Counted from the stretch's first letter, positions 1 through 64,000 are shown. The stretch: DNA of 64,000 bases from Clostridia bacterium (GCA_017399185.1 JAFQEA010000016.1:21264-85263); one strand, 5' to 3'. Made by a program: numbers and translations. Notes: generated from the sequence alone by a model not told the origin.

Positions 1-2
1 AC

Positions 3-668
3 TTGGCATTTGAGCTTGGTATGCACGTTTTGGTTATCATTACCGATATCACAAACTACGCAGAAGCCTTGCGTGAAATTTCTGCTGCCCGTAAAGAAGT
101 ACCGGGCCGCCGCGGCTATCCGGGTTATCTTTACACCGACCTTGCAACCTTATATGAACGCGCAGGCCGTATTAAAGGCAAACAAGGCTCAATCACCCAA
201 ATTCCAATCCTTACCATGCCGGAAGACGATAAAACCCACCCAATCCCTGACCTTACAGGTTACATTACGGAAGGGCAGATTATTCTTTCTAGAGAGCTTT
301 ATAAAAAGGGCGTTAATCCACCTATTGACGTACTTCCGTCACTTTCAAGACTTAAAGATAAGGGTATTGGCGCAGGCAAAACGCGTGAAGACCACGCAGA
401 TACAATGAACCAGCTGTTCGCCGCTTACGCGAAGGGTAAGGAAAGTAAGGAGCTTGCTGCAATTTTAGGTGACGCGGCACTTACGCCAACCGACAAGCTT
501 TACGCAAGCTTTGCTGAAAATTTTGAAAAGACTTACGTTTCACAAGGTACTGAAACCGATAGACCTATCGAAGAAACCTTGACTATCGGTTGGGAACTTC
601 TTAAAATTTTACCACGTCAGGAATTAAAACGTATTAAAGAGCAATATATTGACAAATATATGCAATAG
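3..668 (+). CDS. ntpB: V-type ATP synthase subunit B, C-terminal part; the 5' end lies upstream of the window
   Basis: The translation (…[20 protein letters not shown]…[12 protein letters not shown]…) matches the conserved C-terminal half of A/V-type ATPase B subunits. The ORF runs in from the left edge. Confidence 0.8.
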
Positions 669-793
669 GTATATAACCTGCTGCTCCTTTTAAAAGTGGG
701 GCAATAGGTCGGTTATCAAGGGTTTTTTGTAAAAAACCAATCTTAAAAACACTGCTAAAAGTTGTTTAAAAAGCTAAACTTAAGGGGCTTAAT

Positions 794-1429
794 ATGGCAA
801 GACTTAACGTAAATCCTACAAGGATGGAATTAAAAAAACTTAAGAATAGACACAAAACCGCTGTCCGCGGGCACAAGCTTTTAAAGGATAAGTCGGACGA
901 AATGATTCGTAGGTTTTCCGTCTATATTAAAGAAAATAAGCGGTTAAGAGAGCAGGCAACCGCAATTTTAAAGGATGCCTTAACCCAGTTTGCTAATGCC
1001 CGCGCCCTTATGGGTGAAGCTGAAACCGAAAACGCTTTTTCAATGCCGTCAACTTCGCTTGAGCTTAATCTTTCAACCCAAAGCGTTATGAACGTTATGG
1101 TACCCGATATTGAAGTTAAAGCCGACCATCGCGGTGGTATGCCTTATTCTTACGCGCAAATCACAAGCGAAGCCGACTATTCTGTAAGGCGCATAACCGA
1201 TGCTATAACCATTTTGGCACAGCTTGCCGCGGTTGAAAAAAAGGTGCAGATGCTTGCTGACGAAATCGTGCGTAACAAACGCCGCGTAAACGCGCTTGAA
1301 TACGTTATGATACCGCAGCTTGAAGAAACCATTCACTATATTACTTCAAAGCTTGGCGAAGACGAAAGGTCAGCCTTAACAAGACTTATGAAGGTTAAGA
1401 GTATGATTAACGAAAAGAACGGCGATTAA
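794..1429 (+). CDS. ntpD: V-type ATP synthase subunit D
   Basis: 211 aa; MARLNVNPTRMELKKLK… is the typical V/A-ATPase subunit D N-terminus. It sits directly after subunit B. Confidence 0.85.
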   Translation: MARLNVNPTRMELKKLKNRHKTAVRGHKLLKDKSDEMIRRFSVYIKENKRLREQATAILKDALTQFANARALMGEAETENAFSMPSTSLELNLSTQSVMNVMVPDIEVKADHRGGMPYSYAQITSEADYSVRRITDAITILAQLAAVEKKVQMLADEIVRNKRRVNALEYVMIPQLEETIHYITSKLGEDERSALTRLMKVKSMINEKNGD

Positions 1430-1448
1430 GCCAAAGCTTTATATAAAA

Positions 1449-1490
1449 TAGAAAGAAACAGATTTTTATATCTGTTCTTTTTATTTTTGA
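1449..1490 (+). terminator. rho-independent terminator after ntpD
   Basis: Hairpin gaaacagat…atctgttc followed by a T-run. Confidence 0.5.
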
Positions 1491-1558
1491 CTAAAAACAA
1501 AAAAGTCGGCGTATAAGCCGATTAACGCTATATTTTTAAAACAAACAGGTGATAAAAA

Positions 1559-3298
1559 ATGATTTTTAAGCCGGAATTTATTGAAAACGGATTCTTTAGT
1601 GAATACCCACGCCCACAGCTAAAGCGCCAAAGCTTTTTTAATCTTTGCGGTGAGTGGGATTATGCTATTACAAAAACAAGCGACCTTTTAGTTAGTTTTG
1701 ACGGTAAAATTTTAGTTCCGTTTTGCCCAGAATCAAAGTTGTCGGGCGTGAACCGTCAGCTTAAAAAGGATGAGTTTTTACATTTATCAAAACACTTCGC
1801 ATTGCCGCAGGGCTTTAATAGGGGCAGGGTTATTTTAAACGTTGGTGCGATAGACCAATGCGCTAAAATTTATCTTAACGGCAAATTATTGTTTGAGCAT
1901 AACGATGGGTATAACAGCTTTTCGGTTGAGCTTGAAAATATTGTTGAAGGCGAAAACCACCTTTATATCCTTGTTACTGACGATGCAGACTCACCAATTT
2001 ACGGCAGGGGCAAGCAAACCTATAAGCGCGGCGGTATCTGGTACACGGCAACGTCGGGTATCTGGCAGCCCGTCTGGATTGAATCTGTACCGACCGATTA
2101 TATCAAGGGCTTTAAGCTTTATCCCAATTTTGACAATCAAACCTTAACCGTGACCTTTGACACCACTGACCCACAAAAGTCGGTCTATGTGTCGGTTATC
2201 GACCAAAATCAGATAGTTAAAGAAGGTCAAACCGATAAAAACAAGGTGGTTATTGACTTAAAAGGCTTAAAGCCCTGGTCACCAAACGACCCACAGCTTT
2301 ATCCAATCAAGTTTAATTACGGCAACGACGCGGTTGAAAGTTACTTTGGGTTAAGAAAGTTCAGTAAGGTTAAAATCGGCGAAAAATATTACTTTGCAAT
2401 CAACAACGAGCCTATCTTTTTAAACGGGCTTTTGGACCAAGGCTACTTCCCCGACGGGTTTTATACACCAAAGTCAAACAAGGTTTTATATGAGCAGGTG
2501 TCACAAGTTAAAAGCCTTGGCTACAATATGTTAAGAAAGCACATTAAGGTTGAGCCCGACTTATGGTATTATTATTGCGATATATTGGGTATGGTCGTTT
2601 GGCAGGATATGATAAACGGCGGTGCTAAATATTCTCCCGTTAGAATTGCGATAATGCCGTTTATCCGACTTAAGCTAAAAGACACCAACTATAAATTAAT
2701 GAAGCGCGCAGACCCGCGCTCACGCGAGCAGTACGTTTTGGAAGCTAATCGGCTTATAGACCGACTTTTCAACTGTGTTTCACTACAATTATACACGCCT
2801 TTTAACGAAGGCTGGGGGCAGTTTGACGCAGTTAAAAACTACAATTTATTGTCACAAAAGGATAGTACTAGGCTTTACGACCACGCCAGCGGCTGGATTG
2901 ACAAAGGCGCGGGCGACACAAACAGCCGCCATATTTACTTTAGAAAAGCAAGACCGAAATCTGACGGCAAGCGCGTTTTAACCCTTTCGGAATTCGGCGG
3001 GTATTCGCTGCGCGTTGCAGGGCATGAGTCTTCACCCAAAAAGTTTGGCTACAAACGCTTTAAAAATGCTGACGCGTTGACAAAGGCTTACAAAAATTTA
3101 TACTATAACGAAGTCGTGCCGTTAATAAAAACGCAAGGCTTGTCGGCAACCGTTTATACACAGCTAACCGACGTTGAAGACGAAGACAACGGCATTTTCA
3201 CCTATGACGGCGTGCTAAAAATTGACGGAAACACCCTTGTTGAAATAAATAATAAGGTGGAAAAAGCTTTTAAAGAGCATATTGAGAAAATAATGTAA
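1559..3298 (+). CDS. glycoside hydrolase family 2 protein (beta-galactosidase/glucuronidase-like)
   Basis: 579 aa. An N-terminal sugar-binding-like block (VILNVGAIDQCAKIYLNGKLL…ENHLYILVTD), GIWQPVWIE, a TIM-barrel block NMLRKHIKVEPD…DILGMVVWQDM and an NEGWG acid/base motif fit GH2. Confidence 0.65.
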   Translation: MIFKPEFIENGFFSEYPRPQLKRQSFFNLCGEWDYAITKTSDLLVSFDGKILVPFCPESKLSGVNRQLKKDEFLHLSKHFALPQGFNRGRVILNVGAIDQCAKIYLNGKLLFEHNDGYNSFSVELENIVEGENHLYILVTDDADSPIYGRGKQTYKRGGIWYTATSGIWQPVWIESVPTDYIKGFKLYPNFDNQTLTVTFDTTDPQKSVYVSVIDQNQIVKEGQTDKNKVVIDLKGLKPWSPNDPQLYPIKFNYGNDAVESYFGLRKFSKVKIGEKYYFAINNEPIFLNGLLDQGYFPDGFYTPKSNKVLYEQVSQVKSLGYNMLRKHIKVEPDLWYYYCDILGMVVWQDMINGGAKYSPVRIAIMPFIRLKLKDTNYKLMKRADPRSREQYVLEANRLIDRLFNCVSLQLYTPFNEGWGQFDAVKNYNLLSQKDSTRLYDHASGWIDKGAGDTNSRHIYFRKARPKSDGKRVLTLSEFGGYSLRVAGHESSPKKFGYKRFKNADALTKAYKNLYYNEVVPLIKTQGLSATVYTQLTDVEDEDNGIFTYDGVLKIDGNTLVEINNKVEKAFKEHIEKIM

Positions 3299-3301
3299 AA
3301 A

Positions 3302-3340
3302 AGTGCTTTGCGAGATTTTGTCGCAAAGCCTTTTTTAATG
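3302..3340 (+). terminator. terminator hairpin after the GH2 gene
   Basis: gctttgcga-gatttt-gtcgcaaagc followed by TTTTTT. Confidence 0.55.
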
Positions 3341-3413
3341 AATAATGAATAATGAATAATGAAGAATTGTGGTAAACTTTTTGCCTTTGGCAAAAAGTCT
3401 TAAGTAAATTTAA
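3337..3413. repeat. BOX-like modular intergenic repeat, in inverted orientation ((gaataat)n module plus palindromic core ggtaaactttttgcctttggcaaaaagt)
   Basis: This is the reverse complement of the unit tttaaattt(g/a)ataaagactttttgccaaaggcaaaaagtttaccacaatt(cttcatt)n, which is seen at about 8 other loci. Confidence 0.7.
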
Positions 3414-3631
3414 AAAAAACTTTGGGTAAGTGTTGTTAAAAACGTTGTCACCATAGGGTGAGACGTTTCGGCAAAAAGTTTGCCATAACCTTCAACTCAC
3501 TACTCTTTACTTTTCACTAAAAAAAGAACGTTTTCGGGGCAAAAGAATAAATTATAGCAGAAAGTCTACACAAGCTAATCAAAAAGCAAGGGTTTTTGCC
3601 CTTGCTTTTTTCGTTATAAATCGTTTTTTTG

Positions 3632-3660
3632 TTGACGTTTTGGCTTAATTGCAGTATAAT
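3632..3660 (+). promoter_or_regulatory. sigma-A type promoter (TTGACG, 17 bp spacer, TATAAT) for the AbrB-like/ABC operon
   Basis: Exact -10 TATAAT at 3655-3660 and -35 TTGACG at 3632-3637, with a 17-nt spacer, about 45 nt upstream of the ATG at 3707. Confidence 0.55.
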
Positions 3661-3706
3661 AAGTATGAAAAGTATAACAAAACCCACTAAAAATAAGGAG
3701 CTTATT

Positions 3707-3898
3707 ATGGAAAAGAATAAATATATTGGCGTTTGCAAGGTTGGCGAAAAGGGTCAAATTGTAATTCCGAAGGAAGCAAGGCAGATGTTCGACATAAACC
3801 CAGGTGATTCGGTTTTGGTTTTATGTGACAAAAAAAGGGGCATAGCAATAATTAAAGCCGATATGGTTGAAGAATTAACCGACAAAATTTTAGGTTAA
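3707..3898 (+). CDS. AbrB/MazE/SpoVT-family DNA-binding protein
   Basis: 64 aa; IGVCKVGEKGQIVIPKEARQMFDINPGDSVLV is a swapped-hairpin AbrB-type domain. RBS AAGGAG lies 6 nt upstream of the ATG. Confidence 0.6.
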   Translation: MEKNKYIGVCKVGEKGQIVIPKEARQMFDINPGDSVLVLCDKKRGIAIIKADMVEELTDKILG

Positions 3899-3910
3899 AG
3901 GGGTAAAGTT

Positions 3911-4630
3911 TTGAGCATAATCACGATAGACAATCTTAAAAAGTATTACAAAAAAACCCACGCCTTAAGGGGTGTGAGCTTTAGTGTTGATAAGGGTGAG
4001 CTTTTTGGGCTGTTAGGCGTAAACGGCGCGGGTAAAACAACGCTTATTAAAATTTTGTGCGGGCTTACCCAAAAAAGTGGGGGTACGGCTATTGTTGACG
4101 GGCTTTCATTGGACACCCAAATTGACAGCATTAAGCAAATCATTGATTTTTCGCCCCAGGAAAGCGCAGTTGCCTTAAATCTCACCGTAAAGGAAAATTT
4201 AGACTTTTTTGCAAGTATTTACGGCAAAAGTAACCAAGAAGATATACAAGAAATTGTTGATATCTTTAAATTAAACGATTTATTAAACCAAAAAGCCAAA
4301 ACCCTGTCTGGCGGGTATAAAAGAAGGCTTTCCATTGCGATTGCGCTTATATCAAAGCCCAAGATTCTGTTTTTAGACGAGCCTACCTTGGGGCTTGACG
4401 TTTTGGCGCGCCGTGAGCTTTGGCGGATAATAACCGACTTAAAGGGCAAAATCACGATAATACTTACGTCACATTACCTTGAAGAAATCGAGCATTTATG
4501 TGACCGCGTTGCAATTTTATCAAAAGGGGCGCTCGTTGGCGTTGGCACGGTTGATTACTTTAAGCAGTTAACCCAAAGTAAAAGCTTTGAAGACGCTTTC
4601 GTTGCGCTTTTAGGTGATAATTATGGCTAA
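3911..4630 (+). CDS. ABC transporter ATP-binding protein
   Basis: Walker A GVNGAGKTT, signature LSGGYKRRL and Walker B ILFLDEPT. TTG start with a GGGG RBS. Confidence 0.85.
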   Translation: MSIITIDNLKKYYKKTHALRGVSFSVDKGELFGLLGVNGAGKTTLIKILCGLTQKSGGTAIVDGLSLDTQIDSIKQIIDFSPQESAVALNLTVKENLDFFASIYGKSNQEDIQEIVDIFKLNDLLNQKAKTLSGGYKRRLSIAIALISKPKILFLDEPTLGLDVLARRELWRIITDLKGKITIILTSHYLEEIEHLCDRVAILSKGALVGVGTVDYFKQLTQSKSFEDAFVALLGDNYG

Positions 4631-5405
4631 AACAATCAATTTTTGCAAGCGCAACCTGAAAGAGCTGTTGCGCGACCCCTTGCTATACGTTTTTTGCTTG
4701 GGCTTCCCGATAGTAATGCTTGCGCTGTTTCAGATTATCAATAATTACACAAACGGCAGTACGCCCGTTTTTGAGCTTAAATCGCTATTGCCCGGGATAA
4801 TAATGTTTTCTTACACCTTTGCAATGCTGCTTATGGCGCTTATCGTGTCAAAGGACAGACAAACCTTTTTCTTAAAAAGGCTGTACTCGTCCCCCATGCG
4901 CGCTAAAGACTTTGTTTTAGGCTACGCTATAGTAGGTCTTATTATCGGGGTATGCCAGAGTATAGTTTGTATTTTGGCAGGTGGCGTTGTTGCGCTTATT
5001 ACAAAGCAAGTCTTTGTGGGCTTTGGCAGGGTTTTATTGCTGTTTGTAAGCCAAATGCCAATACTTGTGTTTTTTGTTTTTGCCGGTATCTTAATCGGTA
5101 CGGCGTTTAACGATAAGGCTGCACCGGGGATATGCTCAATATTGATTTCGGTTGCGGGCGTTCTTGGGGGCTGCTGGATGCCACTTGATATGATGGGTGG
5201 CTTTGAAACTATCTGCCGCGTAATCCCGTTTTATCCGTCAGTTTATATTGGAAGGGTAGTTTGTGGGGCAAAAAACGCGTTAGGTGCAGTTTTTATATTT
5301 GACAAAGTGGCTTATCTTGGTCTTTTGGTTATTGGTATATATACCGTTATAAGCGTTTTGTCGGCATTTTTATTATTTGAAAAGAATATGGTTAGTGATA
5401 ACTGA
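4623..5405 (+). CDS. ABC-2 type transporter permease
   Basis: About 260 aa polytopic membrane protein, translationally coupled to the upstream ABC ATPase. Confidence 0.6.
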   Translation: MAKTINFCKRNLKELLRDPLLYVFCLGFPIVMLALFQIINNYTNGSTPVFELKSLLPGIIMFSYTFAMLLMALIVSKDRQTFFLKRLYSSPMRAKDFVLGYAIVGLIIGVCQSIVCILAGGVVALITKQVFVGFGRVLLLFVSQMPILVFFVFAGILIGTAFNDKAAPGICSILISVAGVLGGCWMPLDMMGGFETICRVIPFYPSVYIGRVVCGAKNALGAVFIFDKVAYLGLLVIGIYTVISVLSAFLLFEKNMVSDN

Positions 5406-5474
5406 CAAAAAAGCTTGGGTAGCCCCAAGCTTTTTTAGTGATAACTGACAAAAAAGCTTGGGGCTACCCAAGCT
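5393..5474 (+). repeat. tandem direct duplication of gene end plus terminator (tagtgataactgacaaaaaagcttggg[tagc/gcta]cccaagctttttt, twice)
   Basis: An approximately 41-bp unit containing a palindromic terminator hairpin is repeated twice immediately after the permease stop. Confidence 0.7.
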
Positions 5475-5802
5475 TTTTTTAGTGAAGAATCAAGAATTAA
5501 AATTTTGGTAAACTTTTTGCATAAAAAAAACAAATGACAGTTCACATATAACGCAAACTGCCACCTGTCTTGAAAAATATATGATAAGGGGGAAAATGAT
5601 GAGCTAATTAATTGTCAGCCCTAAATAAGGGACTTAACGTGTGATATATTACACAATTAAAAAAAGTTTGTAAAGTTTTTTAACCCCATTTTTACGCTTT
5701 TTTTAAAAATTTCTAAAAATTTACAAAAAAAGTTAGCAAAAAAATGGTTCAAAACAAATTAAAAACAGGCAATTTGATAAAAAACTGCCTGTTTTTGTAT
5801 TA

Positions 5803-6228
5803 TTAAATTCTATTAAACTTTTTAAGGATATAAAAACGCGCCTTTTCGACCACGGCTGAAAACGTTGTCGTTTTATCGCAAAAGGCTTTAACCTTGTCAA
5901 AGCAGTCTTGCATACGACTATCAAGGTTTTGCTCACCAACGTATAAAAAGTCAACGTAGCACCTGTGTGCAAGCCAGTTACGCATGCTTTTAATGTCGCG
6001 CAAAAGGTTAAAGTCGCTTTTGTCAAAAATCGGCGGGTCAATATCCTTTTGTAAATCCTTAAGCCCGTTAATGCAGTCGGCAAGGGTAATATCGGCAGCG
6101 GCGGCAAGATTATTTTTAAAATCGCCTTGCTGCATTGCGGCGTAAATAATCTTTACGTCGTGCTCAATGCGTTGGCAGTTTAATAAGCTTTGCCCTACGT
6201 ACCAGTTGTAATCGTTTAAATTTGCCAT
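5803..6228 (-). CDS. hypothetical protein, possible HEPN-like domain (R-x4-H motif RNWLAH)
   Basis: 141 aa. It contains SMRNWLAHRCY, which fits the HEPN Rx4-6H signature. No other recognisable family. Confidence 0.3.
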   Translation of the reverse strand: MANLNDYNWYVGQSLLNCQRIEHDVKIIYAAMQQGDFKNNLAAAADITLADCINGLKDLQKDIDPPIFDKSDFNLLRDIKSMRNWLAHRCYVDFLYVGEQNLDSRMQDCFDKVKAFCDKTTTFSAVVEKARFYILKKFNRI

Positions 6229-6349
6229 ATAAATATGTTAAAACACAAACAAAAATTTGTCAAGACTTTAAAGTAAAATTTTTTGTACCCATTACTAAAA
6301 GTGGGGCTATAGGGCGGTTAATTGATAAAAAAGTTGGTGTGTTGGTATG

Positions 6350-6690
6350 GCTAACAAGTTGTTTCAAACGCTCGCTTAGGGCGAGACGTTGTAAAAAACG
6401 TTGTTAGCTAATTCAAAAACGTTGTCATCCTGAGGCTTTGCCGTAGGCAAACGCCGTCAGGACCCCCTTGAGTTTCAAGATAACTTAAGTAAAACGTTGT
6501 TAATAAATTTGTTAGTATTTACAATCCTTCAGTCTTTGACTTCGTCAAATCCAGCTCCCTTTACACAAGGGAGCCTTTTTAAATTTATAAAGACTTTTTG
6601 CAAAGCAAAAAGTTTACCGCAATTATTCATAAGCGGGGGCGGACGCCTGCGCGACTTCATTATTAATTCTTCATTAAAAAAAGCACGCGG
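6350..6690. repeat. composite BOX-like intergenic repeat cluster (modules E/C, D, A, B)
   Basis: Contains three copies of aaaacgttgt, gtcatcctgagg…cgtcaggacccccttgagtttcaagataacttaagtaaaacgttg, ttgttagtatttacaatccttcagtctttgacttcgtcaa…gctccctttacacaagggagc, and gactttttgcaaagcaaaaagtttaccgcaatt. All of these recur elsewhere in the window. Confidence 0.7.
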
Positions 6691-6697
6691 TTTAGCG
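6668..6697 (-). terminator. terminator of ispDF (bidirectional hairpin)
   Basis: aaaaagcacgc-ggtttag-cgtgcttttt. Confidence 0.5.
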
Positions 6698-6707
6698 TGC
6701 TTTTTGT

Positions 6708-7823
6708 TTATCTTGCTTTTTCAACCAAGCAGTAGACCCTGCAGGCAATGCCTTCTTCACGGCCGACAATCCCTAGGCCTTCTAACGTGGTGCAGGTTAT
6801 GCCGATGTGCGCTAGATTTGTGTGTAAAACATAGGCGATATTTTGCTTCATTTGATCAACGTAAGGTGATAGCTTTGGTCTTTCAGCCATAATGCAAATT
6901 GATGCGTTAATCAACCTATAGCCCTGTTTTTTGATAAGTTCATACACGTTATTAAGTAAAACAAGGCTTGAAATATCCTTATATTTTTGGTCGGTATCAG
7001 GGAAGTAATAGCCAATATCCTTTAGCCCACAAGCAGAAAGAATAGAATCCATAAGTGCGTGGATAACGGCATCAGCGTCGCTATGGCCTAAAAGCCCTTT
7101 ATTATGTGGGATTTCAACCCCGCCAAGCACTAATTTGCGCCCTTCAACAAGCTTATGCAAATCAAAGCCCGTGCCAACGCGTGTTGAAGGCTTAAAATCT
7201 TCAGGGTACGTCAGCTTTACGTTTTCGCGTTCACCTTCAACAAAGCTGCAAGGACCTATATATCTGCAATAAATACCGCAATCGTCTGTAAAGCCTTGCT
7301 CGTCTTTAGCCAAGGTGTGTGCTTTAAAAATCTGGTCGTATTTAAAAGCCTGCGGTGTTTGTAAGCTTAAAAAATCAGCGCGGGTTGTATAGCTGATTTG
7401 TCCGTTTTCAACCCTGCCGATGGTGTCGCCAAGCGGTGTTGTCGGCACGCAAGAATTATCGTTAATCGCCTTATACAGGCACTTTTTTATGAGTTCCGGT
7501 GTAACAAAGGGTCTTGCGCCGTCGTGGATTAAAACGTAATCGCACCTGCAAGATAAAAGCGCGTTATAAACAGATTCCTGCCGCGTTTTACCGCCGGCGA
7601 CAATTTCCACCTTGTCTTCAAACCTTTTAAACAGGTCTTGAAAGATATAAAAATCCGCAAAGTTTGCCGTTATAAGAATTTTATCAATTTCGGGCACGGC
7701 TAAAAAGCTTTGGACGGTGCGTTCTATCACGCTAAAATCGTCGTCAAGCCTTGCGAAAATCTTATTGTAATTAAATTTTGCGCGGGTGCCGCTTCCTGCC
7801 GCGGTAATAATTGCAACGTTCAT
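6708..7823 (-). CDS. ispDF: bifunctional 2-C-methyl-D-erythritol 4-phosphate cytidylyltransferase / 2-C-methyl-D-erythritol 2,4-cyclodiphosphate synthase
   Basis: N-terminus MNVAIITAAGSGTR (IspD). C-terminus GTGFDLHKLVEGRKLVLGGVEIPH…GHSDADAVIHAL (IspF). Confidence 0.85.
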   Translation of the reverse strand: MNVAIITAAGSGTRAKFNYNKIFARLDDDFSVIERTVQSFLAVPEIDKILITANFADFYIFQDLFKRFEDKVEIVAGGKTRQESVYNALLSCRCDYVLIHDGARPFVTPELIKKCLYKAINDNSCVPTTPLGDTIGRVENGQISYTTRADFLSLQTPQAFKYDQIFKAHTLAKDEQGFTDDCGIYCRYIGPCSFVEGERENVKLTYPEDFKPSTRVGTGFDLHKLVEGRKLVLGGVEIPHNKGLLGHSDADAVIHALMDSILSACGLKDIGYYFPDTDQKYKDISSLVLLNNVYELIKKQGYRLINASICIMAERPKLSPYVDQMKQNIAYVLHTNLAHIGITCTTLEGLGIVGREEGIACRVYCLVEKAR

Positions 7824-7850
7824 AAGTCCCTACAAAAAAACAAGTTTCAA

Positions 7851-8093
7851 TTAAGCGATAATTTCGTACATTTTTTGGGCGTCTTCCTTTTTGACGCTTT
7901 CTTTAAGCTCTAATACCCTGAACTTAACCGCACCGCTGCCAAAGCGGATTTCAACTTCGTCCCCAACCTTTAGGGTATAGCTTGGCTTTACGTCTTTACC
8001 GAAAACGCTTACCTTGCCGCCCTTACACGCATCGGAAGCCACCGTGCGGCGTTTAAGTATCCTTGAAACCTTTAAAAATTTATCGATTCTCAT
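7851..8093 (-). CDS. S4-domain RNA-binding protein (Hsp15/YabO-like)
   Basis: MRIDKFLKVSRILKRRTVASDACKGGKVSV is an S4 domain. GAAGGTGG RBS before the ATG at 8093. Confidence 0.6.
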   Translation of the reverse strand: MRIDKFLKVSRILKRRTVASDACKGGKVSVFGKDVKPSYTLKVGDEVEIRFGSGAVKFRVLELKESVKKEDAQKMYEIIA

Positions 8094-8281
8094 AACCACC
8101 TTCAAAGCAGAAAAAATTTTTTTAAACGGGCAAAAATTGTTGTTAAAATTGCCCAAAACCGCCCGCGCACAAATTGTAATTTACGCGCCGCGCCACACGC
8201 CCATATCGCGCTTATATTAATAATATATAAAATAAATTTTAAAAAATTTATATTAAATTAACAAAAATTACCAAAAAACGC

Positions 8282-8310
8282 TTGACAACGCCGCCGATTT
8301 TGGGTACAAT
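8282..8310 (+). promoter_or_regulatory. candidate sigma-A promoter of rpoB (TTGACA, 17 bp spacer, TACAAT) followed by an approximately 200-nt leader
   Basis: TTGACA at 8282-8287 and TACAAT at 8305-8310. Confidence 0.5.
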
Positions 8311-8511
8311 CAACAGGTTATAATAGCCGCATTGTGGTTAAGTCTATTTTTTAGTGGCATTTTTTAGCAATAAGTGCCCCTATAACACCGTTAAAAGCCA
8401 TATTTCGACACAAATCGTGCTAATTGTGGTGTGGCTGGACTAATTATACAACATATTGTGGCAAAAAGCAACGACAAAGCAGCATTTTTTCAAAAAAAGG
8501 AGCGGAAGTTA

Positions 8512-11500
8512 ATGACAAGAAATTTACCGTCAGAAAAATTCGGCAACGTTGAAAGGAAAACCTTTTCACGCATTAAAGGACCACAAGAAGTCCCAAATCT
8601 TGTAGAAGTTCAAAAAGATTCCTACAGGGCGTTTATCGATGAAGGTATCGCAGAAGTTTTTGAAGACTTCTCACCGATTACCGACTTTTCTGACCGCTTT
8701 GAACTTTATTTTTTAGACCATAGATTAATCGACAGCCCAAAGTATAGCGAAAAAGAGTGCCGTGAACGCGACGCAACCTACGCTATTCCTTTAAGGGTTA
8801 ACGTTCGTTTGGTTAATAAAATCACGGGCGAAGTTATCAACCAGGACGTATTCATGGGTGATATGCCCAAGATGACCGATAACGGCTCTTTCATTATCAA
8901 CGGTGCAGAAAGGGTTATCGTTTCTCAACTTGTTCGTTCACCGGGCGTTTACAACGATTTTGAATTTGATAAATCGGGTAAAAAGCTTTATAACACCACG
9001 GTTATCCCTAACCGCGGCGCTTGGCTTGAGCTTGAACAGGACAACCAAAAGGTTCTTTGGGTAAAGGTTGACAGGACGCGTAAATTGCAAGCGTCTATTT
9101 TGCTCCGCGCTTTAGGTTTTGAAACAAATAAGGACATTTCCGATTTATTCGGTAACGACCAATATATTGAAGCAACCCTTGCAAAGGACAACACAAAGAC
9201 GGTTAAGGAAGGTCTTTACGAGCTTTACAGACGTCTTCGCCCGGGCGAAGTTCCTAATGACGAAGCCGTTAAGATTAACCTTCGCAATACCTTCTTTGAC
9301 GCAAGAAGATACGATTTAGCAAGAGTTGGCAGATACAAGTTCAACAAACGCTTAAATTTAGCTGCACGTATCGTTGGACAAACCCTTGCTGAAGACATTA
9401 TCAGCGAAGACGGCGAAGTTTTAGCAACCGCAGGCGAAGTTATCACGCGTGAAAAGGCGCTTGAGCTTCGCGACGCAGGTATTAACAGGGTTGACGTTTT
9501 AGTTGGCGGTCAAAAGCACAGAATCATTGCTAACAACACTGTAAGCTTCAAAGCAGTTACAGGCTTAAACGCAAGGGCTTTCGGTCTTATCGACACAATC
9601 CACTATCCGTCTTTAAAGTTTGCTGAAATCGTTAACCAAAAAGCAAAAGAATTAGGCGTTGAAGAAGCTGCTGAAGCACTCACCGACCAAATCAACGCGC
9701 TTTACTATACAGAAGAAGTTTACGACGTTAAGGGTGAAGAAAAGCCTGAAACCAAGAAAAACGCTGAAAAACGCAGAGAACAAAGAAGAAAATTCGTTGA
9801 AGCCTGCGTTGAATTCTTCACAATCATTGAAAACGGCGTTCCTGAAAAGTTAAACGCTGAACAGAAAAAGTCAGTTAAGCCTTTAATGTCAGTTCTCAAC
9901 CACAAGCATATCACGGTTGACGATATTATTGCTTCAGTTTCTATTAACCTTGACCTTTGCTACGGCATTGGTACGCTTGACAATATCGACCACTTGGGCA
10001 ACCGCCGTGTTCGTTCCGTTGGTGAGCTTTTACAAAACCAATTCAGAATCGGTATTGCAAGGCTTGAAAGACTTATCAAGGAAAGAATGTCAACACAAGA
10101 CCCGAAGGAAGTAACCCCACAAGGTCTTATCAATATCCGTCCTGTAAATTCTGCGATTAAGGAATTCCTTGGTTCATCACAGCTTTCACAATTTATGGAC
10201 CAAACAAACCCAATCGCCGAATTAACCCACAAGCGTAAGCTTTCTGCATTAGGCCCGGGCGGTTTAAACAGAGAAAGAGCAACGTTTGAAGTACGTGACG
10301 TTCACTACACGCACTACGGCAGACTCTGTCCTATCGAAACACCTGAAGGTCAGAACATTGGTCTTATTTCTTCACTTTCAACCTACGCTAAAGTTAACGA
10401 ATACGGCTTTATTGAAGCGCCTTACCGCGTTGTTGATAAGAAAACGGGCGTTGTTACTGACGAAGTCAGATATTTAACCGCTGACGAAGAAGACGAATTT
10501 ATCGTTGCACAGGCAAACGAACCGTTAGACGATGAAAACAGATTCATTAACGAACGTATCTCTTGCCGCCGTCAGGAAGAAATCACCGAAGTTGAACGTT
10601 CACACATTGACCTTATGGACGTATCACCAAAACAGCTTGTATCAGTTGCTACAGCGCTTATTCCGTTCCTTGAAAGCGACGACACGCACAGAACGCTCAT
10701 GGGCTCTAACATGCAACGTCAAGCCGTTCCGTTATTAAAGCCAGAAAACGCAATCGTTGGTACGGGTATCGAAGCAAAAATCGCTTACGACTCGGGCGTA
10801 ATGGTTATCGCTAAAGAAGCAGGTACGGTTAAGGTTTCTTCAGGCGATACAATCGTTATCGTTGACGACGAAGGTGTTGAACACTCATATACGTTAAGCA
10901 AGTTCCAACGTTCAAACCAAGGTACTTGTATCAACCAACGCCCAATCGTTAACGTTGGCGACAGGGTTAAAGCAGGCGACATTATCGCTGACGGCCCTGC
11001 AACTAACGACGGCGAATTAGCACTCGGCAGAAATATCCTTATCGGGTTCATGACTTGGGAAGGCTATAACTACGAAGACGCTATTTTACTTTCAGAACAA
11101 CTCGTAAAAGACGACATATTTACGTCTATCCATATTGAAAAGCACGAAACGGAAGCACGCGACACCAAGCTTGGTGAAGAAGAAATCACGCGTGAAATTC
11201 CTAACGTGGGCGAAGACGCGCTCAAGGACCTTGACGAAGACGGTATTATCCGTATCGGCGCAGAAGTTATGAGCGGCGATATCCTTGTCGGTAAGGTTAC
11301 GCCAAAGGGCGAAACCGAGCTTACGCCTGAAGAACGCTTACTTCGCGCAATCTTCGGTGAAAAGGCAAGGGAGGTAAGGGATACTTCACTCCGCGTACCA
11401 CACGGCGAAAGCGGTGTTGTCGTTGACGTTAAAGTATTCACAAGGGCAAACAAAGATGAACTTGCACCGGGCGTTAACAAGCTCGTCAGAGTTTATATTG

Positions 11501-12507
11501 CACAAAAACGTAAGATTTCAGTAGGCGATAAGATGGCCGGCCGCCACGGTAACAAGGGCGTTATTTCAAGGGTATTACCTGAATACGATATGCCTTTCCT
11601 TGCAGACGGTACACCGTTACAAATCGTATTAAACCCATTGGGCGTTCCTTCGCGTATGAACATTGGTCAGGTGCTTGAAGTTCACTTGGGCCTTGTATGT
11701 AAGCAGCTTGGTTGGAAGATTGCAACCCCTGTATTTGACGGCGCAACGGGTGCTGAAATTGAAGCATTATTAAAAGAAAACCAAATCGTTAACCCGGACG
11801 GCGAAGTTGACGGCAAGATTCAGCTTTACGACGGCAGAACGGGCGAACCGTTTGAAAACCGCGTTACGGTTGGTCAAATGTATATGATTAAGCTCCACCA
11901 CCTTGTTGACGATAAGATCCACGCAAGGTCAACCGGTCCTTACTCACTTGTTACCCAACAACCTTTAGGGGGCAAGGCACAGTTCGGCGGTCAACGTTTT
12001 GGTGAAATGGAAGTTTGGGCGCTTGAAGCATACGGCGCTGCACACATTTTACAAGAAATTTTAACAGTTAAGTCGGACGATATCGTAGGTAGAAGAAAAA
12101 CTTACGACTCAATCGTAAACAAGGGCGACGACAACTCTGAACCAGGTATTCCTGCGTCATTTAAGGTTCTTTTAAAGGAATTACAATCACTCGGCTTGGA
12201 CATGAAGGTATTAACCGAAACGGGCGATGAAATTTCACTCAAAGAGCTTGAAAACGACGAAGTCGATGAAAGAGCACCTGCTATCGAAAGAGAAGAACAC
12301 GTTAGGGTTGATATTGTTGACGACATGGACGAAGGCTTTATTGAAGACGAACAAGACGATTCTATCTTTGACGAAGAATTATCACTTGATGATGAAGATC
12401 TTGACGGCTTTGACGCAGGCGACTTACTTGACGACGACTATGACGACCTTGAAAACCTTGACAATCTTGATCTTTTAGATGACGATTTCGATGATTTCGA
12501 CGACTAA
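8512..12507 (+). CDS. rpoB: DNA-directed RNA polymerase subunit beta, with an unusual approximately 100-aa poly-acidic C-terminal extension
   Basis: The full conserved RpoB core is present (…[13 protein letters not shown]…, …[20 protein letters not shown]…). The start at 8512 has an AAAGGAG RBS. The tail is [14 protein letters not shown]…[10 protein letters not shown]. Confidence 0.95.
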
Positions 12508-12525
12508 TTTATAGGGAGGTAGAAT

Positions 12526-15500
12526 ATGTTTGAACTTAACAATTTCGACGCTATTCAGATTGGCGTAGCTTCCCCCGAAAAAATCAGGGGCTGGTCTTAC
12601 GGCGAAGTAACGAAGCCGGAAACCATTAACTACCGCACCCAAAAACCGGAAAGAGACGGGTTATTCTGCGAAAAGATTTTCGGGCCTACCAAGGACTGGG
12701 AATGCCATTGCGGAAAATATAAAAGAATACGTTATAAAGGCGTTATCTGCGACAAATGCGGCGTAGAAGTTACCCGCTCAAAGGTAAGACGTGAACGTAT
12801 GGGTCACATTGAGCTTGCCGCACCTGTTTCACACATTTGGTATTTCCGCGGTGTACCTTCAAGGATTGGTTTAATCCTTGATATGAGTCCAAAGCACCTG
12901 GAACAAGTTTTATACTTTGCTTGCTTCGTCGTTTTAGACCCGGGTACAACTGAATTTGCATATAAACAAGTTATCAACGATAAAGAATATCTTGACGCAA
13001 TCGACAAATACGGCGTTGGCTCATTTAAAGCGGGCATGGGCGCTGAAGCCATTAAAGAACTTTTAATGGCTGTCGATTTAGACAAGGAAGCTGAAGAAGT
13101 ACGCAAAATCATTAACGACACGAACTCCGGTCAAAAGAGAACAAAAGCCGTTAAGAGAATTGACATTATCGAAGCTTTCCGTCGCAGCGGTAACCGTCCT
13201 GAATGGATGATTTTGGACGTTATCCCCGTAATCCCACCAGAACTTCGCCCAATGGTACCGCTGGAAGGCGGCAGATTTGCAACGAGCGACTTAAACGACT
13301 TATACCGCAGGGTTATCAACCGTAACAACCGTTTAAGAAAGCTTATGGAGCTTGGTGCGCCAGATATCATTATCAGAAACGAAAAGAGAATGCTTCAAGA
13401 AGCCGTTGACGCGCTTATCGACAACGGCAGACGTGGCAAAGCCGTTTCAGGTGCCGGTAACCGTGACCTTAAGTCATTATCAGGCATGCTCAAGGGTAAG
13501 CAAGGCCGTTTCCGTCAAAACCTTTTAGGTAAGCGTGTTGACTATTCAGGCCGTTCAGTTATCGTCGTTGGTCCGGAGCTTAAGCTTTACCAATGCGGCT
13601 TACCAAAGGAAATGGCAATCGAGCTTTTCAAGCCTTTCGTAATGAAAAAGCTTGTTGAAAGCAACCAATGCCACAACATTAAGAGCGCAAAACGTACGGT
13701 TGAAAGAATGAAGCCATGCGTTTGGGAAATCCTGGAAAACGTTATCAAGGATCACCCGGTACTTTTAAACCGTGCGCCAACACTCCACCGTTTATCAATC
13801 CAAGCGTTTGAGCCCGTTCTTATCGAAGGTAGAGCAATTAAGCTTCACCCACTCGTATGTAGCGCGTTCAACGCCGACTTCGACGGCGACCAAATGGCTG
13901 TACACGTACCGTTATCAATCGAAGCTCAAGCTGAAGCAAGATTCTTGATGCTTTCATCAAACAACATTTTAAAGCTTTCAGACGGTAAGCCTGTAATGGC
14001 ACCAACCCAAGACATGGTACTTGGCTGCTACTACTTGACGCTCGTTCGCCGCGAACACGGTAAAAAATATAACGACCACTTTGCAGAAGATACTGAAGGC
14101 GTTGAATACAAAGCAGGTATTTACACGCCGGAAGAAGCGGTTATGGCATATCAAACCAAGCAATTATCGCTTCAGGACGAAATTTTCGTTCGCCGCACGC
14201 ATACCTTTGAAGACGGTCACACAGTATCCAAAATTATCAAAACCACTTGCGGTAGGATTATCTTCAACGACGCAATTCCGCAAAACATTGGCCTAACTTC
14301 AAGAAATTGCGAAGAAGACTATTGCAATTTAGAAGTAAATCACCTTGTTAAGAAGGGTGACCTTAAGAAAATCGTTAACGCATGCTTTAAAACGGGCGGT
14401 TCACCGCTTGCAGCTGAAGCACTTGACAGCATAAAGGCTTTAGGCTACAAGTATTCAACAATCGCAGCGCTCACGACAAGTGCTTTCGATATGCATATTC
14501 CTGACAAGAAGGAAGCAATCCTTGAAAACGCTGAAAAGGAAGTTTTAAGGGTAGAAAAGCTCCACTCACGCGGCTTGCTCACAGAAGACGAAAGATACAA
14601 AAAGGTCGTTGACCTTTGGACAAAAGCAACGGACGATATTTCTGAAGAAATTCCAAAATCACTTGATAAGTTCAACCCAATCCAAATGATGGTTGACTCG
14701 GGTGCGCGTGGTTCAAAAGACCAGGTTAAGCAGCTTGTAGGTATGCGTGGTCTTATGAGCGACCCGAACGGTAAAACTATTGAAATCCCGGTTAAGTCAT
14801 GCTTCAGGGAAGGCTTAACGGCACTTGAATACTTTATTTCTTCACACGGTGGTCGTAAAGGTCTTGCCGACACGGCTTTAAAGACGGCTGACTCCGGTTA
14901 CTTGACAAGACGTTTGGTTGACGTATCACACAACGTTATCGTCAGGGAAGAAGACTGCTTTGAAGGCACGGGCGAAAAGCCAAAGGGTGTTTGGATTACG
15001 AGCATTACAAGTATCGAAGGCGGCAAGAAGAAGGAAATCGAATCCTTGGAAGACAGACTTGCCGGCAGATTCACAATCGATGCTGTTTGCTATCCTGAAG
15101 GCCACGAAAGAGCTGGCGAAGTTATCGTTGAAGCAGATTCAATGATCAGTGAAGAGCAGGCTAAAGAAATCGTTAACGCAGGCATTGAAAAGGTTCTTAT
15201 CAGAAGCGTATTCACCTGCCGTTCAAGAAACGGTATCTGCGCAAAATGCTACGGCAAGAACATGTCAAACAACTTACCTGTTAACACGGGCGAAGCAGTT
15301 GGTATTATCGCAGCCCAATCAATCGGTGAACCTGGTACACAGCTTACCATGAGAACCTTCCACACGGGCGGTATCGCGTCTGACCAAGACATCACGGCAG
15401 GTTTGCCGAGAATCGAAGAGCTTTTCGAAGCGCGTAAGCCAAAGGGCCAGGCAATCGTCTGCGAAAACACGGGTATTGCAAGGATTATCGAAGCAACCGA

Positions 15501-16134
15501 CAGCGAAGACAGCTTACGCCACGTTATCGTTAAGGGCGAAGGCGGCGGCAAGGAATCAACAAGGGATTACACAATTCCGTTCACGGCAACGCTCCGCGTA
15601 AAAGACGGCGACCTTGTTAACCCCGGTGACGAGCTTACAACCGGTTCAGTTTACCCACAAGACATTTTAAGAACGCGTGGTGTAAAGGGCGTACAAGACT
15701 ATATCTTACACGAAGTACAATCCGTTTACCGCGCACAAGGCGTAGAAATCAACGACAAGCACGTTGAAATTATCGTACGTCAAATGCTCCGTAAGGTTCG
15801 CGTTGAAAACTGTGGCGACACGGATATGTTACCTGGCGAAATGGTCGATATCACTTACTTTGAAGACCAGAACGCAAAGGTTATGGAACAAGGCGGCAGA
15901 CCTGCAACGGTTAAGAGAGTGCTTTTAGGTATCACTAAAGCGTCACTCGCAACCGAAAGCTTCTTATCAGCTGCGTCCTTCCAGGAAACCGCAAGGGTGC
16001 TTACCGAAGCTGCTATCAAGAATAAGATTGACCCGTTATTAGGTCTTAAAGAAAACGTAATCATTGGTAAGCTTATTCCTGCAGGCACGGGCGTAAAAGA
16101 TTACAAGCTTTTGAACCCACAGCTTAATAATTAA
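12526..16134 (+). CDS. rpoC: DNA-directed RNA polymerase subunit beta'
   Basis: Zn-binding [20 protein letters not shown], catalytic NADFDGD, and overall beta' collinearity over 1202 aa. Confidence 0.95.
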
Positions 16135-16249
16135 CAATAAAAACACGGCTTAAGGCAGGCAAAAGTGCCTTAAGCTGTGGAATTTATAAAAAAACGCCGC
16201 TTGCAAAGTCACAAGTGTATAAAATAGTGCATAAATGACTAAATTTTAT

Positions 16250-16278
16250 TTGACTAATAAATTAAAAAATGATAAAAT
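16250..16278 (+). promoter_or_regulatory. candidate promoter of the rpsL-rpsG-fusA-tuf operon (TTGACT, 17 bp spacer, TGaTAAAAT extended -10)
   Basis: TTGACT at 16250-16255 and TAAAAT at 16273-16278, with an upstream TG. Confidence 0.45.
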
Positions 16279-16405
16279 CAACGGTGGGGTCAGAGTATTG
16301 ACCGATTTTTGCGTGCAAAAACGCAACCAAAAAAGTTTCTTACGTAATCCTTAATTTTTGGGGGTTGCGGTCAGAATATTCCGAAATATTAAAAGGAGGT
16401 AAAAC

Positions 16406-16777
16406 ATGCCAACAATCAACCAAATCATCAAGCATGGTAGACACACAGGCACTGAAAAGAGCAAAGCACCTATCCTGGATAGCTGTCCACAAAGACGTGG
16501 CGTATGCCTTTCAGTAACCACAACGTCACCAAAGAAGCCTAACTCGGCTATGCGCAAGATTGCAAGGGTAAGATTGACCAACAAGCAAGAAGGTACAATT
16601 TACATTCCAGGCGAAGGTCACAATCTTCAAGAGCACAGCTCTGTACTTGTTCGCGGTGGTAAGGTAAGAGACTTACCTGGTGTTAGATATCACATCATTC
16701 GCGGTACGTTAGATACAGCAGGCGTTGCAAAACGCAGACAAGCACGTTCAAAATACGGCGCAAAGAGACCTAAATAG
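16406..16777 (+). CDS. rpsL: 30S ribosomal protein S12
   Basis: [13 protein letters not shown]…PKKPNSA(M)RK… is canonical S12. Confidence 0.95.
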
Positions 16778-16956
16778 TTAAATCTTACGCAAAACACAAG
16801 TTACCTACTTATTCGGAATATTGACCAATTACGCCCGAAGCAAAGTAGGCAGTATCCCCAAAAAGGGAGAAGGTTCGCTGCTTTATCAATATTATAATAA
16901 AGCGTGCGATAGCTGTACTGGGCAGTGCCCAAAAATAAAATAAGGAGAATAAAGAA

Positions 16957-17427
16957 ATGCCAAGAAGAGGCTCAATCCCAAAAAGGGACGTGCTACCTGA
17001 TCCATTAACCGGCAGCAAGGTTGTAACAAAGTTAGTTAACCAAGTTATGCTTGACGGTAAGAAAGGTATTGCACAAGGCATCGTATATGATGCTTTCAAT
17101 ATGATGAGTGAAAAGACGGGCAAAGAAGCTATGGAAGTTTTCAACCAAGCTTTAGAAAACGTTAAGCCACAGCTTGAAGTTAAGGCAAGACGTGTTGGTG
17201 GTTCAAACTACCAAGTCCCGATTGAAATCAGAGAAGAAAGAAGACAAACTTTAGCAATCCGCTGGATTGTTGCAAACGCAAGAAAGCGTGGTGACCGTGA
17301 CATGTATGCACGTCTTGCAAACGAACTTTTAGACGCAGCTAATAACACAGGCGGCGCAGTTAAGAAAAAAGAAGACATGCATAGAATGGCTGAAGCTAAC
17401 AGAGCTTTCGCACACTTTAGATGGTAG
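16957..17427 (+). CDS. rpsG: 30S ribosomal protein S7
   Basis: [16 protein letters not shown]… is canonical S7. Confidence 0.95.
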
Positions 17428-17439
17428 TAAGGAGAAAGA

Positions 17440-19512
17440 ATGCCAAGACAAGTTGAACTCAAGGATACCAGAAACATTGGTATCATGGCGCACATTGACG
17501 CCGGCAAGACAACCACAAGTGAACGCATTCTATTCTTTACGGGCAAGACACACAAACTCGGCGAAGTACACGAAGGTGCTGCGACGATGGACTGGATGGT
17601 TCAGGAACAAGAAAGGGGCATAACGATTACGTCAGCCGCAACGACTTGTTTCTGGAAGGGTAACCGTATCAACATTATTGATACCCCGGGCCACGTTGAC
17701 TTTACCGTAGAAGTTGAAAGGTCCTTAAGGATTTTAGACGGCGCGGTTGCAACCTTCTGTGCAAAAGGCGGCGTAGAGCCCCAAAGTGAAACCGTTTGGC
17801 GTCAAGCCGATAAGTACCGCGTTCCCCGTATAGCATACGTTAATAAAATGGATATCAACGGCGCGAACTTTTTAGGTGCTGTCCAAATGATGCACGACAG
17901 ATTGGGTGCAAACGCCATTCCAATAACGTTACCTATCGGTAAGGAAGACACCTTCAAGGGTATTATCGACTTAATTGAGCAAAAAGCAATTATTTACACC
18001 GATAACCTTGGCGGTAACGAAATCACGGATATTCCTGAAGAATATTTAGACGACGCTAATTTCTATAGAGAACAACTTGTAGAGCTTTGCGCCGAACAGG
18101 AAGACGAGCTTACTGAAAAGTATTTAAACGGCGAAGAACTCACCGTTGAAGAAATAAAACGCGCATTACGTAAAGCCACGATTGCTATGAACGTTGTACC
18201 CGTTCTTTGCGGTTCAAGCTACCGCAACAAGGGTATCCAACGCTTACTTGACGCAATAGTTGAGTTTTTACCAAGCCCTGTTGACGTACCTGCAATCGTG
18301 GGCGTTAACAAAAAGGGAGAAGAAGAAACCCGCAAGTCATCTGACGAAGAACCTTTTGCAGGTCTTGCGTTCAAGATTGTAACCGACCCGTTCGTTGGTA
18401 AGCTTGCATTTTTCAGGGTTTATTCAGGTAAGCTAACTTCAGGCTCATACGTGTACAACAGCACCAAGGGTAAGCGTGAAAGGGTAGGAAGACTTTTACT
18501 TATGCACGCAAACCACCGTGAAGAAATCCCCGAAATCTGCGCAGGCGATATCTGTGCAATCGTGGGCTTAAAGGACACCGCAACAGGCGACACGCTCTGC
18601 AACGAAGGCGCACAAATCATTTTGGAGCAAATGGAATTCCCCGAACCAGTTATCAGGGTTGCCATTGAGCCAAAGACCAAAGCCGGTCAGGACAAAATGA
18701 CGCTTTCATTATTAAAGCTTGCCGAAGAAGACCCGTCATTTAAGTTCTACACGGATAACGAAACAGGTCAAACCATTATCGCCGGTATGGGCGAGCTACA
18801 TTTAGAAATCATTGTTGACAGATTACTTCGCGAATTTAAGGTAGAAGCAACGGTTGGTAAACCGCAAGTTGCCTACCGCGAAACTTTCCGAAACAGCGTC
18901 GATGCAGAAGGTATGTACAAGCGCCAATCAGGCGGTAAGGGCCAATACGGCCATTGTAAGGTTACCTTTGAACCTTTAGAGCCAGGCAGCGGATTTGTCT
19001 TTGAAGACAAGACGGTAGGCGGCTCTATCCCCAAGGAATATATCGACCCTGTCCGCCGTGGTATCGAAGAAGCCGCAAAGAACGGTATTTTGGCCGGATA
19101 TGAAGTCGTTGACTTTAAAGCAACCGTATATGACGGCAGCTATCACGAAGTCGACTCATCAGAAATCGCATTTAAGATTGCAGGCTCAATGGCCTTTAAG
19201 GACGGCGTTAAGAACGCAAAACCTGTTATTTTAGAGCCGATTATGAAGGTTGAAATTATCACCCCGGACGATTATTTTGGTGATTTAATGGGCGACGTAT
19301 CATCCCGCCGTGGCAACATTATCGGCACGGACGACAGAAACGGCGCAAAGGTTATCGAGTGCAATATCCCATTATCGGATATGTTCGGTTACGCAACTGA
19401 TTTACGTTCCAGAACGCAAGGTAGGGGACAGTACACAATGCAGTTTTCACACTATAATGAAGTACCAAAGTCCATTGCTGAAAAGATTATCGGCACAAGG
19501 GCAGGCGACTAA
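17440..19512 (+). CDS. fusA: elongation factor G
   Basis: [17 protein letters not shown], 690 aa. Confidence 0.95.
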
Positions 19513-19608
19513 TTAAAAATCTTGCGCTAATATAAAGGCGCTAAAAAATAAAATAATAAATAATATAAAACAATTAATTTTTAAAAAATTCGGAGGAAAC
19601 AAACAATT

Positions 19609-20829
19609 ATGGCAAAGTCAAAATTTGACAGAAGTAAACCACACGTAAACGTTGGTACAATCGGTCACGTTGACCACGGTAAAACAACATTAACAGCTGC
19701 TATCACTATGGTTATGGCTTGCAAGGGCCAAGCTGCGAAGATGAGATATGACGAAATCGACAAAGCACCAGAAGAAAAAGCACGTGGTATTACAATTAAC
19801 ACAGCACACGTTGAATATCAAACAGACGCACGTCACTATGCACACGTTGACTGCCCAGGCCACGCTGACTACGTTAAGAACATGATCACTGGTGCTGCTC
19901 AAATGGACGGCGCAATTTTAGTAGTTGCTGCAACAGACGGTCCAATGCCACAAACACGTGAACACATCCTTCTCGCTCGTCAAGTAGGCGTTCCATACAT
20001 CACAGTATTCTTAAACAAGACAGACCTTGTTGACGACCCAGAACTTTTAGAACTCGTTGAAATGGAAGTTAGAGAACTTCTCAACGAATATGATTTCCCA
20101 GGCGACGATACACCAATCATCAAAGGTTCAGCAGTTAAAGCATTAGAAAAAGCAACGTCAGGTTGTTCAGATGCTGAAGTTTTAGCAGCACCAGAATGCC
20201 AATGCATCGTTGAACTTATGAACGCTATCGACAGCTATATCCCAACACCAGCACGTGAAGATTCAAAGCCATTCTTACTTCCTGTAGAAGACGTATTCAC
20301 AATTTCTGGTCGTGGTACAGTTGCTACAGGCCGTGTTGAACGTGGTGTAGCACACGTTGGTGACCCAGCTGAAATCGTTGGTCTTAAAGAAAAATCAACA
20401 ACAACCGTTATTACCGGTCTTGAAATGTTCCGTAAGCTTTTAGACGAAGCACAAGCTGGTGACAACGTTGGTGCGTTACTCCGTGGTATTGACAGAAAGT
20501 CAATCGAACGTGGTCAAGTTATCGCTAAACCAAACTCAATCCACCCACACACAGAATTCACTGGTCAAGTTTACGTATTAACCAAAGAAGAAGGTGGCCG
20601 TCATACACCATTCTTCAACAACTACAGACCACAATTCTATTTCCGTACAACAGACGTTACCGGTACAATCAACCTTCCAGAAGGCGTTGAAATGGTTATG
20701 CCTGGTGACCACGTAACAATCAAAGTTTCACTCATCACACCAATCGCTATCGAAGAAGGTCTTCGTTTCGCTATTCGTGAAGGTGGCAGAACTGTTGGTT
20801 CAGGCGTTGTTGCTACAATCATTAAATAA
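19609..20829 (+). CDS. tuf: elongation factor Tu
   Basis: [17 protein letters not shown], 406 aa. Confidence 0.95.
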
Positions 20830-20847
20830 TTAAATTATTTATAGCAA

Positions 20848-20882
20848 AAAAGCTTTGCGGGACGCCGCAAAGCTTTTTTTTA
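20848..20882 (+). terminator. terminator after tuf
   Basis: aaaaaagctttgcgg-gac-gccgcaaagctttttttt. Confidence 0.6.
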
Positions 20883-20955
20883 ATGAAAAATGAAGAATGA
20901 AGAATGAAGAATTATTGTCAGTTGTCCGCTCCGCGGCAACCCCTGAATATTATTG
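20881..20955. repeat. BOX-like repeat fragment ((gaagaat)n module plus divergent tail)
   Basis: aatgaaaaatgaagaatgaagaatgaagaatt… is the same heptamer array as at 3337, 27263, 31160 and 33672. Confidence 0.6.
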
Positions 20956-21002
20956 AAAAGGTTGTTATTTTGTGATATAATTAACTTAAGGTGGGTAGTA
21001 TT

Positions 21003-21353
21003 ATGAAAGAAAACGCTTTAATTGAAAAGTCATTAAATTTTGCAACACGTATTGTTAAATTGTATCAATATCTAACAAAAACAAAAAAAGAAACTATACT
21101 ATCAAAACAAGTTTTGCGTAGTGGAACGTCAATCGGCGCAAATATAAACGAAGCAAACTTTGGGCAAAGCCGAGCAGATTTTATTGCAAAAATGCACATT
21201 GCTTTAAAAGAAGCTGTTGAAACTATATATTGGTTAAAAGTACTAACCACGTCTGAATACATAAACGAAAAACTCGGTCTTTCACTTTTAAATGATTGTA
21301 TCGAATTAAAAAAATTGTTAGTTTCAACAATAAATACCACTAAAGAAAACTAA
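21003..21353 (+). CDS. four-helix-bundle protein (23S rRNA intervening-sequence protein family)
   Basis: MKENALIEKSLNFATRIVKLYQYL…SIGANINEANFGQSRADFIAKMHIALKEAVETIYWL is typical of the TIGR02436-like four-helix-bundle family. AAGGTGGG RBS. Confidence 0.55.
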   Translation: MKENALIEKSLNFATRIVKLYQYLTKTKKETILSKQVLRSGTSIGANINEANFGQSRADFIAKMHIALKEAVETIYWLKVLTTSEYINEKLGLSLLNDCIELKKLLVSTINTTKEN

Positions 21354-21413
21354 AATCACCACTCTTAATAACTTATATTAAAAAAGGCTTTGCGTGCAAC
21401 GCACACAAGGCCT

Positions 21414-21530
21414 TATTTAAATTTGATAAAGACTTTTTGCCAAAGGCAAAAAGTTTACCACAATTCTTAATTCTTAATTCTTAATTCTACCAACCGCAAA
21501 GCGGTTGTAGCGTCAGGACCCCCTTGAATG
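21414..21530. repeat. BOX-like modular repeat (A core, (cttaatt)4 module, C module ccaaccgcaaagcggttgtagcgtcaggacccccttga)
   Basis: Follows the terminator hairpin of the four-helix-bundle gene. The same modules occur at 27222, 30975, 31107 and 33461. Confidence 0.7.
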
Positions 21531-21681
21531 ACTACACAACTATAAAAAAACAACAATTTATGACAAAAAGCGTTTTTTTCATACCAAAAGGCTTGCCACC
21601 CTATAATATATTATGCTACACTATAGATGGTAAATTGTGCCCGTTGGGCATTAAAAAATTTTTTTTCAAAAGGAGATTTTT

Positions 21682-23544
21682 ATGAAAAAGTTAATTAGCA
21701 TTGCACTTTGCATTTGCTTAACTTTAGCTGCTGTTTTCACTGCAGTACCAAGCTTTGCTAAAGCTGATGCTAACACTGATGCAGTAGTAGGTCTATTAAA
21801 TACCTATAATAATAACGGTGTTTATATTAAAGACACAAGTTTTGTTAAAGACAAAATGGGTACCGATGACGCTGCTAATTTCTGGGGATCGGCAGCACAA
21901 CTTCAAAGAAGAACAGTTTATGCACCAGGCAGACTTTATATGTCAGGTGGTACACAAGAAAAACCAATTAATTCCGGCTACAAAGACGTTGAAGGCGGCA
22001 TGGCACACTTTAATATTGTTGAAGAAGACGGCGTTAAGAAAGATAGGATTGATTACACAGTTGCTACACTTAAAGATGGTAAAAAAGCAACGGTTAAAGG
22101 CTATTTTACCGATTTAGAAGAATTAGCAGGTCTTGCTGCTAAAAAGAAATGGGATTTAGTTGACGGCAAGTACGAAGCTGCTATCGAAGTTACCGAAACC
22201 GCTGATTGGCAATGGGTACATTTTGCTGCCCCAATGTGGATTGGTGACACAGACGCACTTGAAAAGGTTGTTGTTTACGAAGCAGCCAACGAACTCCATA
22301 TAGAACTTTGGTCAGTCGATACTTTATTCGCATTTGCAGCTATAACAGTTGAGCCTGTTGTTGAAGAAGGTAATTCAGTTTCACACACATTAACAAAAAA
22401 TGATATAGCTTCTACAAGCGGTACATTTGATGTATGGTCTTATAATATCACTTTTAAAGCTAGTGAGTATTATGGAAATGTTGACGGCACAAAGGGTATG
22501 CAAATTGGTTCAGCAGGTAACCCTGCAACAGGAATTGTTTTAACAACAACACCTACAAAAACTGTATCAACTATTAGAATAAACACTTCTGGTGCAAGCA
22601 GTATCGTTGCTACATTAACTGTTAAAGCTGGCACCGCAGTAAAAGCAACACAAAATCTTACGTCTACAGCAACTGAATATACTTTTGAAATTAATTCTAG
22701 TGAAGAATTAACATTAACCTACGCAAACAATTCTGCAAAAGCTATTTATATCAAATCTATCGAAATAGTTTACGCTGGTTCAAATGAATGTGAACATATT
22801 AACACAACAGTTGTATCAGCACCAACTTGTGAAGAAGATGGTTATACAGCAGACGTTTGCAACTTATGTGGTCAAATAACAAATAGAGTAGCAGGTGAAG
22901 AAAAAACTGGTCATACACCAAGTGGTGAATATGTACAAACAAAAGCTCCAACTTGTACAGAAGCTGGCGTGGAAACAGATTACTGCACAGTTTGCGGTAA
23001 AGTAGCAGATACAAAACCAATTGATGCACTTGGTCACGATTTTAACGAATCAACTGGCAAATGTCAAAACGAAGGCTGTACTGAAGTAAAATCAACTCAA
23101 AAATGGGTTAAAGTAACTTCTGCTCCAGCAGATTGGACTGGTACATACTTAATCGTTTACGAAGCTGGCAAGGTTGCTTTCGATGGTAGTTTAACAACAC
23201 TTGACGCTGTAAGCAATACGATTGCTGTTACAATTAATAATAACGAAATAGCATTGGATACAACAAACAATGCAGCAAGCTTTACAATTGATGCTGATGG
23301 TCATGTTATTAGTGCAAGTGGTTACTATATTGGTCAAACAAGTAACGCTAACGGCTTAAAATCAAGTACATCAACAAAATACACCAACACGATTTCTTTA
23401 AATAGTGATGGTTCAGTAAATATCGTGAGTGGTGGTGCTTATTTAAGATTCAATAAGGCATCTGACCAAAATCGTTTCCGTTACTATAAATCTAGCTCTT
23501 ATACTGGTCAACAAGCAATTTACTTGTATAAATTAGTAGGCTAA
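21682..23544 (+). CDS. secreted/cell-surface protein (signal peptide; N-terminal domain paralogous to the 46150 ORF; C-terminal Cys-rich C-x8-C-x2-CG…GH repeats)
   Basis: Signal peptide MKKLISIALCICLTLAAVFTAVPSFA. Shares NSGYKDVEGGMAHF, WVHFAAPMWIGD and LFAFAAITVEP with the 46150..47157 protein. Confidence 0.5.
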   Translation: MKKLISIALCICLTLAAVFTAVPSFAKADANTDAVVGLLNTYNNNGVYIKDTSFVKDKMGTDDAANFWGSAAQLQRRTVYAPGRLYMSGGTQEKPINSGYKDVEGGMAHFNIVEEDGVKKDRIDYTVATLKDGKKATVKGYFTDLEELAGLAAKKKWDLVDGKYEAAIEVTETADWQWVHFAAPMWIGDTDALEKVVVYEAANELHIELWSVDTLFAFAAITVEPVVEEGNSVSHTLTKNDIASTSGTFDVWSYNITFKASEYYGNVDGTKGMQIGSAGNPATGIVLTTTPTKTVSTIRINTSGASSIVATLTVKAGTAVKATQNLTSTATEYTFEINSSEELTLTYANNSAKAIYIKSIEIVYAGSNECEHINTTVVSAPTCEEDGYTADVCNLCGQITNRVAGEEKTGHTPSGEYVQTKAPTCTEAGVETDYCTVCGKVADTKPIDALGHDFNESTGKCQNEGCTEVKSTQKWVKVTSAPADWTGTYLIVYEAGKVAFDGSLTTLDAVSNTIAVTINNNEIALDTTNNAASFTIDADGHVISASGYYIGQTSNANGLKSSTSTKYTNTISLNSDGSVNIVSGGAYLRFNKASDQNRFRYYKSSSYTGQQAIYLYKLVG

Positions 23545-23761
23545 TCCCCCCAATTCATAAAAATCTAAATTTTTATAAAATTTAACGGATTGTAACAACA
23601 CCTATGGTGTTTAAACAAACAACTCATAAGGCGACGGATTTATCCGCCGCCTTATTTATATAATAAGGTTGCAAAAACTTAAATCTTATGATATAATGCA
23701 AAAAAACGTAATACTATGTTCAAGCGTGGATATTTTTATTTTATAAGCGGAGATAGACTAT

Positions 23762-26026
23762 ATGGAAAAACCAAAGAAAAAGCTTGCCTTAAAAAACGCA
23801 CCTTTTATAGTGGCATTAATTGTACTAATATTTGTAGGGATACTATCTTTTATTTTTTCTAATAAGTTTTTCGTTGAGGAGTATGATAATAATCATAGAG
23901 ACCTTATTGGTATACTTTGTCAAATTATTATTTCAGTTGCTTGTTGTATAGTCTCGGTGATTAGCATTTCTATATCGCTTCAAAACGAAAAAATATATGG
24001 CATTACAAGAAGAGATTTTGAAAAATTGCGTACCGGCATGCGTTTTTCGATATTATGCATTATACTTGTTGCTCTTTCATTATCTGTAATTAGTGTTATC
24101 GCATATACTTTTGAAATATATTTTACGTGCTTATATTGCTTGACACTGCTTATCGCTTTTTGTTTTATAATTTGTATTAGTGAAGTGCCAATAATGTGTC
24201 ATAACGATAATACTATACTGCGCATTATCATGAAAAGGCTAAAAATAGTAATAATGACAGGTGTTGTTATTCCGTCAGACTTAAAAACGGTTGTTATTAA
24301 TCTTATTACTGAAAAGCACACTATTAAGGAACTATACAATAAATACAAAGACAGTAAAAATAAAGAATATAACAAAAGCTTACTTATAAAGCTTATAGAA
24401 ATACACTGCGACTACGCTTCCAATTTAGCTAAGTTGGATGCAAATATTAGAGATAAAAGGGCGGATCGCGTAGTCAAAAACATCAAAGATATACTTTCTT
24501 TTAATAAAGATTTTGATATAATACAACTCACTGATAAAGAAATATGGAACTATCAACACTTAATTACAAGAGTATTGTTTAGTACATCTAAAATTGTATC
24601 GACGCATACTAAAACGATACACTTAATTTTTGATTCACTACCATTTATTGATCATTATGAAAATGTTGAGCATAAGCGTTTTATAATGTCAATAGCTATA
24701 AAATTGATTTCAGCTACTTTAACATCGGGTGATTTAAGCTTTGCATACGAATTAAAACGTGTTTGCTCGCAGTGGAAATATAGTTTTAATGATGGAGGTG
24801 CACTAACTACCATATTTGCGCTAACTAGCATACATTTAGAATATTTACATAATTCAGCACGCTATGTAACTCAAAAATATAAGGTACGGATAAGAAAGTT
24901 TATCAAAGATAATCCGGTAATCGAGAGCCAAAAAACATTATCTTGGGCTACGCTTTACTCTATATTTTTACAGAAATTTACTTTAAATGTGGAAGAATTT
25001 CTATATTTTTACAAGCTTAATGAGCATAATTGGGATATGAATATATATGACTCTGACGCTCATTTTGTAATTATGGATGATAAGCATGGGGTTATGTGGC
25101 TTTTAGCAAACCTTTTCTCTACGTATACCGTATGGACTTACGATTACAACAAGCTACTGTCAATAAATCCAGCGTTTCATGAAACTCTATTATATGTGGG
25201 CGATCAAATATTAGAGGATCGGTCTACAATAGAATATATGCAAAAATTGGTGACGTTCTTTGTTAAAGGTGAAAAAATTGATTTTTATAATATTAGCGAG
25301 AAAAAAAGTCAAAGATTTGAAACTTTTATTAGAGAACTACATAAAAAGAAAATTGATAAATTGGTTGCTGAAACAGAATTAATAGATACAGATGAGCTTG
25401 CAAAAATGTATGAAGTAGCTGTTGTTGGTACTGTAAGTAAAGAGTGGGGGTACACTGGAGGTTTTGATTTAAGCGAAGTTGCACCTAATGTTTTAAAGAT
25501 GATGATAGAGGTCAATAGTACTGCTATAAATTATGTTGACTTTATAATCAAACATATAAGCAAACAAGTAATATTAAAAATTAAAAGTGATATTCACAAA
25601 GAATTGGCTTCACCGTCAACGTTTGAAGAATCTATCAAAGAAGCAGAATCGTTGTATGTCTCGAATATAGCAAAGCAAAATGTTGAACAAATATTAACAA
25701 AAAATGCTTTATCAGACAAGGTTGCAATCGAGTCATTTGAGAGTACGATATTAGATGGTTATTGTGTATTGGTCAATAAAGCATTGGAATTTGGTTGTGA
25801 TATAAAAATAGAAATCGAAAAATTAACAAAACGGCAAATTGCAGAAAAGGCTGAAGAATATAAAGCTAAAGATGGCCGTTATATATATGAAGGTGCTATT
25901 TTATCTCGCGAGGAACTTGAAAGTATAGTACAAAAACAATATGCATTTTTGGTGTTACAACTAAAATACAAAGTGAATAAAGAGGACATAACCGTTTATA
26001 AAATTAATTATTTAGACTTAGATTAA
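23762..26026 (+). CDS. hypothetical membrane-anchored protein (about 4-5 N-terminal TM helices plus an approximately 570-aa soluble domain), encoded in a conspicuously AT-rich island
   Basis: 754 aa with no recognisable motif. Local GC is clearly lower than in flanking DNA. Confidence 0.45.
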   Translation: MEKPKKKLALKNAPFIVALIVLIFVGILSFIFSNKFFVEEYDNNHRDLIGILCQIIISVACCIVSVISISISLQNEKIYGITRRDFEKLRTGMRFSILCIILVALSLSVISVIAYTFEIYFTCLYCLTLLIAFCFIICISEVPIMCHNDNTILRIIMKRLKIVIMTGVVIPSDLKTVVINLITEKHTIKELYNKYKDSKNKEYNKSLLIKLIEIHCDYASNLAKLDANIRDKRADRVVKNIKDILSFNKDFDIIQLTDKEIWNYQHLITRVLFSTSKIVSTHTKTIHLIFDSLPFIDHYENVEHKRFIMSIAIKLISATLTSGDLSFAYELKRVCSQWKYSFNDGGALTTIFALTSIHLEYLHNSARYVTQKYKVRIRKFIKDNPVIESQKTLSWATLYSIFLQKFTLNVEEFLYFYKLNEHNWDMNIYDSDAHFVIMDDKHGVMWLLANLFSTYTVWTYDYNKLLSINPAFHETLLYVGDQILEDRSTIEYMQKLVTFFVKGEKIDFYNISEKKSQRFETFIRELHKKKIDKLVAETELIDTDELAKMYEVAVVGTVSKEWGYTGGFDLSEVAPNVLKMMIEVNSTAINYVDFIIKHISKQVILKIKSDIHKELASPSTFEESIKEAESLYVSNIAKQNVEQILTKNALSDKVAIESFESTILDGYCVLVNKALEFGCDIKIEIEKLTKRQIAEKAEEYKAKDGRYIYEGAILSREELESIVQKQYAFLVLQLKYKVNKEDITVYKINYLDLD

Positions 26027-26174
26027 AAAGGACGGCAAACGAGCCAAGAAACCTTGCTAGAATGCGTAAATTTTACGTAACCTATGGCGATTTAGCAAAT
26101 TTGCCACCAGCAGTGGCAAATTTGCCTTGGACACAAAATTTTATACTTATAGAGAAAGTAAAAGATATTAATTC

Positions 26175-26216
26175 AAAAAAGCAGTTGTCATTAATTTGCG
26201 GACAACTGCTTTTTTA
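26175..26216. terminator. bidirectional terminator between the convergent 754-aa gene and fic
   Basis: aaaaaagcagttgtc-attaatttgc-ggacaactgctttttt. Confidence 0.55.
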
Positions 26217-27104
26217 TCAGTATTCAATCTTAAAATAATCCAGCCAGAGCTTAAACTGGTCCTGACAGGACAAGCAGGTGTCGGTCAAGTAACCTTTTTG
26301 CCTGTCCCATTCCTTAAGAGCGCGGTAATAAAACATTTTGTGGGCTTCGTCAATGATAAAGGGCACAACGTTATTTGCCAAACATTCCTTAAACATTAAA
26401 AGCCTGCCAACGCGCCCGTTTCCGTCCTGAAAGGGGTGGATAGCTTCAAAACGCGTATGGAAAGCCAAAATTTGCTCAAAGCCCTTTACGTCAAGGCTGT
26501 TATACCACTCAAGCAGGCTGTTGATTTCTTCCTTAACCATTTCAGGGGGGCAGGTTTCAACGCCACCGACTTCGTTTGGTATTTTCTTGTAATCGCCAAC
26601 GTTAAACCAGGACTTTCGGCTATCGCTCGTTCCGCTTTTAAGGATAAGGTGCAGGGCTTTAATCATTGCCGGGGTGACGGGCTTTAAGGCGTTGTCAATA
26701 ATATAGTCAACGCACTTAAAATGGTTTGCGGTTTCAATAACGTCGTCAACGTTTACTGCCGATTCAATGCCAATCGTGTTGGTTTCAAAAATATATCGCG
26801 TTTGGTCGTGCGACAGGGTGCTGCCTTCAATGTGGTTGGAGCTATACGTAAGCTCAATCTGTATTTTATGGTATATCCCACCTTTAAGCTTTAATTCCTT
26901 TTGCTCCTTTAATGCGGTTAACAGCTTGCTTGCGCCTGGGGGGCTGAAGCTTTCACGCGCGGGCTTTAAGGCGTCTTCAGGCAGGTTCCAGGTCTTGCCG
27001 GTTAAAAACGCACCGGGCACGCGCCCTTGCGCACAATAGCTGCGCACCATTCTTTCGCTTACGTTCCATTTTTTTGCAATTTCACTAACCGAAACAAATC
27101 GCAT
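26217..27104 (-). CDS. Fic/DOC family protein with N-terminal HTH
   Basis: Fic motif HPFQDGNGRVGR. N-terminus MRFVSVSEIAKKWNVSERMVRSYC is an HTH. Confidence 0.8.
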   Translation of the reverse strand: MRFVSVSEIAKKWNVSERMVRSYCAQGRVPGAFLTGKTWNLPEDALKPARESFSPPGASKLLTALKEQKELKLKGGIYHKIQIELTYSSNHIEGSTLSHDQTRYIFETNTIGIESAVNVDDVIETANHFKCVDYIIDNALKPVTPAMIKALHLILKSGTSDSRKSWFNVGDYKKIPNEVGGVETCPPEMVKEEINSLLEWYNSLDVKGFEQILAFHTRFEAIHPFQDGNGRVGRLLMFKECLANNVVPFIIDEAHKMFYYRALKEWDRQKGYLTDTCLSCQDQFKLWLDYFKIEY

Positions 27105-27145
27105 TTATTCACCCCTTAAGTTTGTTTATTATAATAATTATATTC

Positions 27146-27199
27146 CGTTATCGGAAGTTTGTCAAACGTTTTTCACCACCAAAACTTCCGATAACGGAA
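27146..27199. promoter_or_regulatory. perfect 16-bp inverted repeat (ccgttatcggaagttt…aaacttccgataacgg) in the fic upstream region; candidate operator or divergent terminator
   Basis: Seen directly: 16/16 complementary arms with an approximately 22-nt spacer, 40-95 bp upstream of the fic start. Confidence 0.4.
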
Positions 27200-27221
27200 G
27201 TTTTGGTTGTCCTTTTTTATT

Positions 27222-27476
27222 TATTGAAGACTTTTTGCCAAGGGCAAAAAGTTTACCACAATTCTTCATTCTTCATTCTTCATTCTTCATTCCACAACCG
27301 CAAAGCGGTTGTGCCGTTACAATCCTTCAGTCTTTGACTTCGTCAAAGCCAGCTCCCTTTACACAAGGGAGCCTTTTTTAATTTATTAAAGACTTTTTGC
27401 AAGGCAAAAAGTTTACCACAATTCTTCATTCTTCATTCTTCATTCTTCATTTGCAAGGCAAAGCCTTGCTTTTTTC
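27222..27476. repeat. BOX-like composite repeat: A-B-C-D-A-B modules followed by a terminator hairpin
   Basis: Two copies of gactttttgc(c)aa(g)ggcaaaaagtttaccacaatt(cttcatt)4 separated by caaccgcaaagcggttg and the ttacaatccttcagtctttgacttcgtcaaagccagctccctttacacaagggagcc module. Confidence 0.75.
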
Positions 27477-27605
27477 ATTATTCACTTTACAGCAAGGCGA
27501 AGATGTGTTATAATCAAGTATAAGCACATACTTGGGGCAAGGCTTTGCGGCGGTATTTAAGTTTTCGCGGCGCGCCCCATTACCAATAAATATAAGGATG
27601 GTTTT

Positions 27606-30600
27606 ATGGCTATGGCTAAAAAAGGATTGTTAACCGTTTTATTTGCGGCGCTTTTTGCCGTGTGCGGCGTTTTGGGCGTGTGGCAAGCTAAACCCCAAGC
27701 GGCTTATGCTCAAGACACAGCGCCAAAGGTTGTGTATGCCATAACTGACAGTATCGGAGATAACGCGTATAACAGCTTTTTGCAGGAATACTTAAATAGC
27801 GGCAACTTTACCGTTAATAATAAGGTTACGCTTAATGGTATGCGCGCGGAAGAATTAAGATATCTTGTTGACAGAACCTATAACGGCGATAATTACACGG
27901 CGGAAAATTTCCCCGCGCTTGTTACCTACCGCGAAAATACAGAGCTTGACGTGATGACTGCTGACCAGATTATTTTGTCGGTCGGCAGTGCCAACTTTGG
28001 CTCACAAACGGTGTCAACGCTCTGCAGGGTTATTGAAGATAAGTTTGGCGTTACGCTTGGCGATACAACAGACTACGGCTTTGACGTTTCAACCCTGTTA
28101 ACCGAAGAAACGCAAGGTTTATACGACACTATTTTTGAAACGCTTGAAAAGGCGCTAAATGCCGGCGGTAAGCTTTCAAGTAACGCGCTTGTGGAGCTTT
28201 TCGGTGCGGAAAACACCAAAAAGGTTGTTAATGCTTACGCTTACGGCTTTTTAGGGTTTATGACACACTACGTTAAGGCCGTTGAAGGTATCCACGCGAT
28301 TAATCCTGCGGCAACAATCGTTGTGGTGGGGCTTTATAACACCCTTGACGGGCTTAAGTTTGAGTTTGAAGGCTCTACCGTTGACGTTGGCACTATCGCC
28401 GGGCTGTTGTTCGACGGCGCTAATATGATGCTTGCTTCAAAAATAAATAATATAGACGACGTTTATTTTGCATATCCCGGCAAGGCTGGGCTTATGCTTG
28501 AAGATATCGCTGCGGGTAGGCTTGACGATAATTTTGAGTACGACAGCCATATCCGTAACCTTATGTTTAACCATTCGTTAGACGACCAAAACGAGCAATT
28601 AGTGGATGCGTTCAAAGCAGCTTTCAGGGCGGCGGCGGTTAACCCGTCTGTCAATATGGCAGGGGTTATGGACCTTTTTGAACGCGCTGACGGCACAACC
28701 AAAACGCTTACAGAAGTCCTTTCAGAAAACGTAGGCAATCTTTTAGATGGCGGTATGCAGGATTTGTTAACGCTTAATATTAGGATGAGTCTTGGCGGCG
28801 GCGTTGGCGCAAACCTGTCAGACAATAGCGCAACAAAGGTTGCCGGTAAGATTGAAAGCGCTATAAAGGATTGCTATGACGGTGGCGATTATCTTACCGA
28901 AGCCGTTCAAACACTTAACCGCGATTTTGATAATTACGCCACGGCACTTTTGAAAAGCGGTATGCTGGGCGCTGTTAAGGAACTGACTGACAACGTTTAC
29001 TTTAACCGCCTTATTGACGCGCTTCTTGAAGCTCAAGACTTTGACGCGACACACAGCGCGCTTATGGAAGGCGCACAAAGCGGTGAATACACCGTTACGG
29101 GCAGCTCAAAATACGTTGCGCTTGGCGATGCGCAGCATATGGATAAAAATTCGGCAACAAATCTTTTTGCGGCAGAGATTTTCGGCGCGGAAGCGGCAAG
29201 CCGTTACATAAACCTTTCCACGCAGGGCATGCGCGTTGAAGATTTATTGTATCTTTTAGACGGGACTTTAGTGCCCGACGATTATTTTAATTCACGCTTT
29301 AATGTGGTAAGCGATTACGACAAGTACGTCGGCGCGCTTGAAGGTGCGGACCTTATTAGCTTGTCGTTCGGCGGTGAAGGGGTTTACAGGTTTGTTTTAG
29401 AGCAGATTTTTCGCGCAATGGACGGCAAACCCGCGCTCGCGGTTAACTGGGAGCAGTTCGTTGAGCCTGACGTTGCCGAAAAAATCGACGGCTTAAAGAC
29501 CAAGCTTAAACAAATGATGAACCTGCCCGAAACGATTGACATTGCTGAAATTTTAAATGGCTTGAATGACGGCGTTATCGACGTGGAGCTCGTTTTTGAC
29601 ACCGTTCTGCACGCTTACCTTGGGCATTTGACAAGCTATGCTAAAGCCGTGGAAGCTATCCACGCTTTAAACCCGTCTGCTCAAATCGTTCTGTTTGGTT
29701 ACTTTAACCCCATGCAGGGGCTTGTGATGCCTGTCGATGGTAAGAATATACCGATGGGTGAGTTTGTTGATATTTTCTTAAAGGTTTGTTCAATGCACGC
29801 GCTGACCTTTACGGCAACGGCGGGTGATTACGTGACTTATATCGACCTTGTGGGTGTGGTGACTTCTGCTATTAACGAAGAATGGCCCGAAGACAACGAA
29901 ACGCCAACGCCTGTTATCGCCGATTATTTGATGAACTTTATCACCGAAAACGGCAGCGACCTTTTGTTGACGGCTGACGGGCAGGCTGTGGTTAAAAATA
30001 AGCTTACGGATAGCTTTAAAGTAAGCTGCGCGCACATTTTTGATAACGCGTGTGATAGCGAGTGTAACGCTTGCGGTGCGGTGCGTGAAGTCCCTGACCA
30101 CGTTTACGATAACGCGTGCGACCCGTCTTGCAACGTTTGCGGTGCTAAAAGGTCTGTTGGTGAGCACCAATACTTAAACTGCAAGGCGCAGCTTTGCAGT
30201 ATTTGCGGCGGCGGGAAAAGGGCTTCTGCGGATTGCCAATACTCAAACGCTTGCGATAAGGATTGTAACGTTTGCGGGTTTGTGCGCGAAGTTCCCGACC
30301 ACGTTTACGACCATGCGTGCGATAAAGATTGTAACGTTTGCGGCGAAGTGCGTGAAGTTCCCGACCACGTTTACGATAACGCTTGCGACAGCGAGTGTAA
30401 CGTAAAGGGCTGTGGGTTTGTACGCGAGGTTGCCGACCACGTTTACGATACGGCTTGTGACGCTTACTGCAATGAGTGCAATTTTGCGCGCACGCCGGCT
30501 AACCACGTTTACGATAATAACTGCGCTGACACCACCTGCAACGTTTGCGGCGGGTTCAGACAGTATGCCGACCACGTTTACGATAACGCGTGTGACGCTA

Positions 30601-30929
30601 CCTGCAACAACTGCGCGGTTACGCGTGAGGTCAGCGGTCACGTTTACGATAACGATTGCGATTCGTCCTGTAACGAGTGTGGCGAGCAGCGTACTATCGC
30701 CGGCCACGTTTACGATAACAAGTGCGACAATACCTGCAACGTTTGCGGCACAACCCGTAACGTCGGCGCGCACGTTTATGACGACGGCAAAGACCCAACC
30801 TGCAACGAATGTGGCTTAACGCGTGACGTTGGCGGCGGTGGATGCTTCGGCTACGTTGACAGCGTGTTTGCTGTGTTAGGTGTTGCTGCGCTCGGCTTGG
30901 TTAAAGCAATCACTAAAAGAAAAGAATAA
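27606..30929 (+). CDS. large secreted protein: signal peptide, tandemly duplicated N-terminal domain (possibly SGNH-like), about 12 tandem 26-aa Cys/His repeats (HVYDNACDxxCNVCGxxRxV), and a C-terminal GGGG-hydrophobic-KRKE tail
   Basis: 1107 aa. Internal duplication, for example FMTHYVKAVEGIHAINPAATIVVVG versus LTSYAKAVEAIHALNPSAQIVLFG. The repeats are visible at DNA level as an approximately 78-bp tandem array. Confidence 0.6.
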   Translation: MAMAKKGLLTVLFAALFAVCGVLGVWQAKPQAAYAQDTAPKVVYAITDSIGDNAYNSFLQEYLNSGNFTVNNKVTLNGMRAEELRYLVDRTYNGDNYTAENFPALVTYRENTELDVMTADQIILSVGSANFGSQTVSTLCRVIEDKFGVTLGDTTDYGFDVSTLLTEETQGLYDTIFETLEKALNAGGKLSSNALVELFGAENTKKVVNAYAYGFLGFMTHYVKAVEGIHAINPAATIVVVGLYNTLDGLKFEFEGSTVDVGTIAGLLFDGANMMLASKINNIDDVYFAYPGKAGLMLEDIAAGRLDDNFEYDSHIRNLMFNHSLDDQNEQLVDAFKAAFRAAAVNPSVNMAGVMDLFERADGTTKTLTEVLSENVGNLLDGGMQDLLTLNIRMSLGGGVGANLSDNSATKVAGKIESAIKDCYDGGDYLTEAVQTLNRDFDNYATALLKSGMLGAVKELTDNVYFNRLIDALLEAQDFDATHSALMEGAQSGEYTVTGSSKYVALGDAQHMDKNSATNLFAAEIFGAEAASRYINLSTQGMRVEDLLYLLDGTLVPDDYFNSRFNVVSDYDKYVGALEGADLISLSFGGEGVYRFVLEQIFRAMDGKPALAVNWEQFVEPDVAEKIDGLKTKLKQMMNLPETIDIAEILNGLNDGVIDVELVFDTVLHAYLGHLTSYAKAVEAIHALNPSAQIVLFGYFNPMQGLVMPVDGKNIPMGEFVDIFLKVCSMHALTFTATAGDYVTYIDLVGVVTSAINEEWPEDNETPTPVIADYLMNFITENGSDLLLTADGQAVVKNKLTDSFKVSCAHIFDNACDSECNACGAVREVPDHVYDNACDPSCNVCGAKRSVGEHQYLNCKAQLCSICGGGKRASADCQYSNACDKDCNVCGFVREVPDHVYDHACDKDCNVCGEVREVPDHVYDNACDSECNVKGCGFVREVADHVYDTACDAYCNECNFARTPANHVYDNNCADTTCNVCGGFRQYADHVYDNACDATCNNCAVTREVSGHVYDNDCDSSCNECGEQRTIAGHVYDNKCDNTCNVCGTTRNVGAHVYDDGKDPTCNECGLTRDVGGGGCFGYVDSVFAVLGVAALGLVKAITKRKE

Positions 30930-30974
30930 TAAGTTTTGTAAATAAAAGGCTTTGCGGCATTAGCCGCAAGGCCT

Positions 30975-31232
30975 TATTTTAATTTGATAAAGACTTTTTG
31001 CCAAAGGCAAAAAGTTTACACCGTGCTATGCACGGATGTTTAATGAATAGTGAATAATGAATAGTGAATAATTCAGGTCAGTTTGCTTGGCAAAGCCAAG
31101 CAAAGCCTTATTTAAATTTAATAAAGACTTTTTGCCAAAGGCAAAAAGTTTACCACAATTATTCATCAGGCGTAGCCGACTTCATTATTCATTCTTCATT
31201 CTTCATTCTACCAACCGCAAAGCGGTTGGGGC
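30975..31232. repeat. BOX-like composite repeat (A, inverted B', A, B, partial C)
   Basis: Same modules as at 27222 and 33374. Includes the small palindrome ccgtgctatgcacgg, which recurs as ccgtgcgtatgcacgg at 33404. Confidence 0.7.
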
Positions 31233-31253
31233 GACAGGTCTGCTGTCAGCCTA

Positions 31254-31290
31254 TAAAAAAAGCAGGGGATACCCCTGCTTTTTTGTTTTT
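31254..31290 (-). terminator. terminator of the flotillin gene
   Basis: aaaaaaagcagggg-atac-ccctgctttttt. Confidence 0.55.
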
Positions 31291-31298
31291 CCTGCCGA

Positions 31299-32702
31299 TT
31301 ATTCTGCAGGTTTGTCTTCTTCAGCTTTCTTTGGTGCAACGATGCTTGGCATTTCTAACCCGGCTGACTTAAACACGTCGTTAAGCGGTGGGAGCGCACC
31401 CATCATGCCCGAAATAAAGTTTGCGGTTGACGTTTTGCCGTTTTCGTTTGCGCCGCTGTCCCAAACGGTTACCTTGTCAATCTTGATGTTCTTGATTGCT
31501 TCAACCTGGGTTTCGATAATCTTTTCAATCTTGTCGGCAATCATAAGGCGTGTTGCTTCGTTGGTGTCGCCACCGGCAGCCTTAACAACTTCCTTTAAGC
31601 CTTCTGCCTGCGCGGTTAAAACTTCGCGTACACCCTTTGCTTGGGCTTCCATCTTGGCAAAGATAGCGTCGGCTTCACCCTTTGCGCGGCGGCGGATTTG
31701 TTCTGCTTCTGCTTCGGCTTGAAGCTCAAGTTCTTGCTTGTGGATTTGCGCTTTTACAAGTACGTCGGCTTCCTGGGTGGATTTTTCCCTTAAGCCACGC
31801 GCGTCTTCTGCAGTCTTTTCTGCGGCGTACGCGTCTTCCAAAGCCTTTGCGCTGTTGATTTTTTCAGCTGAAACTGCGCGCTGTTCGGCTTCTGCCTGGC
31901 GTTGGCGGAGCTCTGAAATAGAGTTTGCAATGGCCGCTTTTGCTTCGTTTTCGCCTTGGATTGCTTTTGCATCGGCTTCGGCAACGGAGATACGTTGCTC
32001 TCTTCTTGCGTTGGCTTCACCGATAGCACCGTTTCTGTCGGCTTCGGCAACGGAAATTTTAGCGTCGTTTATTGCTTTTGCAGCGGCTTCCTTACCGAGC
32101 GCCACAATGTATCCCGATTCGTCGGAAATATCTGTTACGTTTACGTTGATTAGCCTTAAACCAATCTTTTTAAGTTCGCCTTCAACGTTTAAGCTTACTG
32201 CGTCCAAAAACTTGTCACGGTTGGTGTTGATTTCTTCAATGTCCATGGTCGCGATAACAAGACGGAGCTGACCAAAAATAATGTCCTTTGCAAGCTCTTG
32301 TATCTGATTTAATTTTAAACCAAGCAAACGTTCTGCCGCGTTTTGCATGATGCCCGGCTCTGTTGAAATACCTACCGTGAAAATCGACGGTACGTCAATA
32401 CGGATGTTCTGGCGGGAAAGCGCGCTCTTTAAGTCAACCGCGATTGAAATCGGCGTTAAGTCCATAAATTGGTAGGCCTGGAATAGCGGAACTATGAAGC
32501 TTACGCCGCCGTGCAAGCATTTTGCAGAGCGGTGCTGGTCGCCTTTGCCGGACGAAACCTTACCGTAAACGACCATGATTTTATCTGAAGGGCACTTCTT
32601 AAAGCGTGTTGCAATCAATAATAAAATCATTACAAGTATTAATGGGATAACCACAAGTAAGGTTACTAACCCGTCTTGGTTTATCAATAGGTTGTTTAAC
32701 AT
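31299..32702 (-). CDS. floT: flotillin-like SPFH/band-7 protein (FloT/YuaG-like)
   Basis: N-terminal TM, SPFH domain, then a long Ala/Glu-rich coiled coil (AEAEQRAVSAEK…ELQAEAEAEQIRRRA). Paired with an upstream NfeD gene. Confidence 0.8.
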   Translation of the reverse strand: MLNNLLINQDGLVTLLVVIPLILVMILLLIATRFKKCPSDKIMVVYGKVSSGKGDQHRSAKCLHGGVSFIVPLFQAYQFMDLTPISIAVDLKSALSRQNIRIDVPSIFTVGISTEPGIMQNAAERLLGLKLNQIQELAKDIIFGQLRLVIATMDIEEINTNRDKFLDAVSLNVEGELKKIGLRLINVNVTDISDESGYIVALGKEAAAKAINDAKISVAEADRNGAIGEANARREQRISVAEADAKAIQGENEAKAAIANSISELRQRQAEAEQRAVSAEKINSAKALEDAYAAEKTAEDARGLREKSTQEADVLVKAQIHKQELELQAEAEAEQIRRRAKGEADAIFAKMEAQAKGVREVLTAQAEGLKEVVKAAGGDTNEATRLMIADKIEKIIETQVEAIKNIKIDKVTVWDSGANENGKTSTANFISGMMGALPPLNDVFKSAGLEMPSIVAPKKAEEDKPAE

Positions 32703-32730
32703 TTTTTATACTCCTTATAAAGTTTTTTGT

Positions 32731-32758
32731 GTTAATCGGCTTATAGACCGACTTTTAT
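32731..32758. repeat. short dispersed motif taatcgGCTTATAGaCCgactttt (family of at least 6 copies)
   Basis: Palindromic core ggCTTATAGcc. Other copies at 33726-33750, 37925-37950, 42338-42367 and 43446-43470 (inverted), plus a weaker one at 40649-40673. Confidence 0.55.
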
Positions 32759-33360
32759 ATTGATTCAACGACTAAAACGTCGTCTTCAACGTCAACAATT
32801 TTAACCTTTGCACCCGTTTTTATAGGTGTTGCGGACAGGGTTTTTGCAGAAAGCTCTCTTAAAGATTCGTTCAGTATAACCGTGATTTTGCCGCTTCCTT
32901 GACCGTTTGCTGGGATTGTAAGATAAACGTCCGCAGTTTTACCAACGGCTGCTTTATATGATATATTGCCGCTTGACTGTAAGCCTAAAAGCCATTTAAG
33001 TAAAAACGCCATACCAACTAGCGCCGCCACACCGCATACAATCGATAAAATAACCGCTAAAGTCGGGTTGCTGTCGCCAAACGTAAAGCCAACCCAGCCG
33101 CCAACCGTTAAAAAGGCGATAAGCCCGCGCACGGTAAAAAGGCGGAAACCCGGGTCGCCGTCAAACACGTCGTTTACGTCGGTGTCAACGTCGGTATCAA
33201 CGTCAACGTCAACGTCCACATCCACGTCGCCGTCAAAATCGGCTTCCCCGCCGGAAAAACCAATTATCATAAGTATGATTTGAACTATAAGTAAAACCGT
33301 TGCAGGCGTTGCTATGCAAAAATAGATTTTTTGCATTAAGTTAAGTGCTTGCCACCACAT
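32755..33360 (-). CDS. NfeD-family membrane protein (YuaF-like), flotillin partner
   Basis: Two TM segments plus a C-terminal OB-like domain (GKITVILNE…AKVKIVDVEDDVLVV). Its position immediately upstream of floT matches the known nfeD-floT operon. Confidence 0.65.
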   Translation of the reverse strand: MWWQALNLMQKIYFCIATPATVLLIVQIILMIIGFSGGEADFDGDVDVDVDVDVDTDVDTDVNDVFDGDPGFRLFTVRGLIAFLTVGGWVGFTFGDSNPTLAVILSIVCGVAALVGMAFLLKWLLGLQSSGNISYKAAVGKTADVYLTIPANGQGSGKITVILNESLRELSAKTLSATPIKTGAKVKIVDVEDDVLVVESI

Positions 33361-33373
33361 AATTTCACCCCCA

Positions 33374-33710
33374 ATAGATAATAATGAATAGTAAATAGTG
33401 TCCGTGCGTATGCACGGCGTGAATAATCTCTTGCGCTCGCGCAAGTATTGTTGTTAGCTTATTCAAAGACGTTGTCATCCTGAGCCCAACCGCAAAGCGG
33501 TTGTGGCGTCAGGACCCCCTTGAGTTTCAAGATAACTTAAGTAAAACGTTGATAATATATTTGTTAGTATTTACAATCCTTCAGTCTTTGACTTCGTCAA
33601 ATCCAGCTCCCTTTACACAAGGGAGCCTTTTTTAATTTATTAAAGACTTTTTGCCAAGGGCAAAAAGTTTACCACAATTCTTCATTCTTCATTCTTCATT
33701 CTACATTCTT
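33374..33710. repeat. BOX-like composite repeat (inverted B', E/C, D, A, B modules)
   Basis: gttgtcatcctgagcccaaccgcaaagcggttgtggcgtcaggacccccttgagtttcaagataacttaagtaaaacgttg…gctccctttacacaagggagc…gactttttgccaagggcaaaaagtttaccacaatt(cttcatt)n. Confidence 0.75.
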
Positions 33711-33749
33711 CATTAAAAAGTAGCGTTAATCGGCTTATAGCCCTACTTT

Positions 33750-34346
33750 TTATAAAAAACTTTCAATATACGCTTTAAATTCTTCGTCGCGCTCGGTATA
33801 ATTTATAACCGACAGATACATTGACGCCGTATCAAAGGTTGCATCGTGCGCCTTTGCTTCATTTTTACCAAAAAGCCTTTCAACGGCCTTTACCGCTTCA
33901 AACGGATACACGTCACAAAAAGCAGCAAGCTCACCAAGCTTTGGGTGCTTATATCCGCGCCCGTAAGGCTTTGATAGCTTACAGATTGGCGTAAAGTGGC
34001 GCATGGTGTCAAGCTTTTCCTTGTACCTATAGACGTAGCCAAGGCTTGCAAACTCTGCCGTCATAAAGCATTGGTCAAAGTTAAAGTTATGGCTTACCGT
34101 CAAATCTGCGCGGTCAAAGTCGGCCTTGATTTCTTCAAAGTGGTCGTAAAAATCCTGCCCGCCCGATAATTCTTCCAAATCTTCAACAGTGATGCCGTGC
34201 ACCGCCGCGGCAGAAGGCTCAATAAAGCCTACCTTAAAATAAAAGTTCTTTGCGGTTATATTGCCGCGTTCCTGCATAATATAGGACAGCTGTATGATAT
34301 GTCCTGGGCGCAGGCCCGTGGTTTCGGTGTCAAAGTATAGTATCAT
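33750..34346 (-). CDS. DEDD-type 3'-5' exonuclease domain protein (DnaQ-like)
   Basis: ILYFDTETTGL (Exo I motif), …HNFNFD… and …HDATFDTAS… (Exo III with His). An alternative TTG start lies 6 codons upstream. Confidence 0.55.
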   Translation of the reverse strand: MILYFDTETTGLRPGHIIQLSYIMQERGNITAKNFYFKVGFIEPSAAAVHGITVEDLEELSGGQDFYDHFEEIKADFDRADLTVSHNFNFDQCFMTAEFASLGYVYRYKEKLDTMRHFTPICKLSKPYGRGYKHPKLGELAAFCDVYPFEAVKAVERLFGKNEAKAHDATFDTASMYLSVINYTERDEEFKAYIESFL

Positions 34347-34440
34347 ATCCCCATTATAGCACAAAAATTCGCCAATAACAAGATATTTGACATAAAAATG
34401 ATTGTATGTTATACTAAATAAAAATAATAAGGAGTGACTT

Positions 34441-34776
34441 ATGGCTAAAAAGACTAAAGGTTTATTAATTACCGCTATAATTTTCGTCGTGCTTTGCGTA
34501 TTAAGCCACGCTTATTTTGGCTATTCGTTTATCGACGTTAAGCTTTCAGAAGAAAATTTAGCAGGTATTGCGTTTATCGTTTTGCTCCCGCTGTGGTTTA
34601 TCGTGGGCGGGGCGCTAACGGTTATTTCAATCGTTTTGACCTGCTGTTTGATTAAAACAACGCTTAAAATCAGCTTGATTTTATTGGGTATAATAGTTAT
34701 CGCCGCAATCTTTAGCGTGCTTGCATTATTCGTTTTCGGTGCACCGCTTAACACCGCAACTGCGTTTTTAGCGTAA
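34441..34776 (+). CDS. small hypothetical membrane protein (3 TM)
   Basis: 111 aa, hydrophobic. A GGAG RBS precedes the ATG. Confidence 0.35.
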   Translation: MAKKTKGLLITAIIFVVLCVLSHAYFGYSFIDVKLSEENLAGIAFIVLLPLWFIVGGALTVISIVLTCCLIKTTLKISLILLGIIVIAAIFSVLALFVFGAPLNTATAFLA

Positions 34777-34967
34777 AAAGTGATATGTTTTTTTAAAAAA
34801 TCACCCAAATATTACCAAATTAACTTATTGCGGTTGTAAATTTAGCGTAAAATATTGTAATATATAAATATATTACAAAAATTTGTTTGTTAACAAAAGG
34901 CATATACCTTTTGTTTGCGTTTGCTGCTCAAACGCAAAGCATACTTTACTGCCACAAAAAGGCGTTT

Positions 34968-36224
34968 ATGAATAAGACTAAAAAGAAGAAAACAAAAAAA
35001 TGGATTAAAACAAGGCATAGGATTGTGCAACACTTTGTTATGCCTATATTTTACGTTTGGTCCAAAATATCTTACGGGCTTAAAATCCAAAGGCTTAAAA
35101 AGCGCGATAAGCGCCAGTACCTTATAATATGCAACCACCAAACGGCGTTTGACCAGTTTTTTGTTTCGCTTTTGTTAAAGCGCACGATTTTTTACGTCGC
35201 AAGCGAAGATATTTTTTGCAAGGGCTTTGTATCAAAGCTGTTAAGCCGTTACATTGCGCCTATCCCCATTAAAAAATCTGTGACCGATATTCGTGCTATC
35301 ATGAATATTTTAAAGGTCAAAAACGAAGGCGGGACTATTGCAATTTTCCCCGAAGGCAACCGCACCTATAGCGGCGAAACGGGTTACATAAAGCCGGGCA
35401 TTGTCAGTCTTATCAAAAAGCTTGGGCTGCCCCTTCTTGTATTAAGGATTGAAGGCGGCTACGGCGTAGAGCCGCGCTGGGCAAAGAAGCAGCGAAAAGG
35501 CACAACTTATATCCGCGCGCTTGAAGTGGTCGAAAAGGAAGATTATCAGAAATTGAGCGATAGTGAGCTTGAAAAATTCGTTGCCGATAAGCTTTATCAC
35601 AGCGAAGCCAAGGTCACCGAAACCTATAAGTCAAATGCGCGTGCAGAGTACCTTGACAGGGCTATGTACGTTTGCCCGTACTGCGGGATAGCAAGATTAA
35701 ACGCAAGCGGTAACTTTATAAAATGCACCAAGTGTGGGCGTGAGACGGAGTATCTTGAAACCAAACAGCTTAAGGGCGTGGGGTTTGACTTCCCGTTTGA
35801 GTTCGTTGCCGATTGGTATAAGTACCAATGCGATTTTATCGCGAAAACCGACCTATTGGCCCACTTATCACAGCCAATCTGGCAGGAAACAGCCACGGTT
35901 TGGGACACGAAAATGTTCAAAATGCCAAAGCCGATTTTTGAAAACGCCAATATCAGCTTGTTTGGTGACAGATACGTTATTTCTTCACCAACGGGCGAAT
36001 TAACCATAAGCTTCAGCGACGTAACAGCCGTTACAGCGCTTGGCAAAAACAAGCTTAATATTTACGTGGGTGATATGATTTATCAGCTTAAGGGCGACTG
36101 CCACTTTAACCCGCTTATCTTTATGAACGTTTATTACGTGTTTGTAAAAGCAAACAAAAAGGAGGAGCAAAATGAACTTGCTTGTAAGCAGTCAGGAAAA
36201 TCTAATCAATTTTTGGGAATCTGA
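34968..36224 (+). CDS. lysophospholipid acyltransferase (PlsC-like) with a C-terminal zinc-ribbon-containing extension
   Basis: Motif I ICNHQTAFD, motif III IAIFPEGNRT, and C-terminal CPYCG…CTKCG. Confidence 0.5.
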   Translation: MNKTKKKKTKKWIKTRHRIVQHFVMPIFYVWSKISYGLKIQRLKKRDKRQYLIICNHQTAFDQFFVSLLLKRTIFYVASEDIFCKGFVSKLLSRYIAPIPIKKSVTDIRAIMNILKVKNEGGTIAIFPEGNRTYSGETGYIKPGIVSLIKKLGLPLLVLRIEGGYGVEPRWAKKQRKGTTYIRALEVVEKEDYQKLSDSELEKFVADKLYHSEAKVTETYKSNARAEYLDRAMYVCPYCGIARLNASGNFIKCTKCGRETEYLETKQLKGVGFDFPFEFVADWYKYQCDFIAKTDLLAHLSQPIWQETATVWDTKMFKMPKPIFENANISLFGDRYVISSPTGELTISFSDVTAVTALGKNKLNIYVGDMIYQLKGDCHFNPLIFMNVYYVFVKANKKEEQNELACKQSGKSNQFLGI

Positions 36225-37614
36225 CGCCTGGGGCTTTATAACCATTATTGCAGTTCTTGTTTGCAGCTTAATCGTTGCAAACGTTCTCAAAAAGAGTGTT
36301 AAGTTTTTAGAAAAATCACTAATCCCAACGTCAGTTCTTGGCGGTATGATTTTACTTATTATTTCCTTTGTGTACACCGTTATCAAAGGTCAAAACCCCG
36401 ACGGCACGTGGGAAAATATATTCAACCTTGACTTCTTTGGCGGTAACGGGCTACGCGCGTTGTACATTATTGCTTACCACGGCCTTGCAATCGGGTTTAT
36501 CGCTTCAACCTTTAAGCCGCAAACGGGTAAGTTTAACCGTAAGCGCACGGCAGAAGTTTTCAACACGGGTGTTACAACCGTTGCAACCTATCTTTTACAA
36601 GGTGTGTTGGGTATGGGGATAACCATTTTGCTCGGCACTTTCGTAATGAAGGATCTATTTAAGGCTTCAGGGCTTATCCTTCCGTTTGGCTACGGCCAAG
36701 GCACGGGTCAGGCTTTAAACTGGGGTACCGCGTGGGAAAATCGCACCCAAGCCCCAATCTTTGAAGGCGGTGCTAACTTTGGTCTTACCGTTGCGGCGCT
36801 TGGCTTCTTATCGGCAAGCATCGGCGGCGTTATCCATCTTAACATTATGAAAAAGAAGGGCCGCTTAAAGCATATCAACGTTGAATCAACTGCGGTTGAC
36901 GCTTCACAGATTTTAGCAAAGAACGAAACGCCTTTCGTTGAAAGCATTGATAAAATGTCTATTCAGCTCGGCTTCGTTTTCGGCACTTACGTTATAGCTT
37001 ACGTTTTAATGTGGGCGTTATCTAAAGCAATACCTTCAATGACACCAACTATTTACGGCTTTAACTTCCTGTTCGGTGTGCTTGGTGCGGTGCTTGTAAA
37101 GAATATTTTAAAGGGTCTTAAAAAGTGTGGCGCTGTTAAAAAGGAATACATAAACGGATTCTTGATGGACCGTATTTGCGGCTTTGCATTTGACCTTATG
37201 ATCGTTGCAGGCTTTGCCGCAATCGAACTTCAGCTTCTTGTTGATTATTGGCACGTATTATTAATTATGGGCGTTGTTGGCGCAGTTTCTACCTACTTTT
37301 ATAATTCTTTCGTTGCTAAAAAGCTGTTCCCGTCTTACGCTGACGAACAATTTATGGCAATGTACGGTATGCTAACAGGTACGGCTTCAACGGGGATGAT
37401 GCTTTTGCGCGAAGTTGACGACGGCACTTCTTTATCACAAGAAAATTTAGTTTATCAAAACCTGCCGGCAATCGTTTTCGGCTTCCCGATAATGCTGCTT
37501 GCTGCAATCGCGCCTGAAAAGCCGCTTGAAGTCTGCTTGATTTTATTAGGCTTCTTTGTCGTTTTGAATATAATTTTGTTCAGAAGCTTTATCTTTAAGC
37601 GAAAGAAAAAGTAA
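36172..37614 (+). CDS. polytopic membrane transporter, possibly the sodium/glutamate symporter (GltS) family
   Basis: 480 aa with about 12 TM segments. The N-terminus resembles GltS (…SLIPTSVLGGMILL…). AAGGAGG RBS. It overlaps the upstream gene by 53 nt. Confidence 0.4.
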   Translation: MNLLVSSQENLINFWESDAWGFITIIAVLVCSLIVANVLKKSVKFLEKSLIPTSVLGGMILLIISFVYTVIKGQNPDGTWENIFNLDFFGGNGLRALYIIAYHGLAIGFIASTFKPQTGKFNRKRTAEVFNTGVTTVATYLLQGVLGMGITILLGTFVMKDLFKASGLILPFGYGQGTGQALNWGTAWENRTQAPIFEGGANFGLTVAALGFLSASIGGVIHLNIMKKKGRLKHINVESTAVDASQILAKNETPFVESIDKMSIQLGFVFGTYVIAYVLMWALSKAIPSMTPTIYGFNFLFGVLGAVLVKNILKGLKKCGAVKKEYINGFLMDRICGFAFDLMIVAGFAAIELQLLVDYWHVLLIMGVVGAVSTYFYNSFVAKKLFPSYADEQFMAMYGMLTGTASTGMMLLREVDDGTSLSQENLVYQNLPAIVFGFPIMLLAAIAPEKPLEVCLILLGFFVVLNIILFRSFIFKRKKK

Positions 37615-37620
37615 AATATA

Positions 37621-37657
37621 AAAAGGCTTAACCAAAAGGGTTAAGCTTTTTTTGTTT
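37621..37657 (+). terminator. terminator after the transporter gene
   Basis: gcttaacc-aaaaggg-ttaagc followed by TTTTTTT. Confidence 0.5.
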
Positions 37658-37688
37658 AAAAAGTGCGCGCATTGGCTATAATTTAGCT

Positions 37689-37928
37689 ATGATAAAGCAA
37701 AATAAATGTGTAAGCGTAATAAAAAAAGATATCGAAGCCCTTTTTGAAAAGCCCGTTAAAATCACGCAAAACTTGGGGCGGAACAAATACGTTTCCTTTT
37801 TTGGGGTGATAACGGGCGTGTATCCTGCGCTGTTTACTGTGCTTCCAAAAGATAAATATCTTGGTAAAACAAGCTTTTCTTACTCGGAAGTCCTTATGGG
37901 CAGCGTAAAGGTCAATAAAGTGGTTTAA
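37689..37928 (+). CDS. veg: Veg-family protein (DUF1021)
   Basis: 79 aa. …GVITGVYPALFTVLP…SFSYSEVLMGSV resembles Bacillus Veg (…SYSYADIL…). Confidence 0.5.
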   Translation: MIKQNKCVSVIKKDIEALFEKPVKITQNLGRNKYVSFFGVITGVYPALFTVLPKDKYLGKTSFSYSEVLMGSVKVNKVV

Positions 37929-37950
37929 TCGGCTTATAGCCCCACTTTTT
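37925..37950. repeat. short dispersed motif ttaatcggcttatagccccacttttt, overlapping the veg stop codon
   Basis: Same motif family as 32731, 33726, 42338 and 43446. Confidence 0.55.
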
Positions 37951-37974
37951 GGTGTTTTTATCTATAAATAAATC

Positions 37975-38010
37975 AAAAAAACTTGCCAAATAAAGGCAAG
38001 TTTTTTGTTT
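37975..38010. terminator. bidirectional terminator between veg and the serine dehydratase gene
   Basis: aaaaaaacttgcc-aaataaa-ggcaagttttttg. Confidence 0.5.
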
Positions 38011-39239
38011 TAACTTATTTTAATTTTTGCAAGGCCGCCTTCAGAAGTTTCCTTGTAGCGTGTGGACATATCGTGCCCGGTTTCCTTCATGGCTTTTACA
38101 ACCTTGTCAAAGGATATCTTACGGGTATCGGATAAAAAGCCCGAAAGCGTTACTGCGTTTATCGCACGTATTGCCGCAACGGCGTTTCTTTCAATGCAAG
38201 GTATTTGCACAAGACCACAAATTGGGTCACACGTAAGCCCCAAATGGTGTTCAATAGCAATCTCTGCGGCGTATTCAATATCATCAAGGCTTCTTCCTAA
38301 AAGCTCTGAAAGCGCCGCAGCCGCCATAGCGCACGCCGTGCCAACTTCTGCCTGACAACCGCATTCCGCACCCGAAATTGAAGCATTGGTTTTAATAAGG
38401 TTGCCGATAATGCCGCCTGCTAAAAGCGCATTGACAATCTGCTCGTCGGTGTAGCTGTTTTTTTGCTGGTGATAGTATAGTATTGCGGGCACAACGCCAG
38501 CGGCCCCACACGTCGGTGCGGTGACTATTTTTTCGTAAGCGGCGTTTTGTTCGGAAACGGCAAACGCGTAAGCACACACCAAGCGGCTTTCTTTTACTTC
38601 GGGCGGTTCGTTTTCCTTGCTTGTGGTGAAAAGCGTTTTTGCCTTTCTTGCAACGTTAAGCCCACCCGGTAGTATGCCTTCGGCTTTTATGCCTTGGGTG
38701 ACGGCTTGCTTCATTTGCTCCCAGCACCGTAAAGCGTATTGGCGGATAAAATCGCCCTCAATTTTTACAGCGTACTCTGATAAGCGCAAATTGTTTTTAA
38801 TACAATAGCTTTTTATGTCGGCAAAGCTTGCGTGCGGATAAACTATTGGCATAGTACCCAAAGGGGAATTATCAAACTTGATTTTTCCGCCACCAACTGA
38901 TATAACGCGTGTTGAATCCACAACACGGTCGCCTTGGATGGCTAAAACGTCCATCGTGTTGGGGTGGGGCAGATTCTCGCCGTCCAAAAACTCAACGTCA
39001 ACCTGCTTTGGCGCAAGCGTCTTTTTTATAACGACGTCCGTGCCGTGGCCCTTACCCGTTTTTGATAATGAGCCGTAAAGCATTACCTTAAAGCGGTCAG
39101 CCGTCGGGTTCTTTTGTGAAAACAATGATACTGCAAGCTCGGGCCCCATCGTGTGTGAGCTTGACGGGCCAAAGCCAATGCGGTAAAGCTCGGTTAAAGA
39201 TTCCATACCGACCGTTTTGTTGTTAAGCGTTGATTCCAT
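38010..39239 (-). CDS. sdaA: L-serine ammonia-lyase (iron-sulfur dependent, single-chain beta+alpha)
   Basis: YRIGFGPSSSHTMGP (beta-chain N-terminus) and …GAECGCQAEVGTACAMAAA…CGLVQIPCIERNA (alpha chain). Confidence 0.8.
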   Translation of the reverse strand: MESTLNNKTVGMESLTELYRIGFGPSSSHTMGPELAVSLFSQKNPTADRFKVMLYGSLSKTGKGHGTDVVIKKTLAPKQVDVEFLDGENLPHPNTMDVLAIQGDRVVDSTRVISVGGGKIKFDNSPLGTMPIVYPHASFADIKSYCIKNNLRLSEYAVKIEGDFIRQYALRCWEQMKQAVTQGIKAEGILPGGLNVARKAKTLFTTSKENEPPEVKESRLVCAYAFAVSEQNAAYEKIVTAPTCGAAGVVPAILYYHQQKNSYTDEQIVNALLAGGIIGNLIKTNASISGAECGCQAEVGTACAMAAAALSELLGRSLDDIEYAAEIAIEHHLGLTCDPICGLVQIPCIERNAVAAIRAINAVTLSGFLSDTRKISFDKVVKAMKETGHDMSTRYKETSEGGLAKIKIS

Positions 39240-39424
39240 AACTGCACCTTAAATTTATACTGTATTAATTTTATATTGTTTAAGCCATTTTATCAAGTAT
39301 TTTAAAGGTTTAGTAAAAAAGATATCAAAAACTATTTTTTATACCACCCCAAACAAGGACGATAAGGTGCTAAATGCTGTCAAAGTGTTGCTTTTTTGCG
39401 CGGAATAATATATAATAACTTATT

Positions 39425-40045
39425 ATGAATAAGTTAAAGGATGCTTTAAAACTGTTTGCGATTTTCTTTAAAATAGGTCTTTTCACCTTTGGCGGTGGAT
39501 ACGCGATGATTTCGGTTATCACGCATGAGATTGTTGAAAAGCGCAAATACATATCCAATGCAGAGTTTTCCGACCTTGTTGCTATTGCCGAGTCCACGCC
39601 CGGGCCTATTGCAATCAATAGCGCAACCTACATAGGTTATCGCAAGGCGGGTGTTTTGGGTGCTATTTTTTCAAGCATTGGCGTGTGCTTGCCGTCGCTT
39701 ATTATTATCTTCTTAATTTCCTTATTCTTTACGGATATACTAAAATATACGCTCGTGCAAAAGGCGTTTAGGGGGATACAGTGCGGCGTTTCCATACTTG
39801 TTTTTATGGCGGGGGTTAAGCTGCTTAAGAATATCGAAAAGAATTGGATTTCTTACACGCTTATTGCTTTGTCGGTCCTTGTTATGCTTTCAATGAAGTT
39901 CTTCAGCTATTCCTTCTCAACGATTTTTATCGTTTTATTCGGTGCGGTTTTAGGTATTGCGGTATATCTGCCGAAGGAAAAAAAGGCCGAAAACCGACCT
40001 ATAGCCCAGGATTCAGATAAAAAAGAAGGAGGCGATACGGAATGA
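39425..40045 (+). CDS. chrA: chromate transporter family protein (half-size ChrA, N-half)
   Basis: FKIGLFTFGGGYAMISVI…VAIAESTPGPIAIN. Confidence 0.75.
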   Translation: MNKLKDALKLFAIFFKIGLFTFGGGYAMISVITHEIVEKRKYISNAEFSDLVAIAESTPGPIAINSATYIGYRKAGVLGAIFSSIGVCLPSLIIIFLISLFFTDILKYTLVQKAFRGIQCGVSILVFMAGVKLLKNIEKNWISYTLIALSVLVMLSMKFFSYSFSTIFIVLFGAVLGIAVYLPKEKKAENRPIAQDSDKKEGGDTE

Positions 40046-40638
40046 TATTCTTGAAATTGTTTTTCACCTTCTTCAAAATTGGCTTGTTCTCGTTTGGCGG
40101 CGGATACGGTATGCTACCGCTCATTTTGCAGGAAACCGTTAAAAACGGCTGGCTTACGGAAAGCGAATTTTATTCCTTTTTAGCCGTTGCCGAATCCACC
40201 CCGGGTCCTATTGCCGTAAATATGGCAACCTACGTCGGCAGTACGCAGGGTATGTTCACGTACGGCGGCAACGTGTTTTTCGGGGCTTTAGGCTCAATCA
40301 TTGCAACGCTTGGTGTGATTATGCCGTCAATCATTATCATACTGCTTATCGTTGCGATACTTAAAAACTTTTTAAAATACCGCGCGGTAAGATGCGCGCT
40401 CATGGGTATGAAGCCACTTATCTGCGGTATGATTATGGCAACGGGTATAACGCTTGCAATAACCAATATTTTGCCAAATCTATATAGCTTTAGCTTGAAG
40501 GGCTTTTCTTATATGGCTTTAATAGTAACGGCAATTTTAGCAGGAATTTATTTCGGTTATAAAAAGCTGTTTAAAAAGAATTTATCCCCGATACTGCTTA
40601 TTTTAATATCTGCCGTATTTGGCATGCTGTTGCTGTAA
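40042..40638 (+). CDS. chrA: chromate transporter family protein (half-size ChrA, C-half)
   Basis: FKIGLFSFGGGYGMLPLI…LAVAESTPGPIAVN. 4-nt ATGA overlap with its partner. Confidence 0.75.
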   Translation: MIFLKLFFTFFKIGLFSFGGGYGMLPLILQETVKNGWLTESEFYSFLAVAESTPGPIAVNMATYVGSTQGMFTYGGNVFFGALGSIIATLGVIMPSIIIILLIVAILKNFLKYRAVRCALMGMKPLICGMIMATGITLAITNILPNLYSFSLKGFSYMALIVTAILAGIYFGYKKLFKKNLSPILLILISAVFGMLLL

Positions 40639-40685
40639 AAATGCAAATAACCGACTTATAGGCCGATATTTTTAAATTAAAACAC

Positions 40686-40717
40686 AAAAAAGCTTGGCAA
40701 AACGCCAAGCTTTTTTC
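40686..40717. terminator. bidirectional terminator between chrA and the MATE gene
   Basis: aaaaaagcttggc-aaaac-gccaagctttttt. Confidence 0.55.
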
Positions 40718-40737
40718 ATTATAGCTATTAAACACTA

Positions 40738-42135
40738 TTAACTTTTCATTTTAGTAAGGTCGTTAATCCAAAGCTTACGGCTGATAAGGATAAAGCCGAT
40801 TACGCCCTTTATAAATACAAGCCCCCAAACAACCGCATAAATAAGTGGGGCGGAAAGGTTTGTAAAGGTTACAAGTATAAGTGCAACCGGTACGCTTAAG
40901 GCAATTTCATAAACGCTGTCAAAAAGCATTGTTATAAAGGTTTTGCCGCCTGCGCGCAGGGTAAAGTATGCACAGTTTACAAAAGCGTTTACAGGCATAA
41001 AGCATGAAAAGATAAAAATATATGTTGCAGCGATTTCCTTTACGTGTTCGGTTGTGTTATAAAAGCGTGGGAACAATGAGCTTGTTGCAATCAGAATAAT
41101 GCCCATTATAACTGAAGAAATAACCGAAATAACAGTAAGGCGTGTGTTTGCAACGACGGCTTCGTCAGTTTTTCCCGAACCAAGATAGTTACCAACGATA
41201 ATAGACACCGTTGAGCCCATTGCCAGAATTACCACCGAGAACAGATTGTTTATCGTTGACGCAATGTTGTACGCTGCAACGATTTCAAGCCCGCGGCGTG
41301 AATATATTTGTGCTAAAAGTGCGATGCTTATTGACCAAAGCGTTTCGTTAAAGAGTATCGGCAAGCCCTTTTTGGTGATGTTCTTAAACAGACCTAAAGG
41401 TAGTTTAATCGACTTATAGAGCCATTTAAAGGCAGGATATTTATCACGCTTAACGTGTGAATAAATAATTAAAACAAGCATTTCGGCAAACCTTGCAGTT
41501 ACCGTTGCGATTGCTGCACCCTTAACGCCGAGTGCAGGAAGCCCAAGCTTACCAAAGATAAGGATATAGTTACCAAAAAAGTTGCACAAAAAGGCAACGA
41601 TTGAAGCAATCATCGGTATTTTGGTCTGATTGGTTTCCCTTAACGTGCCTGCGTACACCTGCGAAATCGCAAAAAACGGCATCTGAATCATTATAAGCTT
41701 TAGATACTGCATTGCATAATCGTGTGTAAGCACGGGGTCGCTTTGCCCGTCACCCGTCGTAATATAGTAAGAAACAAGCGTTTCGCCAAGCAGCAAAAAA
41801 ATAACTGCGAATAAAATAACCACCACGGCCGATATAATAATCTTATAGCGGACGGTGTAACGCATGTTTTCTTCGTCACCGCTGCCAAAATATTGGGCGG
41901 TGAATATACCCGCACCCGCGATACCGCCAAAAATGCATAGGTTGAAAACAAACATAAGCTGGTTTACGATTGCAACACCGCTCATTTGCTCTGTGCCAAC
42001 CTGGCCGATCATAATGTTGTCCAAAAGGTTAACGAAGTTTGTGATACCGTTTTGGATAACGATGGGGAGTGCAATGCTTAATACAAGCCTGTTAAAGCGT
42101 TTATCCCCAAAAAGATTTTTCAAAGTGAGTTTCAT
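40738..42135 (-). CDS. MATE family efflux transporter
   Basis: 465 aa with 12 TM segments. N-terminal …LSIALPIVIQNGITNFVNLLDNIMIGQVG is MATE-like. Confidence 0.8.
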   Translation of the reverse strand: MKLTLKNLFGDKRFNRLVLSIALPIVIQNGITNFVNLLDNIMIGQVGTEQMSGVAIVNQLMFVFNLCIFGGIAGAGIFTAQYFGSGDEENMRYTVRYKIIISAVVVILFAVIFLLLGETLVSYYITTGDGQSDPVLTHDYAMQYLKLIMIQMPFFAISQVYAGTLRETNQTKIPMIASIVAFLCNFFGNYILIFGKLGLPALGVKGAAIATVTARFAEMLVLIIYSHVKRDKYPAFKWLYKSIKLPLGLFKNITKKGLPILFNETLWSISIALLAQIYSRRGLEIVAAYNIASTINNLFSVVILAMGSTVSIIVGNYLGSGKTDEAVVANTRLTVISVISSVIMGIILIATSSLFPRFYNTTEHVKEIAATYIFIFSCFMPVNAFVNCAYFTLRAGGKTFITMLFDSVYEIALSVPVALILVTFTNLSAPLIYAVVWGLVFIKGVIGFILISRKLWINDLTKMKS

Positions 42136-42509
42136 ATATAGTTCCTAAAAAAATTGATTCCCATTAAGCGTCTTAACGCGCCAAACAATAATAACACAAA
42201 AAAATGTGAATATCAACCGTTTATGACACGTTCTTTAAATTAAAAAGTTTTACTTTTTAAAGTATTTTTTTGTGTGCTTTACGTCTTTGGAGTGAATTAA
42301 TTGGCTTTTATTAAAGTATCGAATATTAAAAACGGGCGATAATCGACCTATAGCCCCATTTTTATTAAAATTTGGTGTGATTTACGATAAAAAACGAGCA
42401 AAGGCCCGTCTTGCCACAACAAATCTTTTAAATGCTTGACAAACTGGTTATCTATGATATAATTTAAACAAAAAAGCGCTTTATTTTTTAGCGCGTTTTT
42501 AAGGAAGTT

Positions 42510-43361
42510 ATGAAAAAACCCATCATTGCTATTATGTACGACTTTGATAAGACGCTATGCACGCGCGACATGCAGGAATACACCTTTATCCCAAGCGTAG
42601 GGATGGAGCCGCATGAGTTCTGGGATTACACCGGAAGCGTTGCGTCTCAAGAAAAAATGGATAATATCCTTACCTATATGTACTGCATGATTGACAAGGC
42701 AAATCAAGCCGGTACGCCATTAAAGCGCGAATCACTTGTTGCTTGCGGCAAGGATATTGAATACCACCCGGGCGTTGAAGGCTGGTTTGAGCGTATCAAC
42801 GAATACGGCAAGGAAGCTGGCGTCAGGATTGAGCATTACGTGCTATCTTCGGGGTTAAAGGAAATTATCGAAGGAACAACTATTGCCAAATACTTTAAAC
42901 GCATTTACGCTTGCGAGTTTTTGTATCGTGACGATAAGGCAATCTGGCCAAAAACGGCAGTTAACTACACCAACAAAACCCAGTTTGTTTATCGCATAAA
43001 CAAGGGGGTTTTAGACGTCAATAACGACGTTGACTTAAATAACTCCACACCCGATTCCACGCGCCGCGTGCTGTTTAACAATATGATTTATATTGGCGAC
43101 GGACTAACTGACGTGCCGTGCATGAAGCTCGTTAAACAAGGCGGCGGGCACTCTATCGCCATTTATCACAAGGGTCAGCAGGAAAAGGCAGAGCCACTTT
43201 TACGCCGTGAAAGGGTTGACTGGATGTTTGAAGCCGATTATCGCAAGGGCAGCGGTCTTGACAAGGTAATGAAGCTTTTAATCGAAAATTTAGCTTACTA
43301 TAACAAGCTTAAAGGCATCCACATAAGACAGAAAAAACAAATTTTGGACGACCTTGATTAA
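42510..43361 (+). CDS. HAD-superfamily hydrolase
   Basis: Motif I DFDKTL and motif IV IGDGLTD. Confidence 0.45.
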   Translation: MKKPIIAIMYDFDKTLCTRDMQEYTFIPSVGMEPHEFWDYTGSVASQEKMDNILTYMYCMIDKANQAGTPLKRESLVACGKDIEYHPGVEGWFERINEYGKEAGVRIEHYVLSSGLKEIIEGTTIAKYFKRIYACEFLYRDDKAIWPKTAVNYTNKTQFVYRINKGVLDVNNDVDLNNSTPDSTRRVLFNNMIYIGDGLTDVPCMKLVKQGGGHSIAIYHKGQQEKAEPLLRRERVDWMFEADYRKGSGLDKVMKLLIENLAYYNKLKGIHIRQKKQILDDLD

Positions 43362-43484
43362 TTTTATAAAGGTAAAAAGCCAACGTTAATCCGTTGGCTT
43401 TTTTGTTTTGTTAAGATTATCGTCAATGCTTAAAAAGTCGGGCTATAAGTCGATTATTCAACAATTTTTGCCATTAAGCGTGCG

Positions 43485-44342
43485 TTAATCAAATTTATTT
43501 GCAAAGGTACAAGCCTTGCAAAGCGGTTCTACAGCACGTCTTGATTTAAAGCCGTTAAGTATTCGTTTTGCGCGCTCGCATTCTAAAATTTGACTTATTG
43601 GGGATATAAAGGCATTACCTAATGCAAGCTTGCCTTGATTATCCAAGCAGCACGCAACCACCGTTCCGTCGGCAAGTATGCCAAAATGGGTTGAAAGCGC
43701 GTGGCAATATTTTGTATGGGTTTGCGTTGCGGTATCTGTTTCATCCGGCCAGGAAAACACGTTATCTGGGCAAAAATAAATAGCGTCGGTTAAAAACTGA
43801 TTGGTTTTGCCGTCCCAAGCAATTTTTGTGTTAAAAAATTTGCACGCAGCATCGATTATATATTGATTTAAAGCGTTCTTTGCGCGGGCGTTTTCACTTT
43901 GGTTCCAAAGCCTTAATTCAACAAAAGTGTGCTCTGTTTTTGTTATTTCCTTGGCACACTCAAAAATTGTTGATAAATATTCATCAAGGCTGACGTTTAG
44001 TGCGTTTGCTTCAAAGCTGTGCAGACTTACGGAAATCCTTTTTATCATACCGCTTTTCAAGGTTTCAAGGTGATTTTTGATAAGCGTTGCGTTTGTTGTA
44101 AGATAAATCTGAAGTCCACGCTCGGTCGCGGCTTTACAAATCCCGTCAAATTCGGGGTGTAAAAGCGGCTCGCCCATAAGATGCAGGCTTACCGCGCGCG
44201 CGATAGGCGCAAGCTCATTTGCGATTTTTTCAAACTCGTTTTTTATCATAAAACGCGGCGGGCGGTCGTGTTTTGGGCAGAACGTACACGACAAATTGCA
44301 TACGTTTGTTATTTCCACAAATACCTGTCTGAACTTTTTCAT
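43485..44342 (-). CDS. radical SAM (SPASM-like) protein
   Basis: CNLSCTFCP (CxxxCxxC) with a C-terminal Cys cluster (…VVACCLDNQ…CKACTFANK). ATG at 44342; an alternative TTG start is at 44381. Confidence 0.55.
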   Translation of the reverse strand: MKKFRQVFVEITNVCNLSCTFCPKHDRPPRFMIKNEFEKIANELAPIARAVSLHLMGEPLLHPEFDGICKAATERGLQIYLTTNATLIKNHLETLKSGMIKRISVSLHSFEANALNVSLDEYLSTIFECAKEITKTEHTFVELRLWNQSENARAKNALNQYIIDAACKFFNTKIAWDGKTNQFLTDAIYFCPDNVFSWPDETDTATQTHTKYCHALSTHFGILADGTVVACCLDNQGKLALGNAFISPISQILECERAKRILNGFKSRRAVEPLCKACTFANKFD

Positions 44343-44539
44343 ACCGTAACCACAACTTGTTTTTTTTACATTATACTCCAAAACCCACCAAAAATCAAGC
44401 GGTTTTGCTGATTTTATGCAATTTGCGATAAATTGATATGTCGATTTTATGCAAAAAGAGCAAAATTGATATGTCGATTTTATGTATAAAGCATTGACAA
44501 AGGTAAAAAAAAGCGGTAAAATAGTATCGAGGTGGTAAG

Positions 44540-45868
44540 ATGCTTAAAAGAAAAGTATATGATGAATTGTTAAAGTGGAAAAAGGAGCGTAAATCTGGTT
44601 TAAAGAAATGCTTAATGATAAAGGGCGCTAGACAGGTTGGTAAATCTTACATTGTTAAGGCGTTTGGGGAAGCCGAGTATAAAAGCTACATACCCATAGA
44701 CTTTCACAAGCAACCTAAAATGAAAGAAATATTCACAGGTGAATTGACCCCGGATGAAATTTACAAAAGGATGACGGCGTATATCCCCAATATCCAGTTA
44801 ATTGCAGGGGATACGTTAATATTTTTAGATGAAATCCAGTATTGTGCAAACGCAAGAACTGCAATTAAGTTTTTAGCTGAAGATATGAGATACGACGTTA
44901 TTTCTTCAGGCTCTTTACTGGGGCTATCATACAGCGATGACGACGATGGATTAGTGGAAGCCCCGGCTTCGATTCCTGTTGGGTACGAAAGGCAAATTAC
45001 GATGTATTCTTTGGATTTTGAAGAGTTTCTGTGGGCTTACGGATACGGGGCAGAGGCAATAGACTATTTGAAAGAGTATTTTGAATCAGACAAGCAGATA
45101 CCTGAAAGCATTCACGATAAATACGAGTCGCTATTTAGAGAATACATGGTTGTTGGTGGTATGCCGGAAGTTGTTGCGGATTTTGCTAAACATAAAGATT
45201 TTAATAGAGTTGCCAATATACAGGCTGATATTTTGGCAGAATATCAAGATGATATTTCAAAGCATGCAAAGGGAAGGGAAAAGCAATACGTAAGGATGTG
45301 CTATGACGCAGTTCCAAAGCAATTAGCTAAAGAGATTAAAAAATTCCAGTATTCAACGGTGGAAAAAGGTCAAACAAGAAGGAAATTTGGCGGCAGCATT
45401 AAGTGGTTAAAAGATGCAAATTTAGTTAACACCAGCTATAACGTTCACGAACCTTTCATTCCGCTACTTGCAAACGCAAACGAAGACCAATTTAAGCTTT
45501 ACATCAACGATACGGGGCTTTTGACGTGTGTATATGGCTTTGATACAAAGCTTGCCATATTGAACAATACGATTAAAGGCAACGCAAAGGGCGGTATTTA
45601 TGAAAACGTTATAGCCGAATGCTTGGTTAAAAAAGGATACACGCTATATTATTACAAGCCTGATGACACGCACGAATTAGAGTTTGTCGTGGAAAAAAAT
45701 GCAGAAGTGATTCCTGTGGAAGTAAAAGCAGGCAACACCGCGTCGGTTTCGTTAAATTCGTTTATTGATAAGTTTAGTCCGTCCGTTGCATATAAATTAA
45801 TAGGCGGGCGCAACGGTAAGGTAGGCGTAAAGATAACCTTGCCGCATTATATGGTTATGTTTTTGTGA
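44540..45868 (+). CDS. AAA-family ATPase (DUF4143-type)
   Basis: Walker A GARQVGKS and Walker B LIFLDEIQ. The length and C-terminal DUF4143-like region are consistent. Confidence 0.6.
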   Translation: MLKRKVYDELLKWKKERKSGLKKCLMIKGARQVGKSYIVKAFGEAEYKSYIPIDFHKQPKMKEIFTGELTPDEIYKRMTAYIPNIQLIAGDTLIFLDEIQYCANARTAIKFLAEDMRYDVISSGSLLGLSYSDDDDGLVEAPASIPVGYERQITMYSLDFEEFLWAYGYGAEAIDYLKEYFESDKQIPESIHDKYESLFREYMVVGGMPEVVADFAKHKDFNRVANIQADILAEYQDDISKHAKGREKQYVRMCYDAVPKQLAKEIKKFQYSTVEKGQTRRKFGGSIKWLKDANLVNTSYNVHEPFIPLLANANEDQFKLYINDTGLLTCVYGFDTKLAILNNTIKGNAKGGIYENVIAECLVKKGYTLYYYKPDDTHELEFVVEKNAEVIPVEVKAGNTASVSLNSFIDKFSPSVAYKLIGGRNGKVGVKITLPHYMVMFL

Positions 45869-46149
45869 AAGTAAAAGGTCTGATTGAAAATTCAGACCTT
45901 TTTATATTTAGTTATTTTTTCATTGCTTGGATAATCGTATTATTTCCAGATTGGCTTGTTATTTTTTGGCTACGTATTAACCAAAAATCAAGCGGCGGCA
46001 AACGGCTGCGGCTAAATTATTTCATAACAAATTGTGCATAAAATCAGTAAATTGCGGACGTGTATTCAAAATTACTGTATATTTTCTTGACAAAATTCAG
46101 GGCATTATTGTACAATCAAACCCTATTATATTAACAAGGGGATACTCTA

Positions 46150-47157
46150 ATGAAAAAGTTAATTTTGCTTGCTTTGGCGGCTGTTTTTGCGCTTTTTGCA
46201 AGCGTTATTTGCTTGCCCGAAAGGGTTTTAGCAACAGATAACGGCACGAACGCGCAAAAGCTTATGAATAGCTATTACAACGCAGGCAAGTATTCAAAGC
46301 ACACGGAAATTTTCTATATCGGCGCGGCGGGCGGAAGCTATGATTCAAGCTGCTTCCACGCAGGCGTAGGCAATCTTATCAGGGATACCGAATACGTGCC
46401 TGGCAATTTATATATGACCAATTCGGAAGCAACTATCAACTCCGGCTATAAGGACGTTGACGGCGGTATGGCGCATTACAAGAAGGTCGGCGGCGCAGAA
46501 GTTATTGACTACACCGTCAAAAACACCACGGTTGAAGATTATTATTACACGCTTTTTGACCTTAAGGACGTTAGCGGCTGGGTTTTAGACGGTGAAAAAT
46601 ATGTGCTAACCCTTACGGCTGAAACCGCAACGCCTTGGGTGCATTTTATCGCGCCGCTTTGGATAAGCAATCACGTTTCTATTAATAAGGTCGGTTTGTA
46701 CGAGCAGGTTGGTAAGCTTGTTTTAGAGCTTTACGGCACGATTTTGGGCGTGGTCGAAAGCGATACCTTGTTCGCTAAAGCAACAATATCTTACACCCCG
46801 GACATTGTTGAACAAAATTTCACAGACTCAAGCCAATTAACGGGCGACGGGTTCTTTACTTGGAACGGCGTTATTGAAACTAACAGGGTTTTACCTAGTG
46901 GTGCAACGGGCTATTTAATTTTAAATTCAAAGGCGAATCACGAGTTAAGCTTTGAAGCTGTTGCAGGTGCTTCGGTAAAAATTATTTATTTTGGTAGTGG
47001 TGACGGCGCGGAAATAAATATTGAAGGATTATCGTACACGGTATCTGCAATTGGTGATGAAATAGTGCATATTGTACAAGCGTCAGGTGTAGTAACGATT
47101 AAGGCTGTTGGAAAAGTTGTTTATATCGACCATATTAGCTATACACTTATTTCATAG
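46150..47157 (+). CDS. secreted protein, paralog of the N-terminal domain of the 21682 ORF
   Basis: Signal peptide. NSGYKDVDGGMAHY, WVHFIAPLWISN and LFAKATISYTP match the 21682 protein. Confidence 0.5.
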   Translation: MKKLILLALAAVFALFASVICLPERVLATDNGTNAQKLMNSYYNAGKYSKHTEIFYIGAAGGSYDSSCFHAGVGNLIRDTEYVPGNLYMTNSEATINSGYKDVDGGMAHYKKVGGAEVIDYTVKNTTVEDYYYTLFDLKDVSGWVLDGEKYVLTLTAETATPWVHFIAPLWISNHVSINKVGLYEQVGKLVLELYGTILGVVESDTLFAKATISYTPDIVEQNFTDSSQLTGDGFFTWNGVIETNRVLPSGATGYLILNSKANHELSFEAVAGASVKIIYFGSGDGAEINIEGLSYTVSAIGDEIVHIVQASGVVTIKAVGKVVYIDHISYTLIS

Positions 47158-47327
47158 CCTAATAAAATTTACAAAACACAGTCAAATCGCCCGTTTAAGC
47201 AATGTTTTAAGACTGAACGATTAAATTTACGTCGGCGGCGGTTTTGCCGGATAAAATTCAAATTAAAGCCTTTAAAAGTCCAATCAAACGGGTTTTTTGC
47301 CGTTGATAAATTAAAAGGTGGTGCGCA

Positions 47328-48080
47328 ATGAATCTTTTGAAAAAGCTATACGATAAAAGCCAAATCTGGTTTGCCGTTTTGTGGATAGTTGCATACTGCG
47401 TGCTTATGTCCTTGGGGGATGCTTTTTCAGCGCGGCTCGGCATCGAAAAATCTATTACGCTTGCCGTGGGAGCCCTTCTATCTGTGGAGCTGTTGCTGTT
47501 TTTAAAAAAAGCCGGGCTTTTTGCAGCTTACGGGCTTTGCGCGCCAAGGGCTAAAGCAAGGGGTATGCTGTATTACGCACCGATTCTTTTGATGATCAGT
47601 GCAAATTTGTGGTATGGCGTAAGCTTAAATTACGGCGCGCTTGAAACCGTGTTTTACGTTTTGGCAATGCTTTGCGTCGGTTTTTTAGAAGAATTAATAT
47701 TCCGCGGGCTTTTGTTTGAAGCTATGCGTAAGGATAACGTCAAGGCGGCTGTTATCGTTTCAAGTATTACGTTCGGGATTGGGCATATTATTAACCTTAT
47801 AAACGGCTCTGGGGCGGATTTGCTTTCCAATCTTTTGCAGGTGGTTTACGCTACGGCGGCGGGCTTTATGTTCGTGATGGTGTACTATAAGTCAAAAAGT
47901 CTGCTCGTTTGCATTGCCGCGCACGGGCTGTTCAACGCGTTCAGCGCTTTTTCCGCCCAAGCAAGCCATACTAAAGAAGCCCAAATATTCAGCGCGCTTT
48001 TGCTTACAGCTATAACAGGCGCTTACGCGCTTTATCTTGCGCTGTCAATTAAGAGCCAAAAAGAACAAAACAAAAACTGA
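47328..48080 (+). CDS. CPBP-family intramembrane metalloprotease (CAAX protease/Abi)
   Basis: EELIFRG, FGIGH and AHGLFN motifs. Confidence 0.7.
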   Translation: MNLLKKLYDKSQIWFAVLWIVAYCVLMSLGDAFSARLGIEKSITLAVGALLSVELLLFLKKAGLFAAYGLCAPRAKARGMLYYAPILLMISANLWYGVSLNYGALETVFYVLAMLCVGFLEELIFRGLLFEAMRKDNVKAAVIVSSITFGIGHIINLINGSGADLLSNLLQVVYATAAGFMFVMVYYKSKSLLVCIAAHGLFNAFSAFSAQASHTKEAQIFSALLLTAITGAYALYLALSIKSQKEQNKN

Positions 48081-48368
48081 ATTTAAAGCAAAAAGGCGGG
48101 TTTAATACCCGCCTTTTTTGTCCCTTCACATGGCGTTATTGCCATTTTTTAGTTTTTTGCTGTTGGGCAGTACAGGATTTATTTGGGTTTTTCCTTCGCT
48201 TATTTGTAAAATTAAGCATTGCTGAATTTTTTCTTGGCCTATTGATTTTTATGGCAAACAGTGTTATAATGAAAAAAATTGTTTTTAGTCCGTTGATATA
48301 AAATAACCAGCAAATAAAATTTCAGATACTGTTTATTGAAAATCAACGGGGTTATAAAAGGAGTATCT

Positions 48369-50066
48369 ATGAAGGTCGTTATTATAGGTGGGGTTGCAGG
48401 TGGTGCAACTGCCGCAGCAAGAATAAGAAGATTGGACGAAAAGGCAGAAATTATAATTTTCGAGCGTTCTGGCTACATTTCATACGCAAACTGCGGGTTG
48501 CCCTATTATATCGGCGGTGTTATCGAAGATAAAGGGGATTTGACCTTGCAAACGCCCGAATCCTTTAATCGGCGCTTCAGAATTAACGTTAAGGTTAATC
48601 ACGAGGTAACCGATATCGACGTAAACAAAAAAACCGTTTCCGTAACCGACCTGAAAACGGGTGCAAGCTTTAAGGAAAGCTATGATAAGCTTATTTTATC
48701 CCCCGGGGCAAAGCCTGTTTTACCCGATTTCTACATTGAAAACGAAAGAATTTTCACGCTCAGGACGGTAGAAGATACGCTGAAAATCCGTGCATTTATA
48801 GAGCAAAATCAGCCAAAAACGGCGGTTGTGGTCGGCGGTGGATTTATCGGGCTTGAAATGGCTGAAAACCTTAATGAGCTTGGCATTAAAACGACTATCG
48901 TTCAAAGGGGTAATCATCTCTTGCCTACGGTTGATTGCGATATGGCGTCTTTTATCCACGCAAGCTTCCGTTATCGCGGCGTACAGCTGTTACTTAACGC
49001 CGGAACCGAAAAAATGAGTATTACGGGTGACAAGGTTTTGCTTGATATATCGGGCGGACGGTCGATTAGCGCGGATATGGCTGTGATTGCGGTTGGCGTT
49101 GTTCCGGAAAGCACCCTTGCTAAAAAGGCGGGTTTAGAGCTTGGCGTAAAGGGTGCAATCAAGGTGAACGAAAAAATGCAAACGTCCGTTCCTGATATCT
49201 ATGCGGTGGGGGATGCCGTGCAAGTGAAAAACTTTATCACCGGGCAAGACGCGGTTATTTCGCTGGCAGGGCCTGCAAATAAAGAGGGGCGTATCGCTGC
49301 CGATAATATTTGTGGGATTCACAGCGAATACAAGGGCTCACAAGGCTCGTCTGTCATAAAAATCTTTGATATGACGGTGGCAACGACCGGTATTAACGAA
49401 CGGCAAGCCACGGAAAGAGCTTACGAATACGAAAAGGTTATTTTGACGCAAAATTCGCACGCAGGTTATTACCCGAACGCAACGGCGATGACCTTAAAGC
49501 TGATTTTTGAAAGAAAAAGCTTTAAAATATTAGGCGCGCAAATAGTCGGCTACGATGGTGTGGACAAACGCATTGACGTCATTGCCACTGCAATCCGTGC
49601 AGGGTTAAAGGCTGACGGGCTGAAGGATCTGGATTTGGCGTACGCACCGCCTTATTCTTCTGCAAAGGATCCTGTGAATATGGCAGGCTTCGTTGCTGAA
49701 AATATCAAAAACGGCGTGGTAAAACAGTTCTATTATGAAGATATTCCGTCTTTACGTGAAAGAAAAGACGTTATTTTGCTTGATACCCGCACTCCGTTTG
49801 AATATATGCGTGGGCGTGCAGAAGGCTTTATTAATATTCCGCTTGACGACTTAAGAGAGCGCGTGGTTGAGCTTGATAAATCCAAAAAAATCTACGTGAT
49901 GTGCCAAAGTGGCCTTCGCAGCTACCTGGCAACGCGGATTTTAATGCAAAACGGTTTTGATGCGTATAACTTTGCAGGCGGCTTCAGATTATACAGCATT
50001 ATAAAAAACGAAGAAATGTTATCAAAACAATGCTACTCTTGCGGTATGGAAAAAACAGATAAATAA
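48369..50066 (+). CDS. CoA-disulfide reductase / NADH oxidase-type flavoprotein fused to a C-terminal rhodanese domain
   Basis: FAD-binding VVIIGGVAGGATAA, redox Cys SYANCGLPY, NAD-binding VVGGGFIGLE, and a rhodanese active-site loop CQSGLRS. Confidence 0.7.
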   Translation: MKVVIIGGVAGGATAAARIRRLDEKAEIIIFERSGYISYANCGLPYYIGGVIEDKGDLTLQTPESFNRRFRINVKVNHEVTDIDVNKKTVSVTDLKTGASFKESYDKLILSPGAKPVLPDFYIENERIFTLRTVEDTLKIRAFIEQNQPKTAVVVGGGFIGLEMAENLNELGIKTTIVQRGNHLLPTVDCDMASFIHASFRYRGVQLLLNAGTEKMSITGDKVLLDISGGRSISADMAVIAVGVVPESTLAKKAGLELGVKGAIKVNEKMQTSVPDIYAVGDAVQVKNFITGQDAVISLAGPANKEGRIAADNICGIHSEYKGSQGSSVIKIFDMTVATTGINERQATERAYEYEKVILTQNSHAGYYPNATAMTLKLIFERKSFKILGAQIVGYDGVDKRIDVIATAIRAGLKADGLKDLDLAYAPPYSSAKDPVNMAGFVAENIKNGVVKQFYYEDIPSLRERKDVILLDTRTPFEYMRGRAEGFINIPLDDLRERVVELDKSKKIYVMCQSGLRSYLATRILMQNGFDAYNFAGGFRLYSIIKNEEMLSKQCYSCGMEKTDK

Positions 50067-50088
50067 GAATTATCCAAGGTCATTATTT

Positions 50089-50484
50089 ATGGAAAAGATT
50101 TGGAATGAAATGTATGAAGCAGCAAAAGCTGTATTAAACAAGAGAAGAATTTCCGACTACGTTACCTGCGGAGAAGTATCTGCTGCTGTCTGTTCAAAAT
50201 CAGGAAGAATATATACGGGCGTGTGCATAGATACCTGTTCAACGCTTGGCATTTGTGCTGAAAGAAACGCTATTTTTAATATGATTACCAACGGCGAACA
50301 CGAAATAAGCAAAGTTCTTTGCATTTTGCCCGATGGCTCAAACGGTGCGCCCTGCGGGGCTTGTCGTGAGCTTATGGTTCAGCTTATGGCAGGGAATTAT
50401 TACGACATAGAAATTATGCTTGATTATTCCACGGGTAAAACTATAAAGCTCGGCGAAATTACACCCGAATGGTGGATTAAATAA
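50089..50484 (+). CDS. cdd: cytidine deaminase
   Basis: CAERNAI and PCGACRE zinc-binding motifs. 131 aa. Confidence 0.7.
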   Translation: MEKIWNEMYEAAKAVLNKRRISDYVTCGEVSAAVCSKSGRIYTGVCIDTCSTLGICAERNAIFNMITNGEHEISKVLCILPDGSNGAPCGACRELMVQLMAGNYYDIEIMLDYSTGKTIKLGEITPEWWIK

Positions 50485-50509
50485 ATTCTGATTTAACGGG
50501 GAAATACAA

Positions 50510-50734
50510 ATGAATGAAGAATGCTTGATTTGCAAAGCTCCGCTTGAATATCTCAATGCCGACGAAGAAATGGAATGTGTGCTTTGCCACAAAAAACAAT
50601 ACAGTAAAACAAAATGTGTAAGCGGTCATTTCGTTTGCGATAAATGTCACACAAGTGGAATAGACAACGTCATTGCAATTTGTCTGAACAGCAAATCTGA
50701 TAGGCGTGCGCAAGCGCATCATCGCATTTCTTGA
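50510..50734 (+). CDS. small Cys-rich (4x CxxC-like) hypothetical protein
   Basis: CLICKAP…CVLCHK…CVSGHFVCDKCH. No known family. Confidence 0.3.
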   Translation: MNEECLICKAPLEYLNADEEMECVLCHKKQYSKTKCVSGHFVCDKCHTSGIDNVIAICLNSKSDRRAQAHHRIS

Positions 50735-50735
50735 T

Positions 50736-50846
50736 GAAAGTGGACGAGCTCCTACATACACGGTAATGCTCAATCCCGAGATCATCAAAAAAGACGGCGC
50801 AGATTATTCAGCATGAAGTTGATCATTGCAACGGCGTACTTATCTA
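50736..50846 (+). pseudogene. def: degraded peptide deformylase remnant (def fragment)
   Basis: One frame reads …VMLNPEIIKKDG… (PDF post-motif-I region). A second frame reads IQHEVDHCNGVLI*, which is PDF motif III QHExDHxxG. Motif II EGCLS and the N-terminus are absent. Confidence 0.45.
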
Positions 50847-50864
50847 AAAAACAGGAGAATAAAA

Positions 50865-53696
50865 ATGGCTCTTATTAAATGCCCTGAATGTCAAAACTCA
50901 ATATCCGACAAGGCGGAGAAGTGTCCACACTGTGGTCTTCCTGCGGAGTATTTTAATGTTGTCGGAGCACCTGTTGAAAAAACATATGGTATTGATTACA
51001 AAAGCATAGCCAATATAATCATTTCATTCGATAAGGACTATGTGGATCTTTTTTCTGACAGTCATTACATAACGCACCGCGAACAGGATTACTTGCATTC
51101 AACATATGGGGAGTATTATACTTCTTTGAAGAACAAACTGATTTTTCAATATGTTTGCAATAATGCATCGGCTCTTCGTGTTGATATTGATGGGTTGAAA
51201 CGTTTTCTGCGAAAGATGCATACGATTGACGAGAGCATCGTTGCACACAACGAGGAATACATTGAAAGAACGCTCGTTCAGGAGAAGGAGTATTTCGATA
51301 ATATCCTTTCTGAAATTGATCCAAAAATTCGCCTTGATGACGAACAGAGAAGAGCTGTTATAACCGATGACGATTACTGTCTTTTGGTTGCAGGTGCCGG
51401 TGCAGGTAAGACCACCACAATGGCGGCGAAGGTAAAGTATCTTGTTGAGAAAAAGCATGTAAATCCTGAGGAAATTATCGTTATTTCCTACACCAATAAG
51501 GCAATTGATGAACTGAAGGAAAGAATCAACAAGAGCTTAAAAATTCCAGCAAAGATATGTACATTCCATGCGTTCGCGTTTGAGATTGTGAAGCGTTTCT
51601 CGGTTGAACCGCCTGAAATTAACTTTTCTTCTTATCAGATCGTATTCGATATGCTTGAAAAGTCAATCTTCAACAATAAGCAGTTGATGAGGAATCTTGT
51701 GCTGTTCTTAGGATATTATTTCGATTTGACCGAGGATGTGTTCAAGTTCGATAATCTAAATCAGTTCCATCTCTATAAAGCAGCGCAGGACTACGAAACC
51801 TTGAAAAGCGGTCTTGGTGAATATATCAGGAAGGTTGAACAACAGAGAAGCAAGAGAGTAAAAACGATTACCGGCGAATATTTGCGTTCAGTTCAGGAGG
51901 TACAGATTGCAAATTTCCTGTATCTCAACGGTCTTGATTATGAGTATGAGCGCGTTTATCCTCACGGATCGCCATCAAAAAACAAAAAGTATACACCTGA
52001 TTTCTACATCACACAAGGTGAACATACCGCTTGGCTTGAACATTACGCTTTAACTGAAAGTGGATACAGTAGTGTATTTGCACCCGAGCAAATAGCAAAA
52101 TACAAAAAATCCATTCGTGATAAGCGTGCATTACATAGCGGTTATAAAACCACTTTGATTGAAACGTGGTCGCTGTATAATGACCGTCGTTCTTTGATGG
52201 ATCATTTGAAGGAAAGCCTTGAACGAGAGGGATTTCAGTTGAAACCGCGTAACCTTGACGAGGTTTATAAAAAGATAGTTGAAACTGGAAAAGATAAATA
52301 TATCATAAAGTTGATACTGTTCATGATGAACTTTATTGAGCAGTATAAAACAACCGGATATGACGAAGCCGGATTCGATATATTGCGCAAGAAAACGGAC
52401 AATCCAAGAACGTTACTTTTCCTTGATATCGCCGAAGAAGTATATCATCATTATCAGTCGGTATTGAAGCAGAACAATCAGATTGACTTTGCTGATATGA
52501 TCAATGATGCGCATTTCTATCTTCAGGAGATCGAACGGCAGCGCATTGAAATGCCGTACAAGTATATTATCATTGATGAGTTCCAAGATATTGCTCGTCA
52601 ACGATTCAATTTGACAAAGCGTTTGTCTGAAATTACAAAGGCTAAGGTTGTTGCCGTTGGTGATGACTGGCAGTCGATTTACGCTTTTTCTGGTTCTGAC
52701 ATTACGCTCTTCACGAGATTCCTTGAGCTTATGGGAGCCGGAACGGAATTGAAAATCACGCATACATATCGTAACTCTCAGGAGTTGATTGATATTGCGG
52801 GCGGATTTGTTCAGAAAAACTCTGCACAAATAAGAAAACAGCTGATCTCCCCCAAGCACCTTAAAAATCCTGTTGTCATCGAGGCATTTGATGATAGCGT
52901 TAAGCCTATGAAAGCATTGGCGGAGAAAATAGAGGAAATAATCGGCAAGATCATTGCTGAATACGGCGAAAAGGGTTCAATTTTGTTAATTGGACGGTAC
53001 AACTATGATATGTACAAGTTGTATATTACGGGTGCGTTTGCCGAATTGCCTAACAACCGCGTACAGTCTAAAAAATATCCAAACGCGAATATCACTTTCA
53101 TGACTGCGCATAGCTCCAAAGGTCTTGGATATGATAATGTTATTTTAATCAACATGTTTGAGGGTAAGTTTGGATTCCCGTGTCAGATTGAAGATGATCC
53201 AATCATCAAGCTGGTTATGCACGAGGATAAGACAATGCCGTTTGCGGAGGAACGTAGATTGTTCTATGTAGCAATGACAAGAACCAAGAATCGTGTTTAT
53301 ATTGCAACTCCAAAGCATAAGCCCTCAAGATTCCTTGTTGAACTGATTAAGGATTATAATCTGCCTCACGACGAAGGAATCAATATGCACGTTGTTGATC
53401 TTTTCAATCTGCGTTGCCCGATTTGCGGATTTCCGTTAAAATACGAGTTTAACAAGAATTATGGATTGCAACTATGGATATGCACAAACGATTCTGAGGT
53501 CTGCGATTTTATGACAAATGATAAGGTGCATAAACATGACATCTTCAAATGTCCACAATGTGCAGACGGATATATGATCGTTAAGATGAATCCTAAAAAC
53601 GGAAACGTATTCTATGGATGCACAAATTATTTTAGCGATACAAACAAGTGTACAAATATGATATCGCTTGGAAACGACAATCAGCAGAAAAAGTAA
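50865..53696 (+). CDS. UvrD/Rep-family (helicase IV-like) helicase with an N-terminal zinc ribbon and C-terminal topoisomerase-type C4 zinc fingers
   Basis: N-terminal CPECQN…CPHCG. Helicase motif I LLVAGAGAGKTT. VAVGDDWQSIYAFSG. MTAHSSKGLGYD. Motif VI VAMTRTKNRVYI. C-terminal CPICGFP…CTND…CDF and FKCPQCADGYMIV…YGCTNY. Confidence 0.7.
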   Translation: MALIKCPECQNSISDKAEKCPHCGLPAEYFNVVGAPVEKTYGIDYKSIANIIISFDKDYVDLFSDSHYITHREQDYLHSTYGEYYTSLKNKLIFQYVCNNASALRVDIDGLKRFLRKMHTIDESIVAHNEEYIERTLVQEKEYFDNILSEIDPKIRLDDEQRRAVITDDDYCLLVAGAGAGKTTTMAAKVKYLVEKKHVNPEEIIVISYTNKAIDELKERINKSLKIPAKICTFHAFAFEIVKRFSVEPPEINFSSYQIVFDMLEKSIFNNKQLMRNLVLFLGYYFDLTEDVFKFDNLNQFHLYKAAQDYETLKSGLGEYIRKVEQQRSKRVKTITGEYLRSVQEVQIANFLYLNGLDYEYERVYPHGSPSKNKKYTPDFYITQGEHTAWLEHYALTESGYSSVFAPEQIAKYKKSIRDKRALHSGYKTTLIETWSLYNDRRSLMDHLKESLEREGFQLKPRNLDEVYKKIVETGKDKYIIKLILFMMNFIEQYKTTGYDEAGFDILRKKTDNPRTLLFLDIAEEVYHHYQSVLKQNNQIDFADMINDAHFYLQEIERQRIEMPYKYIIIDEFQDIARQRFNLTKRLSEITKAKVVAVGDDWQSIYAFSGSDITLFTRFLELMGAGTELKITHTYRNSQELIDIAGGFVQKNSAQIRKQLISPKHLKNPVVIEAFDDSVKPMKALAEKIEEIIGKIIAEYGEKGSILLIGRYNYDMYKLYITGAFAELPNNRVQSKKYPNANITFMTAHSSKGLGYDNVILINMFEGKFGFPCQIEDDPIIKLVMHEDKTMPFAEERRLFYVAMTRTKNRVYIATPKHKPSRFLVELIKDYNLPHDEGINMHVVDLFNLRCPICGFPLKYEFNKNYGLQLWICTNDSEVCDFMTNDKVHKHDIFKCPQCADGYMIVKMNPKNGNVFYGCTNYFSDTNKCTNMISLGNDNQQKK

Positions 53697-53788
53697 TTGT
53701 TACTTAATTGATAATAGTTCGATTTCTGCTGAACTTTCTCTCAAACTTGTGGTATTGTTGGTGTTACCAAAGAACAGAAGATAACAAA

Positions 53789-53989
53789 ATGATACTGCAA
53801 GCATTGAAAAAGATTTGTCCAAATAAAAGCGAAGATGAGCTAAGAATCATGGAGCAGGATATCAAAAAATGTATTGATCGAGAGATCAGCGTGTCTGAAC
53901 TCGCAGATTTTGCAATAAGCTTTGTGACGTCGCGTGATACGAAAGAAAAAACAAACATGAGTATCGAGGACGATTCAACGCCGAGCTAA
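53789..53989 (+). CDS. small hypothetical protein
   Basis: 67 aa from an ATG. Weak RBS. No homology recognised. Confidence 0.2.
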   Translation: MILQALKKICPNKSEDELRIMEQDIKKCIDREISVSELADFAISFVTSRDTKEKTNMSIEDDSTPS

Positions 53990-54134
53990 GTTGGTGTTGA
54001 ATCGTCCTTTCTTATAGAGAACAAAAAGCGAATCATGATTTATAATTCTGACAAAAAGATGTCGAAAAATGGTTGGCACAAAGGCAATTATGTGATATAC
54101 TTAAGTATATACGTAAGTAGCAAAGGAGTTTAAG

Positions 54135-55196
54135 ATGATAAGTTATAAATTTCCAGCTGTAAAAGGCACGCAAGCGGGCAAAGAGTATTATATTTGTATG
54201 GTTCCTATGGGGTTGTTACAAAAATTGTTTATTACAGATACCTCTGATGTTTCTCCCGAGTATAGGGCACAGCGCAAATTAAATGAATTGCGTATTCCCG
54301 AGATTAAAGAATATATTTTAGAGAATCGTAATTCCTATGTCTTTTCTGCGTTGGCAGCTTCTATTGATGGAACGGTGAACTTCATTCCTTATCAGGGGAA
54401 TTCAAGTGTCGGAGAGCTGGAAATTGATATGACCGCCACTTTTTTAATAAATGATGGGCAGCACAGAAAGGCTGCTATTGTTGCCGCAATTGAAGAAGAT
54501 GAGTCGCTCAAGGATGAAACAATCTCAATTGTTATATATAAAGATCAAGGCTTGCAGTGTAGTCAGCAGATGTTTACCGATTTAAACAAACATGCAGTTA
54601 CCACATCAAAATCTCTAAATACGCTGTATGAATCTAAAGATCCAATTGCGTTGATAACCAAAAATATCATTAACGACATTACTTTTTTAAGAAAATATAC
54701 TGATAAAGAAAAGGACAACCTTAGTAAGTTTTCTTCAAATATTTTTACGTTAAATACATTTTATTCCGCCAATAAGAGAATTACAAAAATCATTGGAACA
54801 TCCGAAACGGCAGCTAAAACAATATTTGATTTTTGGAATAATGTTGTGAAAAATATTCGTGAGTGGAATGAAATGGATGCCGGAGAGCTCAGCAAAAAGA
54901 GTTTAAGAGAAGATTATATCATTACTCAGGGGTTAATTATATTGGCATTTGGTCGTTTGTGTGAATTCTATTGCAACAATCCGAGCATTGATATGGTAAA
55001 GACATTAAAAGGCTTGAGCAAAATTGATTGGCTCAGAAATAACGGGTCAAGTTGGATGAACCGCGCTATTAAGATTAACGGTAAAATTAATAGAAATGAA
55101 CAGGGCATATTCCTTACTTATGTTGAAATAAAAAGATTGTTAAATCTTCCGATTACAGATGACGAATTGAAAAAAGAAAGCTTATTAATGGGGTAA
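54135..55196 (+). CDS. dndB: DNA phosphorothioation-associated DndB (DGQHR-domain protein)
   Basis: Contains the eponymous FLINDGQHRKAAI motif. 353 aa. First gene of a dndBCDE-ordered cluster. AAAGGAG RBS. Confidence 0.75.
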   Translation: MISYKFPAVKGTQAGKEYYICMVPMGLLQKLFITDTSDVSPEYRAQRKLNELRIPEIKEYILENRNSYVFSALAASIDGTVNFIPYQGNSSVGELEIDMTATFLINDGQHRKAAIVAAIEEDESLKDETISIVIYKDQGLQCSQQMFTDLNKHAVTTSKSLNTLYESKDPIALITKNIINDITFLRKYTDKEKDNLSKFSSNIFTLNTFYSANKRITKIIGTSETAAKTIFDFWNNVVKNIREWNEMDAGELSKKSLREDYIITQGLIILAFGRLCEFYCNNPSIDMVKTLKGLSKIDWLRNNGSSWMNRAIKINGKINRNEQGIFLTYVEIKRLLNLPITDDELKKESLLMG

Positions 55197-55206
55197 AAAA
55201 ACAATT

Positions 55207-56601
55207 ATGCCATACACAGGAAATTTTCAAGTATTTGAAGAAATTATAAAAGAAATTATGATAGTTTATAAGCACGATAACCGCCCGTGGCTTATAGGAT
55301 ACAGTGGCGGCAAAGACTCTACGTTGCTTGTAAGCCTTGTATACGAAGCGATGAAACGACTTAAGCGTACCGGTTCGAAGATGCATAAAAAGATATATGT
55401 CATCACTTCTGACACAATGGTGGAAAATCCTATTGTCAAAAATTACATGCATACTTCCTCGCAGAGCATAAATGACGCTTCAAAACGTGACGGATTAGAA
55501 ATAGAGGCTAATATGATATACCCGGAACCGGAGCAAACTTTCTGGAGTCGTGTGATAGGCTTGGGATATCCTACGCCTGAACCTCCCGGATTCAGATGGT
55601 GTACAGAACGTCTTAAAATCAATCCGATGAATAAATTCGTAAATGATCGAATTCAAGAAAACGGCGAAATAATTATTCTACTTGGCGTTAGAAAAGGCGA
55701 AAGCTTAACAAGAATGAAAACAATCACGGCAAGGGAGATTGAAGGTAAGCTTTTGAATATGCATAACGATATTCCTAATGCTTATGTTTATAACGCTATT
55801 ACTGAAGTGCCCAACGAATTGGTGTGGGAGTTTTTGCTTAAGGATGATTGCCAAAGCCCTTGGGGGGCAGATATGAAATATTTGTTCAATCTATATCAGG
55901 GCGAAAACATAGGAGAAGAACAAAGCGTTTTAGGCGAAGTTGATAAAGAGAAAATTCCGGTAACAGGCAACTCAAGGTTTGGATGCTGGTGTTGCACAAT
56001 GGTTAAAGAGGATAAGTCCTTACAAAACTTCATTGATCGTGGAGCAACTGAATTGATTCCGCTCAGAAACTTCCGTAACGAACTTTTAAAAATGCGCGAT
56101 AATCCTCAAATGCGTGATAACAAAAGACGAAACGGAACTGTGTATAGAAAAGCGGACGGAAGCTTCGGACTTGGCCCATTTACATTGGAGTCAAGAAGAA
56201 TTATTCTCGAGAAACTCCTTGAACTTGAGAATGAAACAGGATTGGAATTGATAACGATCGGTGAGTTGAAAGCCATTGATAAAATGTGGGACGAAGAAGG
56301 CGACTTGTCGTGCAGAAAGCTAGTAGATACCTACTTTAAAGTGAAAAAGGTCAAACTTCCTTGGGATGACTATAAGTCTCCAAGATTTGATGATGAAGCG
56401 ATCACGTCTATCGAGGAGGTGGCAGATAAATACGATATCCCTGTTGAGTTAATTACAAAGCTAATCGTTTCCGTGGACGATAATAAACATATCACAAGAA
56501 ACAATAAACTTCAAAAATCATTTGATCAAATTATAAATCAGAATTGGTTGCACTTTAACATGATAGAAAGGGGGCTTGACGGTGAAGATCCAAAAAATTA
56601 A
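55207..56601 (+). CDS. dndC: DNA phosphorothioation system sulfurtransferase DndC (PAPS-reductase/PP-loop)
   Basis: PP-loop YSGGKDST. Cys cluster FGCWCCT. 464 aa. Confidence 0.8.
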   Translation: MPYTGNFQVFEEIIKEIMIVYKHDNRPWLIGYSGGKDSTLLVSLVYEAMKRLKRTGSKMHKKIYVITSDTMVENPIVKNYMHTSSQSINDASKRDGLEIEANMIYPEPEQTFWSRVIGLGYPTPEPPGFRWCTERLKINPMNKFVNDRIQENGEIIILLGVRKGESLTRMKTITAREIEGKLLNMHNDIPNAYVYNAITEVPNELVWEFLLKDDCQSPWGADMKYLFNLYQGENIGEEQSVLGEVDKEKIPVTGNSRFGCWCCTMVKEDKSLQNFIDRGATELIPLRNFRNELLKMRDNPQMRDNKRRNGTVYRKADGSFGLGPFTLESRRIILEKLLELENETGLELITIGELKAIDKMWDEEGDLSCRKLVDTYFKVKKVKLPWDDYKSPRFDDEAITSIEEVADKYDIPVELITKLIVSVDDNKHITRNNKLQKSFDQIINQNWLHFNMIERGLDGEDPKN

Positions 56602-58687
56602 ATTGAGCAACATTGGCCCCTATGTTAATACTAATGAATTTGATTTCAATGTATCTGATATATCGAAGCGAATGGTGTTGATTGGTGGAAAAAATGGAGC
56701 AGGAAAAACAACGCTTTTTAAAGCAATTAAGCTTTGTCTATATGGTTATGTGGCTTACGGATTTGAATCGATAAATGCAAAATACTATTCCGAAGTCGAA
56801 AAGATTATAAATTCCAACGAAAAATTAAAGCGTGCAGGCGAAGCGGAAGTTTCCATAGATTTGCTGCTTGATGACGGAAAATATAATGACACGTACACAT
56901 TTGTTAGAAAATGGAGAATCACAGGAAAGCGTATTTCTGAAACATTTGATGTATATAAGAATGGGGAACTTTTAGACTTGACAGCTAAAAGTGATTTCGA
57001 AAGCTACATATTGCACTTGCTTCCCCCCAACCTGTTCAGATTTTATTTCTTCGATGGCGAGAAGTTAAGTGAATTCGTGTTTAATGGTAATAAAAATTCG
57101 GATTTTAAAGATGCTTTTTTGAAGCTCTGCAATTTGGATACTATGGAAATAATTCGTGAGAATTTCAGAAGAATTTCGCGAGGAAAAGCGAAAGATAGTA
57201 TGAATTTTTCTCAAGAATATGATAGATGTGTAAGCGAAGATACACTTGCAGCTGTTAGAGTAGAGAAGGCTGAAGATGAATATGTCGAAACGGAGAATTT
57301 GATTCTGTCCATAGACGAAGAATTAGCTGCTCTTGAAAAAACATATAGCAAGGGTGGTGGAATTTCTAAAAAAGAATGGAAATCCATGCAGGATCAGATT
57401 GCAAAAGAGGAAGCTCGTAGAGAAGAAAGAAGAAAATGGCTCAAAGATATTGCCAATAATGTGTTGCCGTTTATCATTCTTAATCAACAACTTGAATGTC
57501 TGAGAGAACAAATCCACTTAGAGCATAAGGCACAAATTGATTCTAATGTAAAATCAACAATTGATACGGTCGAAATTCAATCTATTATTCTAGAAGTGTT
57601 AACATCTTGCGGTGTAGAACATTCAATAGACATAACAAAGAAGATAATTTTTGAAATTGGCAATTATGCGAGTACAACTGATAGAATTGTTCCAATATTA
57701 AATCTGTCTGATCTTGATCGATATGAATTAAATGCTAAAATAAATTCACTACTGTCTTTTGACATTACAAGAATTAAAAGTGCTACTGACGATATCGAGG
57801 CATCGCTTAATTGTGTGAAGCGAATAAGAAAAAAGATGGAGAAAAGCAGCATCGACAACTATGATGAATACTTGCAAAAGAAAAGCGAGTTGAACGAGCG
57901 TAAAGCGGATCTTTCCAAACACTTGCTTGAGTTGGATAAAGAATTGCAGAAGTTGCGGGCTGATAAAGCGGTTACTGCCGCAAAATTGGCAAAAGCCAAG
58001 GCTGACTATGAGGCAATTTTGAAAAAGCAATCGATCAACGATATTTCTGCGCGTGCATTATTGGCTTTTGATGAACTTCAGGAGTTGTTATATGCTAAAA
58101 GTATTAAGGCTGTCGAAACTGGCTTCGCTGAGCGTTTTAAAGCATTGATCAACAAGTCTGACTTGATTGATGGCATTCATATTGATGAAAATCTAAACGT
58201 ATTACCCTATAAAAACAAGCACTTTATGGCCAAAGATATCAAAAGATCTTTGATGATAAACGGCCCGGAATATATTATTGCTCAAATAGGTTTGCATGCA
58301 TATGAATTGTTGCAAAGCAAATTTCAAGAAGGTGATGAAGAATTTGATTTGCCGGTTGAAGTAAAACAACAACTTTCCGCAGGCGAAAAACAGATTTTTG
58401 TAATGGCATTGTATCAGGCACTCTCTGGCTTAAACAAAATCAATGTACCATACATTATCGATACTCCGTTTGCTCGAATTGACCGTGAACACCGCGGTAA
58501 TATTTTGGAGCATTTCTTTAAACAGCTTAAAGGACAAATCATTATCCTTTCCACGGATGAAGAAATCGTTTCTAATCACATGGATGTAGTATCCGACGTG
58601 ATATCCAACACTTTTGTCCTAAATCATACAAGTGCTGGAAACACAGAAATTTTAGCTAACAAATACTTTGGAGGTAGAAACGTATGA
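56576..58687 (+). CDS. dndD: DNA sulfur modification protein DndD (SMC/ABC-like ATPase)
   Basis: Walker A GGKNGAGKTTL, long coiled coil, signature-like LSAGEKQ, and D-loop YIIDTPFARID. The start is TTG at 56576, or GTG at 56582 giving MKIQKIKL…. Confidence 0.75.
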   Translation: MTVKIQKIKLSNIGPYVNTNEFDFNVSDISKRMVLIGGKNGAGKTTLFKAIKLCLYGYVAYGFESINAKYYSEVEKIINSNEKLKRAGEAEVSIDLLLDDGKYNDTYTFVRKWRITGKRISETFDVYKNGELLDLTAKSDFESYILHLLPPNLFRFYFFDGEKLSEFVFNGNKNSDFKDAFLKLCNLDTMEIIRENFRRISRGKAKDSMNFSQEYDRCVSEDTLAAVRVEKAEDEYVETENLILSIDEELAALEKTYSKGGGISKKEWKSMQDQIAKEEARREERRKWLKDIANNVLPFIILNQQLECLREQIHLEHKAQIDSNVKSTIDTVEIQSIILEVLTSCGVEHSIDITKKIIFEIGNYASTTDRIVPILNLSDLDRYELNAKINSLLSFDITRIKSATDDIEASLNCVKRIRKKMEKSSIDNYDEYLQKKSELNERKADLSKHLLELDKELQKLRADKAVTAAKLAKAKADYEAILKKQSINDISARALLAFDELQELLYAKSIKAVETGFAERFKALINKSDLIDGIHIDENLNVLPYKNKHFMAKDIKRSLMINGPEYIIAQIGLHAYELLQSKFQEGDEEFDLPVEVKQQLSAGEKQIFVMALYQALSGLNKINVPYIIDTPFARIDREHRGNILEHFFKQLKGQIIILSTDEEIVSNHMDVVSDVISNTFVLNHTSAGNTEILANKYFGGRNV

Positions 58688-59058
58688 CCAACAAACTGCA
58701 CACATCAAAACAAACACAAGAAATATTTGCATCGCTTGGTCAGTCGTTGGGATTACAGCCATTTATACTATCGAAGCTTGCCATAGCATTATCTATCAGA
58801 AAAGGAAAACTTGACAATGAAGACTACTCTTCTGATAATGATGGATTAGAGCTTAACCGCCAAACAATTTTTGGCGACCATGATATGATATTTAAGGCTT
58901 TAATTATTAACTGCCAAAGCAAAGCGGCTACTGAAGACGAGTATTTCCCGGATATGGTAAAAGCTCATCTTGATCGAGGAGCAAAGCTGTTGGAAGATGA
59001 AAAGAGATATAGCAAAGATTTTTACAATAATATGTGTCATTTGGATACAAATATCTAA
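58684..59058 (+). CDS. dndE: probable DndE
   Basis: 124 aa. ATGA overlap with dndD. Position and size fit DndE. No motif recognised by eye. Confidence 0.5.
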   Translation: MTNKLHTSKQTQEIFASLGQSLGLQPFILSKLAIALSIRKGKLDNEDYSSDNDGLELNRQTIFGDHDMIFKALIINCQSKAATEDEYFPDMVKAHLDRGAKLLEDEKRYSKDFYNNMCHLDTNI

Positions 59059-59078
59059 TGAAGGGGGAAATATAAGGT

Positions 59079-60983
59079 ATGGAATTTCCTAAAATTAAAC
59101 CTTGTCTCGACACGTCTGAAAATGATTTGGTTGAGGAATTATATACTCCCTGTTTGCAGTGGGCGACTCAGTTTGATCGTGGAGTAGGTTATTTCACCAC
59201 AGGATGGCTTGAGTGTAACGTATCCGGTATGAGTGATTTCGCAGCACGAGGTGGAATAATGCGACTCATAACAAGTCCTATTATTTCTAACGAAGATTCT
59301 GATGCGATTATATTGGCAAACGAGAGAGATAATTCTGCTTATCAGCTGTTAGAAGAAGCATTATCTAAAAACGTAGAAGCACTAGCAGTCGAGATGAAAA
59401 AGGATGTCCTAAACGCGTTTTCTTGGATGCTTTATGATGGTATTGTCGAATTGAAATTTGCTGTTCCGAGGATGAAGCTCAAAGGAGATTTTCACGATAA
59501 GTTTGGAGTGTTTTACAACGGTGAAGATGCTCTATCCTTTTCGGGATCAATAAATGATAGTATCCACGGATATCAAAACTACGAAAGTATAAAAGTTTTC
59601 AAAACGTGGACAGGGACAAAGGAATATGTTGATGCTGACAAGGAGCGTTTTGAGCGCTTGTGGATAGGAAAGGATAAGAACTTAAAAATATATTCGATTC
59701 CTCAGGCGATAAAAGAAAAAATCTTCAAATTGCGCACTTCGGATAGACCGTATGCTTATACAGCTAAACCTGTCAACAAGTGGATACACCAAGACAAGGC
59801 CGTGGAATGCTTTTTGGAAAAAGAACATGGCATTTTAGCGATGGCAACAGGAACCGGAAAAACTGTAACCGCTATTAAAATTATCAACAAGCTCTTTGAA
59901 GAAGGCAAAATTAAGAGAGTAGTGATAACTATGTACGGTAATGATTTGCTTGATCAGTGGGCTAAGCAAATGCGAGAAAAGTACAAGAATAAGCAAATAT
60001 ACTATCAATATGACAAACAGAAGGAATTAAGCAAATTTATTATTCATCCGGACAACTCTATTCTTTTAATATCTCGTGATGCAGGCAATTTATCAAAGCT
60101 TTTAAACTTGTTAGATAAAGCCCCTGGTAACTATCGTGAAGATACTCTGTTCATTTTTGATGAGGTTCACGGCGCAGGATCTAATTCTTTTGTTGAGAAT
60201 CTTACAGGAAGGATATCTCCTTACAGATATCGATTAGGATTAAGTGCTACGCCAGAGCGCGAATATGACGATGATGGCAACGATTTCCTTCGAAATGAAA
60301 TCGGTGAAATAATATTTGAATTTTCACTCAAGGATGCAATTCAAAAGGGAATTTTATGCGAGTTTGATTATATTCCTTTATCGTATGTGCTAACCGAAGA
60401 AGAAAAACAAAGGAAGAAAAAAATTATTGCTGCCTTTAACGCAAAAAAGGAAAGCGGCGAGCCATACGACGAGACCGAAATGTTTACACAACTCGCTCGT
60501 GTTAATAAGATAGCAATTGATAAGATTGATACGTTTGAAACGTTTATTGTTGACAAGTCCGATCTCTTGGAAAAATCGATCATATTTGTTCAAGAAAGAC
60601 CATATGGAGAAAAGCTGCAAGATGTTCTTATAAAGTATACCGATAAGTATCACACATACTATGCCGATGATGAAAAATCAAATTTGAAGGATTTTTCAGA
60701 AGGAAAAATAGAGTGCTTATTGACTTGTAAAAAGATTTCTGAAGGCATTGATATTAGTAGCGTGACGAATATATTTCTTTTTGCCTCTGATCGTTCAAAG
60801 TTGGTTACTACACAAAGAATAGGACGAGCTTTGCGCCTTGATAAAAACAATCCTCATAAAAGGGCAACAGTAATCGACTTTATTTTGGATGATTTTGGGG
60901 AGAACGATAATAATGCCGACCAAGAACGTGCACAGTGGCTCGGCGAACTTTCTAAAACAAGGAGAATCGAAGATGAGAAATAA
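59079..60983 (+). CDS. PLD-like (HKD-type) nuclease domain fused to an SF2 DExH helicase
   Basis: N-terminal HDKFGVFYNGEDALSFSGSIN approximates H-x-K…D…GSxN. Helicase motifs: I MATGTGKTV, II IFDEVH, III LGLSATPER, VI TTQRIGRALRLD. Confidence 0.6.
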   Translation: MEFPKIKPCLDTSENDLVEELYTPCLQWATQFDRGVGYFTTGWLECNVSGMSDFAARGGIMRLITSPIISNEDSDAIILANERDNSAYQLLEEALSKNVEALAVEMKKDVLNAFSWMLYDGIVELKFAVPRMKLKGDFHDKFGVFYNGEDALSFSGSINDSIHGYQNYESIKVFKTWTGTKEYVDADKERFERLWIGKDKNLKIYSIPQAIKEKIFKLRTSDRPYAYTAKPVNKWIHQDKAVECFLEKEHGILAMATGTGKTVTAIKIINKLFEEGKIKRVVITMYGNDLLDQWAKQMREKYKNKQIYYQYDKQKELSKFIIHPDNSILLISRDAGNLSKLLNLLDKAPGNYREDTLFIFDEVHGAGSNSFVENLTGRISPYRYRLGLSATPEREYDDDGNDFLRNEIGEIIFEFSLKDAIQKGILCEFDYIPLSYVLTEEEKQRKKKIIAAFNAKKESGEPYDETEMFTQLARVNKIAIDKIDTFETFIVDKSDLLEKSIIFVQERPYGEKLQDVLIKYTDKYHTYYADDEKSNLKDFSEGKIECLLTCKKISEGIDISSVTNIFLFASDRSKLVTTQRIGRALRLDKNNPHKRATVIDFILDDFGENDNNADQERAQWLGELSKTRRIEDEK

Positions 60984-61200
60984 AATTATAGAAGCGACAA
61001 TTGAAGAAGTAATAGATAAGTCTTCGTATCCTGATGATTTCAAAAAAGCATTCAAACAGTTTGTAAAAAATAAGTTTGATGACAACGCGAAAGAAAGCGA
61101 TCTCAAAAGAGTTTTATCTCTTCTGAATGAAGAGGGAGAAGATTTGACAGAGTATAACTTTTCTCTTTTGGACTACGATGAAACGGGGGATAGCAAATAA
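60973..61200 (+). CDS. small acidic hypothetical protein
   Basis: 75 aa from ATG 60973, with a GGAG RBS. Overlaps the upstream stop by 11 nt. Its stop TAA overlaps the next ATG (TAATG). Confidence 0.35.
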   Translation: MRNKIIEATIEEVIDKSSYPDDFKKAFKQFVKNKFDDNAKESDLKRVLSLLNEEGEDLTEYNFSLLDYDETGDSK

Positions 61201-63119
61201 TGAAAATGACGATACTCGAATTCGAATATAAGCATATTCGAAAAATATCTTCCCTCAAAATGGCTTTTGTAAATACATCAGGAACGCTCATTCAAAACAA
61301 TTTTGTGATGATGGCAAACGGTACGGGTAAAACTACCACAATGTCGCTTATAAAAGGTCTTTTGGATGGCAGCGCAGCAAAGTGGTCGGAAGAAACAGTT
61401 CGCTCATTTGCGCCTACTATTAGTCAATCAAATAGAGGCGAATTCAGTATGACTGTAAAGTTTGATGAAAAGCAGTATAAGTATTTTTTGGTGTTAGACT
61501 ATGTTAATGGCGTCGCAAAGATCGAAACACTTGCTCCGCCTAAAGGTCGTGATGCCGGATTGCGTTTGCCGGAATCCATCAGGGGTATTTTTACTGCAGA
61601 GTTTGTAAGCCGTTTTGTCTTTGATGGAGAGCAAGCCAAGAAATCTATGGATAGAACATCAAACGAAGCAGATGAAACTATACGATATCTTTATCGTTTG
61701 GATGAATTGGATAAAATCTTGGCAATGAACGAAAGCATTTTGAAGGAAATTCAAAGCGCGGAAGGTGGTAACAAAGGAACACAAAGCTCTTTATGTAATC
61801 TTCGTTCTAGACAAGAGAAAGTGGCAGGTTTTTATAAACATCTCAAGGCAAGACAAAAGCAGCTAAAAGAAGATATTAGTGTATTTTTTGCAGAAAAGCT
61901 GGAGAAGGAAAATCAACGAAAAGAACTTGATAAAAACTACGAAGCACTTAACACTGAAAAACAAGGGATTGTTTCTGAGTTGGATAAAAACCGCGGCAAT
62001 ATAAATTCGCAAATTGTTGCTATTGTTGAGCTTGTAAAACTGCCATACTTGGTTAATGAGTTGCTTTGTCAGAGAATGTATGATTTGGGAGCAGGAATGA
62101 CGAAGTTGAAACTTCCCAAGAACAGCTCCAAGGACTTCTTTACCGAATTAGCTAATTCTCCAAAATGTGTTTGTGATAGGTGTATTGGCGAGGCGGAACG
62201 TTTAGCGATTTTGAAGAACGCAGAAAAATATCTTGGTAGTGAGCACCAGGCTGTTCTCAACACTATCAAAAGCGTGTTGATGTCAAGTTCTTACGATGAT
62301 AGACTGGTGCAAGCCTTGGAAGAGTTGGGAGCGTTACAAGAGCAAAAGACTCGCTTAGATGCAAGATTTAAAGATGTGGAGGACAGGCTTATTAAAGCTG
62401 GCGGCGCACAAGTTGAGCAGTTGCAAAAGGAAATTGAGGAGCTTGTTGCTAAGATTTCTGCTGCGCAAACGCAACTTGGTATAATTGAATCCAAAGACAA
62501 TACTGACGAAACTCTTACAGAGGAAAACAATCTTTATAAGGCTGAACGAGCTTATAATGAGTATGAGATTAAAATTGCTGCCACCACTAAAACAAACGCG
62601 GCTTTGCACAAAAAACAGATTGTTCAATCTCTGATTGATGAAATCAAGGTTCAGGCTACAAAGGCTCTGAAAAAAGAAATCATCAAAAAGACCAATGAAA
62701 AAATCAAGCGTGTAATTACCGACGATTTTATCGAAATCGATAATATCGATGGTTACATAAGGCTGAAAAACAGGGATGGTGCAAGTGAAGGACAAACGTT
62801 GAGCATCGGTTATTGTTTCCTCGGTACGTTGTTCGAAGATTCCGAATTGGAATTTCCGTTTGTTATTGACTCGCCTACAGGGAAAATGGATTTCGACAAG
62901 CGCCAAGCGGTTGCGGATATCATCCCCGTGGTATTTAAGCAAATGATAGCTTTCGTTCAATCTGCAGAGGTTGAACGCTTTGCTGATCAGTTTTATGATA
63001 ACAAAAATTCTCAATTCTTAACTGTTGTGGCTGATAAGGAGTCGGGAGAAGTCATTGTTCATGAGGGAATTGAATTCTTTAATTCCTATCAACATGAGCA
63101 CAAAGGAGATGAGGAATAA
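61200..63119 (+). CDS. SMC/DndD-like coiled-coil ABC-type ATPase (second copy in the cluster)
   Basis: Walker A MANGTGKTTTM, approximately 350-aa coiled coil, C-terminal LSIGYCFLG and FVIDSPTGKMD (Walker B/D-loop). 639 aa. Confidence 0.55.
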   Translation: MKMTILEFEYKHIRKISSLKMAFVNTSGTLIQNNFVMMANGTGKTTTMSLIKGLLDGSAAKWSEETVRSFAPTISQSNRGEFSMTVKFDEKQYKYFLVLDYVNGVAKIETLAPPKGRDAGLRLPESIRGIFTAEFVSRFVFDGEQAKKSMDRTSNEADETIRYLYRLDELDKILAMNESILKEIQSAEGGNKGTQSSLCNLRSRQEKVAGFYKHLKARQKQLKEDISVFFAEKLEKENQRKELDKNYEALNTEKQGIVSELDKNRGNINSQIVAIVELVKLPYLVNELLCQRMYDLGAGMTKLKLPKNSSKDFFTELANSPKCVCDRCIGEAERLAILKNAEKYLGSEHQAVLNTIKSVLMSSSYDDRLVQALEELGALQEQKTRLDARFKDVEDRLIKAGGAQVEQLQKEIEELVAKISAAQTQLGIIESKDNTDETLTEENNLYKAERAYNEYEIKIAATTKTNAALHKKQIVQSLIDEIKVQATKALKKEIIKKTNEKIKRVITDDFIEIDNIDGYIRLKNRDGASEGQTLSIGYCFLGTLFEDSELEFPFVIDSPTGKMDFDKRQAVADIIPVVFKQMIAFVQSAEVERFADQFYDNKNSQFLTVVADKESGEVIVHEGIEFFNSYQHEHKGDEE

Positions 63120-63607
63120 TGCATTTTAAACTATCTAAAAGCGCGAAAAACTTTTTTAGCAATATTATTAATCTCGAAGGTTCTCATGCCGCTGAAGATA
63201 AGAATAAGTTCATTCAGTTCGATGTTTACTATTGTTGTGCCTTGATTGGTATGGCAGCGGTGCAGCTGGACGAAGAAACTTCCGATCTTTCCGATATGGT
63301 AGAGAAATATCCCAAGCCATACGCACAATGCAAATCCTATATTGCCGGACTTTTAGTTGCTACCGAGGCTAAGAGATTGGGGATTGATTCACAAAGCACG
63401 AAACTTGAGGATATTATGATCCAATATCTCAGTAACGATGATACCATGCTTTCGGAAGAAGGAATAAAAACGCTAAATGCATATGCCTTAAAAGGGTACC
63501 ATCTAATACATGAATTTCCTCTTGAAGAGAAGCCTACTTCAAGAGAAGAATTCTTAGAAGCATTTTACATGGCGATGCAGTTTATAGCGCAGAATCGTGA
63601 GAACTAA
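63119..63607 (+). CDS. hypothetical protein, last gene of the four-gene coupled module
   Basis: 162 aa. TAATG overlap with the upstream ATPase gene. No motif recognised. Confidence 0.4.
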   Translation: MHFKLSKSAKNFFSNIINLEGSHAAEDKNKFIQFDVYYCCALIGMAAVQLDEETSDLSDMVEKYPKPYAQCKSYIAGLLVATEAKRLGIDSQSTKLEDIMIQYLSNDDTMLSEEGIKTLNAYALKGYHLIHEFPLEEKPTSREEFLEAFYMAMQFIAQNREN

Positions 63608-63655
63608 AATCATCCAAAAAACACCGCTACATTTGTGGCGGTGTTTTTTGGATGA
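63608..63655. terminator. bidirectional terminator
   Basis: aaaaaacaccgc-tacatttgt-ggcggtgtttttt. Confidence 0.6.
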
Positions 63656-63658
63656 TTT

Positions 63659-64000
63659 TTATTGTGAAAATGAAGTTTTCAGACCGTCGCTCAATTGTGT
63701 ATGCAAAACAGTTAGATTCGATTCGCTATAATATTTTTTAACGAATTTTTTGTATACATCTGTTATCTCGGGTACTGATTTGCTCTGTCCCTTTAGGGAT
63801 ACAAGGTTTTGGTATTCGCTTAAATTTTCAATATTATCAACAAATATTTTTATATGCTTGGGCATGCTTGTCCCAGGCTGATTGTAGTGATTTTTGATTA
63901 AGTTGATTTTTGTGACAATATCTTTTACGCCTAATGAACCATTTAAGGCTGTTGGGAGAATTATATAATTTGCTGTGTGCCCCTTATATACAGTTGTTAA
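63659..64000 (-). CDS. hypothetical protein, 3' part; the start lies beyond the window
   Basis: The reading frame is open from the right edge to the stop at 63659. Manual translation: …NHYNQPGTSMPKHIKIFVDNIENL…. Confidence 0.3.
   Translation of the reverse strand, partial: LTTVYKGHTANYIILPTALNGSLGVKDIVTKINLIKNHYNQPGTSMPKHIKIFVDNIENLSEYQNLVSLKGQSKSVPEITDVYKKFVKKYYSESNLTVLHTQLSDGLKTSFSQ

Follow-up and report, generated by a model that had tools for sequence, protein, structure and literature searches.

Composite repeats

The stretch analysed here, a 64-kb window of Clostridia DNA, carries composite repeats in intergenic gaps beside genes such as a GH2-like gene, ispDF and tuf (Table 1). An earlier note had divided these repeats into five modules, A to E, at eight loci, and all eight exist with the module sequences given there. 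The core of module A, ACTTTTTGC-N2-7-GCAAAAAGT, begins GACTTTTTGC and has eight copies in the window (at 3376, 6593, 21432, 27230, 27392, 30993, 31127 and 33646), as against 0.00 expected from 100 shuffles, in addition to a half copy at 5506-5520. With the modules of the earlier note as queries, blastn-short located B arrays at seven loci in the window, module C at five, module D at three and module E at two, plus a degenerate copy at 3440-3470. Their presence in nearly every accessory intergenic region was too strong a claim: by a rough census, modules occupy about half of the gaps between 1 and 34 kb (8-9 of ~16) and none of the ~17 between 34 and 64 kb. The repeats do usually abut terminators, as described.

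Free order and orientation of the modules did not hold up either, since A always precedes TTACCACAATT and then a B array. Modules E, C and D occur together at two loci (6362-6676 and 33450-33714), where the order is E, hairpin, C, D, A, B, and the element of A and B also includes the "inverted B" arrays, which form its left arms. Judged from their sequence, the modules are not independent BOX-like boxes but come from small gene cassettes of two kinds, of which they are the ends and internal hairpins. Modules A and B together are the right end (RE) of the first (Type I), whose left end (LE) is an inverted heptamer array with a variable hairpin; E and C are the hairpin-bearing inverted repeats, ~60-100 nt long, of the second (Type II), which carries a GIY-YIG gene. 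Gene-bearing versions of the module-bounded cassettes are found in other strains and once within the window.

The family is not a local duplication, as the sister-species MAG (Christensenellaceae JAZTYT01) also carries it, with 14 A cores on 12 contigs, often at contig ends; nine of these 12 contigs have no match to the window outside the repeats. It was not seen near the flotillin gene in more distant relatives, and searches of Rfam and of phage and plasmid collections gave no match. The picture of a modular, hairpin-rich, lineage-specific intergenic family that apparently differs in sequence from BOX and RUP and matches no known RNA family in Rfam stands.

Table 1. Repeat-derived features and cargo in the 64-kb window. 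Comparison loci from other assemblies are denoted by L numbers, here and in the text.
Feature	Position	Strand	Details
Solo RE	3337..3424	-	Array 3337-3367, A core 3376-3398, AT-rich A-left 3399-3424; begins directly past terminator T-run of upstream GH2-like gene; orthologous copy kept in sister-species MAG (L001)
Degenerate E-like motif (aaaacgttgtcacc...gggtgagacgtt), then decayed half A core and B-like tail	3436..3510	+	Repeat family D8
Truncated RE: few heptamers and half A core (GGTAAACTTTTTGC)	5483..5523	-	From blastn-short
Solo internal-type end unit of GIY-YIG cassette	6362..6499	+	E leader (CTTAGGGCGAGACGTTG...GTTAGCTAATTCAAAAACGTTGTCATCCTGAG), stem-loop 6424-6470, C tail
Module D: GTTAGTATTTACAATCCTTCAGTC, small hairpin, GCTCCCTT/AAGGGAGC hairpin and T-run (terminator-like)	6500..6580	+	
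RE, A core 6593-6613, GC-rich hairpin nested in heptamer array	6576..6676	+	Stops at A-run of ispDF terminator
LE and cargo leader	20881..20990	+	Directly past tuf terminator T-run; inverted heptamers 20881-20912; AATTATTGTCAGTT and variable hairpin 20913-20944; promoter leader TGAATATTATTGAAAAGGTTGTTATTTTGTGATATAAT 20945-20990
Cargo gene, 116-aa four-helix-bundle protein (PF05635 / TIGR02436, Avd-like)	21003..21353	+	
Cargo terminator hairpin and RE	21381..21487	+	Hairpin 21381-21414; A core 21432-21454, three CTTAATT heptamers
Half E-hairpin-C unit (CCAACCGCAAAGCGGTTG hairpin and GCGTCAGGACCCCC)	21490..21530	+	Joined directly to B array; junction repeats at 27292/27294 and 31209/31211
Composite in divergent-promoter region, two REs with D between	27213..27476	+	RE 27213-27292, CAACCGC hairpin, 5'-truncated D 27317-27379, second RE 27373-27451, then GCAAGGC hairpin with T-run
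Truncated RE (A-left and A core only) joined to CCGTGC hairpin	30975..31035	+	Junction also in sister species (L014)
Complete gene-less (MITE-like) element	31036..31210	+	Inverted heptamers, GTCAGTT and linker hairpin, A-left, A core 31127-31149, heptamers; small hairpin nested in right heptamer array
GIY-YIG cassette right-terminus remnant (hairpin and ...TCTGCTG|tcagcc)	31211..31252	+	Intact GIY-YIG cassette at this site in other strains
LE-like remnant: AATAGAT/AATGAAT heptamers, two small hairpins inside	33373..33449	+	Hairpins CCGTGC..GCACGG and CTTGCGC..GCGCAAG
Solo E-hairpin-C unit	33450..33551	+	Stem-loop 33474-33520
Module D, then RE	33562..33714	+	D 33562-33633; RE 33628-33714 (A core 33646-33668), stopping at A-run of S-type hairpin

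Two cassettes with small genes

Type I cassettes are bounded by inverted arrays of a 7-nt repeat; the left one reads (AATGAAG)n and the right one (CTTCATT)n. In the LE, the array is followed by GTCAGTT and a variable hairpin, and in the RE a T-run is followed by AAATTTAATAAAG, the conserved palindrome ACTTTTTGCC..GGCAAAAAGT, TTACCACAATT and the heptamer array. A portable sigma-70-like promoter leader lies between LE and cargo gene in gene-bearing copies only. The cargo itself is interchangeable: what lies between LE (with promoter leader) and RE in related strains is either a PF05635 four-helix-bundle gene (4HB, Avd-like) or a gene of the DUF559 endonuclease fold, and inspection of the alignment found ~85 nt of leader to be identical before the 4HB gene of L049 and the DUF559 gene of L047. 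Gene-bearing and gene-less copies align through the heptamer array and the GTCAGTT hairpin and diverge exactly after "CCT", where either the promoter leader or A-left begins. Besides many solo ends, a single intact cassette (LE, 4HB gene and RE, 20881-21487) and a single complete gene-less LE-RE element occur in the window. In this species, 4HB and DUF559 cargo was seen only at the site downstream of tuf. The prediction that other 4HB variants carry the same ends was borne out by L072 (91% aa identity), with an LE leader upstream and a terminator and RE downstream, and by L071 (86%), with an RE downstream; more distant 4HB genes (72-75% identity, L061 and L068) have inverted heptamer arrays just 5' of their promoters.

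The Type II repeat contains a long stem-loop with the layout GTCATCCTGAG, a variable perfect hairpin, and CGTCAGGAYCCCC, and the Type II termini are CAG...CTG. Such E-hairpin-C units surround the GIY-YIG genes of L002, L036, L038 and L048, where the inverted arrangement of the arms was confirmed, and module C has a tail similar to the GIY-YIG gene's 3' end. The encoded nuclease is 93 aa long and has its GIY-YIG domain (PF01541, E = 4e-17) at residues 4-76; it thus consists of the catalytic domain only, with no C-terminal DNA-binding domain of the kind seen in free-standing GIY-YIG enzymes.

Folding of the composites, suggested in the earlier note, gave strong structures (z from -4.7 to -7.6), and in the gene-less element at 31036-31210, taken as single-stranded DNA, the arms fold back on each other (z = -7.6). 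Among 25 copies of E-hairpin-C there are 10 different inner hairpins, in which 135 of 135 cells are paired. Double-sided changes affect 7 of 16 pairs, a level reached by none of 500 shuffles, and the changes comprise 18 double-sided, no one-sided and no G-U cases. Moreover, the LE linker hairpin exists in six different perfect versions, and the tip of the A core is also compensated (GCC/GGC versus GTGC/GCAC). The inner hairpins are hypervariable yet always perfectly paired, and because this pairing is kept without G-U intermediates, it points to a constraint at the DNA level.

Polymorphism between strains

All comparisons rest on metagenome assemblies, a kind of data prone to errors at repeats; the same alleles recur across independent samples, with both flanking genes spanned. 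The repeats proved polymorphic between strains: sites whose flanking genes are 99-100% identical vary in cargo or in copy number, and the suggestion that they may be mobile is therefore reasonable. At the intergenic site between the genes for flotillin and a 1107-aa protein, the window has A/B elements, L035-L038 an intact GIY-YIG cassette and L039 a solo inverted repeat, the flotillin proteins of strains with these differing alleles being 99% identical. Downstream of tuf, the alleles are two 4HB versions (69% aa identity), DUF559 plus Fic, and GIY-YIG, and EF-Tu is identical in strains with different cargo. In addition, the GIY-YIG cassette was seen at three different sites, and its copies at two of these are 91% identical in DNA. 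A 116-nt unit of terminator and RE is tandemly duplicated in a 99.9% identical strain (L022), and an E-hairpin-C segment of ~117 nt at 33450-33551, bounded by GTTAGCTTAT and GTTAGTATT, is absent from L035-L038. Two sites that are empty in the window are filled in the sister species, and some copies are kept at orthologous positions across species (L001). At the level of sequence, these comparisons demonstrate the cassette architecture, the exchange of cargo, the same cassette at different sites and the polymorphism between strains.

Origin and spread of the repeats

We think it probable, on balance, that the modules are ends, hairpins and gene-less remnants of two families of single-gene cassettes that reside in terminator-proximal DNA of a Christensenellales lineage. 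Deletion of the cargo would leave gene-less, MITE-like LE-RE elements, one-sided loss would account for the many REs and E-hairpin-C units that stand alone, and nesting and recombination among copies would produce the mosaic. In the reading we prefer, cassettes would move by copying or swapping through recombination between repeat-marked sites, perhaps after hairpin or cruciform ends have been cut by the cassettes' own GIY-YIG or DUF559 nucleases or by an enzyme acting in trans, and terminator-adjacent positions may be harmless landing sites. Class C group II introns and REP-targeting IS elements likewise insert by or into terminator-like or REP hairpins, which are safe havens; the likeness is in presumed target choice only, and unlike class C introns the cassettes contain no reverse transcriptase or ribozyme. 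Against the cassette explanation, none of the copies has a linked transposase, integrase or RAYT-type gene, and none of the three cargo kinds (4HB, DUF559 and GIY-YIG) is a known transposase family. Nor was a consistent target-site duplication found: in most copies the RE has a hairpin's T-run on one side and a convergent terminator's A-run on the other, with no direct repeat, and the only clear flanking direct repeat, of 11 nt, is in L061 and L068, copies that are probably orthologous. Moreover, the allele replacement at tuf and flotillin could be ordinary homologous recombination through conserved flanking genes once strains had exchanged DNA, with no element-encoded activity.

One may argue that the repeats are classical MITEs, non-autonomous deletion derivatives mobilised in trans by a canonical transposase from another part of the genome, with the small genes as passengers. 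The cassette remnants are indeed similarly small (150-200 nt), non-coding, multi-copy, intergenic and bounded by terminal inverted repeats, they fold back on themselves (the heptamer arms of the LE-RE elements at 31036-31210 and in L006 pair in the DNA fold), and they coexist with longer gene-bearing elements having the same ends; the CAG...CTG termini of Type II, the 11-nt repeat flanking the heptamer segment in L061 and L068 and the breaks of MAG contigs at repeats also fit. However, we consider this unlikely, as the genes called in strain loci covering 2-43 kb of the window gave no transposase-family Pfam hit, no regular target-site duplication was seen at the window copies, and every same-end partner found encodes PF05635, DUF559 or GIY-YIG rather than a transposase. 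The arms also differ from those of MITEs in being variable-length 7-nt tandem arrays or long hairpin-bearing repeats, and solo ends outnumber complete elements.

Host-domesticated palindromes similar to the REP/BIME elements of enterobacteria and pseudomonads, which would terminate or insulate transcription or protect mRNA 3' ends and which recombination or a RAYT-type enzyme would have spread, seem improbable. Like REP/BIMEs, the repeats are extragenic mosaics of imperfect palindromic units (20-40 nt) and linkers near gene 3' ends, directly past terminators and in variable copy number; the reverse strand of the A core is terminator-like (hairpin and CTTTATTAAA), D terminates in a canonical hairpin and T-run, and the copies kept at orthologous positions (L001) also fit. 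In contrast, sequence similarity to REP is lacking, the units are demonstrably gene-cassette ends, the A core and E start with GACTTTTTGC and GTCATCCTGAG and not with the GTAG tetranucleotide of REP heads, and the annotated strain loci contain no RAYT (Y1 transposase) gene. Furthermore, the copies at 27213-27476 are flanked by divergent promoters and are not 3' of a gene, and the gain and loss of sites between near-identical strains speaks against a function that the host requires. The repeats may still act as terminators or insulators.

The idea of structured RNAs, be they small RNAs such as one of ~55 nt from module D or cis-regulatory elements such as long stems enclosing small ORFs in the manner of 23S rRNA intervening sequences, could draw on the strong folds and significant covariation, on promoter-like motifs before D (TTGATA-17-TACAAT) and inside the RE (TTGCCA-16-CACAAT) and on an apparent resemblance of the inverted arms around PF05635 ORFs to intervening-sequence stems, but it is weakened to the point of being very improbable by compensatory changes that are all Watson-Crick to Watson-Crick and fit DNA palindromes better than RNA helices, by copies in both orientations relative to their neighbours, by a D promoter that is not conserved in the L035-38 variant and by the Rfam searches. 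In these, no Rfam 15 covariance model matched at gathering score across the repeat loci; no match at E <= 5 was centred on a repeat module and most lay elsewhere, the only ones reaching a repeat locus being STnc430 (31155-31291) and sX6 (31238-31519), both far under gathering thresholds.

Likeness to other known systems is partial. Pneumococcal BOX (boxA-boxBn-boxC) and RUP are also modular and lineage-restricted, with variable internal unit number and stable predicted hairpins, but the variable-number unit here is a 7-nt repeat and that of BOX a 45-nt box, and BOX is not known to have coding partners. Integron cassettes with attC sites are a poor match, as the present cassettes are single and scattered among core genes (tuf, flotillin), with their own promoter leader and no integrase nearby. 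GIY-YIG homing endonuclease genes and PF05635 intervening sequences of 23S rRNA are likewise small, selfish-looking genes, present or absent at a fixed site, whose ORF is enclosed by inverted repeats; the sites here differ in being intergenic and terminator-proximal, not within genes or rRNA. With free-standing GIY-YIG genes, the Type II cassette shares the PF01541 domain and the occurrence of filled, solo-repeat and replaced alleles at one site.

Repeat census and distribution

The five intergenic repeat modules (A to E) described in the earlier note do constitute a repeat family. The window (~41% G+C, with rpoB-rpoC-rpsL-rpsG-fusA-tuf inside) holds eight copies of the palindromic core of module A, ACTTTTTGC-N2-7-GCAAAAAGT, all within 3376-33668, where shuffles lead one to expect 0.00, and the same repeat families were recovered by a repeat finder. 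Searches by blastn-short with the modules agree, placing A at eight loci plus one half copy, the heptamer arrays (module B) at seven, C at five, D at three and E at two. The description of the modules as present at nearly every intergenic region was too strong, since a rough census puts them in 8-9 of ~16 gaps between 1 and 34 kb and in none of the ~17 gaps between 34 and 64 kb.

Local duplication, which would confine the modules to this 34-kb region, is ruled out as their source by the dispersed copies of a sister species: when one genome per species was scanned, 14 A cores turned up across 12 contigs of the Christensenellaceae MAG JAZTYT01. Identity to the window is only 75-82% for the coding DNA of this MAG but 80-95% for its repeats, and nine of the 12 contigs match the window at the repeats alone. 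Many of these matches lie at contig ends, as expected of repeats that break assemblies. The comparison sequences are all metagenome assemblies; proteins identical to those of the window come from gut and rumen-type assemblies and from MAGs labelled "Clostridia bacterium". Within the species collection a Christensenellaceae MAG comes closest, which places the organism in the Christensenellales.

Beyond the one relevant MAG, the A-core scan returned just single chance-like matches in unrelated taxa among genome contigs and only seven chance-like singles among metagenome contigs. In species whose flotillin is 84-87% identical, the 13-21 kb surrounding its gene showed no signature of A, B or the stem-loop-bearing E-hairpin-C unit, and thus the DNA repeat family appears, from these sequences, to be narrow. 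The modules had no Rfam match at the gathering score or at E <= 5, and a tRNA scan detected none. Viral contigs gave zero matches for the A core and zero for E-hairpin-C, and two composite loci had no meaningful blastn match among plasmids and phages; a phage or plasmid origin therefore finds no support in these collections, nor does a match to an annotated IS end, the other outcome that the earlier note had named as a refutation.

Anatomy of the A/B ends

The modules had been thought to occur in free order and orientation, a view that does not survive alignment. Once all copies are oriented on the A core, a single order is seen: a hairpin and T-run, then AAATTTAATAAAG, the A palindrome, TTACCACAATT and (CTTCATT)2-6, which together we call the right end (RE). 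The reported position of the modules behind a terminator hairpin is borne out by these aligned copies, and in most of them the RE is followed directly by an A-run and the reverse-strand terminator of a convergent gene. What had appeared as inverted B arrays belongs to a left end (LE), composed of a T-run, (AATGAAG)n, AATTATTGTCAGTT, a variable hairpin and a terminal ..CCT. LE and RE joined directly form a complete element of ~150-175 nt, as at window 31036-31210 and at comparison loci L006 and L012, and in gene-less LE-RE folded as single-stranded DNA the arms pair and enclose two hairpins (z = -7.6 and -5.1).

The heptamer array is also fused directly to the CCAACCGCAAAGCGGTTG hairpin, a junction that recurs at 21487/21490, 27292/27294 and 31209/31211; either the inner hairpin of E-hairpin-C takes up the RE at its base, or RE and hairpin spread as a unit. 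Ahead of module D, at 6497-6526 and 33549-33577, stands a promoter-like TTGTTA/TTGATA-17-TACAAT; two hairpins and a T-run come after it. An RNA of ~55 nt could result from this arrangement, but an independent sRNA gene was rejected as the main reading of module D, the promoter-like part being unconserved in the strain variant of L035-38.

Type I cassettes and the tuf site

Downstream of tuf, LE and RE enclose a leader with a strong promoter-like TTGAAA-17-TATAAT with TG, a gene for a 116-aa four-helix-bundle protein (4HB; PF05635/TIGR02436) and the terminator hairpin of that gene (see table). In an alignment of LE copies, those with a gene and those without one stay collinear to the end of the hairpin and part precisely behind "CCT". 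Other strains, although their EF-Tu protein is identical, have alternative alleles at this site: in L049 the 4HB protein is merely 69% identical behind the same leader, in L047 a DUF559 gene (PF04480) follows a leader that is, by inspection, identical to that of L049, and L048 has a GIY-YIG cassette of the second type.

Features of the window by position
Feature	Position	Remarks
LE	20881-20944	directly after tuf terminator; followed by promoter leader to 20990
RE	21414-21487	downstream of LE and cargo
Low-GC island	21682-27104	30-35% G+C; downstream of tuf hot spot
1107-aa protein gene	27606-30929	no Pfam match; repeats 30027-30815
S motif	699, 1508, 2746, 6304, 6908, 32733, 33727, 37926, 39991, 40648, 42340, 43440	
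S motif, weaker	4431, 35845, 41406	

As predicted, further 4HB variants carry the same ends. The gene in L072 (91% identity) is preceded by the LE leader and followed by a terminator and RE. That in L071 (86% identity) is preceded by a variant heptamer array, (AATGCGG)n, and followed by an RE. The A palindromes of L072 and L071 alike are altered at the tip on both arms, with GTGC/GCAC replacing GCC/GGC. In more distant Clostridia, inverted heptamer arrays likewise lie shortly before the promoters of the 4HB genes (72-75% identity). In two other Clostridia (L061 1000-1090 and L068 1010-1100), an (ATTCATT)n segment 3' of a tRNA gene lies between 11-nt direct repeats (GCGGAKTTTT) that copy the 3' arm and T-run of a terminator, and the next features, immediately behind it, are an inverted array and a 4HB gene; no other signature resembling a target-site duplication was observed. 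PF05635 proteins resemble Avd, the accessory protein of DGRs (PMC10053308), and it is speculation on our part that the 4HB protein binds the heptamer arrays. PADLOC had no match for the 4HB or GIY-YIG proteins.

Type II cassettes

In the sister MAG (L002), a 93-aa GIY-YIG gene (PF01541) lies between inverted E-hairpin-C copies, and the corresponding site of the window is empty; tblastn found no GIY-YIG gene in the window. The flotillin intergenic site holds A/B elements in the window (30930-31298) versus an intact GIY-YIG cassette in L035-L038 and a solo inverted repeat only in L039, strains whose flotillin is 99% identical to that of the window. The outer termini of the cassette are CAGGATAGATTGGGGGATCCTGACG...CGTCAGGACCCCCTAATCTATCCTG, the last few bases of which are kept in the window at 31230-31252. 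The same cassette occupies the tuf site of L048, with 91% identity across 584 nt including gaps. Given these E-hairpin-C pairs around GIY-YIG genes in other strains, window 6362-6499 and 33450-33551 are solo internal-type end units; the latter is absent in L035-L038. In addition, module C ends in a tail (..ATAACTTAAGTAAAACGTTG) similar to the 3' end of the GIY-YIG gene (..CTCACTTAAGTAAAGCGTTG), and the unit occurs in tandem on the right side of the cassette.

The GIY-YIG end motif has a much broader range than the DNA repeat family. A Bacteroidota MAG (L059) carries a 93-aa GIY-YIG gene within 56-nt inverted arms containing GT(A/C)ATCCCGAGCG..CCGAGGGATCTCC, and JGI metagenome loci (L054-58) share a 101-aa GIY-YIG gene, identical throughout and set in at least four different neighbourhoods, within a conserved element bearing GTCATCCTGAGCGttaGCGAAGGATCCCC, a pattern which suggests that this cassette type is active in another phylum. 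The latter element has a sharp right boundary (...cgcacaaaacagga|) and GTCATCCTGAGCG..GCGAAGGATCC upstream.

Covarying palindromes at the cassette ends

In the E-hairpin-C stem-loop the outer stem (TCCTGAG/..GTCAGGA), which bears a one-base bulge, does not vary, and the inner hairpin takes ten sequences among 25 copies with perfect pairing in all. In the alignment of these copies, 135 of 135 cells are standard pairs, with two-sided changes in seven of 16 pairs and one-sided changes in none, and none of 500 shuffles or slid registers comes close. Likewise, the LE linker hairpin exists in six unrelated perfect versions between conserved GTCAGTT and CCT. The hairpins covary significantly, but the suggestion of a structured RNA is weakened, since G-U intermediates are entirely lacking and copies occur in both orientations; the stem-loops are more likely a DNA-level palindrome than an RNA helix. 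Such a palindrome might be recognised as a hairpin or cruciform, or its perfection might be maintained via template switching.

Strain variation and possible routes of spread

Strain polymorphism, for which the earlier note proposed to look, is found between close strains at the flotillin site, the tuf site, the 33450-33551 unit and an RE duplication, the last in a strain 99.9% identical over 20 kb, where a 116-nt unit (cargo terminator and RE) is tandemly duplicated. Orthologous REs of close strains vary in heptamer number and type, and an RE-bearing composite present after an orthologous gene in the sister species is missing from the window; around 5803-6228 the strain comparison gave no variation. 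In practice, the repeats break metagenome assemblies and flag sites of strain difference. At 5405-5480, a terminator hairpin is present as a 43-nt tandem duplication with its loop flipped (cttgggtagccccaag vs cttggggctacccaag), so that the copies are direct repeats and at once a perfect 30-nt inverted repeat, which looks like the footprint of a hairpin inversion or template switch.

There are thus two cassette architectures, with cargo exchange behind a common leader, a cassette that occupies several sites, derivatives that are solo or lack a gene, and fast turnover among close strains; movement of the cassettes is what we infer. None of the copies has a transposase-type gene linked to it, and target-site duplications of a regular kind were not seen; we therefore favour recombinational copying among repeat-marked sites. 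Breaks at the structured ends, made by the GIY-YIG or DUF559 nucleases or by a trans-acting enzyme, might be the trigger, and landing immediately beyond a terminator would do no harm. Part of the polymorphism could come from strains exchanging entire alleles by ordinary homologous recombination, but this cannot account for the same cassette at three different sites.

The family behaves like MITE-, BIME- or BOX-type mosaic repeats, and to that extent the resemblance to BOX, RUP and MITEs stands. Unlike MITEs, however, it shows no transposase partner, unlike REP/BIME it has no GTAG and, in the annotated strain loci, no RAYT, and it has no known sequence homology to BOX. The picture of a small selfish gene enclosed by inverted repeats is one that it shares with rRNA intervening sequences and with homing endonuclease genes of the free-standing kind. 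In the literature on bacteria, nothing was found tying GIY-YIG, DUF559 or PF05635 to intergenic repeats or MITEs, nor the motif string.

Tentatively, and as a possibility that we would not call probable, LE/RE and E-hairpin-C may represent a previously undescribed, widespread class of transposase-less mobile mini-cassettes, in which one small gene (an Avd-like four-helix bundle, DUF559 or stand-alone GIY-YIG) sits between structured inverted ends and which would move by targeting terminator-adjacent hairpins. The GIY-YIG branch would then be of great age and span phyla, since small GIY-YIG genes of Bacteroidota (L059) are likewise flanked by the GTCATCCYGAGC...GGATCYCC end motif, which also lies just upstream of the identical gene in L054-58. 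Relatives of both cargo families number in the thousands, most of them on contigs < 2 kb, and such a class would explain the thousands of PF05635 and small GIY-YIG genes on tiny, repeat-broken contigs.

In bacterial genomes, few unexplained multi-copy small genes are as common as those for four-helix-bundle ("23S rRNA IVS") proteins, DUF559 and stand-alone GIY-YIG proteins, and mosaic intergenic repeats of the BOX and BIME type have, to our knowledge, long been without a clear origin. In this lineage, the repeats are ends and remnants of cassettes carrying exactly these small genes, with interchangeable cargo behind a common promoter leader and hot spots such as the tuf-downstream site, and the two puzzles become one. 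The repeats offer concrete substrates for the study of possible nuclease action on structured ends, of possible binding of 7-nt arrays by the Avd-like protein and of cassette movement.

Other features of the window

A second repeat family, the S motif, is spread more evenly through the window (see table) and reads (AAAAGTS)GGSCTATAAGYCGATTA, often within a longer hairpin such as AAAAAGTAG...CTACTTTTT. It is counted 15 times versus 0.16 expected and is found also in the sister MAG and in a species with 87% identical flotillin. Copies antisense within coding regions and at 3' ends exclude a promoter or SigD site; since some copies are antisense within coding regions, the motif looks REP-like rather than promoter-like.

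The low-GC island encodes two large proteins (620 and 754 aa) that have no Pfam, NCBIfam or PADLOC match. Its Fic protein does have a match, to the candidate defence family PDC-S04 (E = 6e-109); at the same position, L047 has DUF559 plus a different Fic gene of 348 aa. The 3' part of the 1107-aa gene consists of 66-nt (22-aa) Cys-rich tandem repeats, and in one strain assembly this gene is called as two ORFs (834 and 277 aa).
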